Virus record (IMG/VR): IMGVR_UViG_3300011113_000787
Coordinates: 1 to 47,268 of that record
Source of the DNA: a virus
Lineage: Duplodnaviria; Heunggongvirae; Uroviricota; Caudoviricetes
Length of the DNA: 47,268 nucleotides
Strand: one strand, 5' to 3'
In this document: positions 1 to 47,268 of the stretch, piece by piece
Position numbering within the stretch: position 1 is the stretch's first letter
Layout of the letters: each line of letters starts with the position of its first letter
Made by a program: the position numbers and the translations under genes
The notes under the pieces: model-generated
Databases searched by the model: none
Seen by the model: the letters and a program-made list of their open reading frames with translations, nothing else
Told to the model about the DNA's origin: nothing

Positions 1-344
1 TCATAGAGTTTATCTTTTATTTCATTTTCTGTCTGACCAAATCTGAAAACTAATCTTCCTTTGTTTTCATCTTCTGTTTCCCAGGCTAACGCAACAACAT
101 CGTCCATTGCGTCTATCATAGAAAAAAAATCGGAGTTCTGAATCAATTCCAACTTTATATCGGTATTTCTCAGAACTCCCACTTTTTTGATATATTTTAA
201 CTCGGGTGGAGTTGGATAACCATTGGATGGTTTACTCTCCCAAGAATCTCCCCAAACGTCAGTTGTATCCGAGAAAATGAATTCGTAAAGATTATCTCCC
301 TTATAATTGGGACCTAATCCGTTTACGTAAATCAATTTACTCAT
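1..344 (-). CDS. hypothetical protein, partial (runs off left edge); MSKLIYVNGLGPNYKGDNLYEFIFSD...
   Basis: Manually translated open frame from ATG at 344, with an ATGA overlap with the stop of 341..1603; not in the ORF track. Confidence 0.8.
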   Translation of the reverse strand, partial: MSKLIYVNGLGPNYKGDNLYEFIFSDTTDVWGDSWESKPSNGYPTPPELKYIKKVGVLRNTDIKLELIQNSDFFSMIDAMDDVVALAWETEDENKGRLVFRFGQTENEIKDKLY

Positions 345-1603
345 ACTAACAAACCTTCAGGAGAAATTTTAACTTGTTTACCTTTGTTTTCGAAAACTAA
401 ATTTTTCATGTTAGTTTTCCCAACAATAGTTGCCTTAGAGTTTTCTTCCAAAAACTTTTGAGCTGCCAATTTTTGTTCAGCACTCTCAACCAATTTTTGA
501 ACCTCCACCATTTGTCTTTTAACCGAAATAGCGCTTTGTTTTTTCTTCTGTGCAAATTTCTCTCTGTTTTCAAGGATTTCTTTTTTACTTACTTCAAAAT
601 ACTTTGAAATTACTTTATCTACTTTAGATTCTCCAAAGATACTATCGAAAATTGCTCCGTTACCAAAGTCTTCTCCCATTTCACCTTCAACAGGTACATC
701 CATATTTGCTTGGATATCTTCTACTTCAGTATCAGATGTAATGTCCTCATCGGGTGCCATACCATCGATAGAACCCATTTCGTCCTCAGATTCTACTTCG
801 TCAAATTTAGAAATGATATCCTCTTTGTCTTCTTCAGATAAAGAACCCAAATCTAATGAAGACAATACCATATTGATAACGTACTTGATGTTTTCAGAAG
901 TCATTCCCTCTTCATTATCCAAGGTTCTAATTTTTTGTGTTAATTTACCTGTAAGTTTTTGAATTGTTTTAAAAGTTACTTTCTCTTCAACATCTCCGCC
1001 ACCCATATCAGTATCAACTTCAGCATCCATAGAGAATTCTTCTTCCCCTTCAGGTGCACCCATATCATCTGGAAGTTCTGCTCCACCCATTTCAGGCATT
1101 GCTGGCTCATCTCCCATAGGAGGAACCCCTGCGTCAGGTGAAGGAGGTAATTCAGGTGATGGTACTGCTGGAGGTGCCATTGGTGGTACCGCCATTTCTT
1201 CAGGTGCCGCCTCAGGTGCAGGTTTTGGAGTTTTTAAGACAAACTTCTTTTGTTCGCCAAAAAGAGAAACTCCTTCCTCATTCTCGTTCAATCTATTGAG
1301 TTCAGCGGCAAATAAATTTAGTCTTTTGAATGCTTGTGAATATGAAGAATAGTATTTTCTATTTTTCATAGGTTCAATGTATTCTGTAACTCCTTCAGTT
1401 ACAACTTTCTTAATGATGTATCCTTGTCTTTCTTTTACAATTTCATAGGACATTCCATCAGCAAGATTGATACCGTATTCGCTTCTACTAGTTTCATTCA
1501 ATGTATTAGGAATATTCTCTTTGAAACGAGCAATTTCCATAATTCTTTTTATCTTGTCTTGGCCTGTGAGTTTTTCACTTCCAATTGGTTTTAAGTCTGC
1601 CAT
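341..1603 (-). CDS. acidic, Pro-rich hypothetical protein, probable virion/structural protein
   Basis: 420-aa ORF with a Pro/Glu/Asp-rich low-complexity centre and an amphipathic N-terminal helix (KIKRIMEIA) like other late proteins here. Confidence 0.7.
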   Translation of the reverse strand: MADLKPIGSEKLTGQDKIKRIMEIARFKENIPNTLNETSRSEYGINLADGMSYEIVKERQGYIIKKVVTEGVTEYIEPMKNRKYYSSYSQAFKRLNLFAAELNRLNENEEGVSLFGEQKKFVLKTPKPAPEAAPEEMAVPPMAPPAVPSPELPPSPDAGVPPMGDEPAMPEMGGAELPDDMGAPEGEEEFSMDAEVDTDMGGGDVEEKVTFKTIQKLTGKLTQKIRTLDNEEGMTSENIKYVINMVLSSLDLGSLSEEDKEDIISKFDEVESEDEMGSIDGMAPDEDITSDTEVEDIQANMDVPVEGEMGEDFGNGAIFDSIFGESKVDKVISKYFEVSKKEILENREKFAQKKKQSAISVKRQMVEVQKLVESAEQKLAAQKFLEENSKATIVGKTNMKNLVFENKGKQVKISPEGLLV

Positions 1604-1623
1604 ATTTTGAACTATTGTTTTTT

Positions 1624-2640
1624 TTAACTATTTAATCCGTTTACTCCTCCTAAGAGTACTGCGTTTAGTTGGACTGCCACTCCGTTTTCTGTTGCGAATC
1701 CAGGGTGTGGTACCTGTACACCAGGTGCCAAAGTACCTCCACTAAAGGAACCTTCCATTGCTGCAGTATATTCATAGAATTGGTTAACCGACGTACCTGT
1801 ATAAACAACTCCACACTCGGCACAATCTACATATGGACCACTAAGGTATGTTGCAGTTGCGACGATTGGACCATAGCTGGTATCAGTAACGAAGTAACAG
1901 TTATAGTCTAAATTATTATTATCAAATGTGAAGATATACATATCCCCAATTGTTGGAGATACTCCCGTAATTTCTACACTCCACGAAGTACCGATACAAT
2001 CTGTGATTAACCAATAACCTGGAGGTGTTGGTGTAGGTGTTGGAGTTTTAGTAGTTGTTGGCGTTGGGGTTGAAGTAACTGCGGCAGTTGCCGTAGCTGA
2101 AGGTGTTACAGCAGGAGTTGCTGTTGGTGATGCTGTAATTGTAGGTGTTGCAGTAACACTTGGTGTATCCGTTGGTGTTGCGGTTGCAGAAGCAGTAATA
2201 CTTGGTGTAACTCCTGGTGTACCTGTTGGTGTAGGTGTTGATGTAACGTTAGGAGTATCAGTTGGGGTACTAGTTGTAGTAACTGAAGGTGTAGGTGTTA
2301 CACTTGGAGTATCTGTAGGTGTAGTCGTAACACTTGGAGTATCTGTAGGTGTTACTGTAGGTGTTGGAGTTTTGGTAGGAGTTGCTGTTGTAGTTGGCGT
2401 TGGAGTAACAACTGCCAAACATGTAGCACAATCACCGTAGTCTGTTGATAGAGTGGCAACTAAATCAACTCCTGTTGAAGGTTCAGCATTATCAATTATA
2501 TCATAACAACCTTCACTGGTTGCCCCTGTGAAAGTTAGATAATAATTTCCGTTGACTGCTGGTAAATTGCTACTATCGAAATCAACAAGTATTGCAGGAC
2601 CACCAGAACACGAACCTACGAGATATGTTACTAAAGCCAT
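1624..2640 (-). CDS. Thr/Pro-rich linker protein with two Cys-rich modules, probable virion surface protein
   Basis: PT-repeat centre (about aa 78-206) flanked by similar C..C/CxxC modules (CYDI...YGDCATC and CYFV...YVDCAEC); TATTTATA 12 nt upstream. Confidence 0.65.
2300..2352. repeat. 23-bp direct repeat with 30-bp period (ACACTTGGAGTATCTGTAGGTGT) encoding TPTDTPSV repeats
   Basis: Identical copies at 2300-2322 and 2330-2352. Confidence 0.85.
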
Positions 2641-2708
2641 TTATTTTTTCTTTATAAATATACGACTACATAGAATAATTGTTATTATTCGTCGTAATCA
2701 AATAAATA

Positions 2709-3464
2709 TCAATTTTGGAAAGATTCTTCTATTTTTCTTTCAACCGATAATTTTTTATCCACTGCTTTGTGAGTTGAGTCGAACAGTTTTTGTATGTGAC
2801 CCGACCTTCTCAAAAACTTGAAAACCAAATTTTCATAAGAAAGTTCACCCTTCCCTTCTAATCCTGATTTTCTGTATTCTTTGAGCTTTTTTCTCAAATT
2901 TTCTAAAACTTCAATATTATCATCAATACTTTCAGTATCTGTGGCTTTTTCTATTTTTTCAACCCAACACTCGATTTTGTTTTTGAGCACCGTTTTATCA
3001 ATTTCAAATTTCATTTTTTCAGGTACATTCAACCATTCGTCATTCATAACTGAATAAACACCTGAGCTAGTATGAATTTCTTCAGTATCTTGTGCATACA
3101 ATTCAACGTCATATCCATATATCTTTATATTATGTCTCTCGTTGAACACAAACTTTTTCAAATCGAATAGTTCTTTATATAATGGAGCGTCCTTCTCATA
3201 CTGTTGTAAATCAACTAATACGTGTAAATCAAAGTCTGAAAATTCTGACCAATTGAAATTTGATAATGAACCTGTAAGTACTACGTCGTCAACAAATACA
3301 TCGTCTCCCAAATAGTCTATAAACTCTTCTGCAATACGCATGAGAGATTCTCTAACCTTTGGTTTCATAACTGCCTTCTTTGGGTCAGAAGGGTTAGTCC
3401 AAATTTTTGGATTTAATGTATCTCTAACTGAAAAACTATCTATAATCTTATTGAACTTACTCAT
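2709..3464 (-). CDS. DNA polymerase beta-superfamily nucleotidyltransferase
   Basis: GS...DxD signature LTGSLSNFNWSEFSDFDLHV plus a downstream acidic DVELY strand. Confidence 0.75.
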   Translation of the reverse strand: MSKFNKIIDSFSVRDTLNPKIWTNPSDPKKAVMKPKVRESLMRIAEEFIDYLGDDVFVDDVVLTGSLSNFNWSEFSDFDLHVLVDLQQYEKDAPLYKELFDLKKFVFNERHNIKIYGYDVELYAQDTEEIHTSSGVYSVMNDEWLNVPEKMKFEIDKTVLKNKIECWVEKIEKATDTESIDDNIEVLENLRKKLKEYRKSGLEGKGELSYENLVFKFLRRSGHIQKLFDSTHKAVDKKLSVERKIEESFQN

Positions 3465-3485
3465 CCTAAATAAATAGTCAGAGTG

Positions 3486-3728
3486 TTATAGTTTTTTGTA
3501 TTTGAACTTTTTGGAAATATCTGTTGTAAAAAACTTACCTTGAGATTCCGCCATTCTGAATTTGGTGTATGTTTGATGAGGCACTTCATCATACTCATAT
3601 TTGAATCCGTTGTTGAACTCAACGATGAGTTTTTTTGATTCTGTATCGTATTCTGCAGATTTAATATTTGAAGATTTAATCTCGTTAATAATCTTCGTCC
3701 CTTGTATTGTTTCCCTTGTTATCGCCAT
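3486..3728 (-). CDS. KTSC domain protein
   Basis: SSNIKSAEYD...LIVEFNNG..YEYDEVP...AESQGKFF matches the KTSC pattern. Confidence 0.85.
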   Translation of the reverse strand: MAITRETIQGTKIINEIKSSNIKSAEYDTESKKLIVEFNNGFKYEYDEVPHQTYTKFRMAESQGKFFTTDISKKFKYKKL

Positions 3729-4017
3729 TTTTTAAAGGTGTTAATTCGTTAATTTTTAAAAGTAATGGACCTACATAATCCACTAATTCACCACGTTCAA
3801 TATTAAATCCATAATCACTAATCATACGATGTAAAGAATTTAATCTATCAGTAAATCTATCATGCAAACGCATCATAGTCGTTGTATATGTTGGAGGGTC
3901 ATCCAAATCAGATTCACTGAAACCCAACTCTTGAAAATGCTTCCTCATTTCCAAATAAACGTCCAATAAATTTCTAAGGGCTAAACTGTCTTCAATTAAT
4001 TCAAAATATGGTTTCAT
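3685..4017 (-). CDS. hypothetical protein
   Basis: 110-aa ORF with TATTTATA just upstream. Confidence 0.7.
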   Translation of the reverse strand: MKPYFELIEDSLALRNLLDVYLEMRKHFQELGFSESDLDDPPTYTTTMMRLHDRFTDRLNSLHRMISDYGFNIERGELVDYVGPLLLKINELTPLKNGDNKGNNTRDEDY

Positions 4018-4079
4018 ACTTATAAATACAAAACCCCCACCAAAATGATGAGGGTTTTACGGATGTCCATTATTGAATC

Positions 4080-4475
4080 TTAAAGAATACTAATTCTTTT
4101 CTTATCTTGTTTTTTGTAGTTTGGTACAAACACAGTCAACATACCATCTTCTATGGTTGCTTCAATTGACGATGCATTATAACCATCACCGATTTTGAAT
4201 TCTTTGTTAATTGTTTTTGTTTTTTCTTCACCATTTAATTTGTAAGTTCTCTTACCATTGATGTAGAGGACACCGTCTTCCATTTCAGCCTTCAAATTTG
4301 TTTTGTTGAAACCTGGTGCTTCAAAAAACAAATAAGCACCGTCTTTTGTGTGATTAATTTCATAATTTTCTTCACCCAAATTTTTGGTCACCAAAGAAGT
4401 CTTGTAATAGGAATTCATATTACTACCCAAGATGTCTGAGAATAGTGAATTGATTTCGTTGTTTGATAAAATCAT
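4080..4475 (-). CDS. small heat shock protein (Hsp20/alpha-crystallin)
   Basis: FEAPGFNK, LYINGKR and IEATIEDGMLTVFVP motifs. Confidence 0.85.
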   Translation of the reverse strand: MILSNNEINSLFSDILGSNMNSYYKTSLVTKNLGEENYEINHTKDGAYLFFEAPGFNKTNLKAEMEDGVLYINGKRTYKLNGEEKTKTINKEFKIGDGYNASSIEATIEDGMLTVFVPNYKKQDKKRISIL

Positions 4476-4551
4476 AATTTTTCAATTTTTGTTTTTAAAG
4501 TTTATTATTTATCTTTGTGATAGTCAACTTTTATGCCGTGAGACTAATCAC

Positions 4552-4594
4552 GACAAAAAGTCAGTTGATAAATAAACTATAAGACATTTTGTCT
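4552..4594. promoter_or_regulatory. paired inverted repeats GACAAAAAGTC and AGACATTTTGTCT between divergent hsp20 and clpC
   Basis: Palindromes at 4552-4562 and 4582-4594; operator role is inferred. Confidence 0.4.
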
Positions 4595-4646
4595 CAAAGT
4601 TTGGTAAAGTCCAAAATTTGATACATCTTTACAAAAATTAATTACT

Positions 4647-6659
4647 ATGAATGATTTAATGGACGACGACGAAAAAATGAGTAAAAAACAAAAACAGAAC
4701 TCAGACAGTAGTACTCCTGTTTTGGATAACTTCAGTAGAGACTTAAATAAGTTAGCAGAACAAGGTAAACTCGACCCTGTAATTGGAAGAGACCGTGAGA
4801 TTCTGAGGATTGCTCAAATCTTATCTCGTAGAAAGAAAAACAATCCGATTATCATTGGTGAACCTGGTTGTGGTAAAACTGCAATTGTTGAAGGTCTTGC
4901 AATGAAGATTGTAAGTGGGGAATGTCCAAGAAATTTGATAGACAAAAGATTGGTCAATTTGGATTTGACTTCAGTTGTGGCGGGTACGAAATACCGTGGA
5001 CAATTTGAGGAAAGAATGAAAGTTATCATCGAAGAACTTCAAGCTAATCCGAATATCATTGTATTCATAGATGAGGTTCACACTTTAGTTGGTTCAGGTA
5101 ACTCCGCAGGTTCTATGGACGGTTCTAACATTTTCAAACCAGCTCTATCTCGTGGTGAGATTCAAATTATCGGAGCCACTACTTTAGATGAGTTCCGTAA
5201 AAACATTGAGAAAGACGGTGCATTAGAACGTAGATTCCAAAAAGTAATGGTTGACCCATCCTCAGTTGTTGAGACAATTCAGATTCTAAAAAATATCAGA
5301 GAGAAGTATGAATCTTATCACAAGGTTACTTACTCTGATGACGTTATTGAGACATGTGTGAAACTTGCTGACCGATATATCACTGACCGTGAGTTTCCCG
5401 ATAAGGCTTTTGATATCATGGATGAAGTTGGTGCAAGAATGCAAACTGAACTCAAGGTCCCACCTTCAATTGAAGAGTTGAAAAAGAAAGCTGCCGATAT
5501 TCGTAATCAAAAGATTGACGTAGTAAAAAAACAAAACTACGAACAAGCAGCCCAACTCAGAGACAAGGAGAAAAAACTATTGGACAAGTTGGAAACTGAG
5601 AAAAAGAAGTTTGAGGAAGAAATGATTAACAACAAAAAACAGATTTCTTTAGAAGACGTTTATGATGTTGTTTCTAACATGACCAAAATTCCTGTTAACA
5701 AAATGAGTGTTGATGATACAAAGGCACTTATAAACTTAGACAAAGAATTGATGGGTAAGGTTATTGGACAAGACGATGCGGTCAAGAAAATTGCAAAAGC
5801 AATCAAAAGAAACCGTCTCGGTATCAAAGACCCAAATCGCCCAATCGGTTCATTTGTATTCTTGGGTTCAACAGGGGTTGGTAAAACTCACTTAGCTAAA
5901 CAATTAGCTAAAGAAATGTTTGGTTCTGAAGATTCACTCATCCGTGTGGACATGTCTGAATACCAAGAGAAACACACTGTTTCCAAATTGGTGGGGGCTC
6001 CTCCAGGTTATGTGGGATATGAAGAAGGTGGTCTCCTTACAGAAAAGGTAAAGAACAAACCATATTCCGTAATTCTTTTTGACGAGGTAGAAAAAGCTCA
6101 CAAAGATGTGTTCACTGTTTTACTTCAGATTTTAGATGATGGTCACGTTACAGACAGTTTGGGACGTAAGATTAATTTCAAAAACACTTTGATTATTCTT
6201 ACTTCAAACTTGGGTGTGAAAAAACTTCAAGACTTCGGAACAGGTATTGGTTTTGGTACAAGTGCTTACGGAAACGAAGAAGCTAAAAAACAGGTACTAA
6301 TGAAAGAAATGAAAAATTTCTTTTCTCCTGAATTCATCAACCGTATTGACGACACAATTGTATTCAACAGTTTGAGTAAGGATGATATTAAGAAAATTAC
6401 TGAAATCGAACTCAAGAAGTTGATTGGTAGACTTGAGGATATGAACTACAAAGTGTCTTATGACGAGACATTGGTAGAGTACCTCTCCAAGGTTGGTTTT
6501 GACGAACTATATGGAGCTCGTCCTCTTAAAAGAGCTATTCAAGATAAAATTGAAGATTTGCTCTCCGAGGAAGTTTTAACAGGAAAACTTTTAGAAAATA
6601 AAAACTACAAGTTGAAAGTTGACGGTGAAAATGTAGTAATAGAAAAAAAGGGACGATAA
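4647..6659 (+). CDS. clpC: ClpC-type Hsp100 AAA+ ATPase lacking the N-terminal Clp-repeat domain
   Basis: Walker A motifs GEPGCGKT and GSTGVGKT, UVR-like middle coil YEQAAQLRD, GAPPGYVG pore loop, and an IGF ClpP-docking loop (GIGF). Confidence 0.88.
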   Translation: MNDLMDDDEKMSKKQKQNSDSSTPVLDNFSRDLNKLAEQGKLDPVIGRDREILRIAQILSRRKKNNPIIIGEPGCGKTAIVEGLAMKIVSGECPRNLIDKRLVNLDLTSVVAGTKYRGQFEERMKVIIEELQANPNIIVFIDEVHTLVGSGNSAGSMDGSNIFKPALSRGEIQIIGATTLDEFRKNIEKDGALERRFQKVMVDPSSVVETIQILKNIREKYESYHKVTYSDDVIETCVKLADRYITDREFPDKAFDIMDEVGARMQTELKVPPSIEELKKKAADIRNQKIDVVKKQNYEQAAQLRDKEKKLLDKLETEKKKFEEEMINNKKQISLEDVYDVVSNMTKIPVNKMSVDDTKALINLDKELMGKVIGQDDAVKKIAKAIKRNRLGIKDPNRPIGSFVFLGSTGVGKTHLAKQLAKEMFGSEDSLIRVDMSEYQEKHTVSKLVGAPPGYVGYEEGGLLTEKVKNKPYSVILFDEVEKAHKDVFTVLLQILDDGHVTDSLGRKINFKNTLIILTSNLGVKKLQDFGTGIGFGTSAYGNEEAKKQVLMKEMKNFFSPEFINRIDDTIVFNSLSKDDIKKITEIELKKLIGRLEDMNYKVSYDETLVEYLSKVGFDELYGARPLKRAIQDKIEDLLSEEVLTGKLLENKNYKLKVDGENVVIEKKGR

Positions 6660-6671
6660 GTCCCTTTTTTT
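6643..6671 (+). terminator. intrinsic terminator after clpC
   Basis: AAAAAAAGGGAC/GTCCCTTTTTTT hairpin. Confidence 0.8.
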
Positions 6672-6684
6672 TATATTTATAAGA

Positions 6685-7293
6685 ATGAGTAATCTCTCAA
6701 GACTTTTAAATCAGTTCAAAGAAAATTTTCCAAGTGAATATAAATCCAAGGTAGGTGTAATTGAAACCTTTATAAAAAATTATATTCAGAAACGAAAAGT
6801 TAATGTAAAGTTTTTAAATTCATGTTCAACGGGATTCTCAGGTGTTAGAACAAGAGACCAAGTTATTATTTGTTCACCAATGAACATGAAAACTATTGGT
6901 GATTTTTTATATACAATTTTTCACGAAATCAGGCATGACCAACAAGTCCGAGATATAAAGATGCCAAACCCCTTCACCGATTTTGATTTGGATGATTTGG
7001 AAAAATTATATGAACACTATTGGGAGATGGAATTGGATGCGGACCAATTTGCTAAAAATATGGTGGCAAAACTCGTAATCAAACTAGGTATACCTATAGA
7101 AATTGCAAAACAACAATTCAGACTTTCAAGTTATATAGAAAATTACCCCATGATGTCTCAGGGTGTTATATTTCAACTTTCACAAATTATGAAACAAGTG
7201 AAAGAAATGAAAAAATCGGGGGTCGAATATAATGATATACAAGACCACCCGATGGTTAAAAAATATATAAGTCAGTTAGAAGACTTCATTTAA
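6685..7293 (+). CDS. putative zinc metallopeptidase-like protein (HExxH)
   Basis: FHEIRH plus a downstream ELDAD acidic motif. Confidence 0.55.
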   Translation: MSNLSRLLNQFKENFPSEYKSKVGVIETFIKNYIQKRKVNVKFLNSCSTGFSGVRTRDQVIICSPMNMKTIGDFLYTIFHEIRHDQQVRDIKMPNPFTDFDLDDLEKLYEHYWEMELDADQFAKNMVAKLVIKLGIPIEIAKQQFRLSSYIENYPMMSQGVIFQLSQIMKQVKEMKKSGVEYNDIQDHPMVKKYISQLEDFI

Positions 7294-8129
7294 AAAGTAT
7301 AAGACCTTTGGACATAATCTTGTGACTTTTTATAGTGTAGATTATATCCTAATTTCTCAATCATTTTTCTTCCCATTTCAATTCCGTTAAAAACATCATC
7401 GACTACAACGTATTCGTTCGCTGTGTGATAATCGTAGTATCCGATTGAGAAATTTATACATGAAAAATCAAACTTCCCTCTCAAAGCATAAACATCAGTA
7501 TACGGATGAACCATATATTGCATGTTTTCTTTCACCATACCTTCACTCAAAACTTCGTTGCAAGATTCGAAGAATTCAGAATCACGGTCAAACAAAACTT
7601 GACCAAAACATTTCTCAGTAATCATCCAATTCTCAGGTGCGTCGAATTGTATTCCGTAACCCACGTTCTCAAAAAACTCGGGGTCTGCACTACGAGAACC
7701 GTGGCATCCAGTTTCTTCAGAAACAAAGAAAGCTGCTTTTAGATATGGTAACTCACGAAGTAGAGTCATACACGCAAATACACCACATTTATCGTCACCA
7801 CCAATACCTGTTGGTCTTCCCAAGTCGTTATAACCTTTCAGTGCCAATTTCAGTTCGTCTTGCGCATTCGGTAGTTGTTCTTCAATTACATTAATAACAT
7901 CCAAACTATGAACGGTATCTGTGTGAGAAATCACACAAGGAAAATAGAAGTCTTTTGGTAATTCACCTTGAGGTTTTTTGGTTGCATAGATATTTCTTTT
8001 ATCATCCAAATAAAATTCAATGTTGTTTGCCTCAAGCCACTTGGAGAGATATGAAATCATCATATCCTCTTTGTAAGTCTTGGTAGGAATACTCAAAACT
8101 TGTTTTAGTAATTCTATATTTTTAGTCAT
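7290..8129 (-). CDS. M20/M28-family metallopeptidase
   Basis: SHTDTVH, GGDDKCG, SEETG and YHTANE metal-ligand motifs. Confidence 0.8.
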   Translation of the reverse strand: MTKNIELLKQVLSIPTKTYKEDMMISYLSKWLEANNIEFYLDDKRNIYATKKPQGELPKDFYFPCVISHTDTVHSLDVINVIEEQLPNAQDELKLALKGYNDLGRPTGIGGDDKCGVFACMTLLRELPYLKAAFFVSEETGCHGSRSADPEFFENVGYGIQFDAPENWMITEKCFGQVLFDRDSEFFESCNEVLSEGMVKENMQYMVHPYTDVYALRGKFDFSCINFSIGYYDYHTANEYVVVDDVFNGIEMGRKMIEKLGYNLHYKKSQDYVQRSYTF

Positions 8130-8152
8130 TAAACAAAAGTACGAATTATTCC

Positions 8153-9193
8153 TTAAAATTCCAAACGGAATAATTCAGGTTGGTAAAGTAATCTATAGAA
8201 GGCTTCTTCTGAAACAGCAAAATCTTTAAATTCTCCCCCCTTTCTTTTTAAACTAATATCAATTTTACCATCTTTTCTATCAAATCCTCTAATCTTGAAC
8301 ATAACTTTATCGTCTTTAGGTAAATCATACCAAACATTTGTTTTGTATTTGTTTGATATTTTATCAACCAATTTCACAAAGTCTTGAAGTGATGATTCGT
8401 CCTCATCCTCTTCAAGTTTACCAAGTATGTCTTCTAATTCTTTTTCTACTGTTCTATTAAAAGAGTCTTTATCAAAATGTTCATCATCTTGGTATCCGTA
8501 CCTATCTTCATCCCAACCACCTATTGTTCTATCAGAACCTTTGAAAACTTCTTTAAAGAGTTTTGTTAATGATAGATGGGGTACTCCGAATTGTAGATAT
8601 AAAGAAATCAAATCAGCAACTGTAGTTTTTATACTATCACCACCATACAAATCTAATCCAAAATTTTTCAAAAAATTATCGAGTTCTTTTTCTACATGTT
8701 CACGTGCAACATGATTCATTTCTCTGTTTTTTTCATGTGTCCAATCTTGAACAATATTAGTAACACTTTTTGGGAAAAACTTGTCTAATTTTGCACCAAA
8801 CTCTCCCATACTATCATTAGCATTCCAATCGATTACGGTATTGAAATAATATTTGGCAATTTTTTCCATCAACTCCATATTTTCAGGATTGATATCATAC
8901 CAAGCTCCATAACCTTGTTTCCAATCATCGTCAGCTGTGTAAAAATCGTATGCTTCATATTGTTGATATGGTGATGTTACCATTTGATAAAACCAAATAT
9001 CATCATCATTTAACCCTAAAATTTTACCAAGTTTTTCGAATGATTTGAAGTTTAGTATTACAGTGGATTGTGCTGGGTTTGTTGAATTTAAACTTATTCT
9101 ATCGATTGCAGGGTCGATACCCTCCAATTCATATTTGGAAATTCTGCCCTTAACGAAATTTCTTAAACCATAAAATGAATCACCTAATTCCAT
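8153..9193 (-). CDS. hypothetical protein
   Basis: 346-aa ORF with a TATTTAT motif upstream. Confidence 0.75.
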   Translation of the reverse strand: MELGDSFYGLRNFVKGRISKYELEGIDPAIDRISLNSTNPAQSTVILNFKSFEKLGKILGLNDDDIWFYQMVTSPYQQYEAYDFYTADDDWKQGYGAWYDINPENMELMEKIAKYYFNTVIDWNANDSMGEFGAKLDKFFPKSVTNIVQDWTHEKNREMNHVAREHVEKELDNFLKNFGLDLYGGDSIKTTVADLISLYLQFGVPHLSLTKLFKEVFKGSDRTIGGWDEDRYGYQDDEHFDKDSFNRTVEKELEDILGKLEEDEDESSLQDFVKLVDKISNKYKTNVWYDLPKDDKVMFKIRGFDRKDGKIDISLKRKGGEFKDFAVSEEAFYRLLYQPELFRLEF

Positions 9194-9233
9194 ATCTTAT
9201 AGATAAATACTTTTGTTTTGTTATCTTTTAGTC

Positions 9234-9998
9234 ATGAAGACAATTGAAGAATCAATAAAGGCAGTAAAAGAGTTCGATTTCAAATCAGCAACTCAAAAGG
9301 AAATTGAAGAAGTTCTTCCATCTTTCGGAATGAATGATGAATATACTTTTGAAATGCCCAAAATTTTCGAACCCAACTTTGGTTGGGGAATTAAATTTTG
9401 GCAGTACCCAAATCAATTTAGTAAGTTACTTACTCATTTGAAAGATAAAGAAATTGATTCATATTTGGAAATGGGGGTTAGGTGGGGAGGAACTTTCATT
9501 ATTATGAATGAATTCTTAATGAAATATAATCCAATTTTAGAAGCCCATGCAGTTGATATTATTGAGGCTTCAGAAATCTTACACACATATCAGACAAAAT
9601 TCAGAGAAAGACAATTCTTTTATCACCACATGGAGACACAAAGTGCCGACTTCTTCCAAAGACTTGAGGGTAAAGATAACTTAGTACCAACCAAACAAAT
9701 TGATTTAGTTTTTATTGATGCATGCCATTCATATCAATGTATCAAAAGGGATTACTATATTGCTTTGATGCTAGGTGCAAAGTACATTCTTTTTCACGAT
9801 ATTGTTAATACGAATACAAAAGGTGCACAATTAGCGTGGAAAGAAATGAAAAAACTACATAAAACCACATACGAATTTGTAGACCAATATGAAAATATGA
9901 ACGGAAAATATTTGGGATTGGGTCTCATTGAGGTCGACAAAGATGATGATATTTTTCCAATGTTCAAAACACATTATCACCATCTTAATGATTGGTGA
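9234..9998 (+). CDS. class I SAM-dependent methyltransferase (Methyltransf_24-like)
   Basis: YLEMGVRWGG, VFIDACHSY and FHDI motifs; start moved to the second Met because TACTTTTG at 9208-9215 overlaps the first. Confidence 0.75.
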   Translation: MKTIEESIKAVKEFDFKSATQKEIEEVLPSFGMNDEYTFEMPKIFEPNFGWGIKFWQYPNQFSKLLTHLKDKEIDSYLEMGVRWGGTFIIMNEFLMKYNPILEAHAVDIIEASEILHTYQTKFRERQFFYHHMETQSADFFQRLEGKDNLVPTKQIDLVFIDACHSYQCIKRDYYIALMLGAKYILFHDIVNTNTKGAQLAWKEMKKLHKTTYEFVDQYENMNGKYLGLGLIEVDKDDDIFPMFKTHYHHLNDW

Positions 9999-10024
9999 TT
10001 GTTTTTTTATCTAATATTTATTCC

Positions 10025-10032
10025 TATATTTG
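10025..10032 (+). promoter_or_regulatory. Bacteroidota-type -7 promoter box TAnnTTTG upstream of tmRNA
   Basis: TATATTTG about 20 nt before the tmRNA 5' end. Confidence 0.7.
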
Positions 10033-10052
10033 CTTTGTTCATTGAAATTATC

Positions 10053-10444
10053 GGGGAAGACATGGCATTGATTGGCGTGTGTAGGTATAAGTGGCACGTA
10101 GGAGCTGAATTAACTCCTTAAAAACTGATTTGAAACACAAACGGCAATACTTTTGCTAAAATGGCTGCTATCGGTTTAATCGCTGAAGAAGCTACAGTTG
10201 TTGCTTAATTAAGACACAACTACTCGGGTCGGTTAGGACATTAACCTAGGAACAGAAGTCCAATTTACGGGTCACAGGTCAGAGCTCGTTTAAAATAATT
10301 CTGAGACCAAGTTGTTTGTAGGTGGGGTTCTCACAAATATCAAACCTAATATTTCGGAACATTGAGAAACAATGTTGTAATAAACGTGTAGTCATTTATA
10401 GTTATCGCGAACAAGACTCGGGTTCGACCCCCGACTTCTCCACC
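10053..10444 (+). ncRNA. ssrA: tmRNA (transfer-messenger RNA)
   Basis: 5' GGGGAAG pairs with 3' CTTCTCC including G3.U70, discriminator A then CC; T-arm GGGTTCGACCCCC; internal tag ORF ending ...TVVA-TAA at 10208. Confidence 0.93.
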
Positions 10445-10479
10445 GCAGACTTTTTTGAGTTCTCGACATATTTATTAGT

Positions 10480-11127
10480 ATGTCGAACTCAAATAAGTCA
10501 AAAAAATATCATTTTATATACAAGACAACAAATCTCCTTAATAATAAATTTTACGTTGGAATGCATTCAACAACAAACCTGAACGATGGTTACATAGGGA
10601 GTGGAACTAATTTAAGATTTGCAATAAGAAAATACGGTCCGAATAATTTCAAATTTGAAATTCTCGAATGGTGTATCAATAGAGAAGAATTGATAAAAAG
10701 AGAAAAAGAAATTATAAACGAGAATTTCCTAAATGACCCGAATTGTTATAATTTGAAACCTGGTGGGACGGGCGGATTCAACAATCCAACTCACCAATAC
10801 AATTGTTCTAAAGCCGCAGGTATAAAACATAGAGAAATGTTAGAATGTGATGAAAATTATAGAAAAAAAATTTCAATTTCAAGAACAGAAACTAATAAAA
10901 AAAACCACAGTAATGGTAGGTTAAAATCAATTCAACAAATTTATTCTTGGGTTGGAAAAAAACACAAAGAAGAAACAAAGAAAAAAATATCTGAAAAAAA
11001 CTCTCTGAATCACTCAGGACAAAAAAACTCTCAATTTGGTACCAAATGGATTACCAATGGAAAACAAAATAAAAAAATAAAAAGTTCCGATTTACTACCT
11101 CAAGATTGGACATACGGTCGTGTGTAA
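10480..11127 (+). mobile_element. free-standing GIY-YIG homing endonuclease (Seg-like) with NUMOD3-like DNA-binding repeat
   Basis: FIYKTTNLLNNKFYVG, YIGSG and EKE motifs, and HKEETKKKISE; located 35 nt after the tmRNA. Confidence 0.85.
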
Positions 11128-11211
11128 GATAATCCAAATTATTTAAATTAATTTACCCTCATTTTCGGATGGGTGTTTTTTTTATTATTTTATTTTTTCT
11201 ATATTTCAAAC

Positions 11212-11562
11212 ATGAGTAAATTCGGTTCAATATTTTTTATATTCTTTGTGTACACGTTTTCACAAATTTTCACTTTCTATCAACTACAAGGTCACCTGTG
11301 GAATAAATGGATTAAAGAACATCCTTTCCTGATGTCCTTAATAGGCGTCCCGATTGGTTACCTCGTAATATTGGCAAGTAGGGAGATGGTGAATTTATAT
11401 GATGGTCAAACATGGCCAAATCGTATAATTGGGTTTTCCATTGGAGTTTTAATATTTTCAATTATGGCTTGGTTGATATTAAAAGAACCATTATCACTCA
11501 AAACTGTCGTGTGCTTAGCCCTTAGTTTAACCATCTTACTCATTCAGTTGTTTTGGAAGTAA
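11212..11562 (+). CDS. small multi-pass membrane protein (DMT/SMR-like fold possible)
   Basis: About four hydrophobic segments; start at the internal Met MSKFG. Confidence 0.6.
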   Translation: MSKFGSIFFIFFVYTFSQIFTFYQLQGHLWNKWIKEHPFLMSLIGVPIGYLVILASREMVNLYDGQTWPNRIIGFSIGVLIFSIMAWLILKEPLSLKTVVCLALSLTILLIQLFWK

Positions 11563-11578
11563 TTGGTATTTATACCAT

Positions 11579-13057
11579 ATGAAGTTTCTCTCAATTTTAA
11601 TAAAGGAAGGTCGTAAAGAAGATTTAAAGAAAAAATATTCAACTAAATTCAACGAAGAGGATTTAGAATTTATTTTGAACATTTCAGATTTACAAGATTT
11701 CAACCACAAATACACTGACTTTGTATTAAAAAATACGGATGGTGATGGGGAATTAGACACTTCTGAATTAGAAAAACTAATAGGTCTAATTAAGGATTTC
11801 GACAAATACCAATCTCAACTTCCCAAAAAGGATATAAATCAGTATGTGTCCTTGAACGAACTTGAGAAGGTTATTCTATACATCAGGGAAAAGAAGAAAC
11901 AAAAGGAATTAGAAAATCAGGTAGAAAAGATTTACGAGGACGATAAGTTTTTAGTTGTTAGACCAAAATCTCACCCCGCATCTTGTAAGTACGGTTCCAA
12001 TACTAAATGGTGCACCACTGCACAATCTCCTGACCATTTCCAAAGATATACATCAGGCAGTCAAGCACTTTACTACATAATAAACAAAGCCAATTCAACA
12101 AACAAAGATTATTCAAAAGTTGCTGTTCACATTGGGACTTTAGGAAACCAAATGTTTTGGGACTCAAAAGATACCGCAATGGGAGACAGAGAAGTTTCAA
12201 TTTTCAAATACGCATTCCCTGAAATTATGGATGCAATAGAAGAAAATTATAAAACTTTTAGAGTCTCAGCCGAAGAAAAACATTTGAATGAAATCTTTAA
12301 CTCTTTTGGAATTACAAAAAGAAGTGATAAAAAATTATTTGGTACTGAATCTCAATTAAGTGTTGTTATCGAAGGTTTTCAAACTATAAACGATTTAGGT
12401 CCAGGACACGCCGAGGCAGGCTTGGCAGTAATATTGGATAATGTCTTGATAGATGAATATCAAGTTTTTGTAACCTTTAAATCAAAGGATAGAGAAACTT
12501 TCGAAGCGAGTATTGGTTTCATGGGTAAAGACAATTATATCGAGGAAGATTATTTTATTGATTTAGGTTTAGAAGATTTTGGAATTGATGTGAAGTTTAA
12601 GCAGTTAAACACAACACAAAATACTGCAGAAGGTGTTAGGTCTTATGTGGCCACCAGGGTTTTAGATAAAGTCAAAGAAAATCCAAAACTCAGAGAAAAA
12701 ATTGTTGGTACATCAAGTTTTTTTAGACCATCATATGGTTACACTTTTGGTAGGAAGAAAGGTTGGATTGAAAAACTTGTGAAGTTTTTGGATTCAGGTA
12801 AAATAGGAACAAAACTTGATTTTCTTACCGACATAGGGTTCTTGAACAAAATTACCAAGGATGGTAAGACAATGTACCAAAGAACAAAAGACGGATTTGT
12901 AATGAAACCTCGTGACTTAAGAGGACAACATTCCTCATTTTTCGCAGCAGCTAAAAATGCGGGAATTTTAGGTTATAGAAAGGTTGGAAAAGATTTCCTT
13001 TTAATAAAAGGTCCAAACTTTAACGCCTTCAAAGAGGGGAAGCTCAAGGCACTTTAG
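11579..13057 (+). CDS. hypothetical protein with SxKYGxxTxWCT domain
   Basis: 492-aa ORF; motif shared with 45502..46503; TATTTATA at 11567-11574. Confidence 0.75.
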   Translation: MKFLSILIKEGRKEDLKKKYSTKFNEEDLEFILNISDLQDFNHKYTDFVLKNTDGDGELDTSELEKLIGLIKDFDKYQSQLPKKDINQYVSLNELEKVILYIREKKKQKELENQVEKIYEDDKFLVVRPKSHPASCKYGSNTKWCTTAQSPDHFQRYTSGSQALYYIINKANSTNKDYSKVAVHIGTLGNQMFWDSKDTAMGDREVSIFKYAFPEIMDAIEENYKTFRVSAEEKHLNEIFNSFGITKRSDKKLFGTESQLSVVIEGFQTINDLGPGHAEAGLAVILDNVLIDEYQVFVTFKSKDRETFEASIGFMGKDNYIEEDYFIDLGLEDFGIDVKFKQLNTTQNTAEGVRSYVATRVLDKVKENPKLREKIVGTSSFFRPSYGYTFGRKKGWIEKLVKFLDSGKIGTKLDFLTDIGFLNKITKDGKTMYQRTKDGFVMKPRDLRGQHSSFFAAAKNAGILGYRKVGKDFLLIKGPNFNAFKEGKLKAL

Positions 13058-13268
13058 ATAATCTTCGAAAGTAGATATATAAACCAAAGAAAAGCCCCGC
13101 AATACAATACAAAACGAAGTTCGCTTTCCATAAACTTCCTGTCCAAAGTATTAGGGAATATTGAACGGCATCGAATCCAAAAGGATTGAAGAACAGAGCC
13201 AGCATTAAAAATATTTGAGACAGATTTTCTTGGAATGTTTTCTGCCACGTTTCTCTGTTTATTTGCAT
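13044..13268 (-). CDS. small membrane protein
   Basis: Two hydrophobic helices; fills the gap between neighbouring genes. Confidence 0.6.
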   Translation of the reverse strand: MQINRETWQKTFQENLSQIFLMLALFFNPFGFDAVQYSLILWTGSLWKANFVLYCIAGLFFGLYIYFRRLSKVP

Positions 13269-13327
13269 CGTCCATAAATTGGGGTTTAAAATTTATGTCC
13301 TGAGACTATAATTTTATAGTTATAAAT

Positions 13328-13933
13328 ATGATATTTCAAAATTTTATTTACTCGAAAACTTATGACCATTATTTAATCCTACCCATGAAAACAGGTACGG
13401 TTAACGCCTCATGGATATTCACCTATTTTGATTTTCAAACTTACACAAGAAACTTTGATTCGGATGGTAACTTCAAAGAAATATCCAATCCCGCTATGTC
13501 CGCAGTACATAGTTTCTACTTACCACCTGAAATTGAAACCCCAAAGATTATTGTAACCGCAAGAAATCCTTATGATAAGGTTTTATCAAGATTTCTATTC
13601 ACATGGACACGAAATGAAACCCCGTCCTATCAAGACTTTTTGAATAATCTAATAAACTCAATTCAACATAATAACCCTATGTTGATTTATCCATCGGAGT
13701 TGATACCAACTTACACAATAAGATTGGAAAATATGTACGAAGATTACATGAAAATTCCTTTCGCCAAAGATTCTAATCTTAATAAATCAGGTATTCTTTT
13801 GGAGATGTGTAACAAAAAAATAAATGAGGCAAGAATTAAGGTTAATAAAGATGATTTTCTCACTGAAGAATCAAAAGAATTAATTTATAATTTCCTTAGA
13901 AATCAATTTGAACTCTTTGGATACAAAAAGTAA
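13328..13933 (+). CDS. sulfotransferase-like protein (Sulfotransfer_2-like)
   Basis: PMKTGT 5'-PSB-like loop and RNPYDKVLS 3'-PB-like motif. Confidence 0.65.
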   Translation: MIFQNFIYSKTYDHYLILPMKTGTVNASWIFTYFDFQTYTRNFDSDGNFKEISNPAMSAVHSFYLPPEIETPKIIVTARNPYDKVLSRFLFTWTRNETPSYQDFLNNLINSIQHNNPMLIYPSELIPTYTIRLENMYEDYMKIPFAKDSNLNKSGILLEMCNKKINEARIKVNKDDFLTEESKELIYNFLRNQFELFGYKK

Positions 13934-13951
13934 ATTTCTTACATTTGTTTT

Positions 13952-14143
13952 ATGGTAGATATCAAGAAAATATTACAAGAGAGAGGTTCAATTTCAAAAT
14001 TCGATGGGGTTGCACCTGAAGGTTTTATTTTGGTTCATGAAAAAACTTTGGAGGAATTAAAAGATTTCGATAAGTGGAAATCATGGAAAAACAATGAAAT
14101 TTCTATTGAAGAAATGAACAAACTAAATTTTGAAAATACTTAA
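13952..14143 (+). CDS. hypothetical protein
   Basis: 63 aa, TACATTTG promoter box at 13940-13947. Confidence 0.65.
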   Translation: MVDIKKILQERGSISKFDGVAPEGFILVHEKTLEELKDFDKWKSWKNNEISIEEMNKLNFENT

Positions 14144-14182
14144 TTTTAGTTATCTTTGTAAAAACATTAAAACGTTAAAATC

Positions 14183-14275
14183 ATGTCGTTTTTTTTGACT
14201 GTTGAGGTAGAACTTGACCCAAATACCCCAGAGGATGAAGAAATCTGGGAGCATGGCGATAATGTTACATTTTAA
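14183..14275 (+). CDS. 30-aa acidic micro-ORF MSFFLTVEVELDPNTPEDEEIWEHGDNVTF
   Basis: Manual translation; follows TATCTTTG at 14151-14158 and an A-rich leader. Confidence 0.5.
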   Translation: MSFFLTVEVELDPNTPEDEEIWEHGDNVTF

Positions 14276-14281
14276 CGAGTG

Positions 14282-14368
14282 GTGGTCATACTGATGTAAC
14301 TGCTGCAGCAGTGAAAGGAAGTCGACTCCGAGGTATAGCATCCCATCAGTCCCTGACCACTTTTTTTT
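14282..14368 (+). ncRNA. structured intergenic element (nested helices plus U-tract)
   Basis: GTGGTCA/TGACCAC and ACTGATG/CATCAGT stems, 14-bp palindrome ACTGCTGCAGCAGT, then T8. Confidence 0.45.
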
Positions 14369-14373
14369 AAACT

Positions 14374-14565
14374 ATGGAAAAGAAAAAAATATACAGAAGC
14401 AGAACGAAATCTATCGCAGGAGTCTGTACAGGACTTGCAGATTATTTCAACATTGAACCACTTTTGGTCAAAATTGCATTTTTTGCCTTGATTTGGAGTC
14501 CATTTCCCATAATTTTAATATATCTTATGTTGTGGATTCTTATGAATAAAGAACCCAAAGTATAA
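14374..14565 (+). CDS. pspC: PspC domain protein
   Basis: YRSRTKSIAGVCTGLADYFNI followed by a transmembrane helix. Confidence 0.85.
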   Translation: MEKKKIYRSRTKSIAGVCTGLADYFNIEPLLVKIAFFALIWSPFPIILIYLMLWILMNKEPKV

Positions 14566-14570
14566 CCCAA

Positions 14571-14646
14571 GCGGAAGTAGCTCATTTGGTAGAGCGATAG
14601 CCTTCCAAGCTATAGGTGGCCAGTTCGAGCCTGGTCTTCCGCTCCA
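14571..14646 (+). tRNA. tRNA-Gly(TCC), CCA encoded
   Basis: Cloverleaf; anticodon arm ATAGC-CTTCCAA-GCTAT. Confidence 0.95.
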
Positions 14647-14647
14647 T

Positions 14648-15043
14648 ATGAGCAAAGTAACAAAAAACCCCACCTTTTTCGTTGATATTGACGGAACGTT
14701 GGTTAAGTATCGAAAATTTGATGAGTTGTCTACAGCGATATTAACTCCAATTTCAGAAGTTATTGATTACGTAAACGACCAATATAATTCAGGTGCTGTG
14801 ATAATTATAACTACAGCACGTCCTGAATCTTTCAGAAACTACACAATGAGTGAGCTAGAAAAAATTGGTGTAAAGTTTCATCAACTTGTTATGGATTGTG
14901 GTAGGGGAACAAGAGTGATATTGAACGACAAGGACCCTGAACAACCTGAAATTCAAAGGGCTGTTGGAATAAATTTAGATAGGAACATGGGGTTTCAAAC
15001 CTTAGATGGTCCTCCAAGAGTTGAAAAATATGAGTCAAATTAA
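14648..15043 (+). CDS. HAD-superfamily phosphatase
   Basis: FVDIDGTL motif I, TTAR motif II, and an ND motif. Confidence 0.8.
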   Translation: MSKVTKNPTFFVDIDGTLVKYRKFDELSTAILTPISEVIDYVNDQYNSGAVIIITTARPESFRNYTMSELEKIGVKFHQLVMDCGRGTRVILNDKDPEQPEIQRAVGINLDRNMGFQTLDGPPRVEKYESN

Positions 15044-15395
15044 GGTTTCGTACAAAAGACATTTAGCAAAAACTATAAGTTATAGAATAGTTAGCACAAC
15101 AATAGGTTTCTTGGCTATGTGGTGGGTATCAGGTAGTATCAAAATTGGTGCTGCGTTTGGTGTGGTAGAGTTGTTATATAAACCATTACAATACTATATC
15201 CATGAAAGAGTTTGGTATAGATGGATAAAATATGGTCTGATTACAACATCTGAAAAGAAGAAAAAAAATTTAGGTATAACTGAAGGTAAAACCAAAGAAA
15301 TCATCAAAGAATTTCCGCAAGAACTTCCTGAAACTTTACCTCCTCCCGCACCCCAACCTCAAAAGAGAGTTTTGAATTATAGTTCAAATAGATAA
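15030..15395 (+). CDS. DUF2061-like membrane protein
   Basis: RHLAKTISYRIVST...YYIHERVW pattern. Confidence 0.7.
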   Translation: MSQIKVSYKRHLAKTISYRIVSTTIGFLAMWWVSGSIKIGAAFGVVELLYKPLQYYIHERVWYRWIKYGLITTSEKKKKNLGITEGKTKEIIKEFPQELPETLPPPAPQPQKRVLNYSSNR

Positions 15396-15418
15396 ACCGA
15401 GACATTCTCGGTTTTTTT
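15394..15418 (+). terminator. intrinsic terminator
   Basis: AAACCGAGA/TCTCGGTTT hairpin plus T-tract. Confidence 0.75.
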
Positions 15419-15443
15419 ATTTTATAAGGTATTTATAGGAGAC

Positions 15444-16757
15444 ATGAAGGAATTACAAAGGATACAAAGAATCTACGACAAAATTGATGGAAACAAAAAA
15501 TTGGTTCACGAAGTAATGGTTAGACCAATTGATGTTGCAGCGTCATATCCTAATTTAATATTCGCATCAAGAACTCAAAGAGACGAAATTAACAAGGCTT
15601 TATTAGATGATTTACAAAAAGCGGCTGAACTTACAGGTTACGATATCAACGTTAATTACGCCAAGACAGACCATGGAAAAAACACAAAGAGTGGTAACGT
15701 AAGTAGACATTACACAAATCAGGCGGTTGATATTGGTTCAATTGGCGGAAAAGTTGTAAGCCCAAGTAACAGAGATGTTGTAGACAAATATGTTGATGCT
15801 CTACTCAGTATGGGATATGCTAAGAATTCTGAAGGAGGTAACTCAAAAGCTGTTTTAACATTTGGATTTCCTGGTCATGATGACCATATCCACGTTTCAA
15901 ACAAAGAAGGTTCATCTTCTGAAGTAGACCCCAACTATAGCCCATCATCAGATAAAGAATCATCAGACAAAGATTCATCTACTGATAAAAAAGATGAAAA
16001 GTCAACCTTCGGTAGTGGAAGTAGTAAAGACTCAGACCCTGAGTTATACAAGTTAGCAGTTGGGATTGGTAAGATGATAGGTATCAACGAGTCATTTGGT
16101 AAAAATATTTCAAATAGATACGGAACTATTTCTATACCAGGTTCCTCAAACTCCGTAATTAAAAGCCCTGTCGATGGTGTTATCAACAACATGAAAAAAA
16201 TTTCTGGTTGTAAAAATCAGATAACAATTGAATCGAGTGATTTAGGTTACTTCTTTCAATATTGTGGGGTTTCTAAACCGAGAGTAAAAGATGGAGATAC
16301 AGTTTCAGAAGGACAAGTTATAGGAATTATGGACGGAGGAGATACTGCAGAAGTATTGATGTTGAACCGTTCTTATCACAGAGAAAACCTAAATCAGAGA
16401 GAATTCGAAAAAACATATTCTGAAAAAAAATCAACAAAAAAGAAAAAAGAATACACTCCTGATTATGATGGTGAAGTAGAGAAAAAATCTGATACTAGAA
16501 GTTATGCTGACCCTGCGTTAGCTGCACTTATAACCTTACCATTCGGTATATTCAAAAACAGATACGATAAAAAAACAGGTGAGTTAAAACAGAAGAGATG
16601 GGCTGAAACAGGAGAAAAGAAACAAACCGACCCAATTGTTATAAACGCAATAAAAGCCCCATTTAAAAAAGCTGCAAAATTTTTCCGTAAGGAAAAGAAT
16701 GAAGAAAACGACAAATTAAAAGAGGATATTCAAAGAATTAAAAGACTAATAAAATAA
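15444..16757 (+). CDS. probable virion-associated peptidoglycan peptidase (M15/LAS-type domain plus degenerate M23-like domain)
   Basis: SRHYTNQAVD (H-x6-D) and HDDHIH (HxH); later KSPVDGVI...VKDGDTVSEGQVIG. Confidence 0.6.
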   Translation: MKELQRIQRIYDKIDGNKKLVHEVMVRPIDVAASYPNLIFASRTQRDEINKALLDDLQKAAELTGYDINVNYAKTDHGKNTKSGNVSRHYTNQAVDIGSIGGKVVSPSNRDVVDKYVDALLSMGYAKNSEGGNSKAVLTFGFPGHDDHIHVSNKEGSSSEVDPNYSPSSDKESSDKDSSTDKKDEKSTFGSGSSKDSDPELYKLAVGIGKMIGINESFGKNISNRYGTISIPGSSNSVIKSPVDGVINNMKKISGCKNQITIESSDLGYFFQYCGVSKPRVKDGDTVSEGQVIGIMDGGDTAEVLMLNRSYHRENLNQREFEKTYSEKKSTKKKKEYTPDYDGEVEKKSDTRSYADPALAALITLPFGIFKNRYDKKTGELKQKRWAETGEKKQTDPIVINAIKAPFKKAAKFFRKEKNEENDKLKEDIQRIKRLIK

Positions 16758-16783
16758 AAAAACCCATCGAAAGATGGGTTTTT
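16758..16783. terminator. bidirectional intrinsic terminator
   Basis: AAAAACCCATC-GAAA-GATGGGTTTTT between convergent genes. Confidence 0.85.
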
Positions 16784-16805
16784 AGTTTCGTAAGAAAAAG
16801 TAATA

Positions 16806-16979
16806 TTATTTAACTTCTTCTACCTTAACAGCAGTAGTGTCTACAACAACAGCCGCAGAATCCACTTTAAGTGAATCTACTACAACAGCAGAAGAATCTG
16901 ATTTAACTTCAGTTGAGGTACCTTTACCGCCGCAAGCCGTCAATGCTACGATTGATAACAATGCAAAGATTTTTTTCAT
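16806..16979 (-). CDS. 57-aa lipoprotein MKKIFALLSIVALTAC-GGKGTSTEVKSDSSAVVVDSLKVDSAAVVVDTTAVKVEEVK
   Basis: Manual translation (below the ORF-track cutoff); signal peptide with lipobox LTAC. Confidence 0.85.
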   Translation of the reverse strand: MKKIFALLSIVALTACGGKGTSTEVKSDSSAVVVDSLKVDSAAVVVDTTAVKVEEVK

Positions 16980-17074
16980 TTTTTTCTTTTTTTTGGTTAA
17001 TGTTTAATAACTATTCAAGACTATAAATATAGTACAACTTTTCTAAATCGTCAACTAGTAGGTTAAAAAAAGTG

Positions 17075-17159
17075 CGGAGAGTGCTGGATTCGAACCAGCG
17101 GGTCAGTTACCCGACCACGGTTTAGCAAACCGCTCCTTTAACCACTCAGGCAACTCTCC
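17075..17159 (-). tRNA. tRNA-Ser(GCT)
   Basis: Cloverleaf with long variable arm; GCGGT-TTGCTAA-ACCGT. Confidence 0.93.
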
Positions 17160-17164
17160 TCGTG

Positions 17165-17238
17165 TGTGAACGGTGGGATTCGAACCCACGACAACTAGCG
17201 CCACAAGCTAGTGCTCTACCAACTAAGCTACGTCCACC
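17165..17238 (-). tRNA. tRNA-His(GTG), G-1 present, discriminator A
   Basis: CTAGC-TTGTGGC-GCTAG. Confidence 0.92.
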
Positions 17239-17245
17239 ATGTTTG

Positions 17246-17317
17246 TTGCGATAGGTGGATTTGAACCACCGACAACTTGGATATGAATCAAGTGCTCTAC
17301 CCCTGAGCTATATCGCA
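17246..17317 (-). tRNA. tRNA with CAT anticodon (probable elongator Met)
   Basis: Loop TTCATAT; A31-C39 mismatch; no initiator features. Confidence 0.8.
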
Positions 17318-17323
17318 TTCATG

Positions 17324-17395
17324 AAGTCCTATAGGGACTCGAACCCCAACTCTTTTTGTCCGTAGCAAAATGTTTTTCCATTAAACTATAGGACC
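17324..17395 (-). tRNA. tRNA-Arg(ACG)
   Basis: TTTTG-CTACGGA-CAAAA. Confidence 0.9.
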
Positions 17396-17398
17396 CTG

Positions 17399-17469
17399 TT
17401 GTCGCACAAGGATTCGAACCTTGAAAAACAGAACCAAAATCTGTTGTGTTACCGTTACACCATACGACA
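17399..17469 (-). tRNA. tRNA-Gln(TTG)
   Basis: ACAGA-TTTTGGT-TCTGT. Confidence 0.92.
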
Positions 17470-17551
17470 GTATGGGACAGACCTAAGGAGACGTATTATT
17501 CTCTTCATTATCCTTGTACTTTAACACCATGGGAAGCGTGTGTCTGTCTTG

Positions 17552-17625
17552 TGGACCCCCACGGGCTCGAACCGTGGACCTAATGATTATGAGTCATTTG
17601 CTCTGACCTACTGAGCTAGGGGTCC
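17552..17625 (-). tRNA. tRNA with CAT anticodon (probable Ile2, lysidine type)
   Basis: AATGA-CTCATAA-TCATT; overall resemblance to ileX-type tRNAs. Confidence 0.8.
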
Positions 17626-17631
17626 AAAATG

Positions 17632-17713
17632 TGGGAGTAGCTGGACTCGAACCAACGAACTCGAAAGAGGGAAGATTTACAGTCTTCTGCCATTGCCACT
17701 AGGCGATACTCCC
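17632..17713 (-). tRNA. tRNA-Tyr(GTA)
   Basis: GAAGA-CTGTAAA-TCTTC with long variable arm. Confidence 0.93.
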
Positions 17714-17719
17714 AAATTG

Positions 17720-17792
17720 CACGGGTGGTAGGACTCGAACCTACAACTCCTAGTTTTGGAGACTAGTACTCTACCAATTGAGCTACACCCAT
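17720..17792 (-). tRNA. tRNA-Trp(CCA)
   Basis: CTAGT-CTCCAAA-ACTAG. Confidence 0.93.
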
Positions 17793-17797
17793 GTTTA

Positions 17798-18211
17798 TTA
17801 TTTCAAAAGCCAAGATGAGGATTGAATTTTATCACCCAAACCGTCGACCAATTTGATACCTAATTCATCACAGATTGGTTTTTCAGGTATAGTGTCGTTA
17901 TTTTGGTCACCTCCGTTTGCAAAGAACAACTCTACGTTTTCTTCAACCTCAGAGGCAATCATTCTCAACGTCTCACGAACCGTTCTGTCTTTATCGATAG
18001 ATAGTATGGTTTTATCTACCATCTTTAAACTATCGATAATTACCAATCTTTCGTCCTCATCTTGGAACTTTTTACTTCCTTTCAACTCACGTTGAAAATC
18101 GTTATTCACAATCACATAGAGTTTGTCTCCATGTTCTTTTGATTTGATAAAGTATTCAATATGTCCTTTATGGACAGGATTGAAATATCCACTTACGATT
18201 ACAACTTTCAT
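17798..18211 (-). CDS. cytidylyltransferase-like (HIGH-motif) nucleotidyltransferase
   Basis: VSGYFNPVHKGH and FANGGD motifs; start at MKVV (TAATG overlap). Confidence 0.85.
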   Translation of the reverse strand: MKVVIVSGYFNPVHKGHIEYFIKSKEHGDKLYVIVNNDFQRELKGSKKFQDEDERLVIIDSLKMVDKTILSIDKDRTVRETLRMIASEVEENVELFFANGGDQNNDTIPEKPICDELGIKLVDGLGDKIQSSSWLLK

Positions 18212-18765
18212 TATCCTTGTTTTTTTGTCCACTTACTTTTATCCAATAGGTCATCCCAATCTTCATACCCTTGTTCACGTGCATATTCATCGTTTTTTAT
18301 TCTTTGATACTTTTTTACGTTTTCAGGGTCTCTCATAGCTTCAGAGTTTTCAAAACCTAAAGATTTTGCACACTCCTCTTCACACCATCCATGAGAACCT
18401 ATTTCGATGTTTATTGGTAGGTCAGTTTCCAAAGATTCGATAAAATCTTCAAATTGACTTGCCGCTTCATAAGGCATTGTATAGATTCCCTCAGACACTT
18501 GATATCCGCTATCACTTTCTCTGTCGAATATTTCAATCCTACCCATTCTATACTTCTCACCCATCAAACTGAATACACCATATCCAACAGTAGAATAACT
18601 GAATCTACCTGGTGTACTAACACCTTGCATATCAACACATCTCGGATTTGCCTCCATGTAATGTGCCATATGGTCAACTAGCATTTCGTCAGTAAGTTCT
18701 TTTCCTTCTTGTTTTCTTCGGATGTTACTCAGGAACCATAACAAATCCGCTCTATTGATTTTCAT
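18211..18765 (-). CDS. hypothetical protein
   Basis: 184-aa ORF with TAAATTTG box at 18770-18777. Confidence 0.75.
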   Translation of the reverse strand: MKINRADLLWFLSNIRRKQEGKELTDEMLVDHMAHYMEANPRCVDMQGVSTPGRFSYSTVGYGVFSLMGEKYRMGRIEIFDRESDSGYQVSEGIYTMPYEAASQFEDFIESLETDLPINIEIGSHGWCEEECAKSLGFENSEAMRDPENVKKYQRIKNDEYAREQGYEDWDDLLDKSKWTKKQG

Positions 18766-18781
18766 ATCACAAATTTACGCT

Positions 18782-19069
18782 TTATATATTGAAATTACTA
18801 AACTTTAATCCCCACATTAAGGAAATCATCCCCATCTGAGTTTCAGCATACTTCTTATTCATTTTGAGTTCTTTGATGAGGTATTTCTGACCCCAATCTT
18901 TCCACTCATCGTTCTGTTCAACAGTCATAGTCCATTGAGTATACCAATCATCTTTACGGTCTTTAACATCATCATATGTAACTGAATGTCCTGCAATTTC
19001 AAACATTTTATTAATCATATCAACGACCATTTTTTCTCTCTTCTGTTCTAATGATAGTCTTTTTTTCAT
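18782..19069 (-). CDS. hypothetical protein
   Basis: ORF with ATGA coupling to the upstream HAD gene. Confidence 0.7.
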   Translation of the reverse strand: MKKRLSLEQKREKMVVDMINKMFEIAGHSVTYDDVKDRKDDWYTQWTMTVEQNDEWKDWGQKYLIKELKMNKKYAETQMGMISLMWGLKFSNFNI

Positions 19070-19590
19070 CGTTCTAATTTTTTTATACATTCATCAATTT
19101 TGTCTCTAAGTCTTCCACCTTGACCCCAATCTCCATCTACTTGTACATGTCTCCACTTTGGTACTCTTGGTTTCATCCACTTATATTGTCCGTCAAGTTT
19201 CATATCATCAATTGAAATCCAATTTGAGATTTTATTATCTTTCACCCACTTTGTGATTTCAGCCGCTCTTTCCCACTCAATTGACGGTCTACTTAATTTA
19301 TTCCATAAGTCCTGATGGGTGGTGATATCAACAATTGGAGCAGTTACACCGTAGTATTGGAAGATTCTTTTCAATTGAATGAAACTGAAATGTTTTCTCC
19401 AATCCGAACTCACAACGAGACTTGCATTGGTTTCATCACAAATCTTTTGTAGTGCTTGGCAATCCTCCTCAATCCAAGGGTATGGAATTGTGAAGGTCTT
19501 GGAAGCCTCATTGAGCGTAACTCTACCGTCACCCCACGTTCCCCATGCAAGTGGTCCATCTACATCAATAAAGATAATTTTACGTCTCAT
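19066..19590 (-). CDS. HAD domain protein resembling the 'Swiss army knife' RNA-repair HAD (HAD_SAK-like)
   Basis: IFIDVDGPL, VVSSDWR and ISIDD motifs; embedded in the tRNA array. Confidence 0.7.
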   Translation of the reverse strand: MRRKIIFIDVDGPLAWGTWGDGRVTLNEASKTFTIPYPWIEEDCQALQKICDETNASLVVSSDWRKHFSFIQLKRIFQYYGVTAPIVDITTHQDLWNKLSRPSIEWERAAEITKWVKDNKISNWISIDDMKLDGQYKWMKPRVPKWRHVQVDGDWGQGGRLRDKIDECIKKLER

Positions 19591-19604
19591 AACATTTTAT
19601 TTTG

Positions 19605-19678
19605 TTGGAATGGGCGGGCTCGAACCGCCGACATCTACCGTATCAGGATAGCGCTCTGACCAACTGAGCTACATTCCA
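19605..19678 (-). tRNA. tRNA-Ile(GAT)
   Basis: CTATC-CTGATAC-GGTAG. Confidence 0.92.
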
Positions 19679-19684
19679 TTATTG

Positions 19685-19756
19685 AGGTCAGTACAGGAAT
19701 CGAACCTGTGTAAATAGTTTTGCAGACTACCGCCTAAACCACTCGACCAACTGACC
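19685..19756 (-). tRNA. tRNA-Cys(GCA)
   Basis: GTAGT-CTGCAAA-ACTAT. Confidence 0.93.
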
Positions 19757-19762
19757 TTATTG

Positions 19763-19834
19763 TGACCCCTGATGGATTCGAACCATCGACTTCTTCATTA
19801 AAAGTGAAGAGCTCTTCCACTGAGCTAAGAGGTC
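19763..19834 (-). tRNA. tRNA-Lys(TTT)
   Basis: CTTCA-CTTTTAA-TGAAG. Confidence 0.93.
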
Positions 19835-19839
19835 AGGTG

Positions 19840-19912
19840 TGGTAACGGTCAGAATCGAACTGACGACACCTTGCTCTTCAGGCAAGTGCTCTACCAACTG
19901 AGCTACGTCACC
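19840..19912 (-). tRNA. tRNA-Phe(GAA)
   Basis: CTTGC-CTGAAGA-GCAAG. Confidence 0.93.
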
Positions 19913-19983
19913 AAGTTAAAATTGAGGTCGCCCACACTTGTTCGGGGCGGAGTCTTACGACAACCTTCAACATCCCCTCAATT

Positions 19984-20199
19984 TTAATAAACTTCAATAT
20001 CTTCCAAAGTTACATCTTCTCCTTGAGTATGCCTATAAACTGTATCAAAAAATTGTCCTAACAATTTATAGTCTTCATCAATCATTTTACAAAAATCAAA
20101 TGCTGGTATTGTACCATTGATTTGACCTTGTACTACCTTATCATACTTGGCATCTGGTTTATATTCAAAAACCACATTACCTCTAAAAACATATTTCAT
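19984..20199 (-). CDS. hypothetical protein
   Basis: 71-aa ORF coupled to 20196..20603. Confidence 0.65.
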   Translation of the reverse strand: MKYVFRGNVVFEYKPDAKYDKVVQGQINGTIPAFDFCKMIDEDYKLLGQFFDTVYRHTQGEDVTLEDIEVY

Positions 20200-20603
20200 A
20201 TATTACAATTTTTTTTGACTTTAACAATGTCCCACTCGTAGTCACCGTTTCTGTCGAGTTCGAAATAATAATGACCACCAGTGAATTTTGCCCTTAGTCT
20301 AAACATCCAAAAAATGGTCTTTTTCAACTCATAAATTATGGATTCATTACCCGACCAACCCATGGTATGGAGTTCAAATAGTCCATCTTCTTCTTTGTAA
20401 GCAAAGTCCCCATAATTCCAAAGAGACTTAACAAATTCAACCAACTCGGACTGATTATCCGCACCGAAGAACTTTCCTATGGAAACCTCATCGTTTTCCA
20501 CATTATGACTCCAATTTTTAATATAATTCAAAGCCTCTTCGGTGGGATAACCATCTTCATCAAACAATTCCTCAGGGAATGGGTAATCTAATATTTTTTC
20601 CAT
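20196..20603 (-). CDS. hypothetical protein
   Basis: 135-aa ORF. Confidence 0.75.
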   Translation of the reverse strand: MEKILDYPFPEELFDEDGYPTEEALNYIKNWSHNVENDEVSIGKFFGADNQSELVEFVKSLWNYGDFAYKEEDGLFELHTMGWSGNESIIYELKKTIFWMFRLRAKFTGGHYYFELDRNGDYEWDIVKVKKNCNI

Positions 20604-20619
20604 AACTATTTTTTTTTTG

Positions 20620-20692
20620 TAGTCCCTGTAGGAATCGAACCTACGACACCTTGCATGTAAGGCAAGTGCTCTTCCAACTGAGCTAAAGGACT
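20620..20692 (-). tRNA. tRNA-Val(TAC)
   Basis: CTTGC-CTTACAT-GCAAG. Confidence 0.93.
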
Positions 20693-20695
20693 GTG

Positions 20696-20785
20696 AATGA
20701 TGGCACCATCAACTCTCTTGATGCGTTTACGGCAGGGATTAGTAACCTTATCCTTTCGGAATTCGTCCTCTCTTATGCCATCATT
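20696..20785 (-). ncRNA. candidate 90-nt structured RNA between tRNA-Glu and tRNA-Val
   Basis: Perfect 10-bp terminal helix AATGATGGCA/TGCCATCATT plus internal hairpins. Confidence 0.5.
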
Positions 20786-20787
20786 TG

Positions 20788-20859
20788 TAGCCCCGCACGG
20801 ACTCGAACCGAAATCTCCACCGTGAAAGGGTGGCGTCCTAACCTTTAGACGACGGGGCC
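20788..20859 (-). tRNA. tRNA-Glu(TTC)
   Basis: CCACC-CTTTCAC-GGTGG. Confidence 0.93.
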
Positions 20860-20911
20860 AAGAATTACAAATTTACAACCAATATTTCAAAGAACCAAAA
20901 ACACCTAAAAT

Positions 20912-20950
20912 AAAAAAACCCCGAACTTCATTTCTGTAGTCCGAGGTTTG
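20912..20950 (-). terminator. intrinsic terminator upstream of tRNA-Glu
   Basis: AAACCUCGGACU/AGUUCGGGGUUU hairpin plus U-tract. Confidence 0.75.
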
Positions 20951-20982
20951 TATATATAACTCTTCAGGAATTATAGGCTATC

Positions 20983-21063
20983 TCATGAGACTACAGCGCG
21001 TGTCTTAAACCAACAAATCTCTTGTTGTTTACTATAGACCATATGACGCACTATTGTTCTCAT
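20983..21063 (-). CDS. 26-aa micro-ORF MRTIVRHMVYSKQQEICWFKTRAVVS
   Basis: Manual translation; TAATTATA box 6 nt upstream and a terminator downstream. Confidence 0.45.
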   Translation of the reverse strand: MRTIVRHMVYSKQQEICWFKTRAVVS

Positions 21064-21207
21064 TGTTATTATAATTACTACAATTATAGTAAAAGTTTTT
21101 AAAAAACAAATATTTTATTTTTTTAAAATAGTTCTACCTAATCTCCATCCTTCAGGTATTTTATCGCCCTTATAAATTTTTTTAGATTCGATTTCATTAG
21201 TTCAAGG

Positions 21208-21288
21208 TACCCCAAGAGAGACTCGAACTCTCACGACCGAAGTCATTGGTTCCTAAGACCAACGCGGCTACCGTTACGCCATCGGGGT
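21208..21288 (-). tRNA. tRNA-Leu(TAG)
   Basis: TTGGT-CTTAGGA-ACCAA with long variable arm. Confidence 0.92.
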
Positions 21289-21292
21289 AAGT

Positions 21293-21383
21293 ATCATATC
21301 AGACAGGCATTCTACTCCCAGCTCCGAGGAATTGTATCTAATTTAACCCATCTCACCGCTGTGTGGGTACCTGAAGATATGAT
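21293..21383 (-). ncRNA. candidate 91-nt multibranched RNA between tRNA-Arg and tRNA-Leu
   Basis: ATCATATC/GATATGAT terminal helix; CAGGTA/TGCCTG and ACCCA/TGGGT inner stems. Confidence 0.5.
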
Positions 21384-21386
21384 TTG

Positions 21387-21458
21387 TAGTCCCGACAAGA
21401 ATCGAACTTGTATCTGGAGATTAGAAGTCACCCGTTCTATCCGTTGAACTACAGGACC
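21387..21458 (-). tRNA. tRNA-Arg(TCT)
   Basis: GGTGA-CTTCTAA-TCTCC (one U.U mismatch). Confidence 0.88.
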
Positions 21459-21462
21459 AAAG

Positions 21463-21549
21463 TACCTCAGGTGGGACTTGAACCCACACGGACATTTTCT
21501 GTCCACAAGATTTTAAGTCTTGCGCGTATACCGATTTCGCCACCAAGGT
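21463..21549 (-). tRNA. tRNA-Leu(TAA)
   Basis: CAAGA-CTTAAAA-TCTTG with long variable arm. Confidence 0.93.
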
Positions 21550-21591
21550 ATAATACAAAAATAAGGGATTTAGGTTAAAAAAACAAATAAT

Positions 21592-22299
21592 TTAGAAGTC
21601 TTCTTCGAAAACAGTATCTCTTCCTGTTTCTTCAATATTAGATGTATGATAAAGGATTACTTCTTTCCTATCCAAGTCGATTTCGAAATACCCTTGAGAG
21701 CCCTCGTTGATTTCCCAACCACCAAAATTACTTTCCAAAAGATTGTAACAGTAATCTTGAACCTGTGCAGGTAAGTCATTTCCGTTTGTAAATGAATCTT
21801 CAATGTATCCGCTATCACCACTTCCGTTATAATCAATCCTCAGAACTCTATCTTCGATTTCATCATCATTTTCCAATACATCGAATAGTTCCATTAGGTT
21901 TTCATCATCACCATCTTCTTCCAAGTTTCTGCTAATGGTTTCGGTATCACTAGTTTCATAGTAATTGTAATCATGAGAAACGGAAATCGTTGAATTATCA
22001 CAATCAATATCAATATCAATTCTTTCCCAATTAACATCATCTACATCAGGTTCACTAACCAAATCATTATCACTTACGTAAGCAATGATTTTTTTTAATA
22101 TTTCTTTCAATCCATCAGGAAGCTCCGCGGTATAGTTATTTGAAAAATGAGATATGCGATTCCAATTATAATCATCCTTATCAAATTGGCCATACTCCTT
22201 ATCAAATTCTACAGTCCCATTACTCATACCCAATGAACCTAGGTATCTACAAATTCTTTGTAAGTATTTTTTATCTTCTAATGTTAATAAATTGCTCAT
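21592..22299 (-). CDS. hypothetical protein with C-terminal DUF6878-like region
   Basis: YNGSGDSG...GGWEINEGSQG; start moved to MSNLL, 5 nt after TATTTATA. Confidence 0.6.
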   Translation of the reverse strand: MSNLLTLEDKKYLQRICRYLGSLGMSNGTVEFDKEYGQFDKDDYNWNRISHFSNNYTAELPDGLKEILKKIIAYVSDNDLVSEPDVDDVNWERIDIDIDCDNSTISVSHDYNYYETSDTETISRNLEEDGDDENLMELFDVLENDDEIEDRVLRIDYNGSGDSGYIEDSFTNGNDLPAQVQDYCYNLLESNFGGWEINEGSQGYFEIDLDRKEVILYHTSNIEETGRDTVFEEDF

Positions 22300-22312
22300 A
22301 ATTTTATAAATA

Positions 22313-22666
22313 TCAGTCTTCAAATTCTAATTTAACTGTTTTAAGCATCCAACTCGGTCTTGTGTTAGATGATATATTATTTACCCACTCTTTTGCTGAT
22401 GGTATATAATTGTTACAATCTTCCTTTACATGTTGTTCTCCAACATATCTAGTATAAACTATTTTGCCATCACTATTTTTGAACTCCTTACCAAACCTTT
22501 TTTCCATTTCGAATATCCCTTCAGAATGATGTCTAAACATTCTATGAAGGGAATCACCAAACCAACCTTTGGTTTCATCTAACCATTCATGTAGATGAAT
22601 ATAATCTTCAGGTTTTCCTCCAAACTTTTTTGCTGAACTTTTTGCGTGTAGATTAGGGTGTGCCAT
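22313..22666 (-). CDS. DUF6915-like His-rich protein
   Basis: MAHPNLHAKSSAKKFGG...HEWLD...HRMFRHHSEG...EQHVKED. Confidence 0.65.
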   Translation of the reverse strand: MAHPNLHAKSSAKKFGGKPEDYIHLHEWLDETKGWFGDSLHRMFRHHSEGIFEMEKRFGKEFKNSDGKIVYTRYVGEQHVKEDCNNYIPSAKEWVNNISSNTRPSWMLKTVKLEFED

Positions 22667-23252
22667 TTTTCCAAGAATCTTTATGGTAATCGAATAGTTG
22701 AAATTGTTCTATAAAATTCTCATGAACGAAATTAGCCAATTCCTCATTGTAAAATTCTTTCCAATTTTTCCTTTTTTCGTTCATCTGGTTTTCGAATTCA
22801 GTTTTGTATCTATTGTTTTTTATATTGAATTCAAATTGTTCACTTATCTTGGGGTCTGAAAAATCAATAAAACTGATTGACTTTATATCTTCTTCAAAAT
22901 TCTCAAGTCTTATAAATTTATTAAACGGTCTTCCTAATTTTAGAATATCCTTATGATAGAAGAATTGATATGAATCACAAAATATAAAACTTTGTAATGA
23001 TTTATAGACCCAGCTATCAAATTTTAAACTGAAGTTGTTAATGTGATGTGAATAAAGATGAAAGATACTAACTAATCGAGAATATGGATTTCTAACATTT
23101 GATATGAAAAAGGAATCCTGTTCGTTTTTATTAAAATAAAAACTGTGGTCTCCTATTTGAAAACCCAAAACAAGAAGTATTTCTTTAACAGAACGAGTCC
23201 CTGTCCTTTTTGGGGTAAACCAATAACAGTTGTATTTTTCTGAAAAGTTCAT
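22653..23252 (-). CDS. sulfotransferase-like protein
   Basis: PKRTGTRS and VRNPYSRLVS motifs; paralog-like to 13328..13933. Confidence 0.65.
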   Translation of the reverse strand: MNFSEKYNCYWFTPKRTGTRSVKEILLVLGFQIGDHSFYFNKNEQDSFFISNVRNPYSRLVSIFHLYSHHINNFSLKFDSWVYKSLQSFIFCDSYQFFYHKDILKLGRPFNKFIRLENFEEDIKSISFIDFSDPKISEQFEFNIKNNRYKTEFENQMNEKRKNWKEFYNEELANFVHENFIEQFQLFDYHKDSWKNGTP

Positions 23253-23485
23253 TACAATATTTTAGAATTATTTCTCCTAGCTTCTTCCGCCTCTTTGTAT
23301 ATTCTAACCCAAGTGAGGAATACATCCACAGGTGCGAGTATCCAACACATAATCAATAACCCCAATGTGTCCAAACCAGGAGATATACCTAAACCACCCG
23401 CCATTACATCTCGATTCCATTTCCTTATAGACATAAAGATACAATAAGATAAACAAATCAAATAATAAGACCAAAAAACTTGCAT
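23252..23485 (-). CDS. small membrane protein
   Basis: Two hydrophobic segments. Confidence 0.65.
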   Translation of the reverse strand: MQVFWSYYLICLSYCIFMSIRKWNRDVMAGGLGISPGLDTLGLLIMCWILAPVDVFLTWVRIYKEAEEARRNNSKIL

Positions 23486-23501
23486 ATATTAAAATTTTTA
23501 G

Positions 23502-23574
23502 TGGAGAATGAGGGAGTCGAACCCACGACAACTTGAATGCAAATCAAGTGCTCTACCAACTGAGCTAATTCCCC
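23502..23574 (-). tRNA. tRNA-Ala(TGC)
   Basis: G3.U70; CTTGA-TTTGCAT-TCAAG. Confidence 0.92.
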
Positions 23575-23631
23575 TAAATAGGTGGGACTAACCTACTTCA
23601 GGTTTGTACACCACCCATTAAAGTCCTTTTG

Positions 23632-23704
23632 AGCCTCCTATCGGAATCGAACCAATAACCTACGCATTACAAGTGCGTTGCTCTACCAGTTGAGCTAAGG
23701 AGGC
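23632..23704 (-). tRNA. tRNA-Thr(TGT)
   Basis: ACGCA-CTTGTAA-TGCGT. Confidence 0.93.
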
Positions 23705-23754
23705 AATTTGTGGGTGTATGCTCATCACATACTTACTGGGCCCCACCACCGATG

Positions 23755-23827
23755 AGCGGAAGACCAGGCTCGAACTGGCCACCCCAATCTTGGCAAGATT
23801 GTGCTCTACCGAATGAGCTACTTCCGC
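23755..23827 (-). tRNA. tRNA-Gly(GCC)
   Basis: CAATC-TTGCCAA-GATTG. Confidence 0.93.
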
Positions 23828-23932
23828 GTATAGGTTTTTCGTCGACAGATTAGCCCAACAGACCGTCGTCATCTATTGGATTTTGGACACGGGTACACAA
23901 AAATGTGCGTTACAACCTATAAACCCTACCAG

Positions 23933-24003
23933 CGGTCCCACGGGGAATCGAACCCCGCACCTCGGCGCGACAAGCCGATATTATACCGATTAACTATAAG
24001 ACC
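23933..24003 (-). tRNA. tRNA-Asp(GTC)
   Basis: TCGGC-TTGTCGC-GCCGA. Confidence 0.92.
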
Positions 24004-24005
24004 AT

Positions 24006-24196
24006 AAAACAGGTTTTTTGTGCCCTTTTACACATCATGACCAACATATTCCTATATTGGTGGTTACATTTTCGTCGTTGGTTAATTACTCCTGACTTAT
24101 AGTAAACACTACCCTCACCGCTCTGATACCGCGAATCAAGACGGCGTCTTTGGGATTCATATACCGAGGGGTTCCACCTCAGTCTTCACCTGTTTT
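24006..24196 (-). ncRNA. candidate 191-nt structured RNA between tRNA-Asn and tRNA-Asp
   Basis: 9-bp terminal helix AAAACAGGT/ACCTGTTTT and several internal hairpins; no convincing ORF. Confidence 0.55.
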
Positions 24197-24198
24197 TG

Positions 24199-24270
24199 CG
24201 TCCCCTCAAGGATTCGAACCTTGGACTTCTTCGTTAACAGCGAAGAGCTCTACCGCTGAGCTAAGGAGAC
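24199..24270 (-). tRNA. tRNA-Asn(GTT)
   Basis: CTTCG-CTGTTAA-CGAAG. Confidence 0.93.
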
Positions 24271-24780
24271 AAATTTATTTTTATATTCCAAGACCTTATC
24301 AAATATTTCATTTTTGTATCTTGAATGAATATATTGATGATGTGTTGGACACAAAGGTATTAAATTTTCAGGAGAATTATTATTGCGATTTTCATCAAAA
24401 TGATGAACAGTAACAATTTTTTCTTCTCCACAAACTATACATTTCTTTTCATGGTGTTCAAAACATGTTGACCTATATGAATGGTCTCTCCAGTTAGGAT
24501 TATTTTCACCACTCCTGAAATGGGTATTTGAACAAGAATAAGAACAAGTTGTTTTTTCCAACTTTCCCCCATTTCTTGTTTCGAACTCTTTACCGCAAAC
24601 GGGACAAATTTTTTTAATAATTTGATATTTAACATCTCTTTTTCTCAGATGCAATATATTCAAATTATTTTTTTCAACATATTCAAAAAACTTCTTACGG
24701 GACCTTCCGTTATCGTACCCATAACTTTTTTTTATTGCTTCCGCAATAGTTTGTGAATTTTTAATAAAATTTTCTATCAT
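24250..24780 (-). mobile_element. HNH endonuclease (probable homing endonuclease) inside the tRNA array
   Basis: CPVCG and CSYSCS Zn motifs; CIVCG..VHHFD...N..ENLIPLCPTHH. Confidence 0.82.
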
Positions 24781-24844
24781 ATTAATAAATATTCACAATT
24801 GTCGGTAAAATAAATTTTGGGTCAAAACTTTTTTTACAGACTTG

Positions 24845-24917
24845 TAGAGTAGACAGGACTCGAACCTACACGCACTTGCTCCCAAAGCAAGGGACCTACC
24901 TATTGGTCAACTACTCT
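24845..24917 (-). tRNA. tRNA-Pro(TGG)
   Basis: CTTGC-TTTGGGA-GCAAG. Confidence 0.9.
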
Positions 24918-24933
24918 ATTTTACAAAACTAAA

Positions 24934-24969
24934 AAAAAAACCCCGAACTTTCAAGGTTCAGGGTTTTTT
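24934..24969 (-). terminator. intrinsic terminator upstream of tRNA-Pro
   Basis: AAAAAACCCUGAAC/GUUCGGGGUUUUUU hairpin plus U-tract. Confidence 0.8.
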
Positions 24970-24988
24970 GTTTGGCTTTGTTTTTTTA

Positions 24989-25090
24989 CTACCAACCACT
25001 TGCTTCTGAACCTAAGCATACTCTGCCTGCATCACCTGTATTAGGTGTTGTCGGTCTTAATAGATTCGTTAAATCAAATAATTGTTTCAT
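24989..25090 (-). CDS. 33-aa micro-ORF MKQLFDLTNLLRPTTPNTGDAGRVCLGSEASGW
   Basis: Manual translation; TATTTAT box just upstream and a terminator downstream. Confidence 0.5.
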   Translation of the reverse strand: MKQLFDLTNLLRPTTPNTGDAGRVCLGSEASGW

Positions 25091-25112
25091 AATGTGATAA
25101 ATATAACAAAGT

Positions 25113-25379
25113 TTATAAAAGTCTTTGGAACACTCTTTCAAAATATTGTTCTTCTTCGTTGGTTAAAGAATAATATTTTGATTTTAGTTGTTCAATTTTT
25201 TGTTCAAATTCTATTTCACCGTAACCTCTTGGTTTGATAGAGGGTTTAACTTCTTTCTTTTCATTGAGTAATTCTTTTGGTAAATGCCCATCCTCAACAA
25301 GGGCTTTTATCAAATCTTTGATGTCCCACTTTGTACAGTTCATCAAAAAATCATCAACATCTATATCAATACTTGGCAT
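25113..25379 (-). CDS. hypothetical protein
   Basis: Start likely at MPSIDI, after the lipoprotein stop. Confidence 0.7.
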   Translation of the reverse strand: MPSIDIDVDDFLMNCTKWDIKDLIKALVEDGHLPKELLNEKKEVKPSIKPRGYGEIEFEQKIEQLKSKYYSLTNEEEQYFERVFQRLL

Positions 25380-25389
25380 AAAACAAATT

Positions 25390-26130
25390 TTAGTTTCCGT
25401 TACCTCTAATGTAAAGGTCTTTTGTTGAATCAAAATTTAATCTGAATCCTGTGTTAGGATAAGTCGTATAAAGACGGTAGAGTCCTTTAGGAATCCTGTT
25501 ACCTTGATAGTTTATTGTATACCCATACATAACACTATTTGTGGTATAATTTGTTCCTGTTCTTATTCCATTAGTCACAAGGTTGTTTCCGACCTTTTCA
25601 TAGACAAATACATTCTTTTGTCTTTTGGTATCGTTAGACATGGCACTCACAGGTATTAGAATATTAACCCATCCCATACCAATTACAGTATTTTTTGGGA
25701 CTTTGATTGTAGTAAAATTGAAAGCTGTCTTTTGATTTCCATGTTCATCAACACCACCACTAGTTTGTGGAATTTCTGCAGTAAAAATATTTGGTAATCT
25801 ACCATCAACCCAATGTGGCATATCAAAATAAAATTGAACGTTATGTTGGATTGCACTTCCAGGTCCTACAAAAAAACCTAAAAATTTGTATTGTGAAAGA
25901 GGGGACTGAGTCACACTATCTTTGAGGTATTTTGATACCATAGTGAACTTAGAATGGGGTTCAATAAACACGTAAGCGGTGTTGGTTTGGGTTGTACGTG
26001 CAGAGGTCATCCAATTATTGGATGTTGATTCGATTTGAGTCTCAGGTAGAGAAAACACTGGGAGTTCTTCCTTAACACATGAGCTCAAAAACAAAATCGA
26101 AATCAGTAAAATTGATGTAAGTTTTTTCAT
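25390..26130 (-). CDS. lipoprotein
   Basis: MKKLTSILLISILFLSSC lipobox; TACCTTTG box at 26153-26160. Confidence 0.8.
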   Translation of the reverse strand: MKKLTSILLISILFLSSCVKEELPVFSLPETQIESTSNNWMTSARTTQTNTAYVFIEPHSKFTMVSKYLKDSVTQSPLSQYKFLGFFVGPGSAIQHNVQFYFDMPHWVDGRLPNIFTAEIPQTSGGVDEHGNQKTAFNFTTIKVPKNTVIGMGWVNILIPVSAMSNDTKRQKNVFVYEKVGNNLVTNGIRTGTNYTTNSVMYGYTINYQGNRIPKGLYRLYTTYPNTGFRLNFDSTKDLYIRGNGN

Positions 26131-26204
26131 TTTTTTCTAAGTTTTATTTTTACAAAGGTAACAAAGAATTTGATTTCCAAAAAAATTTTTCGATATTTAT
26201 TTTT

Positions 26205-26312
26205 ATGATGATTTTAGACAATAAAAATACGTGTCTTTTGGGAACTTCAAGTTCATATGAGAACCTTTGGGTGATGAAACGCTGGATACCCCGAACCATA
26301 AACTATTGCTAA
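26205..26312 (+). CDS. 35-aa micro-ORF MMILDNKNTCLLGTSSSYENLWVMKRWIPRTINYC
   Basis: Manual translation; TATTTAT at 26194-26200 and terminator 26326-26356. Confidence 0.4.
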   Translation: MMILDNKNTCLLGTSSSYENLWVMKRWIPRTINYC

Positions 26313-26325
26313 AATGTTCAATATC

Positions 26326-26356
26326 AAAGGGGTCAATAGACCCCTTTTGTTTTTTT
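26326..26356 (+). terminator. intrinsic terminator
   Basis: AAAGGGGTC/GACCCCTTT plus T-tract. Confidence 0.8.
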
Positions 26357-26390
26357 AAGTAAAATAAACTAAATTTGCAAAAAAATACCT

Positions 26391-26879
26391 ATGGGTGATG
26401 TATTAGTATTAAATTTTGATTATACCCCGTTGAATGTAACTACAATTCGACGAGGATTTGTTTTAGTAGATAAAGGTAAAGCCGAAATTGTTAAGTCAGA
26501 TGAAACTCCAATAATTGCTGGTTTCAAAACATATGTGCGCCCTGTAATCATCAGACTTCTGAAATACATCAAACATTTCACAAGAACTCTTCGTGCCAAT
26601 AGAAACAGAATATACAAAAGAGACAACCACCAATGTGTATATTGCGGTTCAAACAAACATCTAACTTTGGACCACGTTATACCTAAATCAAGGGGAGGAA
26701 AAAATGATTGGGATAATCTTGTTACCTCTTGTTTCAAATGTAATTTAAAGAAGTCTAATAGAACCCCTGAAGAAGCAAGGATGTCTATGAGACACAAGCC
26801 ATTTGCCCCTACATTAGTTGGTGAAAACGTAATTGTGAGTAAAGTTTGGGAAGACTATCAAAAATCATTCATTTATTAA
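26391..26879 (+). CDS. HNH endonuclease (McrA/HNH_5-like)
   Basis: VLVLNFDYTPL, IYKRDNHQCVYCG, LTLDHVIPKSRGG and WDNLVTSCFKCNLKK. Confidence 0.9.
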   Translation: MGDVLVLNFDYTPLNVTTIRRGFVLVDKGKAEIVKSDETPIIAGFKTYVRPVIIRLLKYIKHFTRTLRANRNRIYKRDNHQCVYCGSNKHLTLDHVIPKSRGGKNDWDNLVTSCFKCNLKKSNRTPEEARMSMRHKPFAPTLVGENVIVSKVWEDYQKSFIY

Positions 26880-26896
26880 TAAAACAATTTATAATT

Positions 26897-27211
26897 ATGA
26901 AGATGAACTCCGAGAAAAAAATAAGGATTGCATTCACCATAACGGTCTTAGCGTTACTGTGGGCACTTATTCGTATGGAACAGTATAAAAGTTTAAGTGA
27001 AAAAACACCTATCGAAGTAATTGGTGGAGGTGATATTTCTAAAGCCCAAACAATTGATTCACTTCAACACGTTATTGATTCACTCTACATGGAAAATTTT
27101 CCATGCCAAGTAGAATTGGGTAGATACCAAGTCGCCTTCCAAATTTTTATGGAAAGAAATCCAAAAGCCGCGTCTCAATATGGAGACATAATTTCTGAAG
27201 AAACTGAATAA
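26897..27211 (+). CDS. N-terminally membrane-anchored hypothetical protein
   Basis: Hydrophobic helix near the N-terminus; start at an internal Met. Confidence 0.65.
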   Translation: MKMNSEKKIRIAFTITVLALLWALIRMEQYKSLSEKTPIEVIGGGDISKAQTIDSLQHVIDSLYMENFPCQVELGRYQVAFQIFMERNPKAASQYGDIISEETE

Positions 27212-27213
27212 AA

Positions 27214-27483
27214 ATGCAAGAAAATCAAACAAACCCAGCAGAAAATCATCAAGATTTATTAAACGCATCTTTAATATTTGCAAGAGCTTTGAGTCTTATA
27301 CTTGAAGATAGTCAAGGTATAGTTGTAGACATTCAAGGTGGTATTGAAGTAGAGTCGGATGTTGAAAAAGTAATCGTATTCAAACATCAAGACCAAGTTC
27401 ACATTTATAAATGTGAGGATGACTTAGTTGAAGGTACAGCTGTAAGAATGTCTAATATTGAAGATAATTCTGAACAAAAATAA
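27214..27483 (+). CDS. hypothetical protein
   Basis: 89-aa ORF in an apparent operon. Confidence 0.7.
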   Translation: MQENQTNPAENHQDLLNASLIFARALSLILEDSQGIVVDIQGGIEVESDVEKVIVFKHQDQVHIYKCEDDLVEGTAVRMSNIEDNSEQK

Positions 27484-27488
27484 CATAC

Positions 27489-29159
27489 ATGAGAGTATTA
27501 GGTTTTTCTGTCGGTCACGACAAGGGAGCTGTTATTATTGAAAACGGCAAGATTTTAATTGGTATAACACAAGAAAGACTTTCAAGAGTGAAGCACGATG
27601 GCGCTCACGTTGGTGGTCTTATTCCTACTGAATCAATTAAATATTGTCTTAATAATACCTCACTTACTTTTAAGGACATTGATTTGTGGGTTTATAGTAC
27701 CACAGAGGAAGTTGATGATGTTATCGAAAAATTCTTTAAAGAATTAAAATACGACATTTCTCAAAAACATGAATTTATTCCCCATCACTTAGCACACGCT
27801 TATTCAACATTTTTCAGCTCGGGATTTGATGATGCCGTAGTTGTAGTTGCAGATGCGTCTGGTAGTATTCTTAATGAACGTAATAGACTTCATGAATGGT
27901 ACCCAAATGTCTCAAACGAAGGGCTTAAGGAAGGAGAATCATGGACTGAAGGAATATCAATTTTTGATTTTACAAAGAAAGAACAAAATGAGGTATACAA
28001 GAAGTGGATTAAGTACCCTGTACCTATCGATACAAATGAAGGTGTTTCAGTTGGTACTGTTTATTCTTTGGGTTCTTTACAATTAATATATGAACCTCAA
28101 AGCCACACTTGGCCAGCGGGTAAGCTTATGGGTTTAGCGTCATATGCAGATAAGGATATTGTTGCTGAAGCTCCTGAATATACTGTTTGGACTGATGACG
28201 GTGATATTCTTATACCTAATAACACAATCTACCCAAGAGTAACGTACGACGCAGACTTTTTCTCAAGAGCTTGTGTCGCAGGAATTTATCAAAGAGAACA
28301 AGAAAGAGTTTCTCTAATGTTAGCTGAACTCGGAAAAAAATTAACCAAATCCAAAAATATTTGTGTTGCGGGAGGTTCATTTCTGAATTGTAATTCCAAC
28401 GAACAAATTCTTAATTCAGGTTTGTATGAAAATTGTTACTTCCTACCACCATCCGATGATTCGGGTATTCCTTTGGGTTGTGCGTGGTATGGATATCAAT
28501 TGGTAAGTCCAATAAATAAAGTAGAACCTTTATCCCCTTATCTCGGTAAGATTTATTCAGATAAGGAAATCGCAGAATCCATTAATGAATATACTAATTT
28601 AGAGTTTGTTAAATATGAAAATTTTGACGACCTAATTGAAGAAGTATCATTCCTTTTAAATCAAAATAGAGTTATTGGATGGTTTCAGAATGGTTCAGAA
28701 ATAGGACCAAGAGCTTTGGGTAATCGTTCAATTTTGGCTTCTCCTATACAAAAATGGATGACTGGTTATATAAACTCCGATATTAAGAAAAGAGAATGGT
28801 ATAGACCTTTCGCACCTGCTGTTCTATTCGAACATCAATCTGAAATATTCGAATCGGATGTCTACTCCCCATACATGCTTGTAACAACTTCAGTAAAAGA
28901 AGAGTGGAGAAATAAAATCCCCGCAGTTACACACATAGATTACTCAGCCAGACATCAGTCTGTAACTGAAGAATCGAATCCAAGATTTTATAAATTAATA
29001 AACGCATTCTATAACAAAACTGGTGTTCCTGTACTCTTGAATACGAGTTTCAATGGACCACATGAGCCGATAGTTGAGTCTCCATCAGACGCAATCAAAA
29101 CAATGTTCAGTTGTAAATTGGACTTCCTTGTTATAGGAAATATTCTTATCAAGAGATAA
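27489..29159 (+). CDS. carbamoyltransferase (NodU/CmcH family)
   Basis: GHDKGA, ERLSRVKH, HHLAHAYS, GKLMGLASY, GPRALGNRS, REWYRPFAP and LLNTSFN. Confidence 0.92.
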   Translation: MRVLGFSVGHDKGAVIIENGKILIGITQERLSRVKHDGAHVGGLIPTESIKYCLNNTSLTFKDIDLWVYSTTEEVDDVIEKFFKELKYDISQKHEFIPHHLAHAYSTFFSSGFDDAVVVVADASGSILNERNRLHEWYPNVSNEGLKEGESWTEGISIFDFTKKEQNEVYKKWIKYPVPIDTNEGVSVGTVYSLGSLQLIYEPQSHTWPAGKLMGLASYADKDIVAEAPEYTVWTDDGDILIPNNTIYPRVTYDADFFSRACVAGIYQREQERVSLMLAELGKKLTKSKNICVAGGSFLNCNSNEQILNSGLYENCYFLPPSDDSGIPLGCAWYGYQLVSPINKVEPLSPYLGKIYSDKEIAESINEYTNLEFVKYENFDDLIEEVSFLLNQNRVIGWFQNGSEIGPRALGNRSILASPIQKWMTGYINSDIKKREWYRPFAPAVLFEHQSEIFESDVYSPYMLVTTSVKEEWRNKIPAVTHIDYSARHQSVTEESNPRFYKLINAFYNKTGVPVLLNTSFNGPHEPIVESPSDAIKTMFSCKLDFLVIGNILIKR

Positions 29160-29163
29160 CTTA

Positions 29164-30759
29164 ATGAGTACAATATATGGATTTTTTGGTGGCTCACACA
29201 GTCCTTCCACGTCATTTATAAAAGACGGTGAGATAATTTGTTGTATAGAAGAAGAAAGAATCACAAGAATCAAAGCTGGTGATAATTTCGATTGTGTGGC
29301 GGAGCTGAGTTCAAAAGAAGTAGAAAAAATAACGGGAGTTCCAATCAAGGAAGCCGACCATAGAGTATTTGTTGAACCCGTCACTGATGCATTTGCCAAC
29401 AGGTTAACAAACTTCAATTATGATAGGGTAAGTCATCACGACGCACATTGTTATGGGGCTTATTTCACAAGTGGTTTTGAAGGTAAAGCACTCAGTATTT
29501 CATACGATGGTGGTGGAGATAAGTCAGTAATGAAAATTTATTTATGTGAGGACGGCAAAATGACTTTAGCCCACTCATATGATATGTGTTCAACAGGTAG
29601 TTTAGCACATCTTTGGGCGTTCTCAGTTAGCACCATTAAGGGTTACGACCAAGATGGTGAAAGTATTTGGAGAATGTGTAAAGATGAAGGGAAATTGATG
29701 GGTATGGCACCCGATGGTGAATACGATGAAAATTTCTATAGAATATTAAAGTCTTTAATCGATTACAAGGAACTACGTTTTTTCCCAAATGATACTGGTA
29801 ACAAAACAAGATTCGTAGTAGAAACAATGCACAGACTTGGTTGGTTCGATGACCACAAAAACATAGAGAAATTTTCCTACAATCTTCAAAAAATCACTGA
29901 AGATTTGATGTTGAATTTCTTCAACGACTTACATAATAAATTTCCTGAATACACTAAATTGTGTCTATCGGGAGGATTATTCGCCAACGTAAAATTGAAC
30001 CAAAAAATAAATCAACTATCATGGGTTGATGAAATTTTTGTTTTTCCTGCAATGGGGGACGAAGGATTAAGTTTGGGTGCTTGTATAATCAAAGCACATC
30101 AGCTTGGTGAAATTACAAAACCATTCAAATTGAAAAATGTATTTTTTGGTAAGCAGTATTCTAATAGACAAATAATTGATGCTTCAGAAAAATACTCTGT
30201 TGTATACGAAAAATACCAACCATCAGAAATTGCAAAAGCAATTCACAATGGTGAAATTGTAGGTTGGTTCCAACATGGATTTGAATTTGGTCCAAGAGCC
30301 TTGGGAGCGAGAAGTATATTGGTAAGACCTACCGACTATGAAACTCATAGAAAACTTAACAAACGTCTCAAAAGACACGACTCGATGCCTTTCGCACCGA
30401 TAGTCATGGAAGAATTTTTTGATGAGCTTTTTGTTGAGTCAAAATCAAAATACTCATCTGAGTTTATGACCCTGTGTTTTCAAACCAAAGATGAATGGAT
30501 TGAAAAAATTCCAGCAGTTATCCAAAAGTCAGATAAAACAGCCCGACCACAATTGGTAAAAAAACAAAACAACCCAATGTTTTGGGAAATATTGAATGAA
30601 TATCATAAAATTTCAGGTATACCTGTTTTACTTAACACATCTTTCAATACCCACAACGAACCAATAATAGATAAACCCGACCATGCGTTTCCAAAACTCA
30701 TGGACGGTACATTAGATAAACTTATAATAGGCGAATATGTTTTTTCAAGTAGGAAATGA
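29164..30759 (+). CDS. second carbamoyltransferase (NodU/CmcH family)
   Basis: EERITRIK, HHDAHC, EGKLMGMA, GPRALGARS, PFAP and LLNTSFN. Confidence 0.9.
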   Translation: MSTIYGFFGGSHSPSTSFIKDGEIICCIEEERITRIKAGDNFDCVAELSSKEVEKITGVPIKEADHRVFVEPVTDAFANRLTNFNYDRVSHHDAHCYGAYFTSGFEGKALSISYDGGGDKSVMKIYLCEDGKMTLAHSYDMCSTGSLAHLWAFSVSTIKGYDQDGESIWRMCKDEGKLMGMAPDGEYDENFYRILKSLIDYKELRFFPNDTGNKTRFVVETMHRLGWFDDHKNIEKFSYNLQKITEDLMLNFFNDLHNKFPEYTKLCLSGGLFANVKLNQKINQLSWVDEIFVFPAMGDEGLSLGACIIKAHQLGEITKPFKLKNVFFGKQYSNRQIIDASEKYSVVYEKYQPSEIAKAIHNGEIVGWFQHGFEFGPRALGARSILVRPTDYETHRKLNKRLKRHDSMPFAPIVMEEFFDELFVESKSKYSSEFMTLCFQTKDEWIEKIPAVIQKSDKTARPQLVKKQNNPMFWEILNEYHKISGIPVLLNTSFNTHNEPIIDKPDHAFPKLMDGTLDKLIIGEYVFSSRK

Positions 30760-31378
30760 GAAGATAGTTTTGGATTTCAATGATGGAATCACGGTCAGAG
30801 TTGGGGGACCTGATATAACCTATTTTGTCGAGTGTGTCGAATACAAAGGTTCTGACCATCAGCCAGTCACATTGGAAAGTTTTCACGTCACAACTAATTG
30901 TGATTGGCCACAAAAACAATTCAGAGTTCCTATAGAATTCTATATGGACTTCGAAATCAAAATATACAGATTTGACCCAATATACGGTCTAAAGTTGATT
31001 TTCAATCACAGATATAATGACTATGACCAACTTGTTAGGTTTATTGTCGATACTGATGACTTAGATGAAGCAAAAATTTGGTTAAGTAAAATCAGAGAAT
31101 ACCAAAGAAAAAATCTTTGTAAGATTCAAGTTTTTTCCAAATTTCAAGAAATTGACTCCGCTTCGGATACTAGATTTCAAACAAGAGATTTGACCCCTTA
31201 CAAAACATATAAACTTGGTAGATTTCCTAAGAATTCATCTGATTGGAAAACAATCGACCCAAGAAAAGAGGGTTTGATTTGGCTAGGTCACTGGAAAACT
31301 ATTTGGTCATATCAACATCCAAGAATTTGGAAAAACCTTTCGTCCGAAGAAATTGTTAATGATATTTTGGGATTGTAA
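30737..31378 (+). CDS. hypothetical protein
   Basis: 213-aa ORF directly after the second carbamoyltransferase. Confidence 0.7.
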   Translation: MFFQVGNEKIVLDFNDGITVRVGGPDITYFVECVEYKGSDHQPVTLESFHVTTNCDWPQKQFRVPIEFYMDFEIKIYRFDPIYGLKLIFNHRYNDYDQLVRFIVDTDDLDEAKIWLSKIREYQRKNLCKIQVFSKFQEIDSASDTRFQTRDLTPYKTYKLGRFPKNSSDWKTIDPRKEGLIWLGHWKTIWSYQHPRIWKNLSSEEIVNDILGL

Positions 31379-31414
31379 CATTTATTTCCTAATTTTGTTA
31401 CAAACAAATCATTT

Positions 31415-32092
31415 ATGGATATCGGAAAAGAATTTACATCTTATTACACAAAACATTTAGGAAAAGGTTCTTTGGACCTTCATTATTTCGGACAACAAAT
31501 TCAGTCGTCCATGACCCCTTATATCTTGGAGGAAAGAGAAATGAGAGCAACTCAGATTGATATCTTTTCTCGTTTGATGAGAGATAGGATTATATGGGTA
31601 GCGGGAGGTGTCGACGACAGGATGTCCACAATAGTTCAGGCTCAACTTATGTTTTTGGATAATGCCGAAAAAACCGACATTACCATGCACATCGATTCAC
31701 CAGGTGGTTCTGTTAAATCAGGTCTATCTATGGTCGATGTTATGAACTACATCTCATGTGATATCATCACAGTGAATACAGGTATGGCGGCATCTATGGG
31801 GTCGATTCTATTGGGTGCAGGAACTAAAGGTAAAAGGAGCTCATTGAGATTTTCAAGAACCATGTTGCATCAATCATCAGGGGGTTTTGGTGGGAATATT
31901 CAAGACGCCGAAATTAGTATGAAGGAATGGCACAAACTGAATGATATCTTATTCCAACTTTTGGGTGAATATTGTGGTAAAGACCCTGAACAAGTTAAAC
32001 AAGATGCGACAAGGGATTTGTGGTTAGATTCTGAACAAGCATTAGAGTACGGAATTATTGATACTATCGTAAAAACAAAAAAGAAGGGTTAA
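31415..32092 (+). CDS. clpP: ATP-dependent Clp protease proteolytic subunit
   Basis: DIFSRLMRDRII, IDSPGGSV, GMAASMG (Ser), MLHQ (His), RDLW (Asp); TAATTTTG box at 31390-31397. Confidence 0.95.
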   Translation: MDIGKEFTSYYTKHLGKGSLDLHYFGQQIQSSMTPYILEEREMRATQIDIFSRLMRDRIIWVAGGVDDRMSTIVQAQLMFLDNAEKTDITMHIDSPGGSVKSGLSMVDVMNYISCDIITVNTGMAASMGSILLGAGTKGKRSSLRFSRTMLHQSSGGFGGNIQDAEISMKEWHKLNDILFQLLGEYCGKDPEQVKQDATRDLWLDSEQALEYGIIDTIVKTKKKG

Positions 32093-32107
32093 ACCCTTCT
32101 TTTTTTT
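32077..32107. terminator. bidirectional terminator after clpP
   Basis: AAAAAAGAAGGGT/ACCCTTCTTTTTT. Confidence 0.8.
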
Positions 32108-32150
32108 TAGACCTTAGAACACCCCCTTTTGTTCTTTAGATTTATGTAGG

Positions 32151-32831
32151 TTAACTAGCTCCTACCAGCTCTTTTCCTTTATCTAAAATATCACTACCCT
32201 TACCTTTAATTTTATTAAGAACATTTTCGGCGTTACCTGAATACTTGTCGAATAATCCACAAACACCTTCAGATAGTTTTTCCTCTAAACTACTAACGAA
32301 TGTGGTCTCTTTAATTGCCCCACCAAGAACGTTTCTAAGAATTGAATGTCCTTTACCCTCAAGACCTTGAGCTCTTTGTAACATTACTGCTAATGCCTCC
32401 GCTAAAGATTCTGCAATTAATTTTGTTAATTCTTTACAATCTTTAGTTGCTCGAGCAAGTCTACCAGGGTCAGAAACAATAAAAGATGTTACAAAATCTT
32501 TGAAGTAACCACCTAATCCGAACCATCCTAATATTGACCCTATCAGAGGTTCAACAAAAGCTTGGGTTACCCCGCTTGGTGCTTGTCCGAACAACTTACC
32601 TAAAATCTCACCAAATTGTTCATTGATTAAACCTTTTTGGTCAAGATTTCTTACTTCACTCAAAAATTCAAAAATAACTTTAAGTTTTTTTTCCTCTTCG
32701 AGACTTTGAAATTTTTCCTTTGGACCTAAGATTATTGAAAGTCTGTTCTCAACAATCTTACTTTCGATTAATTGAGAGTTTTTCTTTTGTTTTTCTTCTA
32801 AAAGTTTCTTTCTAATATCTTTTTTCAACAT
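32151..32831 (-). CDS. hypothetical protein, probable virion protein
   Basis: N-terminal LLEE/LIES/IVEN/INEQ motifs; start moved to MLKK. Confidence 0.65.
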   Translation of the reverse strand: MLKKDIRKKLLEEKQKKNSQLIESKIVENRLSIILGPKEKFQSLEEEKKLKVIFEFLSEVRNLDQKGLINEQFGEILGKLFGQAPSGVTQAFVEPLIGSILGWFGLGGYFKDFVTSFIVSDPGRLARATKDCKELTKLIAESLAEALAVMLQRAQGLEGKGHSILRNVLGGAIKETTFVSSLEEKLSEGVCGLFDKYSGNAENVLNKIKGKGSDILDKGKELVGAS

Positions 32832-32835
32832 AATA

Positions 32836-33867
32836 TTATTGTAATCTAAATATTGAATCATCACCTGATGATGTAGGACCTCCTGTTTTTCTACCCATAA
32901 GAGTTTGAATCATATCATCAAATTTTCCTCCACCGATTCCCCATTGACCTTCGAATTCATTTTTACAGAATTGTGCTTGGTCTTTCATACGTTGAACCAA
33001 TCCTCTGTTTGTAATTTGTCTTCCTTTACTTCTTTCGAACTCTTTGAAGAAACGTTGAATAGTTTCTTTACACTCTTTTCTCTTCATTGTCTCACCCTCT
33101 TGCTTATCTTGAAGAATCTTCGGGTCGGCAAGTTTAGGGTCAATGTAAACCAATTGATTAGGTGAGAATAATCCTTCAGGTAAACCTGAATAATTAATCT
33201 TATATAATTCTACGTATTGGTAATTATCTTTTTCAGTATCTGTTGGATTAACTATATATCCATCTTTTCTCAATTTATCAACCCATTGCTTTTTGATATT
33301 TTCTTTATCGTCCATTGTACCTGTCGCAGTACCTTTTTTTCTATAAAGTTTTACATTCCCCACAGGGACCATTTCCCAAATAGTTGAGTTTGATAATTCT
33401 CTTGTGTCCACCCCTTGGGCTCTTAATTCTTCAGTTGTTGCCCATTTATCTTTCTTATATTGAGTAATTAAATATTCATTATTAACTTGGTCCTCAGTTT
33501 TCTTACCGAAGTTAGCCATAGCGGGACATGGTTTAGGTAATGGTCTGACTGCACTAAATTCAGATTGTTGACCGTTTTTACCTGGTTTAACATAGTAATA
33601 AGTGTTATCAGGTCTAATCCTAACCACAATATAACCTTGACCTATCATGGTAGGGTCATTTGCCTTTTTTTGAAATACCCAATTACCACTTCCTACAGGT
33701 GATTCAATCATTCCAAAATAAGGGTCACTACCTTTCTGACCAAAACAACCTGCAGACATCCCAGCCTCAATTATAGCCTTACTGTTATTAGTTTTTTGTT
33801 CAACAATTAATTTATGTTTTTTAAGAATTTCAATTCTTTCTGATTCTTCTACTAAAAAATTTTTCAT
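32836..33867 (-). CDS. hypothetical protein, probable virion protein
   Basis: MKNFLVEESERIEILKKHKLIVEQ leader. Confidence 0.7.
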   Translation of the reverse strand: MKNFLVEESERIEILKKHKLIVEQKTNNSKAIIEAGMSAGCFGQKGSDPYFGMIESPVGSGNWVFQKKANDPTMIGQGYIVVRIRPDNTYYYVKPGKNGQQSEFSAVRPLPKPCPAMANFGKKTEDQVNNEYLITQYKKDKWATTEELRAQGVDTRELSNSTIWEMVPVGNVKLYRKKGTATGTMDDKENIKKQWVDKLRKDGYIVNPTDTEKDNYQYVELYKINYSGLPEGLFSPNQLVYIDPKLADPKILQDKQEGETMKRKECKETIQRFFKEFERSKGRQITNRGLVQRMKDQAQFCKNEFEGQWGIGGGKFDDMIQTLMGRKTGGPTSSGDDSIFRLQ

Positions 33868-33878
33868 TGTAAATATTT

Positions 33879-35111
33879 TTATAATTCCTCGTTACTTGAT
33901 GGTTCAGGTTTCAACGAAGGGTCAATATCTTGTCCCGTTGCTGAACAAATTTTATCAACTTCTGAGTCTCTAAATATTCCATTTAATTCTGGATGTTTTT
34001 CATTCAACTTACTTTCCGTTTTTGGACCAAATTTTCCATCTTGTGATAGTCCACCTAAACATCCTTGTACTTTTGCAATTACATCTGATTTACAACCTTT
34101 CCTATAAACACCTGAGCACGATTGAAATGAAGGTCTTGGACTTGGGTCTGGACTTGGGTTTGGACTTGGTGTAGTTCCTGAATCCAAATCTACCTCCACA
34201 GGTCCCAAATTTATATTTCCTAAATCAGCTTGTTCTCTGACCAATTTTTTTTTTATACTCTCAGATACAGTTACTTTTGTATTATCAGAACCTGAACAAA
34301 CAAGTTTCTTGCCTGTCCATTTGTGTGTGTCCGCAGTATATATTCTACCATTTTGTAAAACATGGAACTGTTTCAGTTGTCCTTTAACTTTGAAGTTAAC
34401 TGCAACATATGTGTTTCCAAATTCATCAGTTTCAATCGAAAGCGGCATAACAAAAGATTTAGTCACTTCCAAACAAGGGAAGTTTTCAATCCACCAGTTA
34501 TCATTTGCTGTTTCCGCATCTCTAATTTTCAAATTACCTTTAACTGATTTAGCTAACAAAATCTCAATTACATTAGTAACTTCACCAATCTCAGAAGTAT
34601 TAAGTTCACTAATTAATTCTTCTTCGAATTTGTTTTTACCCATTAATTGTCTAATCTTACAAAAATCACCGAAATTCCCGTTTTTTTCGAGTTCAGATAA
34701 CGCAGTTCTCAAATCTGTAAGACCTGTACCTCCACCAATTCCAAATCCACCAAAAGTCCAATCGAAAGATTTTCTGAATATACCCGCAAGTTTTGTCTGT
34801 TCTTGGGTACTTAATGTTTCTCTTTTTAATTTTTGGGCTTCCGCATTGTTTTTATCACAACCTTTAGAAAGTTCTTTCAATTTTGTCTCTGAGTCTGCAG
34901 TACTATATTCTGCAGCTGCACCACCAGCAGTTCCTAATAGAGCCGCTATTCCAGCTCCGATTGCCCATGCAACCAAAGGAATTGCTTCATTAATTGGTTG
35001 TTTACTTTCTACAACTACTTTATTCTCTGTGTAAGTTTTTGAGGAATCATACTCCATCATTAATTTTATTCTTTGGAGTGCCTCTTCGGGACTATATTTT
35101 GGATGTACCAT
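33879..35111 (-). CDS. probable virion protein with C-terminal peptidoglycan-binding-like domain
   Basis: VIAKVQGCL...QDGKFGPKTE motif after a PSP linker; hydrophobic/Ala-Gly segment near the N-terminus; TATTTATA upstream. Confidence 0.65.
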   Translation of the reverse strand: MVHPKYSPEEALQRIKLMMEYDSSKTYTENKVVVESKQPINEAIPLVAWAIGAGIAALLGTAGGAAAEYSTADSETKLKELSKGCDKNNAEAQKLKRETLSTQEQTKLAGIFRKSFDWTFGGFGIGGGTGLTDLRTALSELEKNGNFGDFCKIRQLMGKNKFEEELISELNTSEIGEVTNVIEILLAKSVKGNLKIRDAETANDNWWIENFPCLEVTKSFVMPLSIETDEFGNTYVAVNFKVKGQLKQFHVLQNGRIYTADTHKWTGKKLVCSGSDNTKVTVSESIKKKLVREQADLGNINLGPVEVDLDSGTTPSPNPSPDPSPRPSFQSCSGVYRKGCKSDVIAKVQGCLGGLSQDGKFGPKTESKLNEKHPELNGIFRDSEVDKICSATGQDIDPSLKPEPSSNEEL

Positions 35112-35143
35112 ACTACTGTTTTTTTGTTATAAATATGTTGAAA

Positions 35144-35389
35144 TTACCAAATTTGATTTGCAGCTCCTCTGGTAAGACCAGTTTCCCATTTTTCACCCGC
35201 TTTACCTAACATGTTAGCTTTACCTCTTTTCAAAGGATAGGAGTCAGCCCATTTTGGAGGTGCTTTACCCGTTCCACCTGTTGAACCACCTGAAGGTGCT
35301 GCGGCTTCCTGTTCTTTCATTTCGCCATCACGGCTTTTATCTGAATATTTTTGGAAAAACGATATAAGAAAATCTACGTCTAGAATCAT
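35144..35389 (-). CDS. small hypothetical protein
   Basis: Start likely at MILDV, just after TATTTAT. Confidence 0.65.
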   Translation of the reverse strand: MILDVDFLISFFQKYSDKSRDGEMKEQEAAAPSGGSTGGTGKAPPKWADSYPLKRGKANMLGKAGEKWETGLTRGAANQIW

Positions 35390-35437
35390 ATAAATAAATA
35401 TTTTTGATTTGGATAAAAAGTTCATACCTTTGTCTCT

Positions 35438-35980
35438 ATGAAAAAATATATCTTGTTTCTATTACCACTACTCTTATCGTGTGAGAAATATGTTACTGAA
35501 ATAAGTGACCTTACTTTGAGTGGGAAATATGTAGTATCCAAAATTACCTTGATTCAAACTTCTCAAGTCAATAGTTCAGATACTACTTTTCTTTCTGGTT
35601 CAGTTTTTCAAACCCCCTACCTTCCCGACCCATTTGATTCGATTAGAGTGGATAATTTTTACATACATTTCGATTATTCAACTGTGAGGATGGTTTGGCA
35701 CAATCGATATCAGAATGGACAAAGAGACAGATGGGAATATGGTGAGTCACCAAATGAAATTATGTTTTGGAGGGTTCCATATAGTTTTGATGCTTACACA
35801 ACTGGTAAAATTCAGTTTGACTATAAACCTAAAGATAGAAATTCATATGCACGAATTACCTTTCAGGTCGATAGCGACTTATTAGAGACTCTCCAACTCT
35901 CAGGTTTGGATTTTGCACCCTACGGTAAGGATGGTCCTCACTATAGAGTCATCCTTTCCTTGAATAGAGTTGGACCTTAA
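35438..35980 (+). CDS. lipoprotein
   Basis: MKKYILFLLPLLLSC lipobox; TACCTTTG at 35425-35432. Confidence 0.8.
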   Translation: MKKYILFLLPLLLSCEKYVTEISDLTLSGKYVVSKITLIQTSQVNSSDTTFLSGSVFQTPYLPDPFDSIRVDNFYIHFDYSTVRMVWHNRYQNGQRDRWEYGESPNEIMFWRVPYSFDAYTTGKIQFDYKPKDRNSYARITFQVDSDLLETLQLSGLDFAPYGKDGPHYRVILSLNRVGP

Positions 35981-36276
35981 TAAAATTCTGATTCAGGTAA
36001 TGATTCAGGATGGATTGTGTAGTATTCGTTGAGAAATGTTATAAGTTCGTCCTCGTCAAGTTCTACTTTTTCTTCGTCGATAAATGAATCGTCCTCGTCA
36101 TCTTCAAAGAAGTCAAATGTTTCTGTAACTAAATCGAATCCATATTCTTCAACTATTGAATAATCTATTTGGTCTACTCTTATAACCTCGTCATTATCTT
36201 CTATGGTCCTAAATGAAACCTCCATAATGTTGCTATCGCTATTCATGAAGTAGGACACAATTTCTTTAATTTCCAT
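35977..36276 (-). CDS. acidic hypothetical protein
   Basis: 99-aa Asp/Glu-rich ORF. Confidence 0.7.
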   Translation of the reverse strand: MEIKEIVSYFMNSDSNIMEVSFRTIEDNDEVIRVDQIDYSIVEEYGFDLVTETFDFFEDDEDDSFIDEEKVELDEDELITFLNEYYTIHPESLPESEFY

Positions 36277-36389
36277 ATGTAATTTTATATAACAAATATT
36301 ATTAAACCTGATAAAAGTCAGGTCAAATTTTTTATTTTACCATTTTTTTTCTGTGTATTTATGGTTAGATTTTATTAAACATTCAAATT

Positions 36390-36986
36390 ATGAGATTCAA
36401 TTCACTTACAATAGACGATTTTTACTCTAATCCGTTAGAGGTTAGAGAATTTGCACTTAAACAAGAATTCAAAGTACGAGGAAATTATCCAGGTCAAAGA
36501 ACAAAATCTTTTTTAAGTGATGGGTTAAAAAAGAGACTCAGAGATATTCTTTATCCATTTGCAGGAGAAATTACATATTGGGGTAGTGATGACCCTGAAA
36601 ACAATTACACAGGTTCTTTTCAATACACTGTAGCTGAAGATAGGTCATGGATTCATGCCGATTCACATACTGATTGGGCTGCGGTTTTATACCTAACACC
36701 TGACGCACCATTAAGTTCAGGTACTGGAATTTTCAGACACAAAGAAACAGGTTGGATGCATTACGACTACAAAAGAGAAAATGAACCAGGTTATAAAGAA
36801 TCTGCACCTCCTGGTGATGAAATGAGAGACTATACAAAATGGGAACTAGTTGATAGAATCGGAAATGTGTTCAATCGTCTTATCATGTACAGAGCAGATA
36901 ACTACCACGTATCATTGGATTACTTCGGTAAGAATTTGTATGATGGAAGATTGTTTCAGGTCTTTTTCTTCAACACGGAGCGTTAA
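36390..36986 (+). CDS. DUF6445-like 2OG-Fe(II) oxygenase-fold protein
   Basis: IDDFYSNP, NYPGQRT, IHAD, AAVLYL and FNRLIMY..YH. Confidence 0.7.
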   Translation: MRFNSLTIDDFYSNPLEVREFALKQEFKVRGNYPGQRTKSFLSDGLKKRLRDILYPFAGEITYWGSDDPENNYTGSFQYTVAEDRSWIHADSHTDWAAVLYLTPDAPLSSGTGIFRHKETGWMHYDYKRENEPGYKESAPPGDEMRDYTKWELVDRIGNVFNRLIMYRADNYHVSLDYFGKNLYDGRLFQVFFFNTER

Positions 36987-37402
36987 TCCGATTTTAGATT
37001 TGAAAGTAAATCAATATTCATTTCTGCTACGATATCCAAAATACCTGAGGTACAGAAACATTTTTCGGGGTGATGAGTTGAACTAACTAACCTTAAATGG
37101 TTAAAACCCAAAATTAACGGTACAAATTCGGAATTCTTATAAAGTTTCTGAATGACCAAGTTAGGGTCTAAAGATATCAAAAAATCAATAGCATCTTTAG
37201 TCGGTGTTTGAAACACAGGCAGTGGGAGTTTGGACATCAATTCTCTGAATTCGTGAAACCCATACGCGTCAGTAGAACCATCCAAAGGCTGTATTACCAA
37301 ACTTAAGTTTTCTCTTGATGATTTAAAAAACCAAAGCCAATACTCGTTCTGTAAACCAACCCTTCTAAAATCCGATGTTGATATTATTTCGTGTCTAATC
37401 AT
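36983..37402 (-). CDS. hypothetical protein
   Basis: ATGA-coupled to the oxygenase 37399..37998. Confidence 0.65.
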   Translation of the reverse strand: MIRHEIISTSDFRRVGLQNEYWLWFFKSSRENLSLVIQPLDGSTDAYGFHEFRELMSKLPLPVFQTPTKDAIDFLISLDPNLVIQKLYKNSEFVPLILGFNHLRLVSSTHHPEKCFCTSGILDIVAEMNIDLLSNLKSD

Positions 37403-37998
37403 CTTAAGTTTGCTCCGCACAACCAAGTTACCAAAGACTTTCTTAAACCTGAAGAAAGTGGAGTTACTCTATGTAAAACAAATGATGGGAAAAAACAAAT
37501 TAACCCTTTTCCTCTCGGAACATTTATAATACTACCACCAGTGTTCATCTGTAAATCACCTCCCTCGTATTCATCAGGATTTGATAATTGAAGAACGACT
37601 GAAAGTTTTCTATTGGAAATACCGACCCCGAGGTCTGCGTGCCAATCATAGTGACCACCGTTTCCGTAATATGTTGTGTATTGAAGGTCGTCTTGGAAAT
37701 CCCAAATATCAAAATTCCACATTTCTTCATTTGCCTTTATTGCCAAATCAGCAATTCTATCAAAGACCCAATCGGTTTTTGGGTTATTTGAAAGCCATGC
37801 AATATCACTGACTCTATATTCAGATTCTTGTTGGTTAGCTTCTTCTCCTATAGTAGTTGCCTTTATCTTGGGTTGAGCTTCACCAATTTCGATTATTTTT
37901 TCAATCTCTTGGTCGGTAAAGGCATTTGTGAAATAATAGTAATTGAAATGATTAACGTTATTTCTCTGATTTGATACGAATTTGTTGTTACTTGGCAT
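37399..37998 (-). CDS. 2OG-Fe(II) oxygenase (PKHD/prolyl-hydroxylase-like)
   Basis: YDWHAD (HxD), RKLS, YEGGDL, HRVTP (H) and RKSLVTW (R). Confidence 0.88.
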   Translation of the reverse strand: MPSNNKFVSNQRNNVNHFNYYYFTNAFTDQEIEKIIEIGEAQPKIKATTIGEEANQQESEYRVSDIAWLSNNPKTDWVFDRIADLAIKANEEMWNFDIWDFQDDLQYTTYYGNGGHYDWHADLGVGISNRKLSVVLQLSNPDEYEGGDLQMNTGGSIINVPRGKGLICFFPSFVLHRVTPLSSGLRKSLVTWLCGANLR

Positions 37999-38051
37999 GT
38001 CTTTGATTTATTACTTCAAGTTTAACTTGGTTTACCTATATTTTCAATAGT

Positions 38052-39029
38052 ATGGTACAAAAAAAATTAGTATTCGATGTTGTTTTTATAACTGATGATG
38101 AGGCGGTTTTTGAACTAAGGTTTCAAAAAGTACGTGAAAGTGTGGACTATTTTTTAGTCTTTGGGACTGAAAATAGTTTGAAAAAAATTGGAAAATATTA
38201 CCCCGAAGACTATTCTAAAATCAAAACGTTTACATTAGAAGAAAATTTTTCTCAGAAATCAAACGAAGCAGATTTAATCTCAACTTTGATTCTCGATACT
38301 ATTAAAGAGATTTACAGTTCTTTTGAGGATTTGATATTCTTTTCTTTTTCTAACGAAATACCTGATTTATCATCTTTAGATGAGATGGATATAAAATCGA
38401 AAGAAGTAATTTTTTTAATCAGCGATGTTTATGAAGGTGATTTTAATAGAAAAAGGAAATATTCAGAACTTGGTTCTGTATTAGTTAATTTTAGTTATTT
38501 ACTCAAAAACAAAAAAAATTTTCTACATGAAATTTTCAATTTCAAATTTAACATTAAAGCACAGGATTTAGGAGTTAAAAATGGTTTTAAAATTTTAAAT
38601 TTTAAAACAAATGGCAATGACCTACCTGACTTTTATGTGTGTCCTTTTTCAGGAAGGTATGTAGAATACAAGTTTGACCGAAATCAAAGAAAATTCGTTT
38701 TCTTTTGTGAGGTAGACAAAGAGGATGTAGATAGTGATTTTATTTTCAAATTAAAATTTGTAAAAAAATTTCCCGAAAAAAATATTATAGATTTAAAAAA
38801 TAAAATACAAAACCTCGAGATTTTTATACCTGAAACCCCGTTGTATTTTACAAACTTGTCTGATTTTCAATCCAACTACAAAATTAATTCTATCTTTAGA
38901 GTTTTATCGATTTTCGATTGTAAAGACGGAGATGATATAGAAATATTTTTGGAAGATGGCTCAGTAAAAAAATTGAAATATAATGAAATAAAAAACCCCT
39001 CTTTTAGGGAGGGGTTCAAATTATTTTAG
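38052..39029 (+). CDS. hypothetical protein with degenerate GT17-like N-terminus
   Basis: FDVVF...ELRF...VDYFLV resembles the GT17 start; very AT-rich. Confidence 0.45.
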   Translation: MVQKKLVFDVVFITDDEAVFELRFQKVRESVDYFLVFGTENSLKKIGKYYPEDYSKIKTFTLEENFSQKSNEADLISTLILDTIKEIYSSFEDLIFFSFSNEIPDLSSLDEMDIKSKEVIFLISDVYEGDFNRKRKYSELGSVLVNFSYLLKNKKNFLHEIFNFKFNIKAQDLGVKNGFKILNFKTNGNDLPDFYVCPFSGRYVEYKFDRNQRKFVFFCEVDKEDVDSDFIFKLKFVKKFPEKNIIDLKNKIQNLEIFIPETPLYFTNLSDFQSNYKINSIFRVLSIFDCKDGDDIEIFLEDGSVKKLKYNEIKNPSFREGFKLF

Positions 39030-40181
39030 AACTTTCATTCTTATCATCATTTCAGTGATTTTGTTTTTTTGTTTTTCAAAAGACTCTTTTAAATCTTCAT
39101 CAATTTCATCCCAATCACCCGTGTAAGCCTTGATTTCTTCCCACGATGAATCTTCTGGATTAAATTTCTCAATATCCAAGTCGAGTTCATCAGGTGCCAA
39201 ATCTTTCTGCCAATAAACATCATCTTCAGCGGTATCATCATTTGACGACCCACCCCAGCTTGAAGTTTGGTATGGTCCAGCACTTCCTGGTCCTTTTGAA
39301 TCGAAATCAAAGGCAGGTTCCATATCACCATAAATTCCTTGTACTCCTGAGATATCAGTTTCTTCTAATTCATCTGACCAAGCAGATTCCATAGTTTCGT
39401 AGTCACAATCTAAACACTCGTCTTCTTCCATTTCTCCCTCAGGGAAGACATCCATGGGGCCGTTACTAACAAAATCGTAGGCTGGTTCAACATTACTGAT
39501 GTCCATATCAGGAGCATTTCCACCGCCAGTATAGCCTTGTTCGTACATTTCACTTGAATCGATTTCCAAGTCATCTGTTCCCACGACTTCATCATCTTCG
39601 TTGTCTGGGTCTTCAAAGTTATCAACATAATCATCTTCTTCTTGTTCATTTTTTATTCCCTTCATGTGGTGCATTTTTTCGAATGTACCGTACTTGTTTC
39701 CACCGCCTTGAACATAATCAAATTCTGCATTACCTAAGTCTTCAACGTCGTAGATATCATCAAGATGACCTGTTTCATCCAATGATTCCATTTTATATCC
39801 ACACTCAGTACACTCACCCTCGTTCATTGAGCCACCGCATTCAGAACACATCATCTCTTCTTTTTCCTCCATAGTACCAACCTCACCTTTCCATCCACAC
39901 TCCATACATTCACCTTCACTCATTTGCATTGCCCCGCATTCATCACAAACTTCTTTTTGAACTTGTTCGTTGATTCCCATATTGGTATAAGGCTTAACAA
40001 CACCTTTGTTATTGATAACTGCACCAACTTTATCTTTTGCAAAGTCTTGTACGTACAATGGTTGTTGATTTGATACATTTGGTTGTAGAGTTCTGTATCC
40101 ATCATAGAGTGTTCTGTGTTGAGACAAGATATCATTCTTTTCATCTTGACTCAATCTATTTGTTGCAAAGTATGCGTTCAT
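39021..40181 (-). CDS. highly acidic protein with tandem CxxC zinc-ribbon modules, probable late/virion protein
   Basis: CDECG..EGECMECG and CSECG..EGECTECG; TATTTATA upstream. Confidence 0.7.
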   Translation of the reverse strand: MNAYFATNRLSQDEKNDILSQHRTLYDGYRTLQPNVSNQQPLYVQDFAKDKVGAVINNKGVVKPYTNMGINEQVQKEVCDECGAMQMSEGECMECGWKGEVGTMEEKEEMMCSECGGSMNEGECTECGYKMESLDETGHLDDIYDVEDLGNAEFDYVQGGGNKYGTFEKMHHMKGIKNEQEEDDYVDNFEDPDNEDDEVVGTDDLEIDSSEMYEQGYTGGGNAPDMDISNVEPAYDFVSNGPMDVFPEGEMEEDECLDCDYETMESAWSDELEETDISGVQGIYGDMEPAFDFDSKGPGSAGPYQTSSWGGSSNDDTAEDDVYWQKDLAPDELDLDIEKFNPEDSSWEEIKAYTGDWDEIDEDLKESFEKQKNKITEMMIRMKVLK

Positions 40182-40262
40182 AAAGAATTATTTTCTATAA
40201 ATACCAAAAAAATCTGAATTTTCCATTTTACAATACCCAAATTAATTGATAGTATTGATTAG

Positions 40263-40337
40263 ACAGGTTTAGTTCGATTCATTGATAAAGTATCTTGGTA
40301 ATTTACTTATCGCCATTTGAACTGACCTGTTTTTTTT
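40263..40337 (+). ncRNA. long imperfect hairpin plus U-tract in a divergent intergenic region (candidate sRNA/terminator)
   Basis: Stacked ACAGGT/ACCTGT, AGTTC/GAACT and GATAA-AGTA/TACT-TATC stems. Confidence 0.4.
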
Positions 40338-40378
40338 ATTATAAATTTTCATATCTTTGTTATCTAAACAATTAAAAC

Positions 40379-40594
40379 ATGCAGACACTTATTTTCAACA
40401 CAACTACAAAATCAATTAAGGTTTACGAAAACTACACATCAGATAACCAAAAAATCCTTATGGAAATGGGAAGCATCCCCACTGTAAAGGTTTGTGAAGG
40501 ATTCTACGAGGTAATCCAAAGCGATGAGTTCGAGAAAAAATTTCCCGTGCTTCGTTTACCAATTTCAAACACAAACATGGTGATTACAAAATAA
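40379..40594 (+). CDS. hypothetical protein
   Basis: TATCTTTG at 40352-40359; first gene of an operon. Confidence 0.7.
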   Translation: MQTLIFNTTTKSIKVYENYTSDNQKILMEMGSIPTVKVCEGFYEVIQSDEFEKKFPVLRLPISNTNMVITK

Positions 40595-40598
40595 AAAA

Positions 40599-40802
40599 AT
40601 GGACAACAGACTCACTGAAATATTTGAAAACACGATTCCTCATAGTTCTTTTTTAAGTGAAAGAGCAATTATGAGTTGTATGTACCAATCCTATAATTTA
40701 GGTATTGAAGACGTATTGGAATGGTTGAAGAAAAATGAGCACTTGTCCGACAACATAAATTATTTAATCGAAGAATTTCAAAATCAAAGAAATCCAAGAT
40801 GA
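40599..40802 (+). CDS. hypothetical protein
   Basis: 67 aa; ATGA coupling to the next gene. Confidence 0.7.
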   Translation: MDNRLTEIFENTIPHSSFLSERAIMSCMYQSYNLGIEDVLEWLKKNEHLSDNINYLIEEFQNQRNPR

Positions 40803-40963
40803 GCATCACAAATGAGGAAATAATTGATGAAATATTACATGAAGCCCATAAATATGGACTTCGTAAGGAGGTAATTGATACCGCAAAAGAAATTCTATTA
40901 TCTAATCCAAAATTAGACAGAGTTTCTGCATATGAACAAGCATTTCAAGAATGGGTAAAATGA
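40799..40963 (+). CDS. 54-aa hypothetical protein MSITNEEIIDEILHEAHKYG...
   Basis: Manual translation; ATGA overlaps at both ends. Confidence 0.7.
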   Translation: MSITNEEIIDEILHEAHKYGLRKEVIDTAKEILLSNPKLDRVSAYEQAFQEWVK

Positions 40964-41172
40964 AAGAATTAGATTTACATGGAATATTTCATAGAGATGT
41001 AAGGGACAAAGTTGAAAATTTTGTTCTCTTACACTCTACTGAACTTCCTGTAAGGATTATCACAGGTGACTCACTTAGAATGAGGAATTTGACTATAAAC
41101 ATTCTTAATAAACATAAATTTTCCTACGACCTACCAGCACATAACCCTGGTGAAATTATAGTATTATCATGA
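40960..41172 (+). CDS. stand-alone Smr (small MutS-related) domain protein
   Basis: MKELDLHG...VRIITG motifs; start at 40960 via ATGA overlap. Confidence 0.75.
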   Translation: MKELDLHGIFHRDVRDKVENFVLLHSTELPVRIITGDSLRMRNLTINILNKHKFSYDLPAHNPGEIIVLS

Positions 41173-42266
41173 ATACCATAGACAAGAAATATCAAGACCT
41201 ACTGCTCCACATCCTTCGTGAAGGTGTTGTGAAAAAAGATAGAACAGGTACAGGAACCAAATCAATTTTTGGTTATCAAATCCGTCATAACATGAGGGAA
41301 GGTTTTCCATTACTCACAACGAAAAAAATGGCATGGAAAACTATGGTAACTGAATTACTTTGGTTTTTACGTGGTGATACTAACATCAAGTATTTGGTTG
41401 ATAATGGTTGTAACATTTGGAATGGTGATGCTTATAAAAATTATTTGAACATTACTAAACGTGAATTCGAACTAAATTCAGCGATGTCGGGTCATCCTCA
41501 TTTCAACCTCAAATCTGTAGATGAGTTCATAGATAAAATCAAAACTGATGTGAGGTTTGCTAAAGAATATGGTGGGTTAGGTCCAATTTATGGCAAACAA
41601 TGGAGACAATGGCAAGGTTGGATGACCACTTCAAAAGGTGAAATGGGCTCATTGTGGTTCGACCAAATTCAAAGATTAGTCCACATGTTGAGAACAGAAC
41701 CTGATTCAAGAAGACTTATGGTTAATGCTTGGAATGTTGGTGAATTAGATGAAATGGTTTTACCTCCATGCCATTATGGGTTTCAAGTATATACAAGAGA
41801 ACTTACATACAGTGAAAGATACAGTTTGTGGTTTTCTAAAAATTACGAAACGGGGATGGAATACGATGAAACAATTATTCCTGATTTTGATAATGACTAC
41901 TACACAAAAACACCTACTAGAGCAATATCTTTGATGTGGAATCAAAGGTCTGTTGATACATTCTTAGGATTACCATTCAATATTGCCTCTTACGGACTAT
42001 TACTAACCTTATTAGGAAAGTTAGTCAACATGGTTCCCGACGAATTAATCGGTAATTTGGGCGACACCCATTTGTATCTGAATCACATTGAACAAGCAAG
42101 AGAACAAATTGAAAGAAAATCATTCGAATTACCAAACGTGAGATTGAATTTTGATTTTCAATTTAATGACGGATATCTTGTTGCTTGGGAAAAAATTGGT
42201 GTTGATAATATTCAATTATTGAACTACAACTCTCATTCACCTATAAAGGCACCTTTGAGTAACTAG
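41169..42266 (+). CDS. thyA: thymidylate synthase
   Basis: DRTGTGT, FPLLTTKK, LGPIYGKQWR, SRR, LPPCH, QRSVD, GLPFNIASY and GDTHLY. Confidence 0.95.
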   Translation: MNTIDKKYQDLLLHILREGVVKKDRTGTGTKSIFGYQIRHNMREGFPLLTTKKMAWKTMVTELLWFLRGDTNIKYLVDNGCNIWNGDAYKNYLNITKREFELNSAMSGHPHFNLKSVDEFIDKIKTDVRFAKEYGGLGPIYGKQWRQWQGWMTTSKGEMGSLWFDQIQRLVHMLRTEPDSRRLMVNAWNVGELDEMVLPPCHYGFQVYTRELTYSERYSLWFSKNYETGMEYDETIIPDFDNDYYTKTPTRAISLMWNQRSVDTFLGLPFNIASYGLLLTLLGKLVNMVPDELIGNLGDTHLYLNHIEQAREQIERKSFELPNVRLNFDFQFNDGYLVAWEKIGVDNIQLLNYNSHSPIKAPLSN

Positions 42267-42886
42267 TTTCTGTTACCCATAGCAGACAATGCAATATACA
42301 GACCCAAGATTCTTTGAGCAAAATTCCTTGCATATCTGTTGACTTGGTCCATATTATCAAGGTCTTTGTTATTTTTTTCCATATACTTTATAACACCTTG
42401 AATAATTTTGTTTTTTGATTCGTCTGCGTCTTGCAAAACCGCTTGGAAATCCTCGTCTTCCTCTCTACCTTCACCGTAATAACGGTCAATATGTTCACTA
42501 CCAGAATAAAGTAAGGGGGATGCACCATACATGTTAACAATACCACTATCTCTTACTTTATATAGAAATTGTTCTAACCATCTCCAATCAAAATTCTCGA
42601 AAACATCTGCATTTTGAGTCATATAATCCCAAGTGCTATCACGTTGTTCTTGGATATTTTCCTCAGACTTAACTTTTTTCCAAGCATCTGTTGATGTGAT
42701 TAATCCCAAAGTACTTCCATTTTCCCACTTAACGGAAATGATTTTCTCGTCAGGAGACTCGAATGGGTCTCTTGAAATTTTTACAACAACTCCGATTGTT
42801 CCAGGAGGGACTGCAGTCTCTTTTTCCATGTGTAATAAAATTATTACATCACCTACTTTAAGTTCAGGATTTAACGGACCTTTCAT
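42263..42886 (-). CDS. DUF4314-like plus DUF5049-like fusion protein
   Basis: LKVGDVI...VPPGTIGVV...VKWENGSTLGLI followed by KVRDSGIVNMY. Confidence 0.55.
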   Translation of the reverse strand: MKGPLNPELKVGDVIILLHMEKETAVPPGTIGVVVKISRDPFESPDEKIISVKWENGSTLGLITSTDAWKKVKSEENIQEQRDSTWDYMTQNADVFENFDWRWLEQFLYKVRDSGIVNMYGASPLLYSGSEHIDRYYGEGREEDEDFQAVLQDADESKNKIIQGVIKYMEKNNKDLDNMDQVNRYARNFAQRILGLYIALSAMGNRN

Positions 42887-42919
42887 ACTAATAAATATAA
42901 CTGGAGTATTTATAATCGT

Positions 42920-43543
42920 ATGGAATTTTTAATTAGTCAATCACAACTTCAATTAATATTAAATGAACAGAGAGGAGATGATAATATCTCAGATTCTTTA
43001 AAAAGAATGAAGTCATTTACCAATAATATGGTTGGTAAAGTATTGAAGACTTATGATATCAATCTCAAGATGTTTTTAACTTGGGGTACTTCTATTGCTG
43101 GATTAGTAATGCCCTTGAATGAATTCTTGAAATCAGGTAATCTACAACTTAATGAAAATGAGAGATACTTGGTTCTTTGTGGTGTTGCTTTTTTAATATT
43201 TTTTGAGGGTAAAAGAGGTATACAAAAATTGTTAATGAAAATTAAGGAAGAGGGGTTGGAAGAAGCTTTTGATGCAACTATTTTGAAAGCTTATCAACTG
43301 AAAGACGCTTTTACCGATTTTTTACGTTCTACAAAAATTATATCAAGCCAATTTTTGGAAATAATCTCATACGCATTTTTAATTCCTATAATAGGGGACA
43401 TACAAGGGTTAGTGGCAAATACAACAGATTTGAAATCAGCTGCAATTATGGTTGCCGAAAGATTAATCGCTTCAGGTGCAATTTTACTTTCTCGTGAGGC
43501 CCTTCTTAATTTAGTCAGAAAACTAATCAAGAGATTGGGATAA
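42920..43543 (+). CDS. hypothetical protein with hydrophobic helices, probable late protein
   Basis: TATTTATA at 42907-42914; LILNEQ leader. Confidence 0.7.
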   Translation: MEFLISQSQLQLILNEQRGDDNISDSLKRMKSFTNNMVGKVLKTYDINLKMFLTWGTSIAGLVMPLNEFLKSGNLQLNENERYLVLCGVAFLIFFEGKRGIQKLLMKIKEEGLEEAFDATILKAYQLKDAFTDFLRSTKIISSQFLEIISYAFLIPIIGDIQGLVANTTDLKSAAIMVAERLIASGAILLSREALLNLVRKLIKRLG

Positions 43544-44282
43544 AGAAATCTGGTAAGATTCTGTTGTAATTTTCTTTTTGGTTTACTTTGACTCCGTTTA
43601 ATTTACTCACTCTAATCGAAATTTGAGCATATACGTCATCAACCAAATCAATTTTTGTATCAGGTGAAATCACTTCATAAATATAATCTTCCATTTTAGG
43701 TAAAAACCAATCTCTATCAACTAAAAGACTCCAAAGGGTTCCTGCGACTTCATCAAGTTTTTCGGGATTTGGAATCACAGGTGTTTTGTCTATTTCAAAA
43801 TCTGAAAGTTCCATTTTCATATAAAAATTGACGTTTTCATGGATTCCGTCATATGGGGTTTTATCCCAACTTAATCTGCAACTCATATCCAAAGTCTTTT
43901 CACCCTCAAAAACTGTAATACCAATCCTACCGAATTCTTCGTTACATTTTTTGATAATCTTACTTAAAGATTCTTTATTAATGAATGTAAAACTATCGTC
44001 GAATAATTCTTTGTCGTTTACATCCATCACAATAGTGTATGAATAAGTTTTTCCAATAAATTTATAGGCTTCAAAAATTTGTTCTTGAATTAAACTATCC
44101 AATACCTGAGCAATGTATGATTGGTTCTCTTCAGGTAAAATGACGTTAACATTGAATCTAAATGCGTCCGCAAAACTATCTTCAATTTCAATATCAAAGT
44201 ATTGAAATATAATTCCTTCAGATTCAATTGGTTCTTTAAAGTACTTTTGTAAAAATTTTAATATCCCTTCTAATTCATTCAT
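43527..44282 (-). CDS. acidic hypothetical protein
   Basis: 251-aa ORF. Confidence 0.7.
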   Translation of the reverse strand: MNELEGILKFLQKYFKEPIESEGIIFQYFDIEIEDSFADAFRFNVNVILPEENQSYIAQVLDSLIQEQIFEAYKFIGKTYSYTIVMDVNDKELFDDSFTFINKESLSKIIKKCNEEFGRIGITVFEGEKTLDMSCRLSWDKTPYDGIHENVNFYMKMELSDFEIDKTPVIPNPEKLDEVAGTLWSLLVDRDWFLPKMEDYIYEVISPDTKIDLVDDVYAQISIRVSKLNGVKVNQKENYNRILPDFFIPIS

Positions 44283-44863
44283 TTTTCACTGAGTATTTTT
44301 TGAATTACTCTTTCCGCTTGGTCTTTATTCATCCTGTGTTTATGTGGGTTCTCATCGAACCATCTTCTGACCAAAGTTTCATAATCTATTTTCTCACCCC
44401 TTGACCTCCTTTTGAAACCAGCTCTTTGAGCCTCCAATTCGTGATGTTGTGTGTAATACTTTTCAGGACTTTTGGGTTCTCGACTTGGAAACTTATATCC
44501 CTTTTGATGTTGTTTGATGTGCTCTAATTCGTGTCTGATAATTTCATTTAACTCACCAACCAAGGGTTGTAAAATTTCTTGACCATAACTCGGGTTAGTC
44601 ATTATTTCAACATATATTACATCATCATCATTGTAGTATTCAGCTTCCACATCGAACCCATCAACTGATTCATCAGATGAAATCTCTAAAAAAATTGAAA
44701 ATGAATTACTAAATTGAGGAAATTCATATTCCATTCGGTCTTCGTATAAATCCTCAGGAAGACCATACTCACCGTCTTTTTCTTTTTTGACGATGGTTAT
44801 AATATCCCTAACGATTGTTCTAACAACATTATCCAATTTGTCCTCTAAGATTAAGTTCTTCAT
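44279..44863 (-). CDS. HExxH-containing hypothetical protein
   Basis: RHELEHIKQ...HELEA. Confidence 0.6.
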   Translation of the reverse strand: MKNLILEDKLDNVVRTIVRDIITIVKKEKDGEYGLPEDLYEDRMEYEFPQFSNSFSIFLEISSDESVDGFDVEAEYYNDDDVIYVEIMTNPSYGQEILQPLVGELNEIIRHELEHIKQHQKGYKFPSREPKSPEKYYTQHHELEAQRAGFKRRSRGEKIDYETLVRRWFDENPHKHRMNKDQAERVIQKILSEK

Positions 44864-44865
44864 TA

Positions 44866-45300
44866 TTAATAAATACCTCTGAATGGTATTGATAAACCAA
44901 CCCCATATCGGAATCCTTCCATGTAATTCACACCGAAAGTAAAATCCAAACCTTTTTCTGTTTTCGTAAGGATTCTAAGAGGATAAATTTTAACCCATAT
45001 GTCTGGTTTAACAGAAATACTATCTCGGAATGATTCAACGAAACCTCCTGCCATCAATGATATTCTATGATTAGATATGGATATACCCATCCTATTAAAC
45101 CTACTCATAGGTGTGGTATAAATGTAAGGAGTGGGGAATGAGGTAAGTAGGTATCCACCTAAGTAAAATCCTACACCATTAAAGTCGTTGTTGTAAGTCA
45201 CCACCATTGTTTTTTGGTCGGGGACCCACATTACGTCACTTGTTTGACTGAAAGATTTCAAACAAATTATTAATAAAATTGTTGTTAGAGTTGTTTTCAT
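44866..45300 (-). CDS. secreted/outer-membrane beta-rich protein
   Basis: Signal-peptide-like MKTTLTTILLIICLKSFSQ and alternating beta strands; TAACTTTG box at 45305-45312. Confidence 0.6.
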   Translation of the reverse strand: MKTTLTTILLIICLKSFSQTSDVMWVPDQKTMVVTYNNDFNGVGFYLGGYLLTSFPTPYIYTTPMSRFNRMGISISNHRISLMAGGFVESFRDSISVKPDIWVKIYPLRILTKTEKGLDFTFGVNYMEGFRYGVGLSIPFRGIY

Positions 45301-45343
45301 ACAACAAAGTTAGTAAATTTGTATTTATCAAACAAGGAAAGAT

Positions 45344-45426
45344 GGAGAGAATCCGAATCGGTGAGGAAGCTGTCTTGAAAACAGTCGGGTGTAAAAGCCT
45401 TGGGGGTTCGAGCCCCTCTCTCTCCG
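45344..45426 (+). tRNA. tRNA-Ser(TGA)
   Basis: GCTGT-CTTGAAA-ACAGT with long variable arm; TAAATTTG promoter box at 45314-45321. Confidence 0.9.
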
Positions 45427-45427
45427 C

Positions 45428-45456
45428 AAAAGGTGGATAACTTATCCACCTTTTTT
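45428..45456 (+). terminator. terminator after tRNA-Ser
   Basis: AAAAGGTGGATAA/TTATCCACCTTTT. Confidence 0.85.
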
Positions 45457-45501
45457 ATTTGACTAAAAAAAATAATTGTTTTATGTTTTAAAAAAAAAGT
45501 T

Positions 45502-46503
45502 ATGTCTCGAATTGATGAACTGAAGAAACAATACCCCGAACTTAATGTATCTCTATTAGATATCATAGTTAATTTGGACACATCCAAAACTTACAAATAC
45601 GCACCTCTCTTTTGTAAACTGATTGCCAAAAGATTGAATTTAAAAAATAACAATCCAAATGAAAATTACATTGATGTAAAACTTAGATATGAGTCTAGTT
45701 TGATAAATAGAGGAATTTCTACAATCAATTTGACTGATAACGAGTTGTTTGTATACAACATGCTCATGGATTATTTCCCAACTGAGATTTTTTCCACAAT
45801 CAAAGAGTTCATGTATTTCATGGATAAAAATCAAATTGAAAATAAAGATGTTACTTCCTATTCAACAATTGATGAAATAAGAGGTGCAATTACTTTAGCA
45901 TCAATGAAAGAACTTACTAAAGAACTTGAAGGTCAGGTTATTAAAGAATACGAAGATGAAGTTTGGATTGCGGTTAGACCTCTAACATTCCAAGCGTCAG
46001 CAAAATATGGAACGGGTACTAGATGGTGTACAACCTATCAAGCAGAAAAAAACTATTTTGAAAGATATTGGAGAGGTGGAATTTTATGTTACTTCATCAA
46101 TAAAAAAACAGGTTACAAGTTTGCTGGATACAGAAGTCTACCTGATAGGGAGATGAGTTTTTGGAACGCAGCGGACAATCGTGTAGATTATTTGGATTTG
46201 GAAATTGATGATTATATGTTTTTGAACATAAGAAAAATATTTTCTTCTGAATTCACAAACAAAAACCTTTCTTCAGATGAAATTCAGGATTTGGTACATA
46301 AAGAGTGTATTGAGTCTTATGAAAAAAGGGAAATATCTATGGAACCAGACATTCCTGAATTGCACCAATTGGCAGTTAACGAACCACAACCCGTGGAGGA
46401 ACCAAATCAGGCTTTGATGGATGCTGTTCGTAGATATAGAACCATGACCGCAGTACCTAGATTCGAGGAACCAAATACCCCCGTAATGCAAATTAGAGGA
46501 TAA
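45502..46503 (+). CDS. hypothetical protein with SxKYGxxTxWCT domain
   Basis: WIAVRPLTFQASAKYGTGTRWCTT; paralog-like to 11579..13057. Confidence 0.75.
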   Translation: MSRIDELKKQYPELNVSLLDIIVNLDTSKTYKYAPLFCKLIAKRLNLKNNNPNENYIDVKLRYESSLINRGISTINLTDNELFVYNMLMDYFPTEIFSTIKEFMYFMDKNQIENKDVTSYSTIDEIRGAITLASMKELTKELEGQVIKEYEDEVWIAVRPLTFQASAKYGTGTRWCTTYQAEKNYFERYWRGGILCYFINKKTGYKFAGYRSLPDREMSFWNAADNRVDYLDLEIDDYMFLNIRKIFSSEFTNKNLSSDEIQDLVHKECIESYEKREISMEPDIPELHQLAVNEPQPVEEPNQALMDAVRRYRTMTAVPRFEEPNTPVMQIRG

Positions 46504-46508
46504 TATTG

Positions 46509-46532
46509 AACCCACCTTATTGGTGGGTTTTT
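46509..46532 (+). terminator. intrinsic terminator
   Basis: AACCCACC/GGTGGGTT plus T-tract. Confidence 0.8.
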
Positions 46533-46561
46533 AATTACAATAGTTAGGTATTTATCATAAC

Positions 46562-47268
46562 ATGAGGACACTCAACGAAATATTAGACAAATACAATGTA
46601 TCTGAAAAAAATGGCTCTTCAGGTAATTTGAAAGCACTGAAGAAAACTATTGAAGAACTTGAAAAGTTAGACAAAGTTCTACTTTTACCTTGTTCGAATA
46701 GATACAATTGGGATTTGGGTAAAATGGACATCCCAAAGTCTACAATTTTGGCGATGGTCATTGACGAGTACCTCGGAGACAAGTCTGTTTTGATTGATGT
46801 ACCAGAACTTAAAATTTATCCATGTGAGGGAAATGTATCGAGAGCTGAAGGTAATTCTTGTGGACTTAAAAAAGCCATGCTGAAAGACAAAACCAAAAAC
46901 CCATCAGGGGAACACAGATGTTGGGCTAGTCTAAACAACAAAGACGATGAACTTTGGAAAATATCAAAGGAACTTTTGGAATCTGATGCTGTTATATTTT
47001 TCTCATCTGTGAGATGGGGTCAAGCCAACATGTTTTATCAGAAATTGATTGAAAGACTTACATGGTTAGAAAATAGACACACAACTTTGGGTGAGTCTAA
47101 TATTATCAAAGACATTCAAAGTGGATTTATATGTGTAGGACAAAACTGGAAAGGTATCGATGTCGTAGATACTCAAAAAAGAGTACATACATATTATGGA
47201 TTCAGACCGAATGATGATTTCTATTGGAATTGGCAGTTCACAAACAAAATTTCTGATGAGACACAGAA
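46562..47268 (+). CDS. flavodoxin-like NADPH-dependent FMN reductase / iron-sulfur flavoprotein-like protein, partial
   Basis: Manual translation MRTLNEILDK...IYPCEGNVS...SCG...HRCW...SDAVIFFSSVRWG; open to the window end. Confidence 0.65.
   Translation, partial: MRTLNEILDKYNVSEKNGSSGNLKALKKTIEELEKLDKVLLLPCSNRYNWDLGKMDIPKSTILAMVIDEYLGDKSVLIDVPELKIYPCEGNVSRAEGNSCGLKKAMLKDKTKNPSGEHRCWASLNNKDDELWKISKELLESDAVIFFSSVRWGQANMFYQKLIERLTWLENRHTTLGESNIIKDIQSGFICVGQNWKGIDVVDTQKRVHTYYGFRPNDDFYWNWQFTNKISDETQ

What the first reader, a model, noticed from the sequence alone, without database searches (positions are those of the whole stretch)
4647..41172. Possible phage-encoded ribosome rescue and quality-control chain: Smr nuclease, tmRNA with its own tag, ClpC/ClpP, full tRNA set and RNA-repair HAD
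Seen: all these components lie within 47 kb. Known: Smr-domain nucleases (E. coli SmrB) cut mRNA at collided ribosomes to create tmRNA substrates, tmRNA-tagged peptides are degraded by Clp proteases, and host defences often cleave tRNA and stall ribosomes. Inference: the phage carries a near-complete rescue pathway (SmpB is not seen in this window), possibly with a private tag/protease pair that counters translation-targeting defences.
Basis: partly seen in the sequence, partly recalled or inferred. Interest (0 to 1): 0.78.

Follow-up and report, generated by a model that had tools for sequence, protein, structure and literature searches.

The report
Phage tmRNA, headless ClpC, ClpP
This piece of a giant lake-water phage really carries its own ribosome-rescue RNA with an unusually long tag, a ClpC/ClpP protease and a full tRNA set. 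The Smr nuclease and the "RNA-repair" HAD gene come and go independently among relatives, so a single phage-run rescue chain is not shown.

Summary
All the listed components are present at the stated coordinates.

**What holds up**
- The window is the first 47 kb of a 111-kb fragment (about 37% complete) of a roughly 320-kb phage family, probably of Bacteroidota.
- The tmRNA is genuine.
- The tag is 21-22 codons in all 59 distinct relatives and shows a coding signature. Bacteroidota tags are 8-10 residues ending in LAA or MAA.
- The ClpC lacks the N-domain but keeps its ATPase motifs and an invariant ClpP-docking G[IVL]GF loop.
- ClpP is a true ClpP with an intact catalytic triad.

**What does not hold up**
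- Only ClpC and tmRNA are core: the tmRNA lies 2-5.7 kb downstream of ClpC in 63 of 63 informative loci.
- ClpP, SmpB, the Smr-like gene and HAD_SAK_2 vary independently among three complete relatives.
- The 73-residue Smr-like protein has an Smr fold and the DLHG motif, but no SmrB-type N-terminal extension. It is confined to the closest clade and sits among nucleotide-metabolism genes.
- No RNA ligase accompanies the HAD in this record or in the closest complete relative.

**Verdict:** This scan has already reported the ClpC-tmRNA-ClpP set on other genomes of this family.

The parts
3486..3728 (-). KTSC-domain protein (80 aa), a conserved neighbour of ClpC
   Evidence: PF13619 KTSC at E 3e-18. 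Found in 76 of 80 related loci at the same offset from ClpC. Function unknown.
4080..4475 (-). Hsp20 / alpha-crystallin small heat-shock protein, divergent from ClpC
   Evidence: PF00011 at E 4.6e-12. Accessory: detected in 20 of 80 related loci.
4647..6659 (+). ClpC-type class I Hsp100 unfoldase without the N-domain (670 aa)
   Evidence: Pfam domains. It aligns without large gaps to S. aureus ClpC residues 146-799. Both Walker A/B pairs, the KYRG and GYVG pore loops and the UVR/M-domain are present. The GIGF ClpP-docking loop is invariant as G[IVL]GF in all 77 relatives whose ORF reaches the loop. The Flavobacterium homologue is 848 aa, so about 180 N-terminal residues are missing here.
6685..7293 (+). 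202-aa protein with an HEIRH (HExxH) motif, 25 nt downstream of ClpC
   Evidence: Motif seen in the translation. Only a weak DUF3920 hit. Found in 24 of 80 related loci. A possible small metallopeptidase; not tested.
7290..8129 (-). M20-like peptidase or deacylase (279 aa), part of the conserved block between ClpC and tmRNA
   Evidence: Weak Peptidase_M20 and NCBIfam M20-family hits, all far below cut-off. Found in 75 of 80 related loci at the same offset.
10053..10445 (+). One-piece tmRNA (ssrA)
   Evidence: Rfam RF00023 at 75.6 bits, full-length match to positions 1-374; ARAGORN agrees. The acceptor stem has a G3.U70 pair and the 3' end reads ACCG. Found 2.0-5.7 kb downstream of ClpC in 63 of 63 loci with enough flank.
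10143..10208 (+). tmRNA tag reading frame: GNTFAKMAAIGLIAEEATVVA plus stop
   Evidence: The Rfam alignment places the resume codon at GGC. The frame is 21-22 codons in 59 of 59 distinct relatives. Codon-position entropy is 0.91/0.39/1.22 in codons 1-13. An invariant A sits at -4 and a pyrimidine at -5.
14571..24917 (.). 24 tRNA genes for all 20 amino acids (one on +, 23 on -), interleaved with small ORFs and an HNH endonuclease
   Evidence: ARAGORN and Rfam RF00005 at 51-72 bits each.
19066..19590 (-). HAD_SAK_2 phosphatase-family protein (174 aa) inside the tRNA array
   Evidence: PF18143 at 72.7 bits against a cut-off of 27.5. Present in 2 of 3 complete relatives and one partial one, always in the tRNA/tmRNA region. 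No ligase partner found.
31415..32092 (+). ClpP proteolytic subunit (225 aa)
   Evidence: PF00574 at 193.9 bits. NCBIfam ClpP models score 190-230 bits, against 64-74 bits for ClpP-related prohead-protease models. It aligns with solved bacterial ClpPs at E 2e-46, and the Ser (AASMG), His (HQ) and Asp (RD) triad residues are aligned.
40951..41172 (+). Minimal stand-alone Smr-domain protein (73 aa); its stop overlaps the thyA start
   Evidence: Pfam Smr is below cut-off. There are 143 homologues of 57-80 aa with ELDLHG invariant. The AF2 model has pLDDT 93. The top structural matches are Smr domains: 2zqe Z 11.0 with rmsd 1.5 over 70 residues, 4och Z 10.7, YdaL Z 9.1, SmrB 7qgr Z 7.4.

Best explanation
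The window is part of the translation and proteostasis accessory arm of a roughly 320-kb phage, probably of Bacteroidota. It holds several working host-derived modules that share a theme but are only loosely coupled.

**Proposed mechanism**
1. The tmRNA is charged with alanine (G3.U70). Together with host SmpB, or a phage SmpB where one exists, it frees ribosomes stalled on broken mRNAs during infection.
2. It appends a phage-family-specific 21-22-residue tag.
3. Tagged fragments are then degraded by whichever Clp machine reads the hydrophobic, Ala-terminal tag. That could be host ClpXP or the phage's N-domain-less ClpC docked on phage or host ClpP. Degradation recycles ribosomes and amino acids.
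4. The 24 tRNAs independently keep translation of the AT-rich phage genes going.

The Smr-like nuclease and the HAD_SAK_2 phosphatase are separate accessory genes, not steps of this route.

**Shown here:** the identity and intactness of each part, the ClpC-tmRNA synteny, the phage-specific tag, and the independent gain and loss of ClpP, SmpB, Smr and HAD.

**Inferred:** every functional step, in particular who reads the tag.
For: **tmRNA and tag**
- The tmRNA is complete and conserved.
- The tag frame is under peptide-level constraint. It is 21-22 codons in 59/59 relatives, and second codon positions are the least variable.
- The resume-codon context is conserved.
- Tags from a sample of 33 Bacteroidota genomes are 8-10 residues in 32 of them, ending LAA or MAA in 31.

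**ClpC and ClpP**
- ClpC has all its ATPase and pore motifs and an invariant G[IVL]GF loop.
- ClpP has an intact triad and scores as ClpP, not as a prohead protease.

**Synteny and co-occurrence**
- ClpC-tmRNA synteny holds in 63/63 loci.
- In two relatives SmpB lies 0.5-0.9 kb from the tmRNA, within about 4 kb of ClpC.
- ClpP, SmpB, Smr and HAD vary independently.

**Smr context**
- The Smr-like gene sits among nucleotide-metabolism genes.

**Precedent**
- M. tuberculosis ClpC1 with ClpP1P2 degrades GFP-ssrA (PMC4416901).
- ClpC1's N-domain is dispensable for the ClpS-mediated regulation of its unfolding of an SsrA-tagged substrate (PMC6274998).
- Phage tmRNAs, and tmRNA plus SmpB in huge phages, are already known (PMC9004378, PMC7162821).
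Against: - Nothing here shows expression, charging, tagging or degradation.
- Synteny inside one conserved phage family can be inheritance alone.
- The long, fully conserved tag is more than a simple C-terminal degron needs. That hints at a dedicated reader that this loose model does not name.
- ClpC is kept, with its docking loop, in phages that lack a phage ClpP. So its partner and substrates are open.
- SmpB is not in this record or in the closest complete relative. Rescue would therefore depend on host SmpB accepting a divergent tmRNA.
Confidence: 0.5

Rival explanations
1. **Private tag and protease pair.** The long phage-specific tag is a degron, or adaptor-binding peptide, read specifically by the N-domain-less phage ClpC. 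ClpC then feeds tagged chains to phage or host ClpP. This would give the phage its own tag-and-destroy route, separate from host ClpXP/SspB. The Smr-like gene and the HAD are not involved.
For: - ClpC and tmRNA are the two invariant, syntenic members of the set.
- The whole 21-22-residue tag is conserved as a peptide, not just its C-terminus.
- The tag differs from all sampled Bacteroidota tags.
- ClpC has lost the N-domain that normally takes adaptors and phospho-arginine substrates.
- ClpC-type unfoldases can act on ssrA tags (PMC4416901, PMC6274998).
Against: - There is no direct evidence of recognition.
- The tag C-terminus (mostly VA; AA in 7 of 59) does not track the presence or absence of phage ClpP.
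- From my own knowledge, LVA-type endings still work as ClpXP degrons in E. coli reporter systems, so host proteases probably read the tag too.
- ClpC and tmRNA are on separate transcription units, with two opposite-strand genes between them.
Confidence: 0.2
2. **Unrelated modules.** ClpC, with Hsp20 and the nearby peptidases, is a general unfoldase or protease for host-protein turnover or phage assembly. The tmRNA is simply one more translation gene next to the tRNA array. Their proximity is inherited gene order with no shared pathway.
For: - Hsp20 lies divergently next to ClpC, and an HExxH protein and an M20-like peptidase flank it.
- ClpC persists in phages without a phage ClpP.
- ClpC and tmRNA are separated by opposite-strand genes.
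- Accessory genes in this region are gained and lost freely, and homing endonucleases are inserted beside the tmRNA and inside the tRNA array.
Against: - 63/63 synteny is kept across relatives down to about 68% ClpC identity, while the genes between and around the pair turn over.
- The docking loop is invariant, which points to protease rather than pure chaperone work.
- SmpB has inserted beside the tmRNA within the same block in some relatives.
Confidence: 0.25
3. **The first reader's full chain.** The Smr nuclease cuts mRNA at collided ribosomes, tmRNA rescues and tags, phage ClpCP degrades, and the tRNAs and an RNA-repair HAD counter tRNA-cleaving defences. All of this is one coordinated phage pathway.
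For: - All parts are present within 37 kb.
- The Smr-like protein keeps the DxH motif (ELDLHG invariant) that is catalytic in SmrB-type nucleases, a point taken from my own knowledge.
- MutS2 and SmrB Smr domains bind collided ribosomes (PMC13622287).
Against: - The Smr-like gene is in 1 of 3 complete relatives and 1 of 35 further contigs.
- It has no N-terminal extension; the Smr domain starts at about residue 5 of 73.
- SmrB proper is restricted mainly to Gammaproteobacteria (PMC13622287).
- Its neighbours are thyA or 7-deazaguanine and dCTP-deaminase genes.
- HAD_SAK_2 has no ligase partner here or in the closest complete genome.
- ClpP and SmpB are also dispensable in some complete relatives.
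Confidence: 0.05

Closest known systems
Bacterial trans-translation with ssrA-tag proteolysis (tmRNA-SmpB; ClpXP with SspB, ClpAP, Lon, FtsH; ClpC1P1P2 in M. tuberculosis)
   Same: - One-piece tmRNA with an alanine-identity acceptor stem.
- A resume codon with a conserved upstream A.
- A tag ending in hydrophobic residues plus Ala.
- A Clp unfoldase with a ClpP-docking loop, and a true ClpP.
   Different: - It is encoded by a phage.
- The tag is 21-22 residues against 8-10 in Bacteroidota, and ends mostly in VA rather than LAA or MAA.
- The unfoldase is a ClpC without an N-domain, not ClpX or ClpA.
- SmpB is missing from this record and from the closest complete relative.
Phage-encoded tmRNAs (2.3% of isolate phage genomes, PMC9004378; tmRNA plus SmpB in huge phages, PMC7162821)
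   Same: A complete ssrA gene in a large phage next to tRNA genes. SmpB is present in some relatives.
   Different: Here the tmRNA is a core gene of a large family. It is always a few kb from a truncated ClpC, and its tag is conserved across the family. I found no paper describing this combination.
ClpC of Firmicutes and Bacteroidota (S. aureus 6em8, B. subtilis 3j3s; Flavobacterium homologue of 848 aa)
   Same: 56-61% identity to Bacteroidota ClpC, and a full-length alignment to S. aureus ClpC residues 146-799. D1, M-domain/UVR, D2 and the docking loop are all present.
   Different: It lacks the roughly 145-180-residue N-domain that binds MecA or McsB adaptors and phospho-arginine. No twin-UVR mini-protein or other UVR protein is present in this 111-kb record.
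E. coli SmrB (collided-ribosome mRNA endonuclease) and other Smr domains (MutS2, N4BP2, YdaL/SmrA)
   Same: Smr fold and a DLHG motif.
   Different: - It is only 73 residues, with no N-terminal extension.
- It is closer in structure to MutS2 and N4BP2 (Z 9-11) than to SmrB (Z 7.4).
- It scores below the Pfam cut-off.
- It sits in a nucleotide-metabolism gene context.

Membership tests
tmRNA (Rfam RF00023) | Covariance-model score above the gathering threshold over the full model | tested here: met
   75.6 bits against 47, model positions 1-374.
tmRNA (Rfam RF00023) | tRNA-Ala-like acceptor stem with a G3.U70 pair | tested here: met
   The 5' GGGGAAG pairs with the 3' CUUCUCC, giving G3.U. The discriminator is A and the 3' end reads CCG rather than CCA.
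tmRNA (Rfam RF00023) | Internal tag reading frame with a resume codon and stop, conserved as a peptide | tested here: met
   21-22 codons in 59/59 relatives, with a coding-type entropy pattern and an invariant A at -4.
tmRNA (Rfam RF00023) | SmpB partner encoded alongside | tested here: not met
   No SmpB in the 111-kb record or in the closest complete genome G001. It is present in G002, G003, G036 and G037. Host SmpB could serve, and this record is incomplete.
ClpC (class I Hsp100 unfoldase of ClpCP) | Two AAA+ modules with Walker A/B motifs and pore loops | tested here: met
   GEPGCGKT / FIDE and GSTGVGKT / LFDE, plus the KYRG and GYVG loops, in the alignment to 6em8.
ClpC (class I Hsp100 unfoldase of ClpCP) | Short M-domain with a UVR-like coiled coil | tested here: met
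   PF02151 at residues 279-311. The alignment through the S. aureus M-domain is contiguous.
ClpC (class I Hsp100 unfoldase of ClpCP) | ClpP-docking [ILV]GF loop in D2 | tested here: met
   GIGF here; G[IVL]GF in all 77 relatives whose ORF reaches the loop.
ClpC (class I Hsp100 unfoldase of ClpCP) | N-terminal Clp_N repeat domain | tested here: not met
   No Clp_N hit. The ORF starts at the equivalent of S. aureus residue 146. The cellular homologue is 848 aa.
ClpP (PF00574, peptidase S14) | Family score above cut-off and an aligned Ser-His-Asp triad | tested here: met
   193.9 bits against 20.2. The AASMG Ser, HQ His and RD Asp align with solved ClpPs.
ClpP (PF00574, peptidase S14) | Not a ClpP-related prohead protease | tested here: met
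   NCBIfam ClpP models score 190-230 bits, against 64-74 bits for head-maturation models. The PHROG head-protease hit is weaker than the Pfam ClpP hit.
Smr domain (PF01713) | Pfam gathering score | tested here: not met
   17.3 bits against 25.7. Smr is the best hit for 27 of 27 family members; the best E-value among them is 2.7e-5.
Smr domain (PF01713) | Smr fold (beta-alpha-beta-alpha-beta) and the DxH motif | tested here: met
   AF2 pLDDT 93. 2zqe gives Z 11.0 with rmsd 1.5 over 70 residues, and the six best matches are all Smr domains. ELDLHG is invariant.
SmrB (collided-ribosome endonuclease) | N-terminal extension ahead of the Smr domain | tested here: not met
   The domain starts at about residue 5 of 73. 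In 7qgr the aligned SmrB Smr domain spans residues 95-172.
SmrB (collided-ribosome endonuclease) | Binding to collided ribosomes and mRNA cleavage | not testable with these tools
   Needs biochemistry.
HAD_SAK_2 (PF18143, 'Swiss Army Knife' RNA-repair HAD) | Pfam score above cut-off | tested here: met
   72.7 bits against 27.5.
HAD_SAK_2 (PF18143, 'Swiss Army Knife' RNA-repair HAD) | Association with RNA ligase or kinase repair partners | tested here: not met
   No RtcB, Rnl2-type or Rnl1-type ligase in this record or in G001. Rnl1 occurs only in G002 and G003, and G003 lacks the HAD. No kinase was searched for.

The most novel reading that the evidence does not exclude
The 21-22-residue tag, conserved throughout this roughly 320-kb phage family and unlike any sampled Bacteroidota tag, is a private degron or adaptor-binding peptide. 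It would be read by the N-domain-less phage ClpC. The phage would then run its own tag-and-destroy route, on phage or host ClpP, for the products of ribosomes stalled during infection, independent of the host's ClpXP/SspB system.
Probability: 0.2. Interest if true: 0.75.

Novelty: new variant of a known kind. Interest (0 to 1): 0.45.

Why it matters
- Phage tmRNAs are known but their purpose is not.
- Here a tmRNA with a long tag found only in this phage family is a fixed neighbour of a stripped-down ClpC across hundreds of related contigs. That gives a concrete, testable pair: does the phage unfoldase read the phage tag?
- If it does, it would be the first virus-owned protein-tagging and degradation route in bacteria, and a source of orthogonal degron/protease pairs.
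- If it does not, the region is an ordinary collection of host-derived translation and proteostasis genes.
- The wider chain (Smr nuclease, RNA-repair HAD) adds nothing that survives comparison with relatives.

Tried and rejected
- **ARAGORN's short tag (AEEATVVA).** Rejected. The Rfam alignment, ARAGORN's own calls in relatives and the codon-position pattern all support the 21-codon frame starting at GGC 10143.
- **A first frame calculation.** It was off by two bases and was redone.
- **Sequence searches of the Smr-like protein or its profile against PDB chains.** They gave only spurious matches to repeated ETV6 fusion constructs. PHROGs and NCBIfam gave nothing.
- **megablast of 20 kb against isolate phages.** It found only tRNA-sized matches.
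- **RtcB and Rnl2-type ligase.** Not found in this record or in three complete relatives.
- **A twin-UVR partner protein.** Earlier notes report one beside ClpC in other genomes. It is not in this record; the only UVR match is inside ClpC.
- **orf110 (3685-4017).** No recognisable motif.
- **The sigma-70-type scan around the tmRNA.** Uninformative. The RTATTTATT box is only mildly enriched: 8 matches against 3.75 expected.
- **Complex prediction.** Not run. ClpC with ClpP is a textbook pair that would pass by likeness, and the tag is shorter than the 30-residue minimum.
- The second structure job and the representative-protein search would not have changed the verdict.

Full report
**What the DNA is.** The window is the first 47,268 bases of a 111,268-base linear IMG/VR virus record with 34% G+C, estimated 37% complete. 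Relatives found through the ClpC-like protein include three records rated complete. Two are 321 kb with direct terminal repeats and one is 309 kb, so this is a fragment of a roughly 320-kb phage. A phage DNA polymerase family (phrog_1268, E 1.5e-111) lies elsewhere on the record. The 80 best cellular matches to ClpC are nearly all titled as Bacteroidota, at 56-61% identity. That agrees with earlier notes of this scan proposing a freshwater Bacteroidota host. I did not test the host directly.

**Checking the observation.** Every listed component is present.
- The 670-aa ORF at 4647-6659 has AAA_2, AAA_lid_9, ClpB_D2-small and UVR domains. It aligns end to end with S. aureus ClpC residues 146-799 at E 7e-226.
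- The tmRNA at 10053-10445 scores 75.6 bits on Rfam RF00023, against a gathering score of 47, over the whole model.
- Twenty-four tRNA genes between 14571 and 24917 cover all 20 amino acids.
- A 174-aa HAD_SAK_2 protein (19066-19590) scores 72.7 bits against a cut-off of 27.5.
- ClpP (31415-32092) scores 193.9 bits on PF00574.
- The Smr candidate is a 73-aa ORF (40951-41172) that reaches only 17.3 bits on Pfam Smr, against a cut-off of 25.7.
- SmpB is absent from the whole record.

**The tmRNA and its tag.** ARAGORN proposes the tag AEEATVVA. The Rfam alignment places the resume codon 39 nt earlier, ten bases after pseudoknot 1, at GGC 10143. I collected the tmRNAs of the related loci with nhmmer and aligned 59 distinct sequences.
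- From the aligned GGC the frame is 21 codons in 47 sequences and 22 codons in 12.
- The peptide pattern is G-N-[TV]-[FLI]-x-K-[ML]-x-x-x-G-L-x-[RK]...V-x-A.
- In codons 1-13, the part ARAGORN leaves out, column entropy is 0.91, 0.39 and 1.22 for codon positions 1, 2 and 3. That is the signature of a translated frame.
- The base at -4 is A in 59/59, -5 is a pyrimidine in 59/59, and the first base of the resume codon is G in 59/59. From my own knowledge this corresponds to the U85-A86 context needed for frame setting in E. coli tmRNA.
- The acceptor stem carries G3.U70. The 3' end here reads CCG, whereas most relatives encode CCA.

For comparison I took tmRNAs from 33 Bacteroidota genomes. Their tags are 8-10 residues in 32 of them. 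The phage tags end in VA in 35 of 59, AA in 7, TA in 6 and GA in 4. The tag is therefore the family's own. It keeps the Bacteroidota-like G/D-N start and a hydrophobic, Ala-terminal end.

**ClpC and ClpP.**
- The ClpC-like protein keeps both Walker A/B pairs, the KYRG and GYVG pore loops and the M-domain. It has no N-domain: there is no Clp_N hit, and the Flavobacterium homologue is 848 aa.
- Its D2 loop reads GIGF, the ClpP-docking tripeptide. The motif is G[IVL]GF in all 77 relatives whose ORF reaches the loop.
- ClpP aligns with solved bacterial ClpPs at E 2e-46, with the Ser, His and Asp of the triad in place.
- ClpP scores 190-230 bits on NCBIfam ClpP models, against 64-74 bits on ClpP-related head-maturation models. 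It is a true ClpP, not a prohead protease.

- *ClpC and tmRNA do.* The tmRNA lies 1,972-5,655 bases (median 2,668) downstream of ClpC in 63 of 63 related loci with enough flank. A tmRNA is found in all five long relatives searched whole.
- *The conserved block* is NTase-like gene, KTSC gene, ClpC, M20-like peptidase, a 346-aa ORF, then tmRNA. Hsp20 (20 of 80 loci) and the HExxH ORF after ClpC (24 of 80) are accessory.
- *The rest do not travel together.* The table shows the three complete relatives and this record.

| Genome | ClpC | tmRNA | ClpP | SmpB | Smr-like | HAD_SAK_2 | Rnl1 |
|---|---|---|---|---|---|---|---|
| This record (111 kb, about 37% complete) | + | + | + | - | + | + | - |
| G001 (321 kb, the closest complete relative) | + | + | + | - | + | + | - |
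| G002 (309 kb) | + | + | + | + | - | two copies | + |
| G003 (321 kb) | + | + | - | + | - | - | + |

- *ClpP* is present in 16 of 35 further contigs. It is missing from three of them that extend 33-47 kb beyond ClpC, far enough to cover its usual position.
- *The docking loop* of ClpC is unchanged in those ClpP-less phages. ClpC can presumably use host ClpP, which weakens the idea of an exclusive phage pair.
- *Tag endings* do not sort by ClpP presence.
- *The Smr-like gene* is in only 1 of the 35 further contigs, the 98%-identical one.
- *SmpB* is in 2 of the 35. In both it lies 0.5-0.9 kb from the tmRNA and about 3.5 kb from ClpC. So the block can also hold the tmRNA's protein partner.

**The Smr-like protein.**
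- It has 143 homologues in metagenomes, almost all 67-80 residues (one of 57). ELDLHG, R-I-I-x-G-x-S and H-N-x-G-E-x-I are invariant in the 27-sequence alignment.
- Smr is the best Pfam hit for all 27 sampled members; the best E-value is only 2.7e-5.
- An AlphaFold model built on the alignment has pLDDT 93 and a beta-alpha-beta-alpha-beta topology.
- Foldseek's top hits are Smr domains.
- VIA-align gives Z 11.0 for T. thermophilus MutS2 Smr (rmsd 1.5 Å over 70 residues), 10.7 for D. radiodurans MutS2, 9.7 for human N4BP2, 9.1 for E. coli YdaL and 7.4 for SmrB on the disome.

It is therefore a real, minimal Smr domain with the DxH motif. It has none of the sequence that precedes the Smr domain in SmrB, where the domain spans residues 95-172.

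Its gene context is also wrong for the proposed role. The stop overlaps the start of thyA here and in G001. In a 173-kb contig a homologue sits between QueC and GTP cyclohydrolase I, near PTPS and dCTP deaminase. SmrB itself is reported to be restricted mainly to Gammaproteobacteria (PMC13622287). A DNA- or nucleotide-linked role is at least as likely as a ribosomal one.

**The HAD and the tRNAs.**
- The HAD_SAK_2 assignment is sound, and the gene sits inside the tRNA or tmRNA region wherever it occurs.
- Neither RtcB nor Rnl1- or Rnl2-type ligases occur in this record or in G001. "RNA repair" rests on the family name alone.
- The small HAD at 14648-15043 and the adenylyltransferase at 17798-18232 look more like heptose-nucleotide enzymes.
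- Large tRNA sets in big phages are well known.

**Comparison with what is known.**
- Phage tmRNAs occur in about 2.3% of isolate phage genomes (PMC9004378).
- tmRNA plus SmpB has been reported in huge phages (PMC7162821).
- M. tuberculosis ClpC1-ClpP1P2 degrades GFP-ssrA (PMC4416901). ClpC1 unfolds an SsrA-tagged substrate, and its N-domain is dispensable for the ClpS-mediated regulation of that activity (PMC6274998). A headless ClpC acting on a tmRNA tag is therefore plausible.
- I found no paper describing a phage family with a fixed tmRNA plus truncated ClpC pair.
- This scan has already reported the same set on other genomes of this family, each time as plausible but unproven. My results agree with those reports and were reached independently from this window.

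**Verdict.**
- *Solid core:* a phage-family-specific tmRNA tag and a conserved N-domain-less, ClpP-docking ClpC, with a true ClpP in this lineage.
- *Open and testable:* the link between tag and ClpC. I put about 0.2 on a private pair.
- *Contradicted by co-occurrence and context:* the added links to the Smr nuclease and the RNA-repair HAD, and the idea of a near-complete self-contained pathway.

Noticed in passing
window 6685-7293 (+): The 202-aa ORF 25 nt after ClpC carries an HEIRH (HExxH) zinc-peptidase-like motif. It is present in only 24 of 80 related loci. It could be a small metallopeptidase working beside ClpC.
   Followed up: partly
window 10480-11127 (+); 24250-24780 (-); 26391-26879 (+): A GIY-YIG endonuclease sits directly after the tmRNA. 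One weak HNH-like ORF lies inside the tRNA array and a clear HNH endonuclease lies just beyond it. These are probably free-standing homing endonucleases. The GIY-YIG gene occupies the place where two relatives (G036, G037) carry SmpB.
   Followed up: partly
window 14648-15043 (+) and 17798-18232 (-): A small HAD (best PHROG family annotated 'phosphoheptose isomerase', weak PNKP-HAD hit) and an RfaE-domain-II-like adenylyltransferase lie beside or within the tRNA array. Together they hint at a sugar-nucleotide (ADP-heptose-like) pathway rather than RNA repair.
   Followed up: no
window 27489-29159 and 29164-30759 (+): Two tandem carbamoyltransferase genes (Carbam_trans_N plus Carbam_trans_C) lie upstream of ClpP. 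The substrate is unknown.
   Followed up: no
window 39021-40181 (-): A 386-aa, very acidic protein with repeated CxxC...CxxC zinc-ribbon-like units (for example CDECG...CMECG and CSECG...CTECG). It has no family match.
   Followed up: no
window 3486-3728 (-): A KTSC-domain protein (the domain is otherwise found at the C-terminus of some lysyl-tRNA synthetases). It is one of the best conserved neighbours of ClpC, present in 76 of 80 loci at about 72% identity.
   Followed up: partly
window 10014-10022 and 10468-10476 (+): The ATATTTATT box lies 31 nt before the tmRNA 5' end and 4 nt before the ATG of the GIY-YIG gene. Enrichment in the window is only mild (8 matches against 3.75 expected).
   Followed up: partly
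window 10442-10445: This tmRNA ends in CCG, whereas most relatives encode CCA. It would need 3'-end repair by a CCA-adding enzyme. A conserved nucleotidyltransferase-like gene (2709-3464, weak NTP_transf_2 hit) lies in the same block.
   Followed up: no
window 36390-36986 (+) and 37399-37998 (-): A DUF6445 protein and a 2OG-Fe(II) oxygenase sit side by side. The function is unknown.
   Followed up: no

What the first reader, a model, noticed from the sequence alone, without database searches (positions are those of the whole stretch)
17476..24196. Array of helix-closed RNAs interleaved with the tRNA genes: candidate family of novel phage ncRNAs excised by tRNA processing
Seen: most neighbouring tRNAs are only 2-8 nt apart, but eight spacers are 37-191 nt, richer in GC than ordinary intergenic DNA, and lack credible ORFs. 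Each is closed by a perfect 5-10-bp terminal helix close to the flanking tRNA or gene ends (17476-17548, 19918-19985, 20696-20785, 21293-21383, 23585-23626, 23710-23746, 23829-23921, 24006-24196). They are not similar to each other in sequence. Known: T4 encodes stable non-tRNA species in its tRNA cluster, and RNase P plus 3' trimming would release such spacers. Inference: a multi-ncRNA cassette (decoys for defence nucleases, ribozymes, protein sponges or tRNA mimics). This is the best candidate for an undescribed system here.
Basis: partly seen in the sequence, partly recalled or inferred. Interest (0 to 1): 0.82.

Follow-up and report, generated by a model that had tools for sequence, protein, structure and literature searches.

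The report
Structured small RNAs inside phage tRNA array
The long gaps between tRNA genes of this uncultivated giant phage hold a set of unrelated, conserved, folded small RNAs. They are probably made together with the tRNAs and cut free by the host's tRNA-trimming enzymes, much like the still unexplained rnaC/rnaD RNAs of phage T4.

Summary
On the minus strand, 23 tRNA genes mostly lie 2-7 nt apart. Eight gaps of 49-194 nt hold GC-richer sequence without credible ORFs. Six of the eight are closed by a perfect 7-10-bp terminal helix (each P<0.01 against shuffles). None matches Rfam 15.

About 40 related arrays come from uncultivated ~320-kb T4-like phages of freshwater Bacteroidota. They show discrete modules: the same tRNA-tRNA slot is empty in some phages and filled in others, sometimes by unrelated helix-closed elements.

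Four elements are real RNA families:
- S8 (194 nt): 18 of 53 pairs carry compensatory changes and 98.5% of cells are paired.
- S1 and S4: 97% and 90% identical between phages whose tRNAs are about 72% and whose proteins are about 45% identical.
- S7: a pseudoknot whose helices are replaced whole in a relative.

Every copy points the same way as nearby tRNAs. Some S8 and S1 copies stand alone. S2, S3, S5 and S6 have only single-lineage support.

Best reading: these are small structured RNAs co-transcribed with tRNAs and released by host RNase P and RNase Z/BN, as for T4 rnaC/rnaD. Their function is unknown. They are new RNA families, a new variant of a known kind. Processing and expression are inferred, not shown.

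The parts
17470..17550 (-). S1, an 81-nt spacer between tRNA-Met and tRNA-Gln. A 7-bp closing helix (17542-17548 with 17476-17482) encloses a variable 5' hairpin, an invariant single strand AAGGAUAAUGA, and a 6-bp hairpin with loop AUAAUACG.
   Evidence: Found in 26 IMG/VR contigs (25, one), in long (75 nt) and short (66 nt) forms. On 10 sequences 96.9% of cells are paired against 34-53% for slid controls, and 4 pairs carry compensatory changes. It is 97% identical in phages whose tRNAs are 71-74% identical to the window's. It precedes tRNA-Gln in 12 of 18 contexts.
19913..19983 (-). S2, a 71-nt helix-closed stretch between the stop codon of ORF 19984-20199 and tRNA-Phe.
   Evidence: The terminal helix is 8 bp (P=0.003) and the fold z-score is -2.8. 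No homologue was found in any fetched locus. It may simply cap the 3' end of the upstream mRNA.
20693..20786 (-). S3, a 94-nt spacer between tRNA-Glu and tRNA-Val. A 10-11-bp closing helix encloses three hairpins.
   Evidence: Helix P<0.0002; z -3.6, with centroid equal to the MFE structure. No homologue was found. The slot is 6 nt in L006 and holds an unrelated 281-nt insert in L011. A 269-nt contig of RNA library X1 spans tRNA-Glu, S3 and tRNA-Val with no mismatch.
21289..21385 (-). S4, a 97-nt spacer between tRNA-Arg(tct) and tRNA-Leu(tag). An outer closing helix, an inner helix, long-range CAGC/GCUG and GAG/CUC helices and a possible pseudoknot surround a conserved core.
   Evidence: On 10 distinct sequences, 7 of 16 predicted pairs carry compensatory changes. 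The outer helix differs by copy: ATCATATC/GATATGAT here, AAATGT/ACATTT in L004, GAAAATATT/AATATTTTC in L174, ACACA/TGTGT in L236. The core is 90% identical where tRNAs are about 71% identical. In most relatives it follows tRNA-Trp.
23575..23630 (-). S5, a 56-nt spacer between tRNA-Thr and tRNA-Ala. It forms one extended hairpin (AUGGGUGG.../...CCACCUAU).
Evidence: z -2.6. The only homologue is in the close relative L094, at 89%. The slot is 5 nt in L006.
23705..23753 (-). S6, a 49-nt spacer between tRNA-Gly(gcc) and tRNA-Thr. A small hairpin sits inside a 5-bp helix.
   Evidence: z +0.2; helix P=0.11. Homologues are in L003 (98%) and L036/L037 (80%), with one compensatory and one wobble change in the inner hairpin. 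This is weak support.
23828..23931 (-). S7, a 104-nt spacer between tRNA-Asp and tRNA-Gly(gcc). It has an 8-bp closing helix, hairpin 1, and hairpin 2 whose loop pairs downstream (an H-type pseudoknot).
   Evidence: In the 75%-identical L005 copy all three helices are kept with different letters. The closing helix is TGTAGGTT/AACCTACA. Hairpin 2 is CCAATCA/TGATTGG instead of CCAATAGA/TCTGTTGG. The pseudoknot is TTCGCA/TGCGAA instead of CGACGG/CTGTCG. The slot is 5 nt in L003. Only two full sequences are known.
24004..24197 (-). S8, a 194-nt spacer between tRNA-Asn and tRNA-Asp. Nine helix segments form five arms inside a 7-9-bp closing helix, with long invariant junctions.
   Evidence: Covariance model R1 finds 11 copies (145-230 bits) and no paralogue among other spacers. 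On 10 sequences 98.5% of cells are paired against 36-47% slid, 18 of 53 pairs carry compensatory changes, and 0 of 500 shuffles reach this (seed alignment). The sense strand folds with z -3.2 and the antisense with -0.9. In relatives the flanks are Asn/Asp, Asp/Gly, Thr/Gly or tmRNA/Glu, or the copy stands alone.
20868..20899 (-). Bacteroidota-type promoter (TTTG, then TAAATTTG) 8 nt before tRNA-Glu. It would drive the tRNA-Glu-S3-tRNA-Val unit.
   Evidence: The motif TTTG-N15-23-TAnnTTTG occurs 17 times in the window against 5.4 expected. This copy is conserved in 10 distinct relatives.
21556..21587 (-). Same promoter type 6 nt before tRNA-Leu(taa). It would drive tRNA-Leu(taa), tRNA-Arg(tct), S4 and tRNA-Leu(tag).
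   Evidence: No terminator-like site lies between it and S4.
24935..24969 (-). Intrinsic terminator just upstream of tRNA-Pro. It marks the upstream boundary of the array.
   Evidence: 14-bp stem followed by a T-run.

Best explanation
The long spacers are genes for several unrelated small structured RNAs that ride inside the phage's tRNA operons.

Shown:
- They lie on the tRNA strand.
- They are discrete modules that are present or absent between the same tRNA pairs in related phages.
- At least S1, S4, S7 and S8 keep their helices through compensatory changes.
- S1 and S4 change more slowly than the phage's own tRNAs.

Inferred:
- They are transcribed with the tRNAs from host-type promoters.
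- They are freed passively by host enzymes: RNase P cuts at the 5' end of the next tRNA, and an RNase Z/BN-type (or RNase E) cut falls behind the CCA-less previous tRNA.
- The closing helix starts 0-2 nt after the tRNA tail. It brings the two ends together, keeps the insert from disturbing the folding of neighbouring tRNAs, and shields the freed RNA from exonucleases.
- The freed RNAs then act in trans. Given their multi-helix junctions with invariant unpaired nucleotides, they most likely act as protein-binding RNAs (decoys or RNP scaffolds directed at host machinery) rather than as base-pairing regulators.

S2, S3, S5 and S6 may be younger or lineage-specific members, or mere structured spacers.
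For: Structure:
- S8: 18 of 53 pairs with compensatory change, 98.5% of cells paired, 0 of 500 shuffles.
- S1. S4.
- S7: three helices replaced whole, including a pseudoknot.

Strand:
- S8 has invariant G-U pairs. Its sense strand folds with z -3.2 against -0.9 for the antisense.
- In 44 distinct contexts of S1, S4 and S8, every tRNA within 1.5 kb is on the element's strand.

Modularity:
- The same slot is 2-9 nt or filled, and unrelated helix-closed inserts occupy one slot in different phages.
- Near-identical S8 lies between Asn and Asp here but between Asp and Gly in L094.

Constraint:
- S1 is 97% and S4 90% identical where tRNAs average 71-74% (highest 86%) and a neighbouring protein 44-46%.

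Closing helices:
- Six of eight are significant here.
- Among 30 independent spacer clusters of relatives, 10 reach P<=0.05 against 1.5 expected.
- The outer helix of S4 differs in sequence between copies while the core is kept.

Co-transcription:
- Promoters lie directly before tRNA-Glu and tRNA-Leu(taa), with no terminator before S3 or S4.
- An RNA-library contig bridges tRNA-Glu, S3 and tRNA-Val.

Host processing:
- All 23 array tRNAs lack an encoded CCA.
- Three complete relatives encode no CCA-adding enzyme and no RNase Z-like protein.

Precedent:
- T4 rnaC and rnaD abut tRNA-Arg. rnaC folds with its ends paired next to a T-arm-like hairpin.
- From my own knowledge, RNase BN was first defined by its need for CCA-less T4 tRNAs.
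Against: No RNA 5' or 3' ends were seen. The RNA-run evidence is contigs only, and DNA carry-over is not excluded.

S2 and S3 have no homologues. S5 and S6 have only close homologues or weak support.

Closing helices are frequent but not universal in relatives: 20 of 30 clusters are not significant.

S1 sits before tRNA-Gln in 12 of 18 contexts, which would also fit a cis role.

The very high identity of S1 and S4 could reflect recent lateral exchange between phages rather than selection.

No partner protein, target or catalytic motif was found, so the trans function is a guess.
Confidence: 0.6

Rival explanations
1. The spacers are structured spacers without a function of their own. They are leftovers of inserted DNA (for example decayed homing-endonuclease genes or shuffled cassettes). 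They survive in a tRNA operon only if they fold back on themselves and so do not disturb tRNA folding and processing.
For: Slots show presence or absence polymorphism. Homing endonuclease genes sit in the array (HNH 24250-24780) and beside the tmRNA. A remnant of an endonuclease C-terminus lies in 21130-21200. S2 and S3 have no relatives, and S5 and S6 are barely above chance.
Against: S1 and S4 are more conserved than any tRNA of the array. S8 has long invariant unpaired junctions and 18 covarying pairs. S8 and S1 also occur as stand-alone units outside tRNA flanks.
Confidence: 0.15
2. They are cis-acting processing or dosage elements. Each one tunes the maturation, order of cleavage or stability of the adjacent tRNA (for example S1 as a structured leader of tRNA-Gln). 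S2 would be the 3' cap of the upstream mRNA.
For: S1 precedes tRNA-Gln in 12 of 18 contexts, and that tRNA-Gln is the best-conserved tRNA of the array at 85-86%. S2 begins at a stop codon and ends 7 nt before tRNA-Phe. The elements abut tRNA ends within 0-7 nt.
Against: S4 and S8 sit next to many different tRNAs, next to tmRNA, or next to none. Arrays without the element keep the same tRNAs 2-9 nt apart. A cis role does not need 190 nt with invariant junctions.
Confidence: 0.15
3. They are DNA-level mobile elements of the MITE type, and the terminal helices are terminal inverted repeats.
For: Terminal inverted repeats are present, insertion is polymorphic, and the same family occurs in different slots.
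Against: The repeats differ in sequence between copies of one family while the core is kept (S4). No target-site duplication appears when filled and empty slots are compared. Internal helices covary and include G-U pairs that exist on one strand only. The elements are always co-oriented with tRNAs. No transposase is nearby.
Confidence: 0.04
4. They are decayed tRNA genes, or tRNA or Y-RNA mimics.
For: S1 measures 73 nt from helix to helix with a 7-bp closing helix. S3 folds as a four-way junction. T4 rnaC carries a T-arm-like hairpin.
Against: No tRNA-model hit falls in any spacer even at E<=10, and the YrlA model hits only true tRNAs at 18-24 bits against a cut-off of 69. The array already holds tRNAs for all 20 amino acids. 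G000 and three complete relatives have no Ro/TROVE and no RtcB gene. The supported helices of S1, S4 and S8 are not cloverleaves.
Confidence: 0.05

Closest known systems
Phage T4 rnaC and rnaD (species 1 and species 2 stable RNAs of the tRNA cluster)
   Same: They are small non-tRNA RNAs (139 and 119 nt) lying 1-6 nt from a tRNA gene on the tRNA strand of a T4-type phage. The cluster also holds a homing endonuclease gene. rnaC pairs its two ends. Their function is still unknown (PMC3014915; PMC9697503).
   Different: There is no sequence similarity. T4 has two such RNAs at the end of the cluster. This phage has up to eight interleaved between tRNAs, and its relatives carry many further unrelated families that come and go slot by slot. 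No T-arm-like hairpin was seen in the window's elements.
tRNA-spacer by-products used as RNAs in their own right: E. coli 3'ETS-leuZ and internal spacers that sponge sRNAs (own knowledge, Lalaouna et al. 2015)
   Same: The RNA is released from a polycistronic tRNA precursor by the normal tRNA-processing nucleases and then acts in trans.
   Different: Those spacers are short, little structured and act by base pairing with Hfq-dependent sRNAs. The elements here are multi-helix folds with closing helices, and no complementary target is known.
tRNA-linked small RNAs of eukaryotes and their viruses: murid herpesvirus 68 tRNA-miRNA units, plant tRNA-snoRNA dicistrons (own knowledge)
   Same: They use tRNA processing (RNase P and RNase Z) as a release mechanism for a passenger RNA.
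   Different: They belong to a different domain of life, have RNA polymerase III promoters inside the tRNA, and carry passengers of known classes.
GOLLD and ROOL large structured RNAs of phages and prophages
   Same: They are phage-borne, highly structured RNAs of unknown function, often next to tRNA genes (own knowledge).
   Different: Those RNAs are over 500 nt and have Rfam families. None matches here. The elements here are 49-194 nt.
Bacterial Y RNA / YrlA with Ro (Rsr)
   Same: The ends are paired in a closing stem. The RNA is modular, and some mycobacteriophage and actinophage tRNA clusters carry Ro-like genes (the hit to Arthrobacter phage Atuin).
   Different: The YrlA model does not match the spacers. 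G000 and three complete relatives lack TROVE and RtcB genes.

Membership tests
tRNA (Rfam RF00005) | Cloverleaf covariance-model score of at least 29 bits | tested here: not met
   All 24 tRNA genes score 51-72 bits. No spacer gives a tRNA hit even at E<=10.
T4-type small stable RNAs of the tRNA cluster (rnaC/rnaD) | Non-tRNA RNA gene abutting tRNA genes, on the same strand, in a T4-like phage | tested here: met
   An earlier scan note (e1-1838832) calls the genome T4-related; I did not retest that.
T4-type small stable RNAs of the tRNA cluster (rnaC/rnaD) | Sequence or structural homology to T4 rnaC or rnaD | tested here: not met
   blastn with word size 7 gives only 7-10-nt chance matches to the spacers (E>1) and nothing at E<=0.01 in about 240 loci.
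T4-type small stable RNAs of the tRNA cluster (rnaC/rnaD) | Accumulates as a discrete stable RNA cut out of the tRNA precursor | tested here: inconclusive
   An RNA-library contig bridges tRNA-Glu, S3 and tRNA-Val. Contig depth over S8 in run X1 is 45-49 against 2-9 on neighbouring ORF contigs. Contigs show no ends, and DNA carry-over is possible.
Y RNA / YrlA (Rfam RF02553) | Model score of at least 69 bits, and a Ro (TROVE) partner | tested here: not met
   The best hits are 18-24 bits and lie on true tRNAs. G000 and three complete relatives have no TROVE gene.
Any described RNA family (Rfam 15, 4227 models, including riboswitches, self-cleaving ribozymes, 6S, SRP, GOLLD/ROOL) | Match at the gathering score, or any match at E<=10 inside a spacer | tested here: not met
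   for the window. for eight related loci, where only tRNA and tmRNA match.
Intrinsic terminator | GC-rich hairpin directly followed by a U-run | tested here: not met
   No terminator-like site lies in S1-S8. Some stand-alone homologues of S8 and S1 do end in a closing helix plus T6-T8.
MITE or IS-derived element | Family-specific terminal inverted repeats and a target-site duplication | tested here: not met
   The terminal helices differ between copies of S4. No duplication appears at filled against empty slots.

The most novel reading that the evidence does not exclude
The tRNA arrays of this clade of ~320-kb Bacteroidota phages serve as a plug-in expression and processing platform for a large, exchangeable repertoire of structured RNA effectors. 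Dozens of unrelated families would each carry its own closing helix. Some, such as S1 and S4, are held more constant than the phage's own tRNAs because they dock onto invariant host machinery, for instance as decoys for tRNA-targeting defence nucleases or as RNP scaffolds for host takeover. That would make them an RNA counterpart of protein anti-defence islands.
Probability: 0.3. Interest if true: 0.85.

Novelty: new variant of a known kind. Interest (0 to 1): 0.66.

Why it matters
T4's rnaC and rnaD have been known for about fifty years without a function. Part of the reason is that there were only two of them and little comparative data.

This clade offers many independent families in the same genomic niche:
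- One (S8) has covariation support as strong as that of a curated Rfam family.
- Two (S1, S4) evolve more slowly than tRNAs.
- The slots show clear presence or absence polymorphism.

That turns 'why do phages put non-tRNA RNAs in tRNA operons?' into a testable question, through processing assays, pull-downs and structure probing. It adds at least four RNA families absent from Rfam 15, from the GenBank phage records of the INPHARED collection and from GTDB genomes. It also suggests a design rule for passenger RNAs in polycistronic tRNA transcripts: a closing helix flush with the tRNA borders.

Tried and rejected
- Rfam at gathering score and at E<=10 gave nothing in the spacers. Eight related loci gave only tRNA and tmRNA.
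- Y-RNA/Ro idea: G000 and three complete relatives have no TROVE and no RtcB gene.
- A phage-encoded CCA-adding enzyme or RNase Z was not found.
- T4 rnaC and rnaD share no sequence similarity with the spacers.
- blastn in distant mode found no match for S1, S4 or S8 in 50,697 GenBank phage records.
- The exact cores of S8 and S1 are absent from GTDB species genomes. These were exact-match scans only, so diverged bacterial copies are not excluded.
- The search for related loci with ORF 20196-20603 found no relatives.
- One IMG/VR scan was wasted on a mistyped S1 pattern.
- The 15-nt S4 pattern was too short and returned mostly chance hits, which were filtered by blastn.
- The gapped S7 pattern returned three chance hits and no new member.
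- Model R1 found no hidden S8 paralogue among other spacers.
- The supplements of the IMG/VR structured-RNA catalogue (PMC10690425) are not held. I could not check whether these families are among its 8495 unnamed candidates.
- The 346-nt gap 20860-21205 is not an RNA element. It holds a micro-ORF, a terminator and a promoter.
- A conserved peptide in S1 (SD-like AAGGA followed by AUG) was considered and rejected. The stop position is not conserved, and the changes are compensatory for a hairpin.
- The promoter-like match at 24270-24303 overlaps the first base of tRNA-Asn and is probably not its promoter.
- RNA runs: parts of the array without contig cover carry no meaning.

Full report
**Setting.** The window is the first 47 kb of a 111-kb IMG/VR virus record estimated to be 37% complete. 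Its GC content is 34.6%. Earlier notes of this scan call it a T4-related jumbo phage of freshwater Bacteroidota; I did not retest that. The nearest named phages are Flavobacterium phages, and only weakly so. ARAGORN and Rfam agree on a tmRNA (10053-10444, +), one tRNA-Gly on the plus strand, and 23 tRNA genes on the minus strand from 24917 to 17074. These tRNAs cover all 20 amino acids.

**The observation.** Read on the minus strand, ten tRNA-tRNA gaps are 2-7 nt. Seven are 49-194 nt, and an eighth helix-closed stretch (S2) lies between an ORF stop and tRNA-Phe. Perfect terminal helices of 7-10 bp, within 12 nt of both ends, occur in S1, S2, S3, S4, S7 and S8. Each has P between <0.0002 and 0.008 against 5000 shuffles. 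The 5-bp helices of S5 and S6 are at chance level. Spacer GC is 0.39-0.49, against 0.17-0.32 in the other non-coding stretches of the array. The eight spacers are unrelated to one another. The finding as described is therefore correct. It holds the tail of a decayed homing-endonuclease gene, a conserved 26-codon micro-ORF behind a phage-type box, a terminator, and a Bacteroidota-type promoter 8 nt before tRNA-Glu.

**No known family.** No spacer matches any of the 4227 Rfam 15 families, even at E<=10. Eight related loci yield only tRNA and tmRNA. Ro/TROVE, RtcB, CCA-adding enzyme and RNase Z-like genes are absent from this record and from three complete ~320-kb relatives.

**Relatives show modules.** A protein encoded inside the array (21592-22323, DUF6878) retrieved 80 IMG/VR loci, about 40 of them with tRNA arrays. 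The order of tRNAs is largely kept, but the gaps are not:
- Asp to Gly(gcc) is 104 nt here and 5 nt in L003.
- Glu to Val is 94 nt here, 6 nt in L006 and 281 nt of unrelated sequence in L011.
- Met to Gln is 81 nt here and 4 nt in L006.
- Trp to Tyr is 5 nt here but 132-325 nt elsewhere.
- Arg(tct) to Leu(tag) holds S4 here, an unrelated 95-nt helix-closed insert in L003 and 9 nt in L005.

No target-site duplication appears at filled against empty slots. Among 30 independent spacer clusters of 40-200 nt, 10 have a terminal helix with P<=0.05 (1.5 expected) and 7 have P<=0.01. Helix closure is therefore a frequent trait of inserts in these arrays, though not a universal one.

**S8 (24004-24197).**
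- Its invariant 20-mer occurs in 15 IMG/VR contigs. It is absent from 185,579 GTDB species genomes and from GenBank phages.
- Nine distinct sequences give an RNAalifold structure of 53 pairs in nine helix segments (five arms inside a closing helix), 13 of them with compensatory changes.
- Covariance model R1 finds 11 copies at 145-230 bits. Two of them were not in the seed. It finds no paralogue among other spacers.
- On ten sequences 98.5% of cells pair, against 36-47% when partners are slid. Eighteen pairs have changes on both sides, and no shuffle of 500 reaches the observed values. That alignment was fitted to the model, which favours the structure; the seed alignment shows the same.
- Several G-U pairs are invariant. 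The sense strand folds far better than the antisense strand (z -3.2 against -0.9). The structure therefore belongs to an RNA made in the tRNA direction.
- Long junction stretches are invariant.
- Context varies: Asn/Asp (here and L008), Asp/Gly(gcc) in the near-identical L094, Thr/Gly(tcc) in L030, tmRNA/tRNA-Glu in four contigs. It heads a tRNA array with a TAnnTTTG-like box upstream and a T8 run after the closing helix in L098.

**S1 (17470-17550).**
- Twenty-six contigs hold it, in a long and a short form.
- The 7-bp closing helix and a 6-bp hairpin are kept through compensatory changes: GACAGAC, GACAAAC or AACAGAC with matching partners, and AAGAGA, AGAAGA or AGAGGA with matching partners. 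Cells paired are 96.9% against 34-53% slid.
- The unpaired stretch AAGGAUAAUGA and the loop AUAAUACG never vary.
- An SD-plus-AUG reading was rejected, because the stop is not conserved and the changes are those of a hairpin.
- S1 precedes tRNA-Gln in 12 of 18 contexts.

**S4 (21289-21385).** Ten distinct sequences give 16 predicted pairs, 7 with compensatory changes. A further TAC/GUA to UGG/CCA change hints at a pseudoknot. The outermost helix has four unrelated sequences in four contexts while the 70-nt core is kept. This is the clearest sign that pairing of the ends, not their sequence, is selected.

**S7 (23828-23931).** Only one full relative is known (L005, 75% identity). In it the closing helix, hairpin 2 and a loop-to-downstream pseudoknot are all maintained with different letters.

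**S2, S3, S5, S6.** S5 and S6 have only close or weak relatives. S2 and S3 have none. Their status rests on single-sequence folding (z -2.8 and -3.6) and on the terminal helices.

**Rate of change.** Between the window and L015, L022 or L038:
- the DUF6878 protein is 44-46% identical;
- orthologous tRNAs average 71-74%, with a maximum of 86% for tRNA-Gln;
- S1 is 97% and the S4 core 90% identical.

Either almost every nucleotide is under selection, or the modules were exchanged recently between lineages. I cannot separate the two. Both readings exclude neutral junk.

**Expression and processing (inferred).**
- Promoters of the Bacteroidota type (TTTG, then TAnnTTTG) lie 8 nt before tRNA-Glu and 6 nt before tRNA-Leu(taa). 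The motif is three times over-represented in the window, and the first copy is conserved in relatives.
- No terminator-like site lies inside the tRNA-S-tRNA runs.
- Every array tRNA lacks an encoded CCA. All 23 carry discriminator plus C, and 19 of them then A. The phages encode no CCA-adding enzyme or RNase Z. Host enzymes must therefore cut behind each tRNA and add CCA, as established for the CCA-less tRNAs of T4 (RNase BN; my own knowledge).
- Such cuts, together with RNase P at the next tRNA, would free each spacer exactly. The closing helices begin 0-2 nt after the tRNA tail in S1, S3, S4 and S8.
- A freshwater metatranscriptome (run X1) holds a 269-nt contig identical to 20600-20868, bridging tRNA-Glu, S3 and tRNA-Val. 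Its contig depth over S8 is 45-49, against 2-9 for neighbouring ORF contigs. These are contigs: they show no ends, and DNA carry-over is possible. I count this only as a weak hint.

**Comparison with the known.** The closest case is T4. There rnaD and rnaC follow tRNA-Arg at 1 and 6 nt, and segB, a homing endonuclease gene, sits inside the cluster. rnaC folds with paired ends next to a T-arm-like hairpin. Their roles are still unknown (PMC3014915; PMC9697503). There is no sequence similarity to the window's elements. The arrangement here is also different in degree: many interleaved, exchangeable families rather than two terminal ones. A catalogue of 8495 unnamed structured-RNA candidates from IMG/VR exists (PMC10690425). 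It may contain some of these families, but I could not check that. Full-text searches found no description of helix-closed RNAs interleaved in phage tRNA arrays.

**Verdict.** At least four new structured RNA families ride in this tRNA array. Release by tRNA processing is the most economical mechanism but is unproven. The function is open.

Noticed in passing
window 20860-21205 (- strand): The 346-nt gap between tRNA-Leu(tag) and tRNA-Glu holds four things. First, the C-terminal remnant of a homing-endonuclease-like ORF (...IPEGWRLGRTILKK*). Second, a 26-codon micro-ORF (MRT...QQE.CW...) a few nt behind a TAATTAT/TATTTAT-type box, conserved in relatives. Third, a terminator. Fourth, a conserved TTTG...TAAATTTG promoter 8 nt before tRNA-Glu.
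   Followed up: partly
window 10053-10444 (+) and 10480-11127 (+): ARAGORN reports the tmRNA tag as AEEATVVA. Read in frame, and compared with relatives' tags (GNTFAKMAALGL...), the reading frame more likely gives the 21-residue tag GNTFAKMAAIGLIAEEATVVA. A GIY-YIG-type homing endonuclease gene follows the tmRNA directly. In four related contigs that slot (tmRNA to tRNA-Glu) holds the S8 RNA instead.
   Followed up: partly
window 24250-24780 (-): A free-standing HNH endonuclease ORF lies between tRNA-Pro and tRNA-Asn. The same slot is 5-13 nt in L003, L005 and L008, while L003 has a 585-nt insert one slot further on. tRNA and tmRNA borders look like hot spots for homing-endonuclease insertion, as with segB in T4.
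   Followed up: partly
window 17074-24917 (-), all 23 tRNA genes: None encodes CCA. Every one carries discriminator + C, and 19 of 23 then A (N-C-A rather than N-C-C-A). Only the plus-strand tRNA-Gly(tcc) at 14571 encodes CCA. This may be a conserved processing signal.
   Followed up: no
L022:12925-13056, L006:10822-10962 and about 20 other loci: A ~130-nt element ('b', AGGUUGAUUGGGGAA ... CUCCUUUCC) follows tRNA-Trp in most related arrays but is absent from the 111 kb held for this genome. It ends in a hairpin that pairs a perfect Shine-Dalgarno-like AAAGGAG with an anti-SD-like CUCCUUU. It is not in Rfam.
   Followed up: partly
L003:7113-7177; L011:14617-14723; L011:14207-14531; L015:14035-14086: Further unrelated helix-closed inserts lie between tRNAs in relatives: 65 nt with a 9-bp closing helix, 107 nt with 10 bp, and 52 nt with 12 bp. 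One 325-nt gap holds three such units in a row.
   Followed up: no
window 17798-18232, 19066-19590, 21592-22666 (-): Protein genes interleaved with the tRNA blocks include a cytidylyltransferase-like protein, a HAD domain of the 'Swiss Army Knife' RNA-repair type (PF18143), DUF6878 and DUF6915. This is a possible RNA-repair or tRNA-maintenance context.
   Followed up: partly
L099 (IMGVR_UViG_3300045125_000071, 251 kb): 660-728 and 12007-12192: A more distant large phage carries diverged S1 and S8 copies about 11 kb apart. The S8 copy has no tRNA within 1.5 kb, and the S1 copy has only an atypical tRNA-like call about 1.3 kb away. Both families can therefore exist as stand-alone genes.
   Followed up: partly
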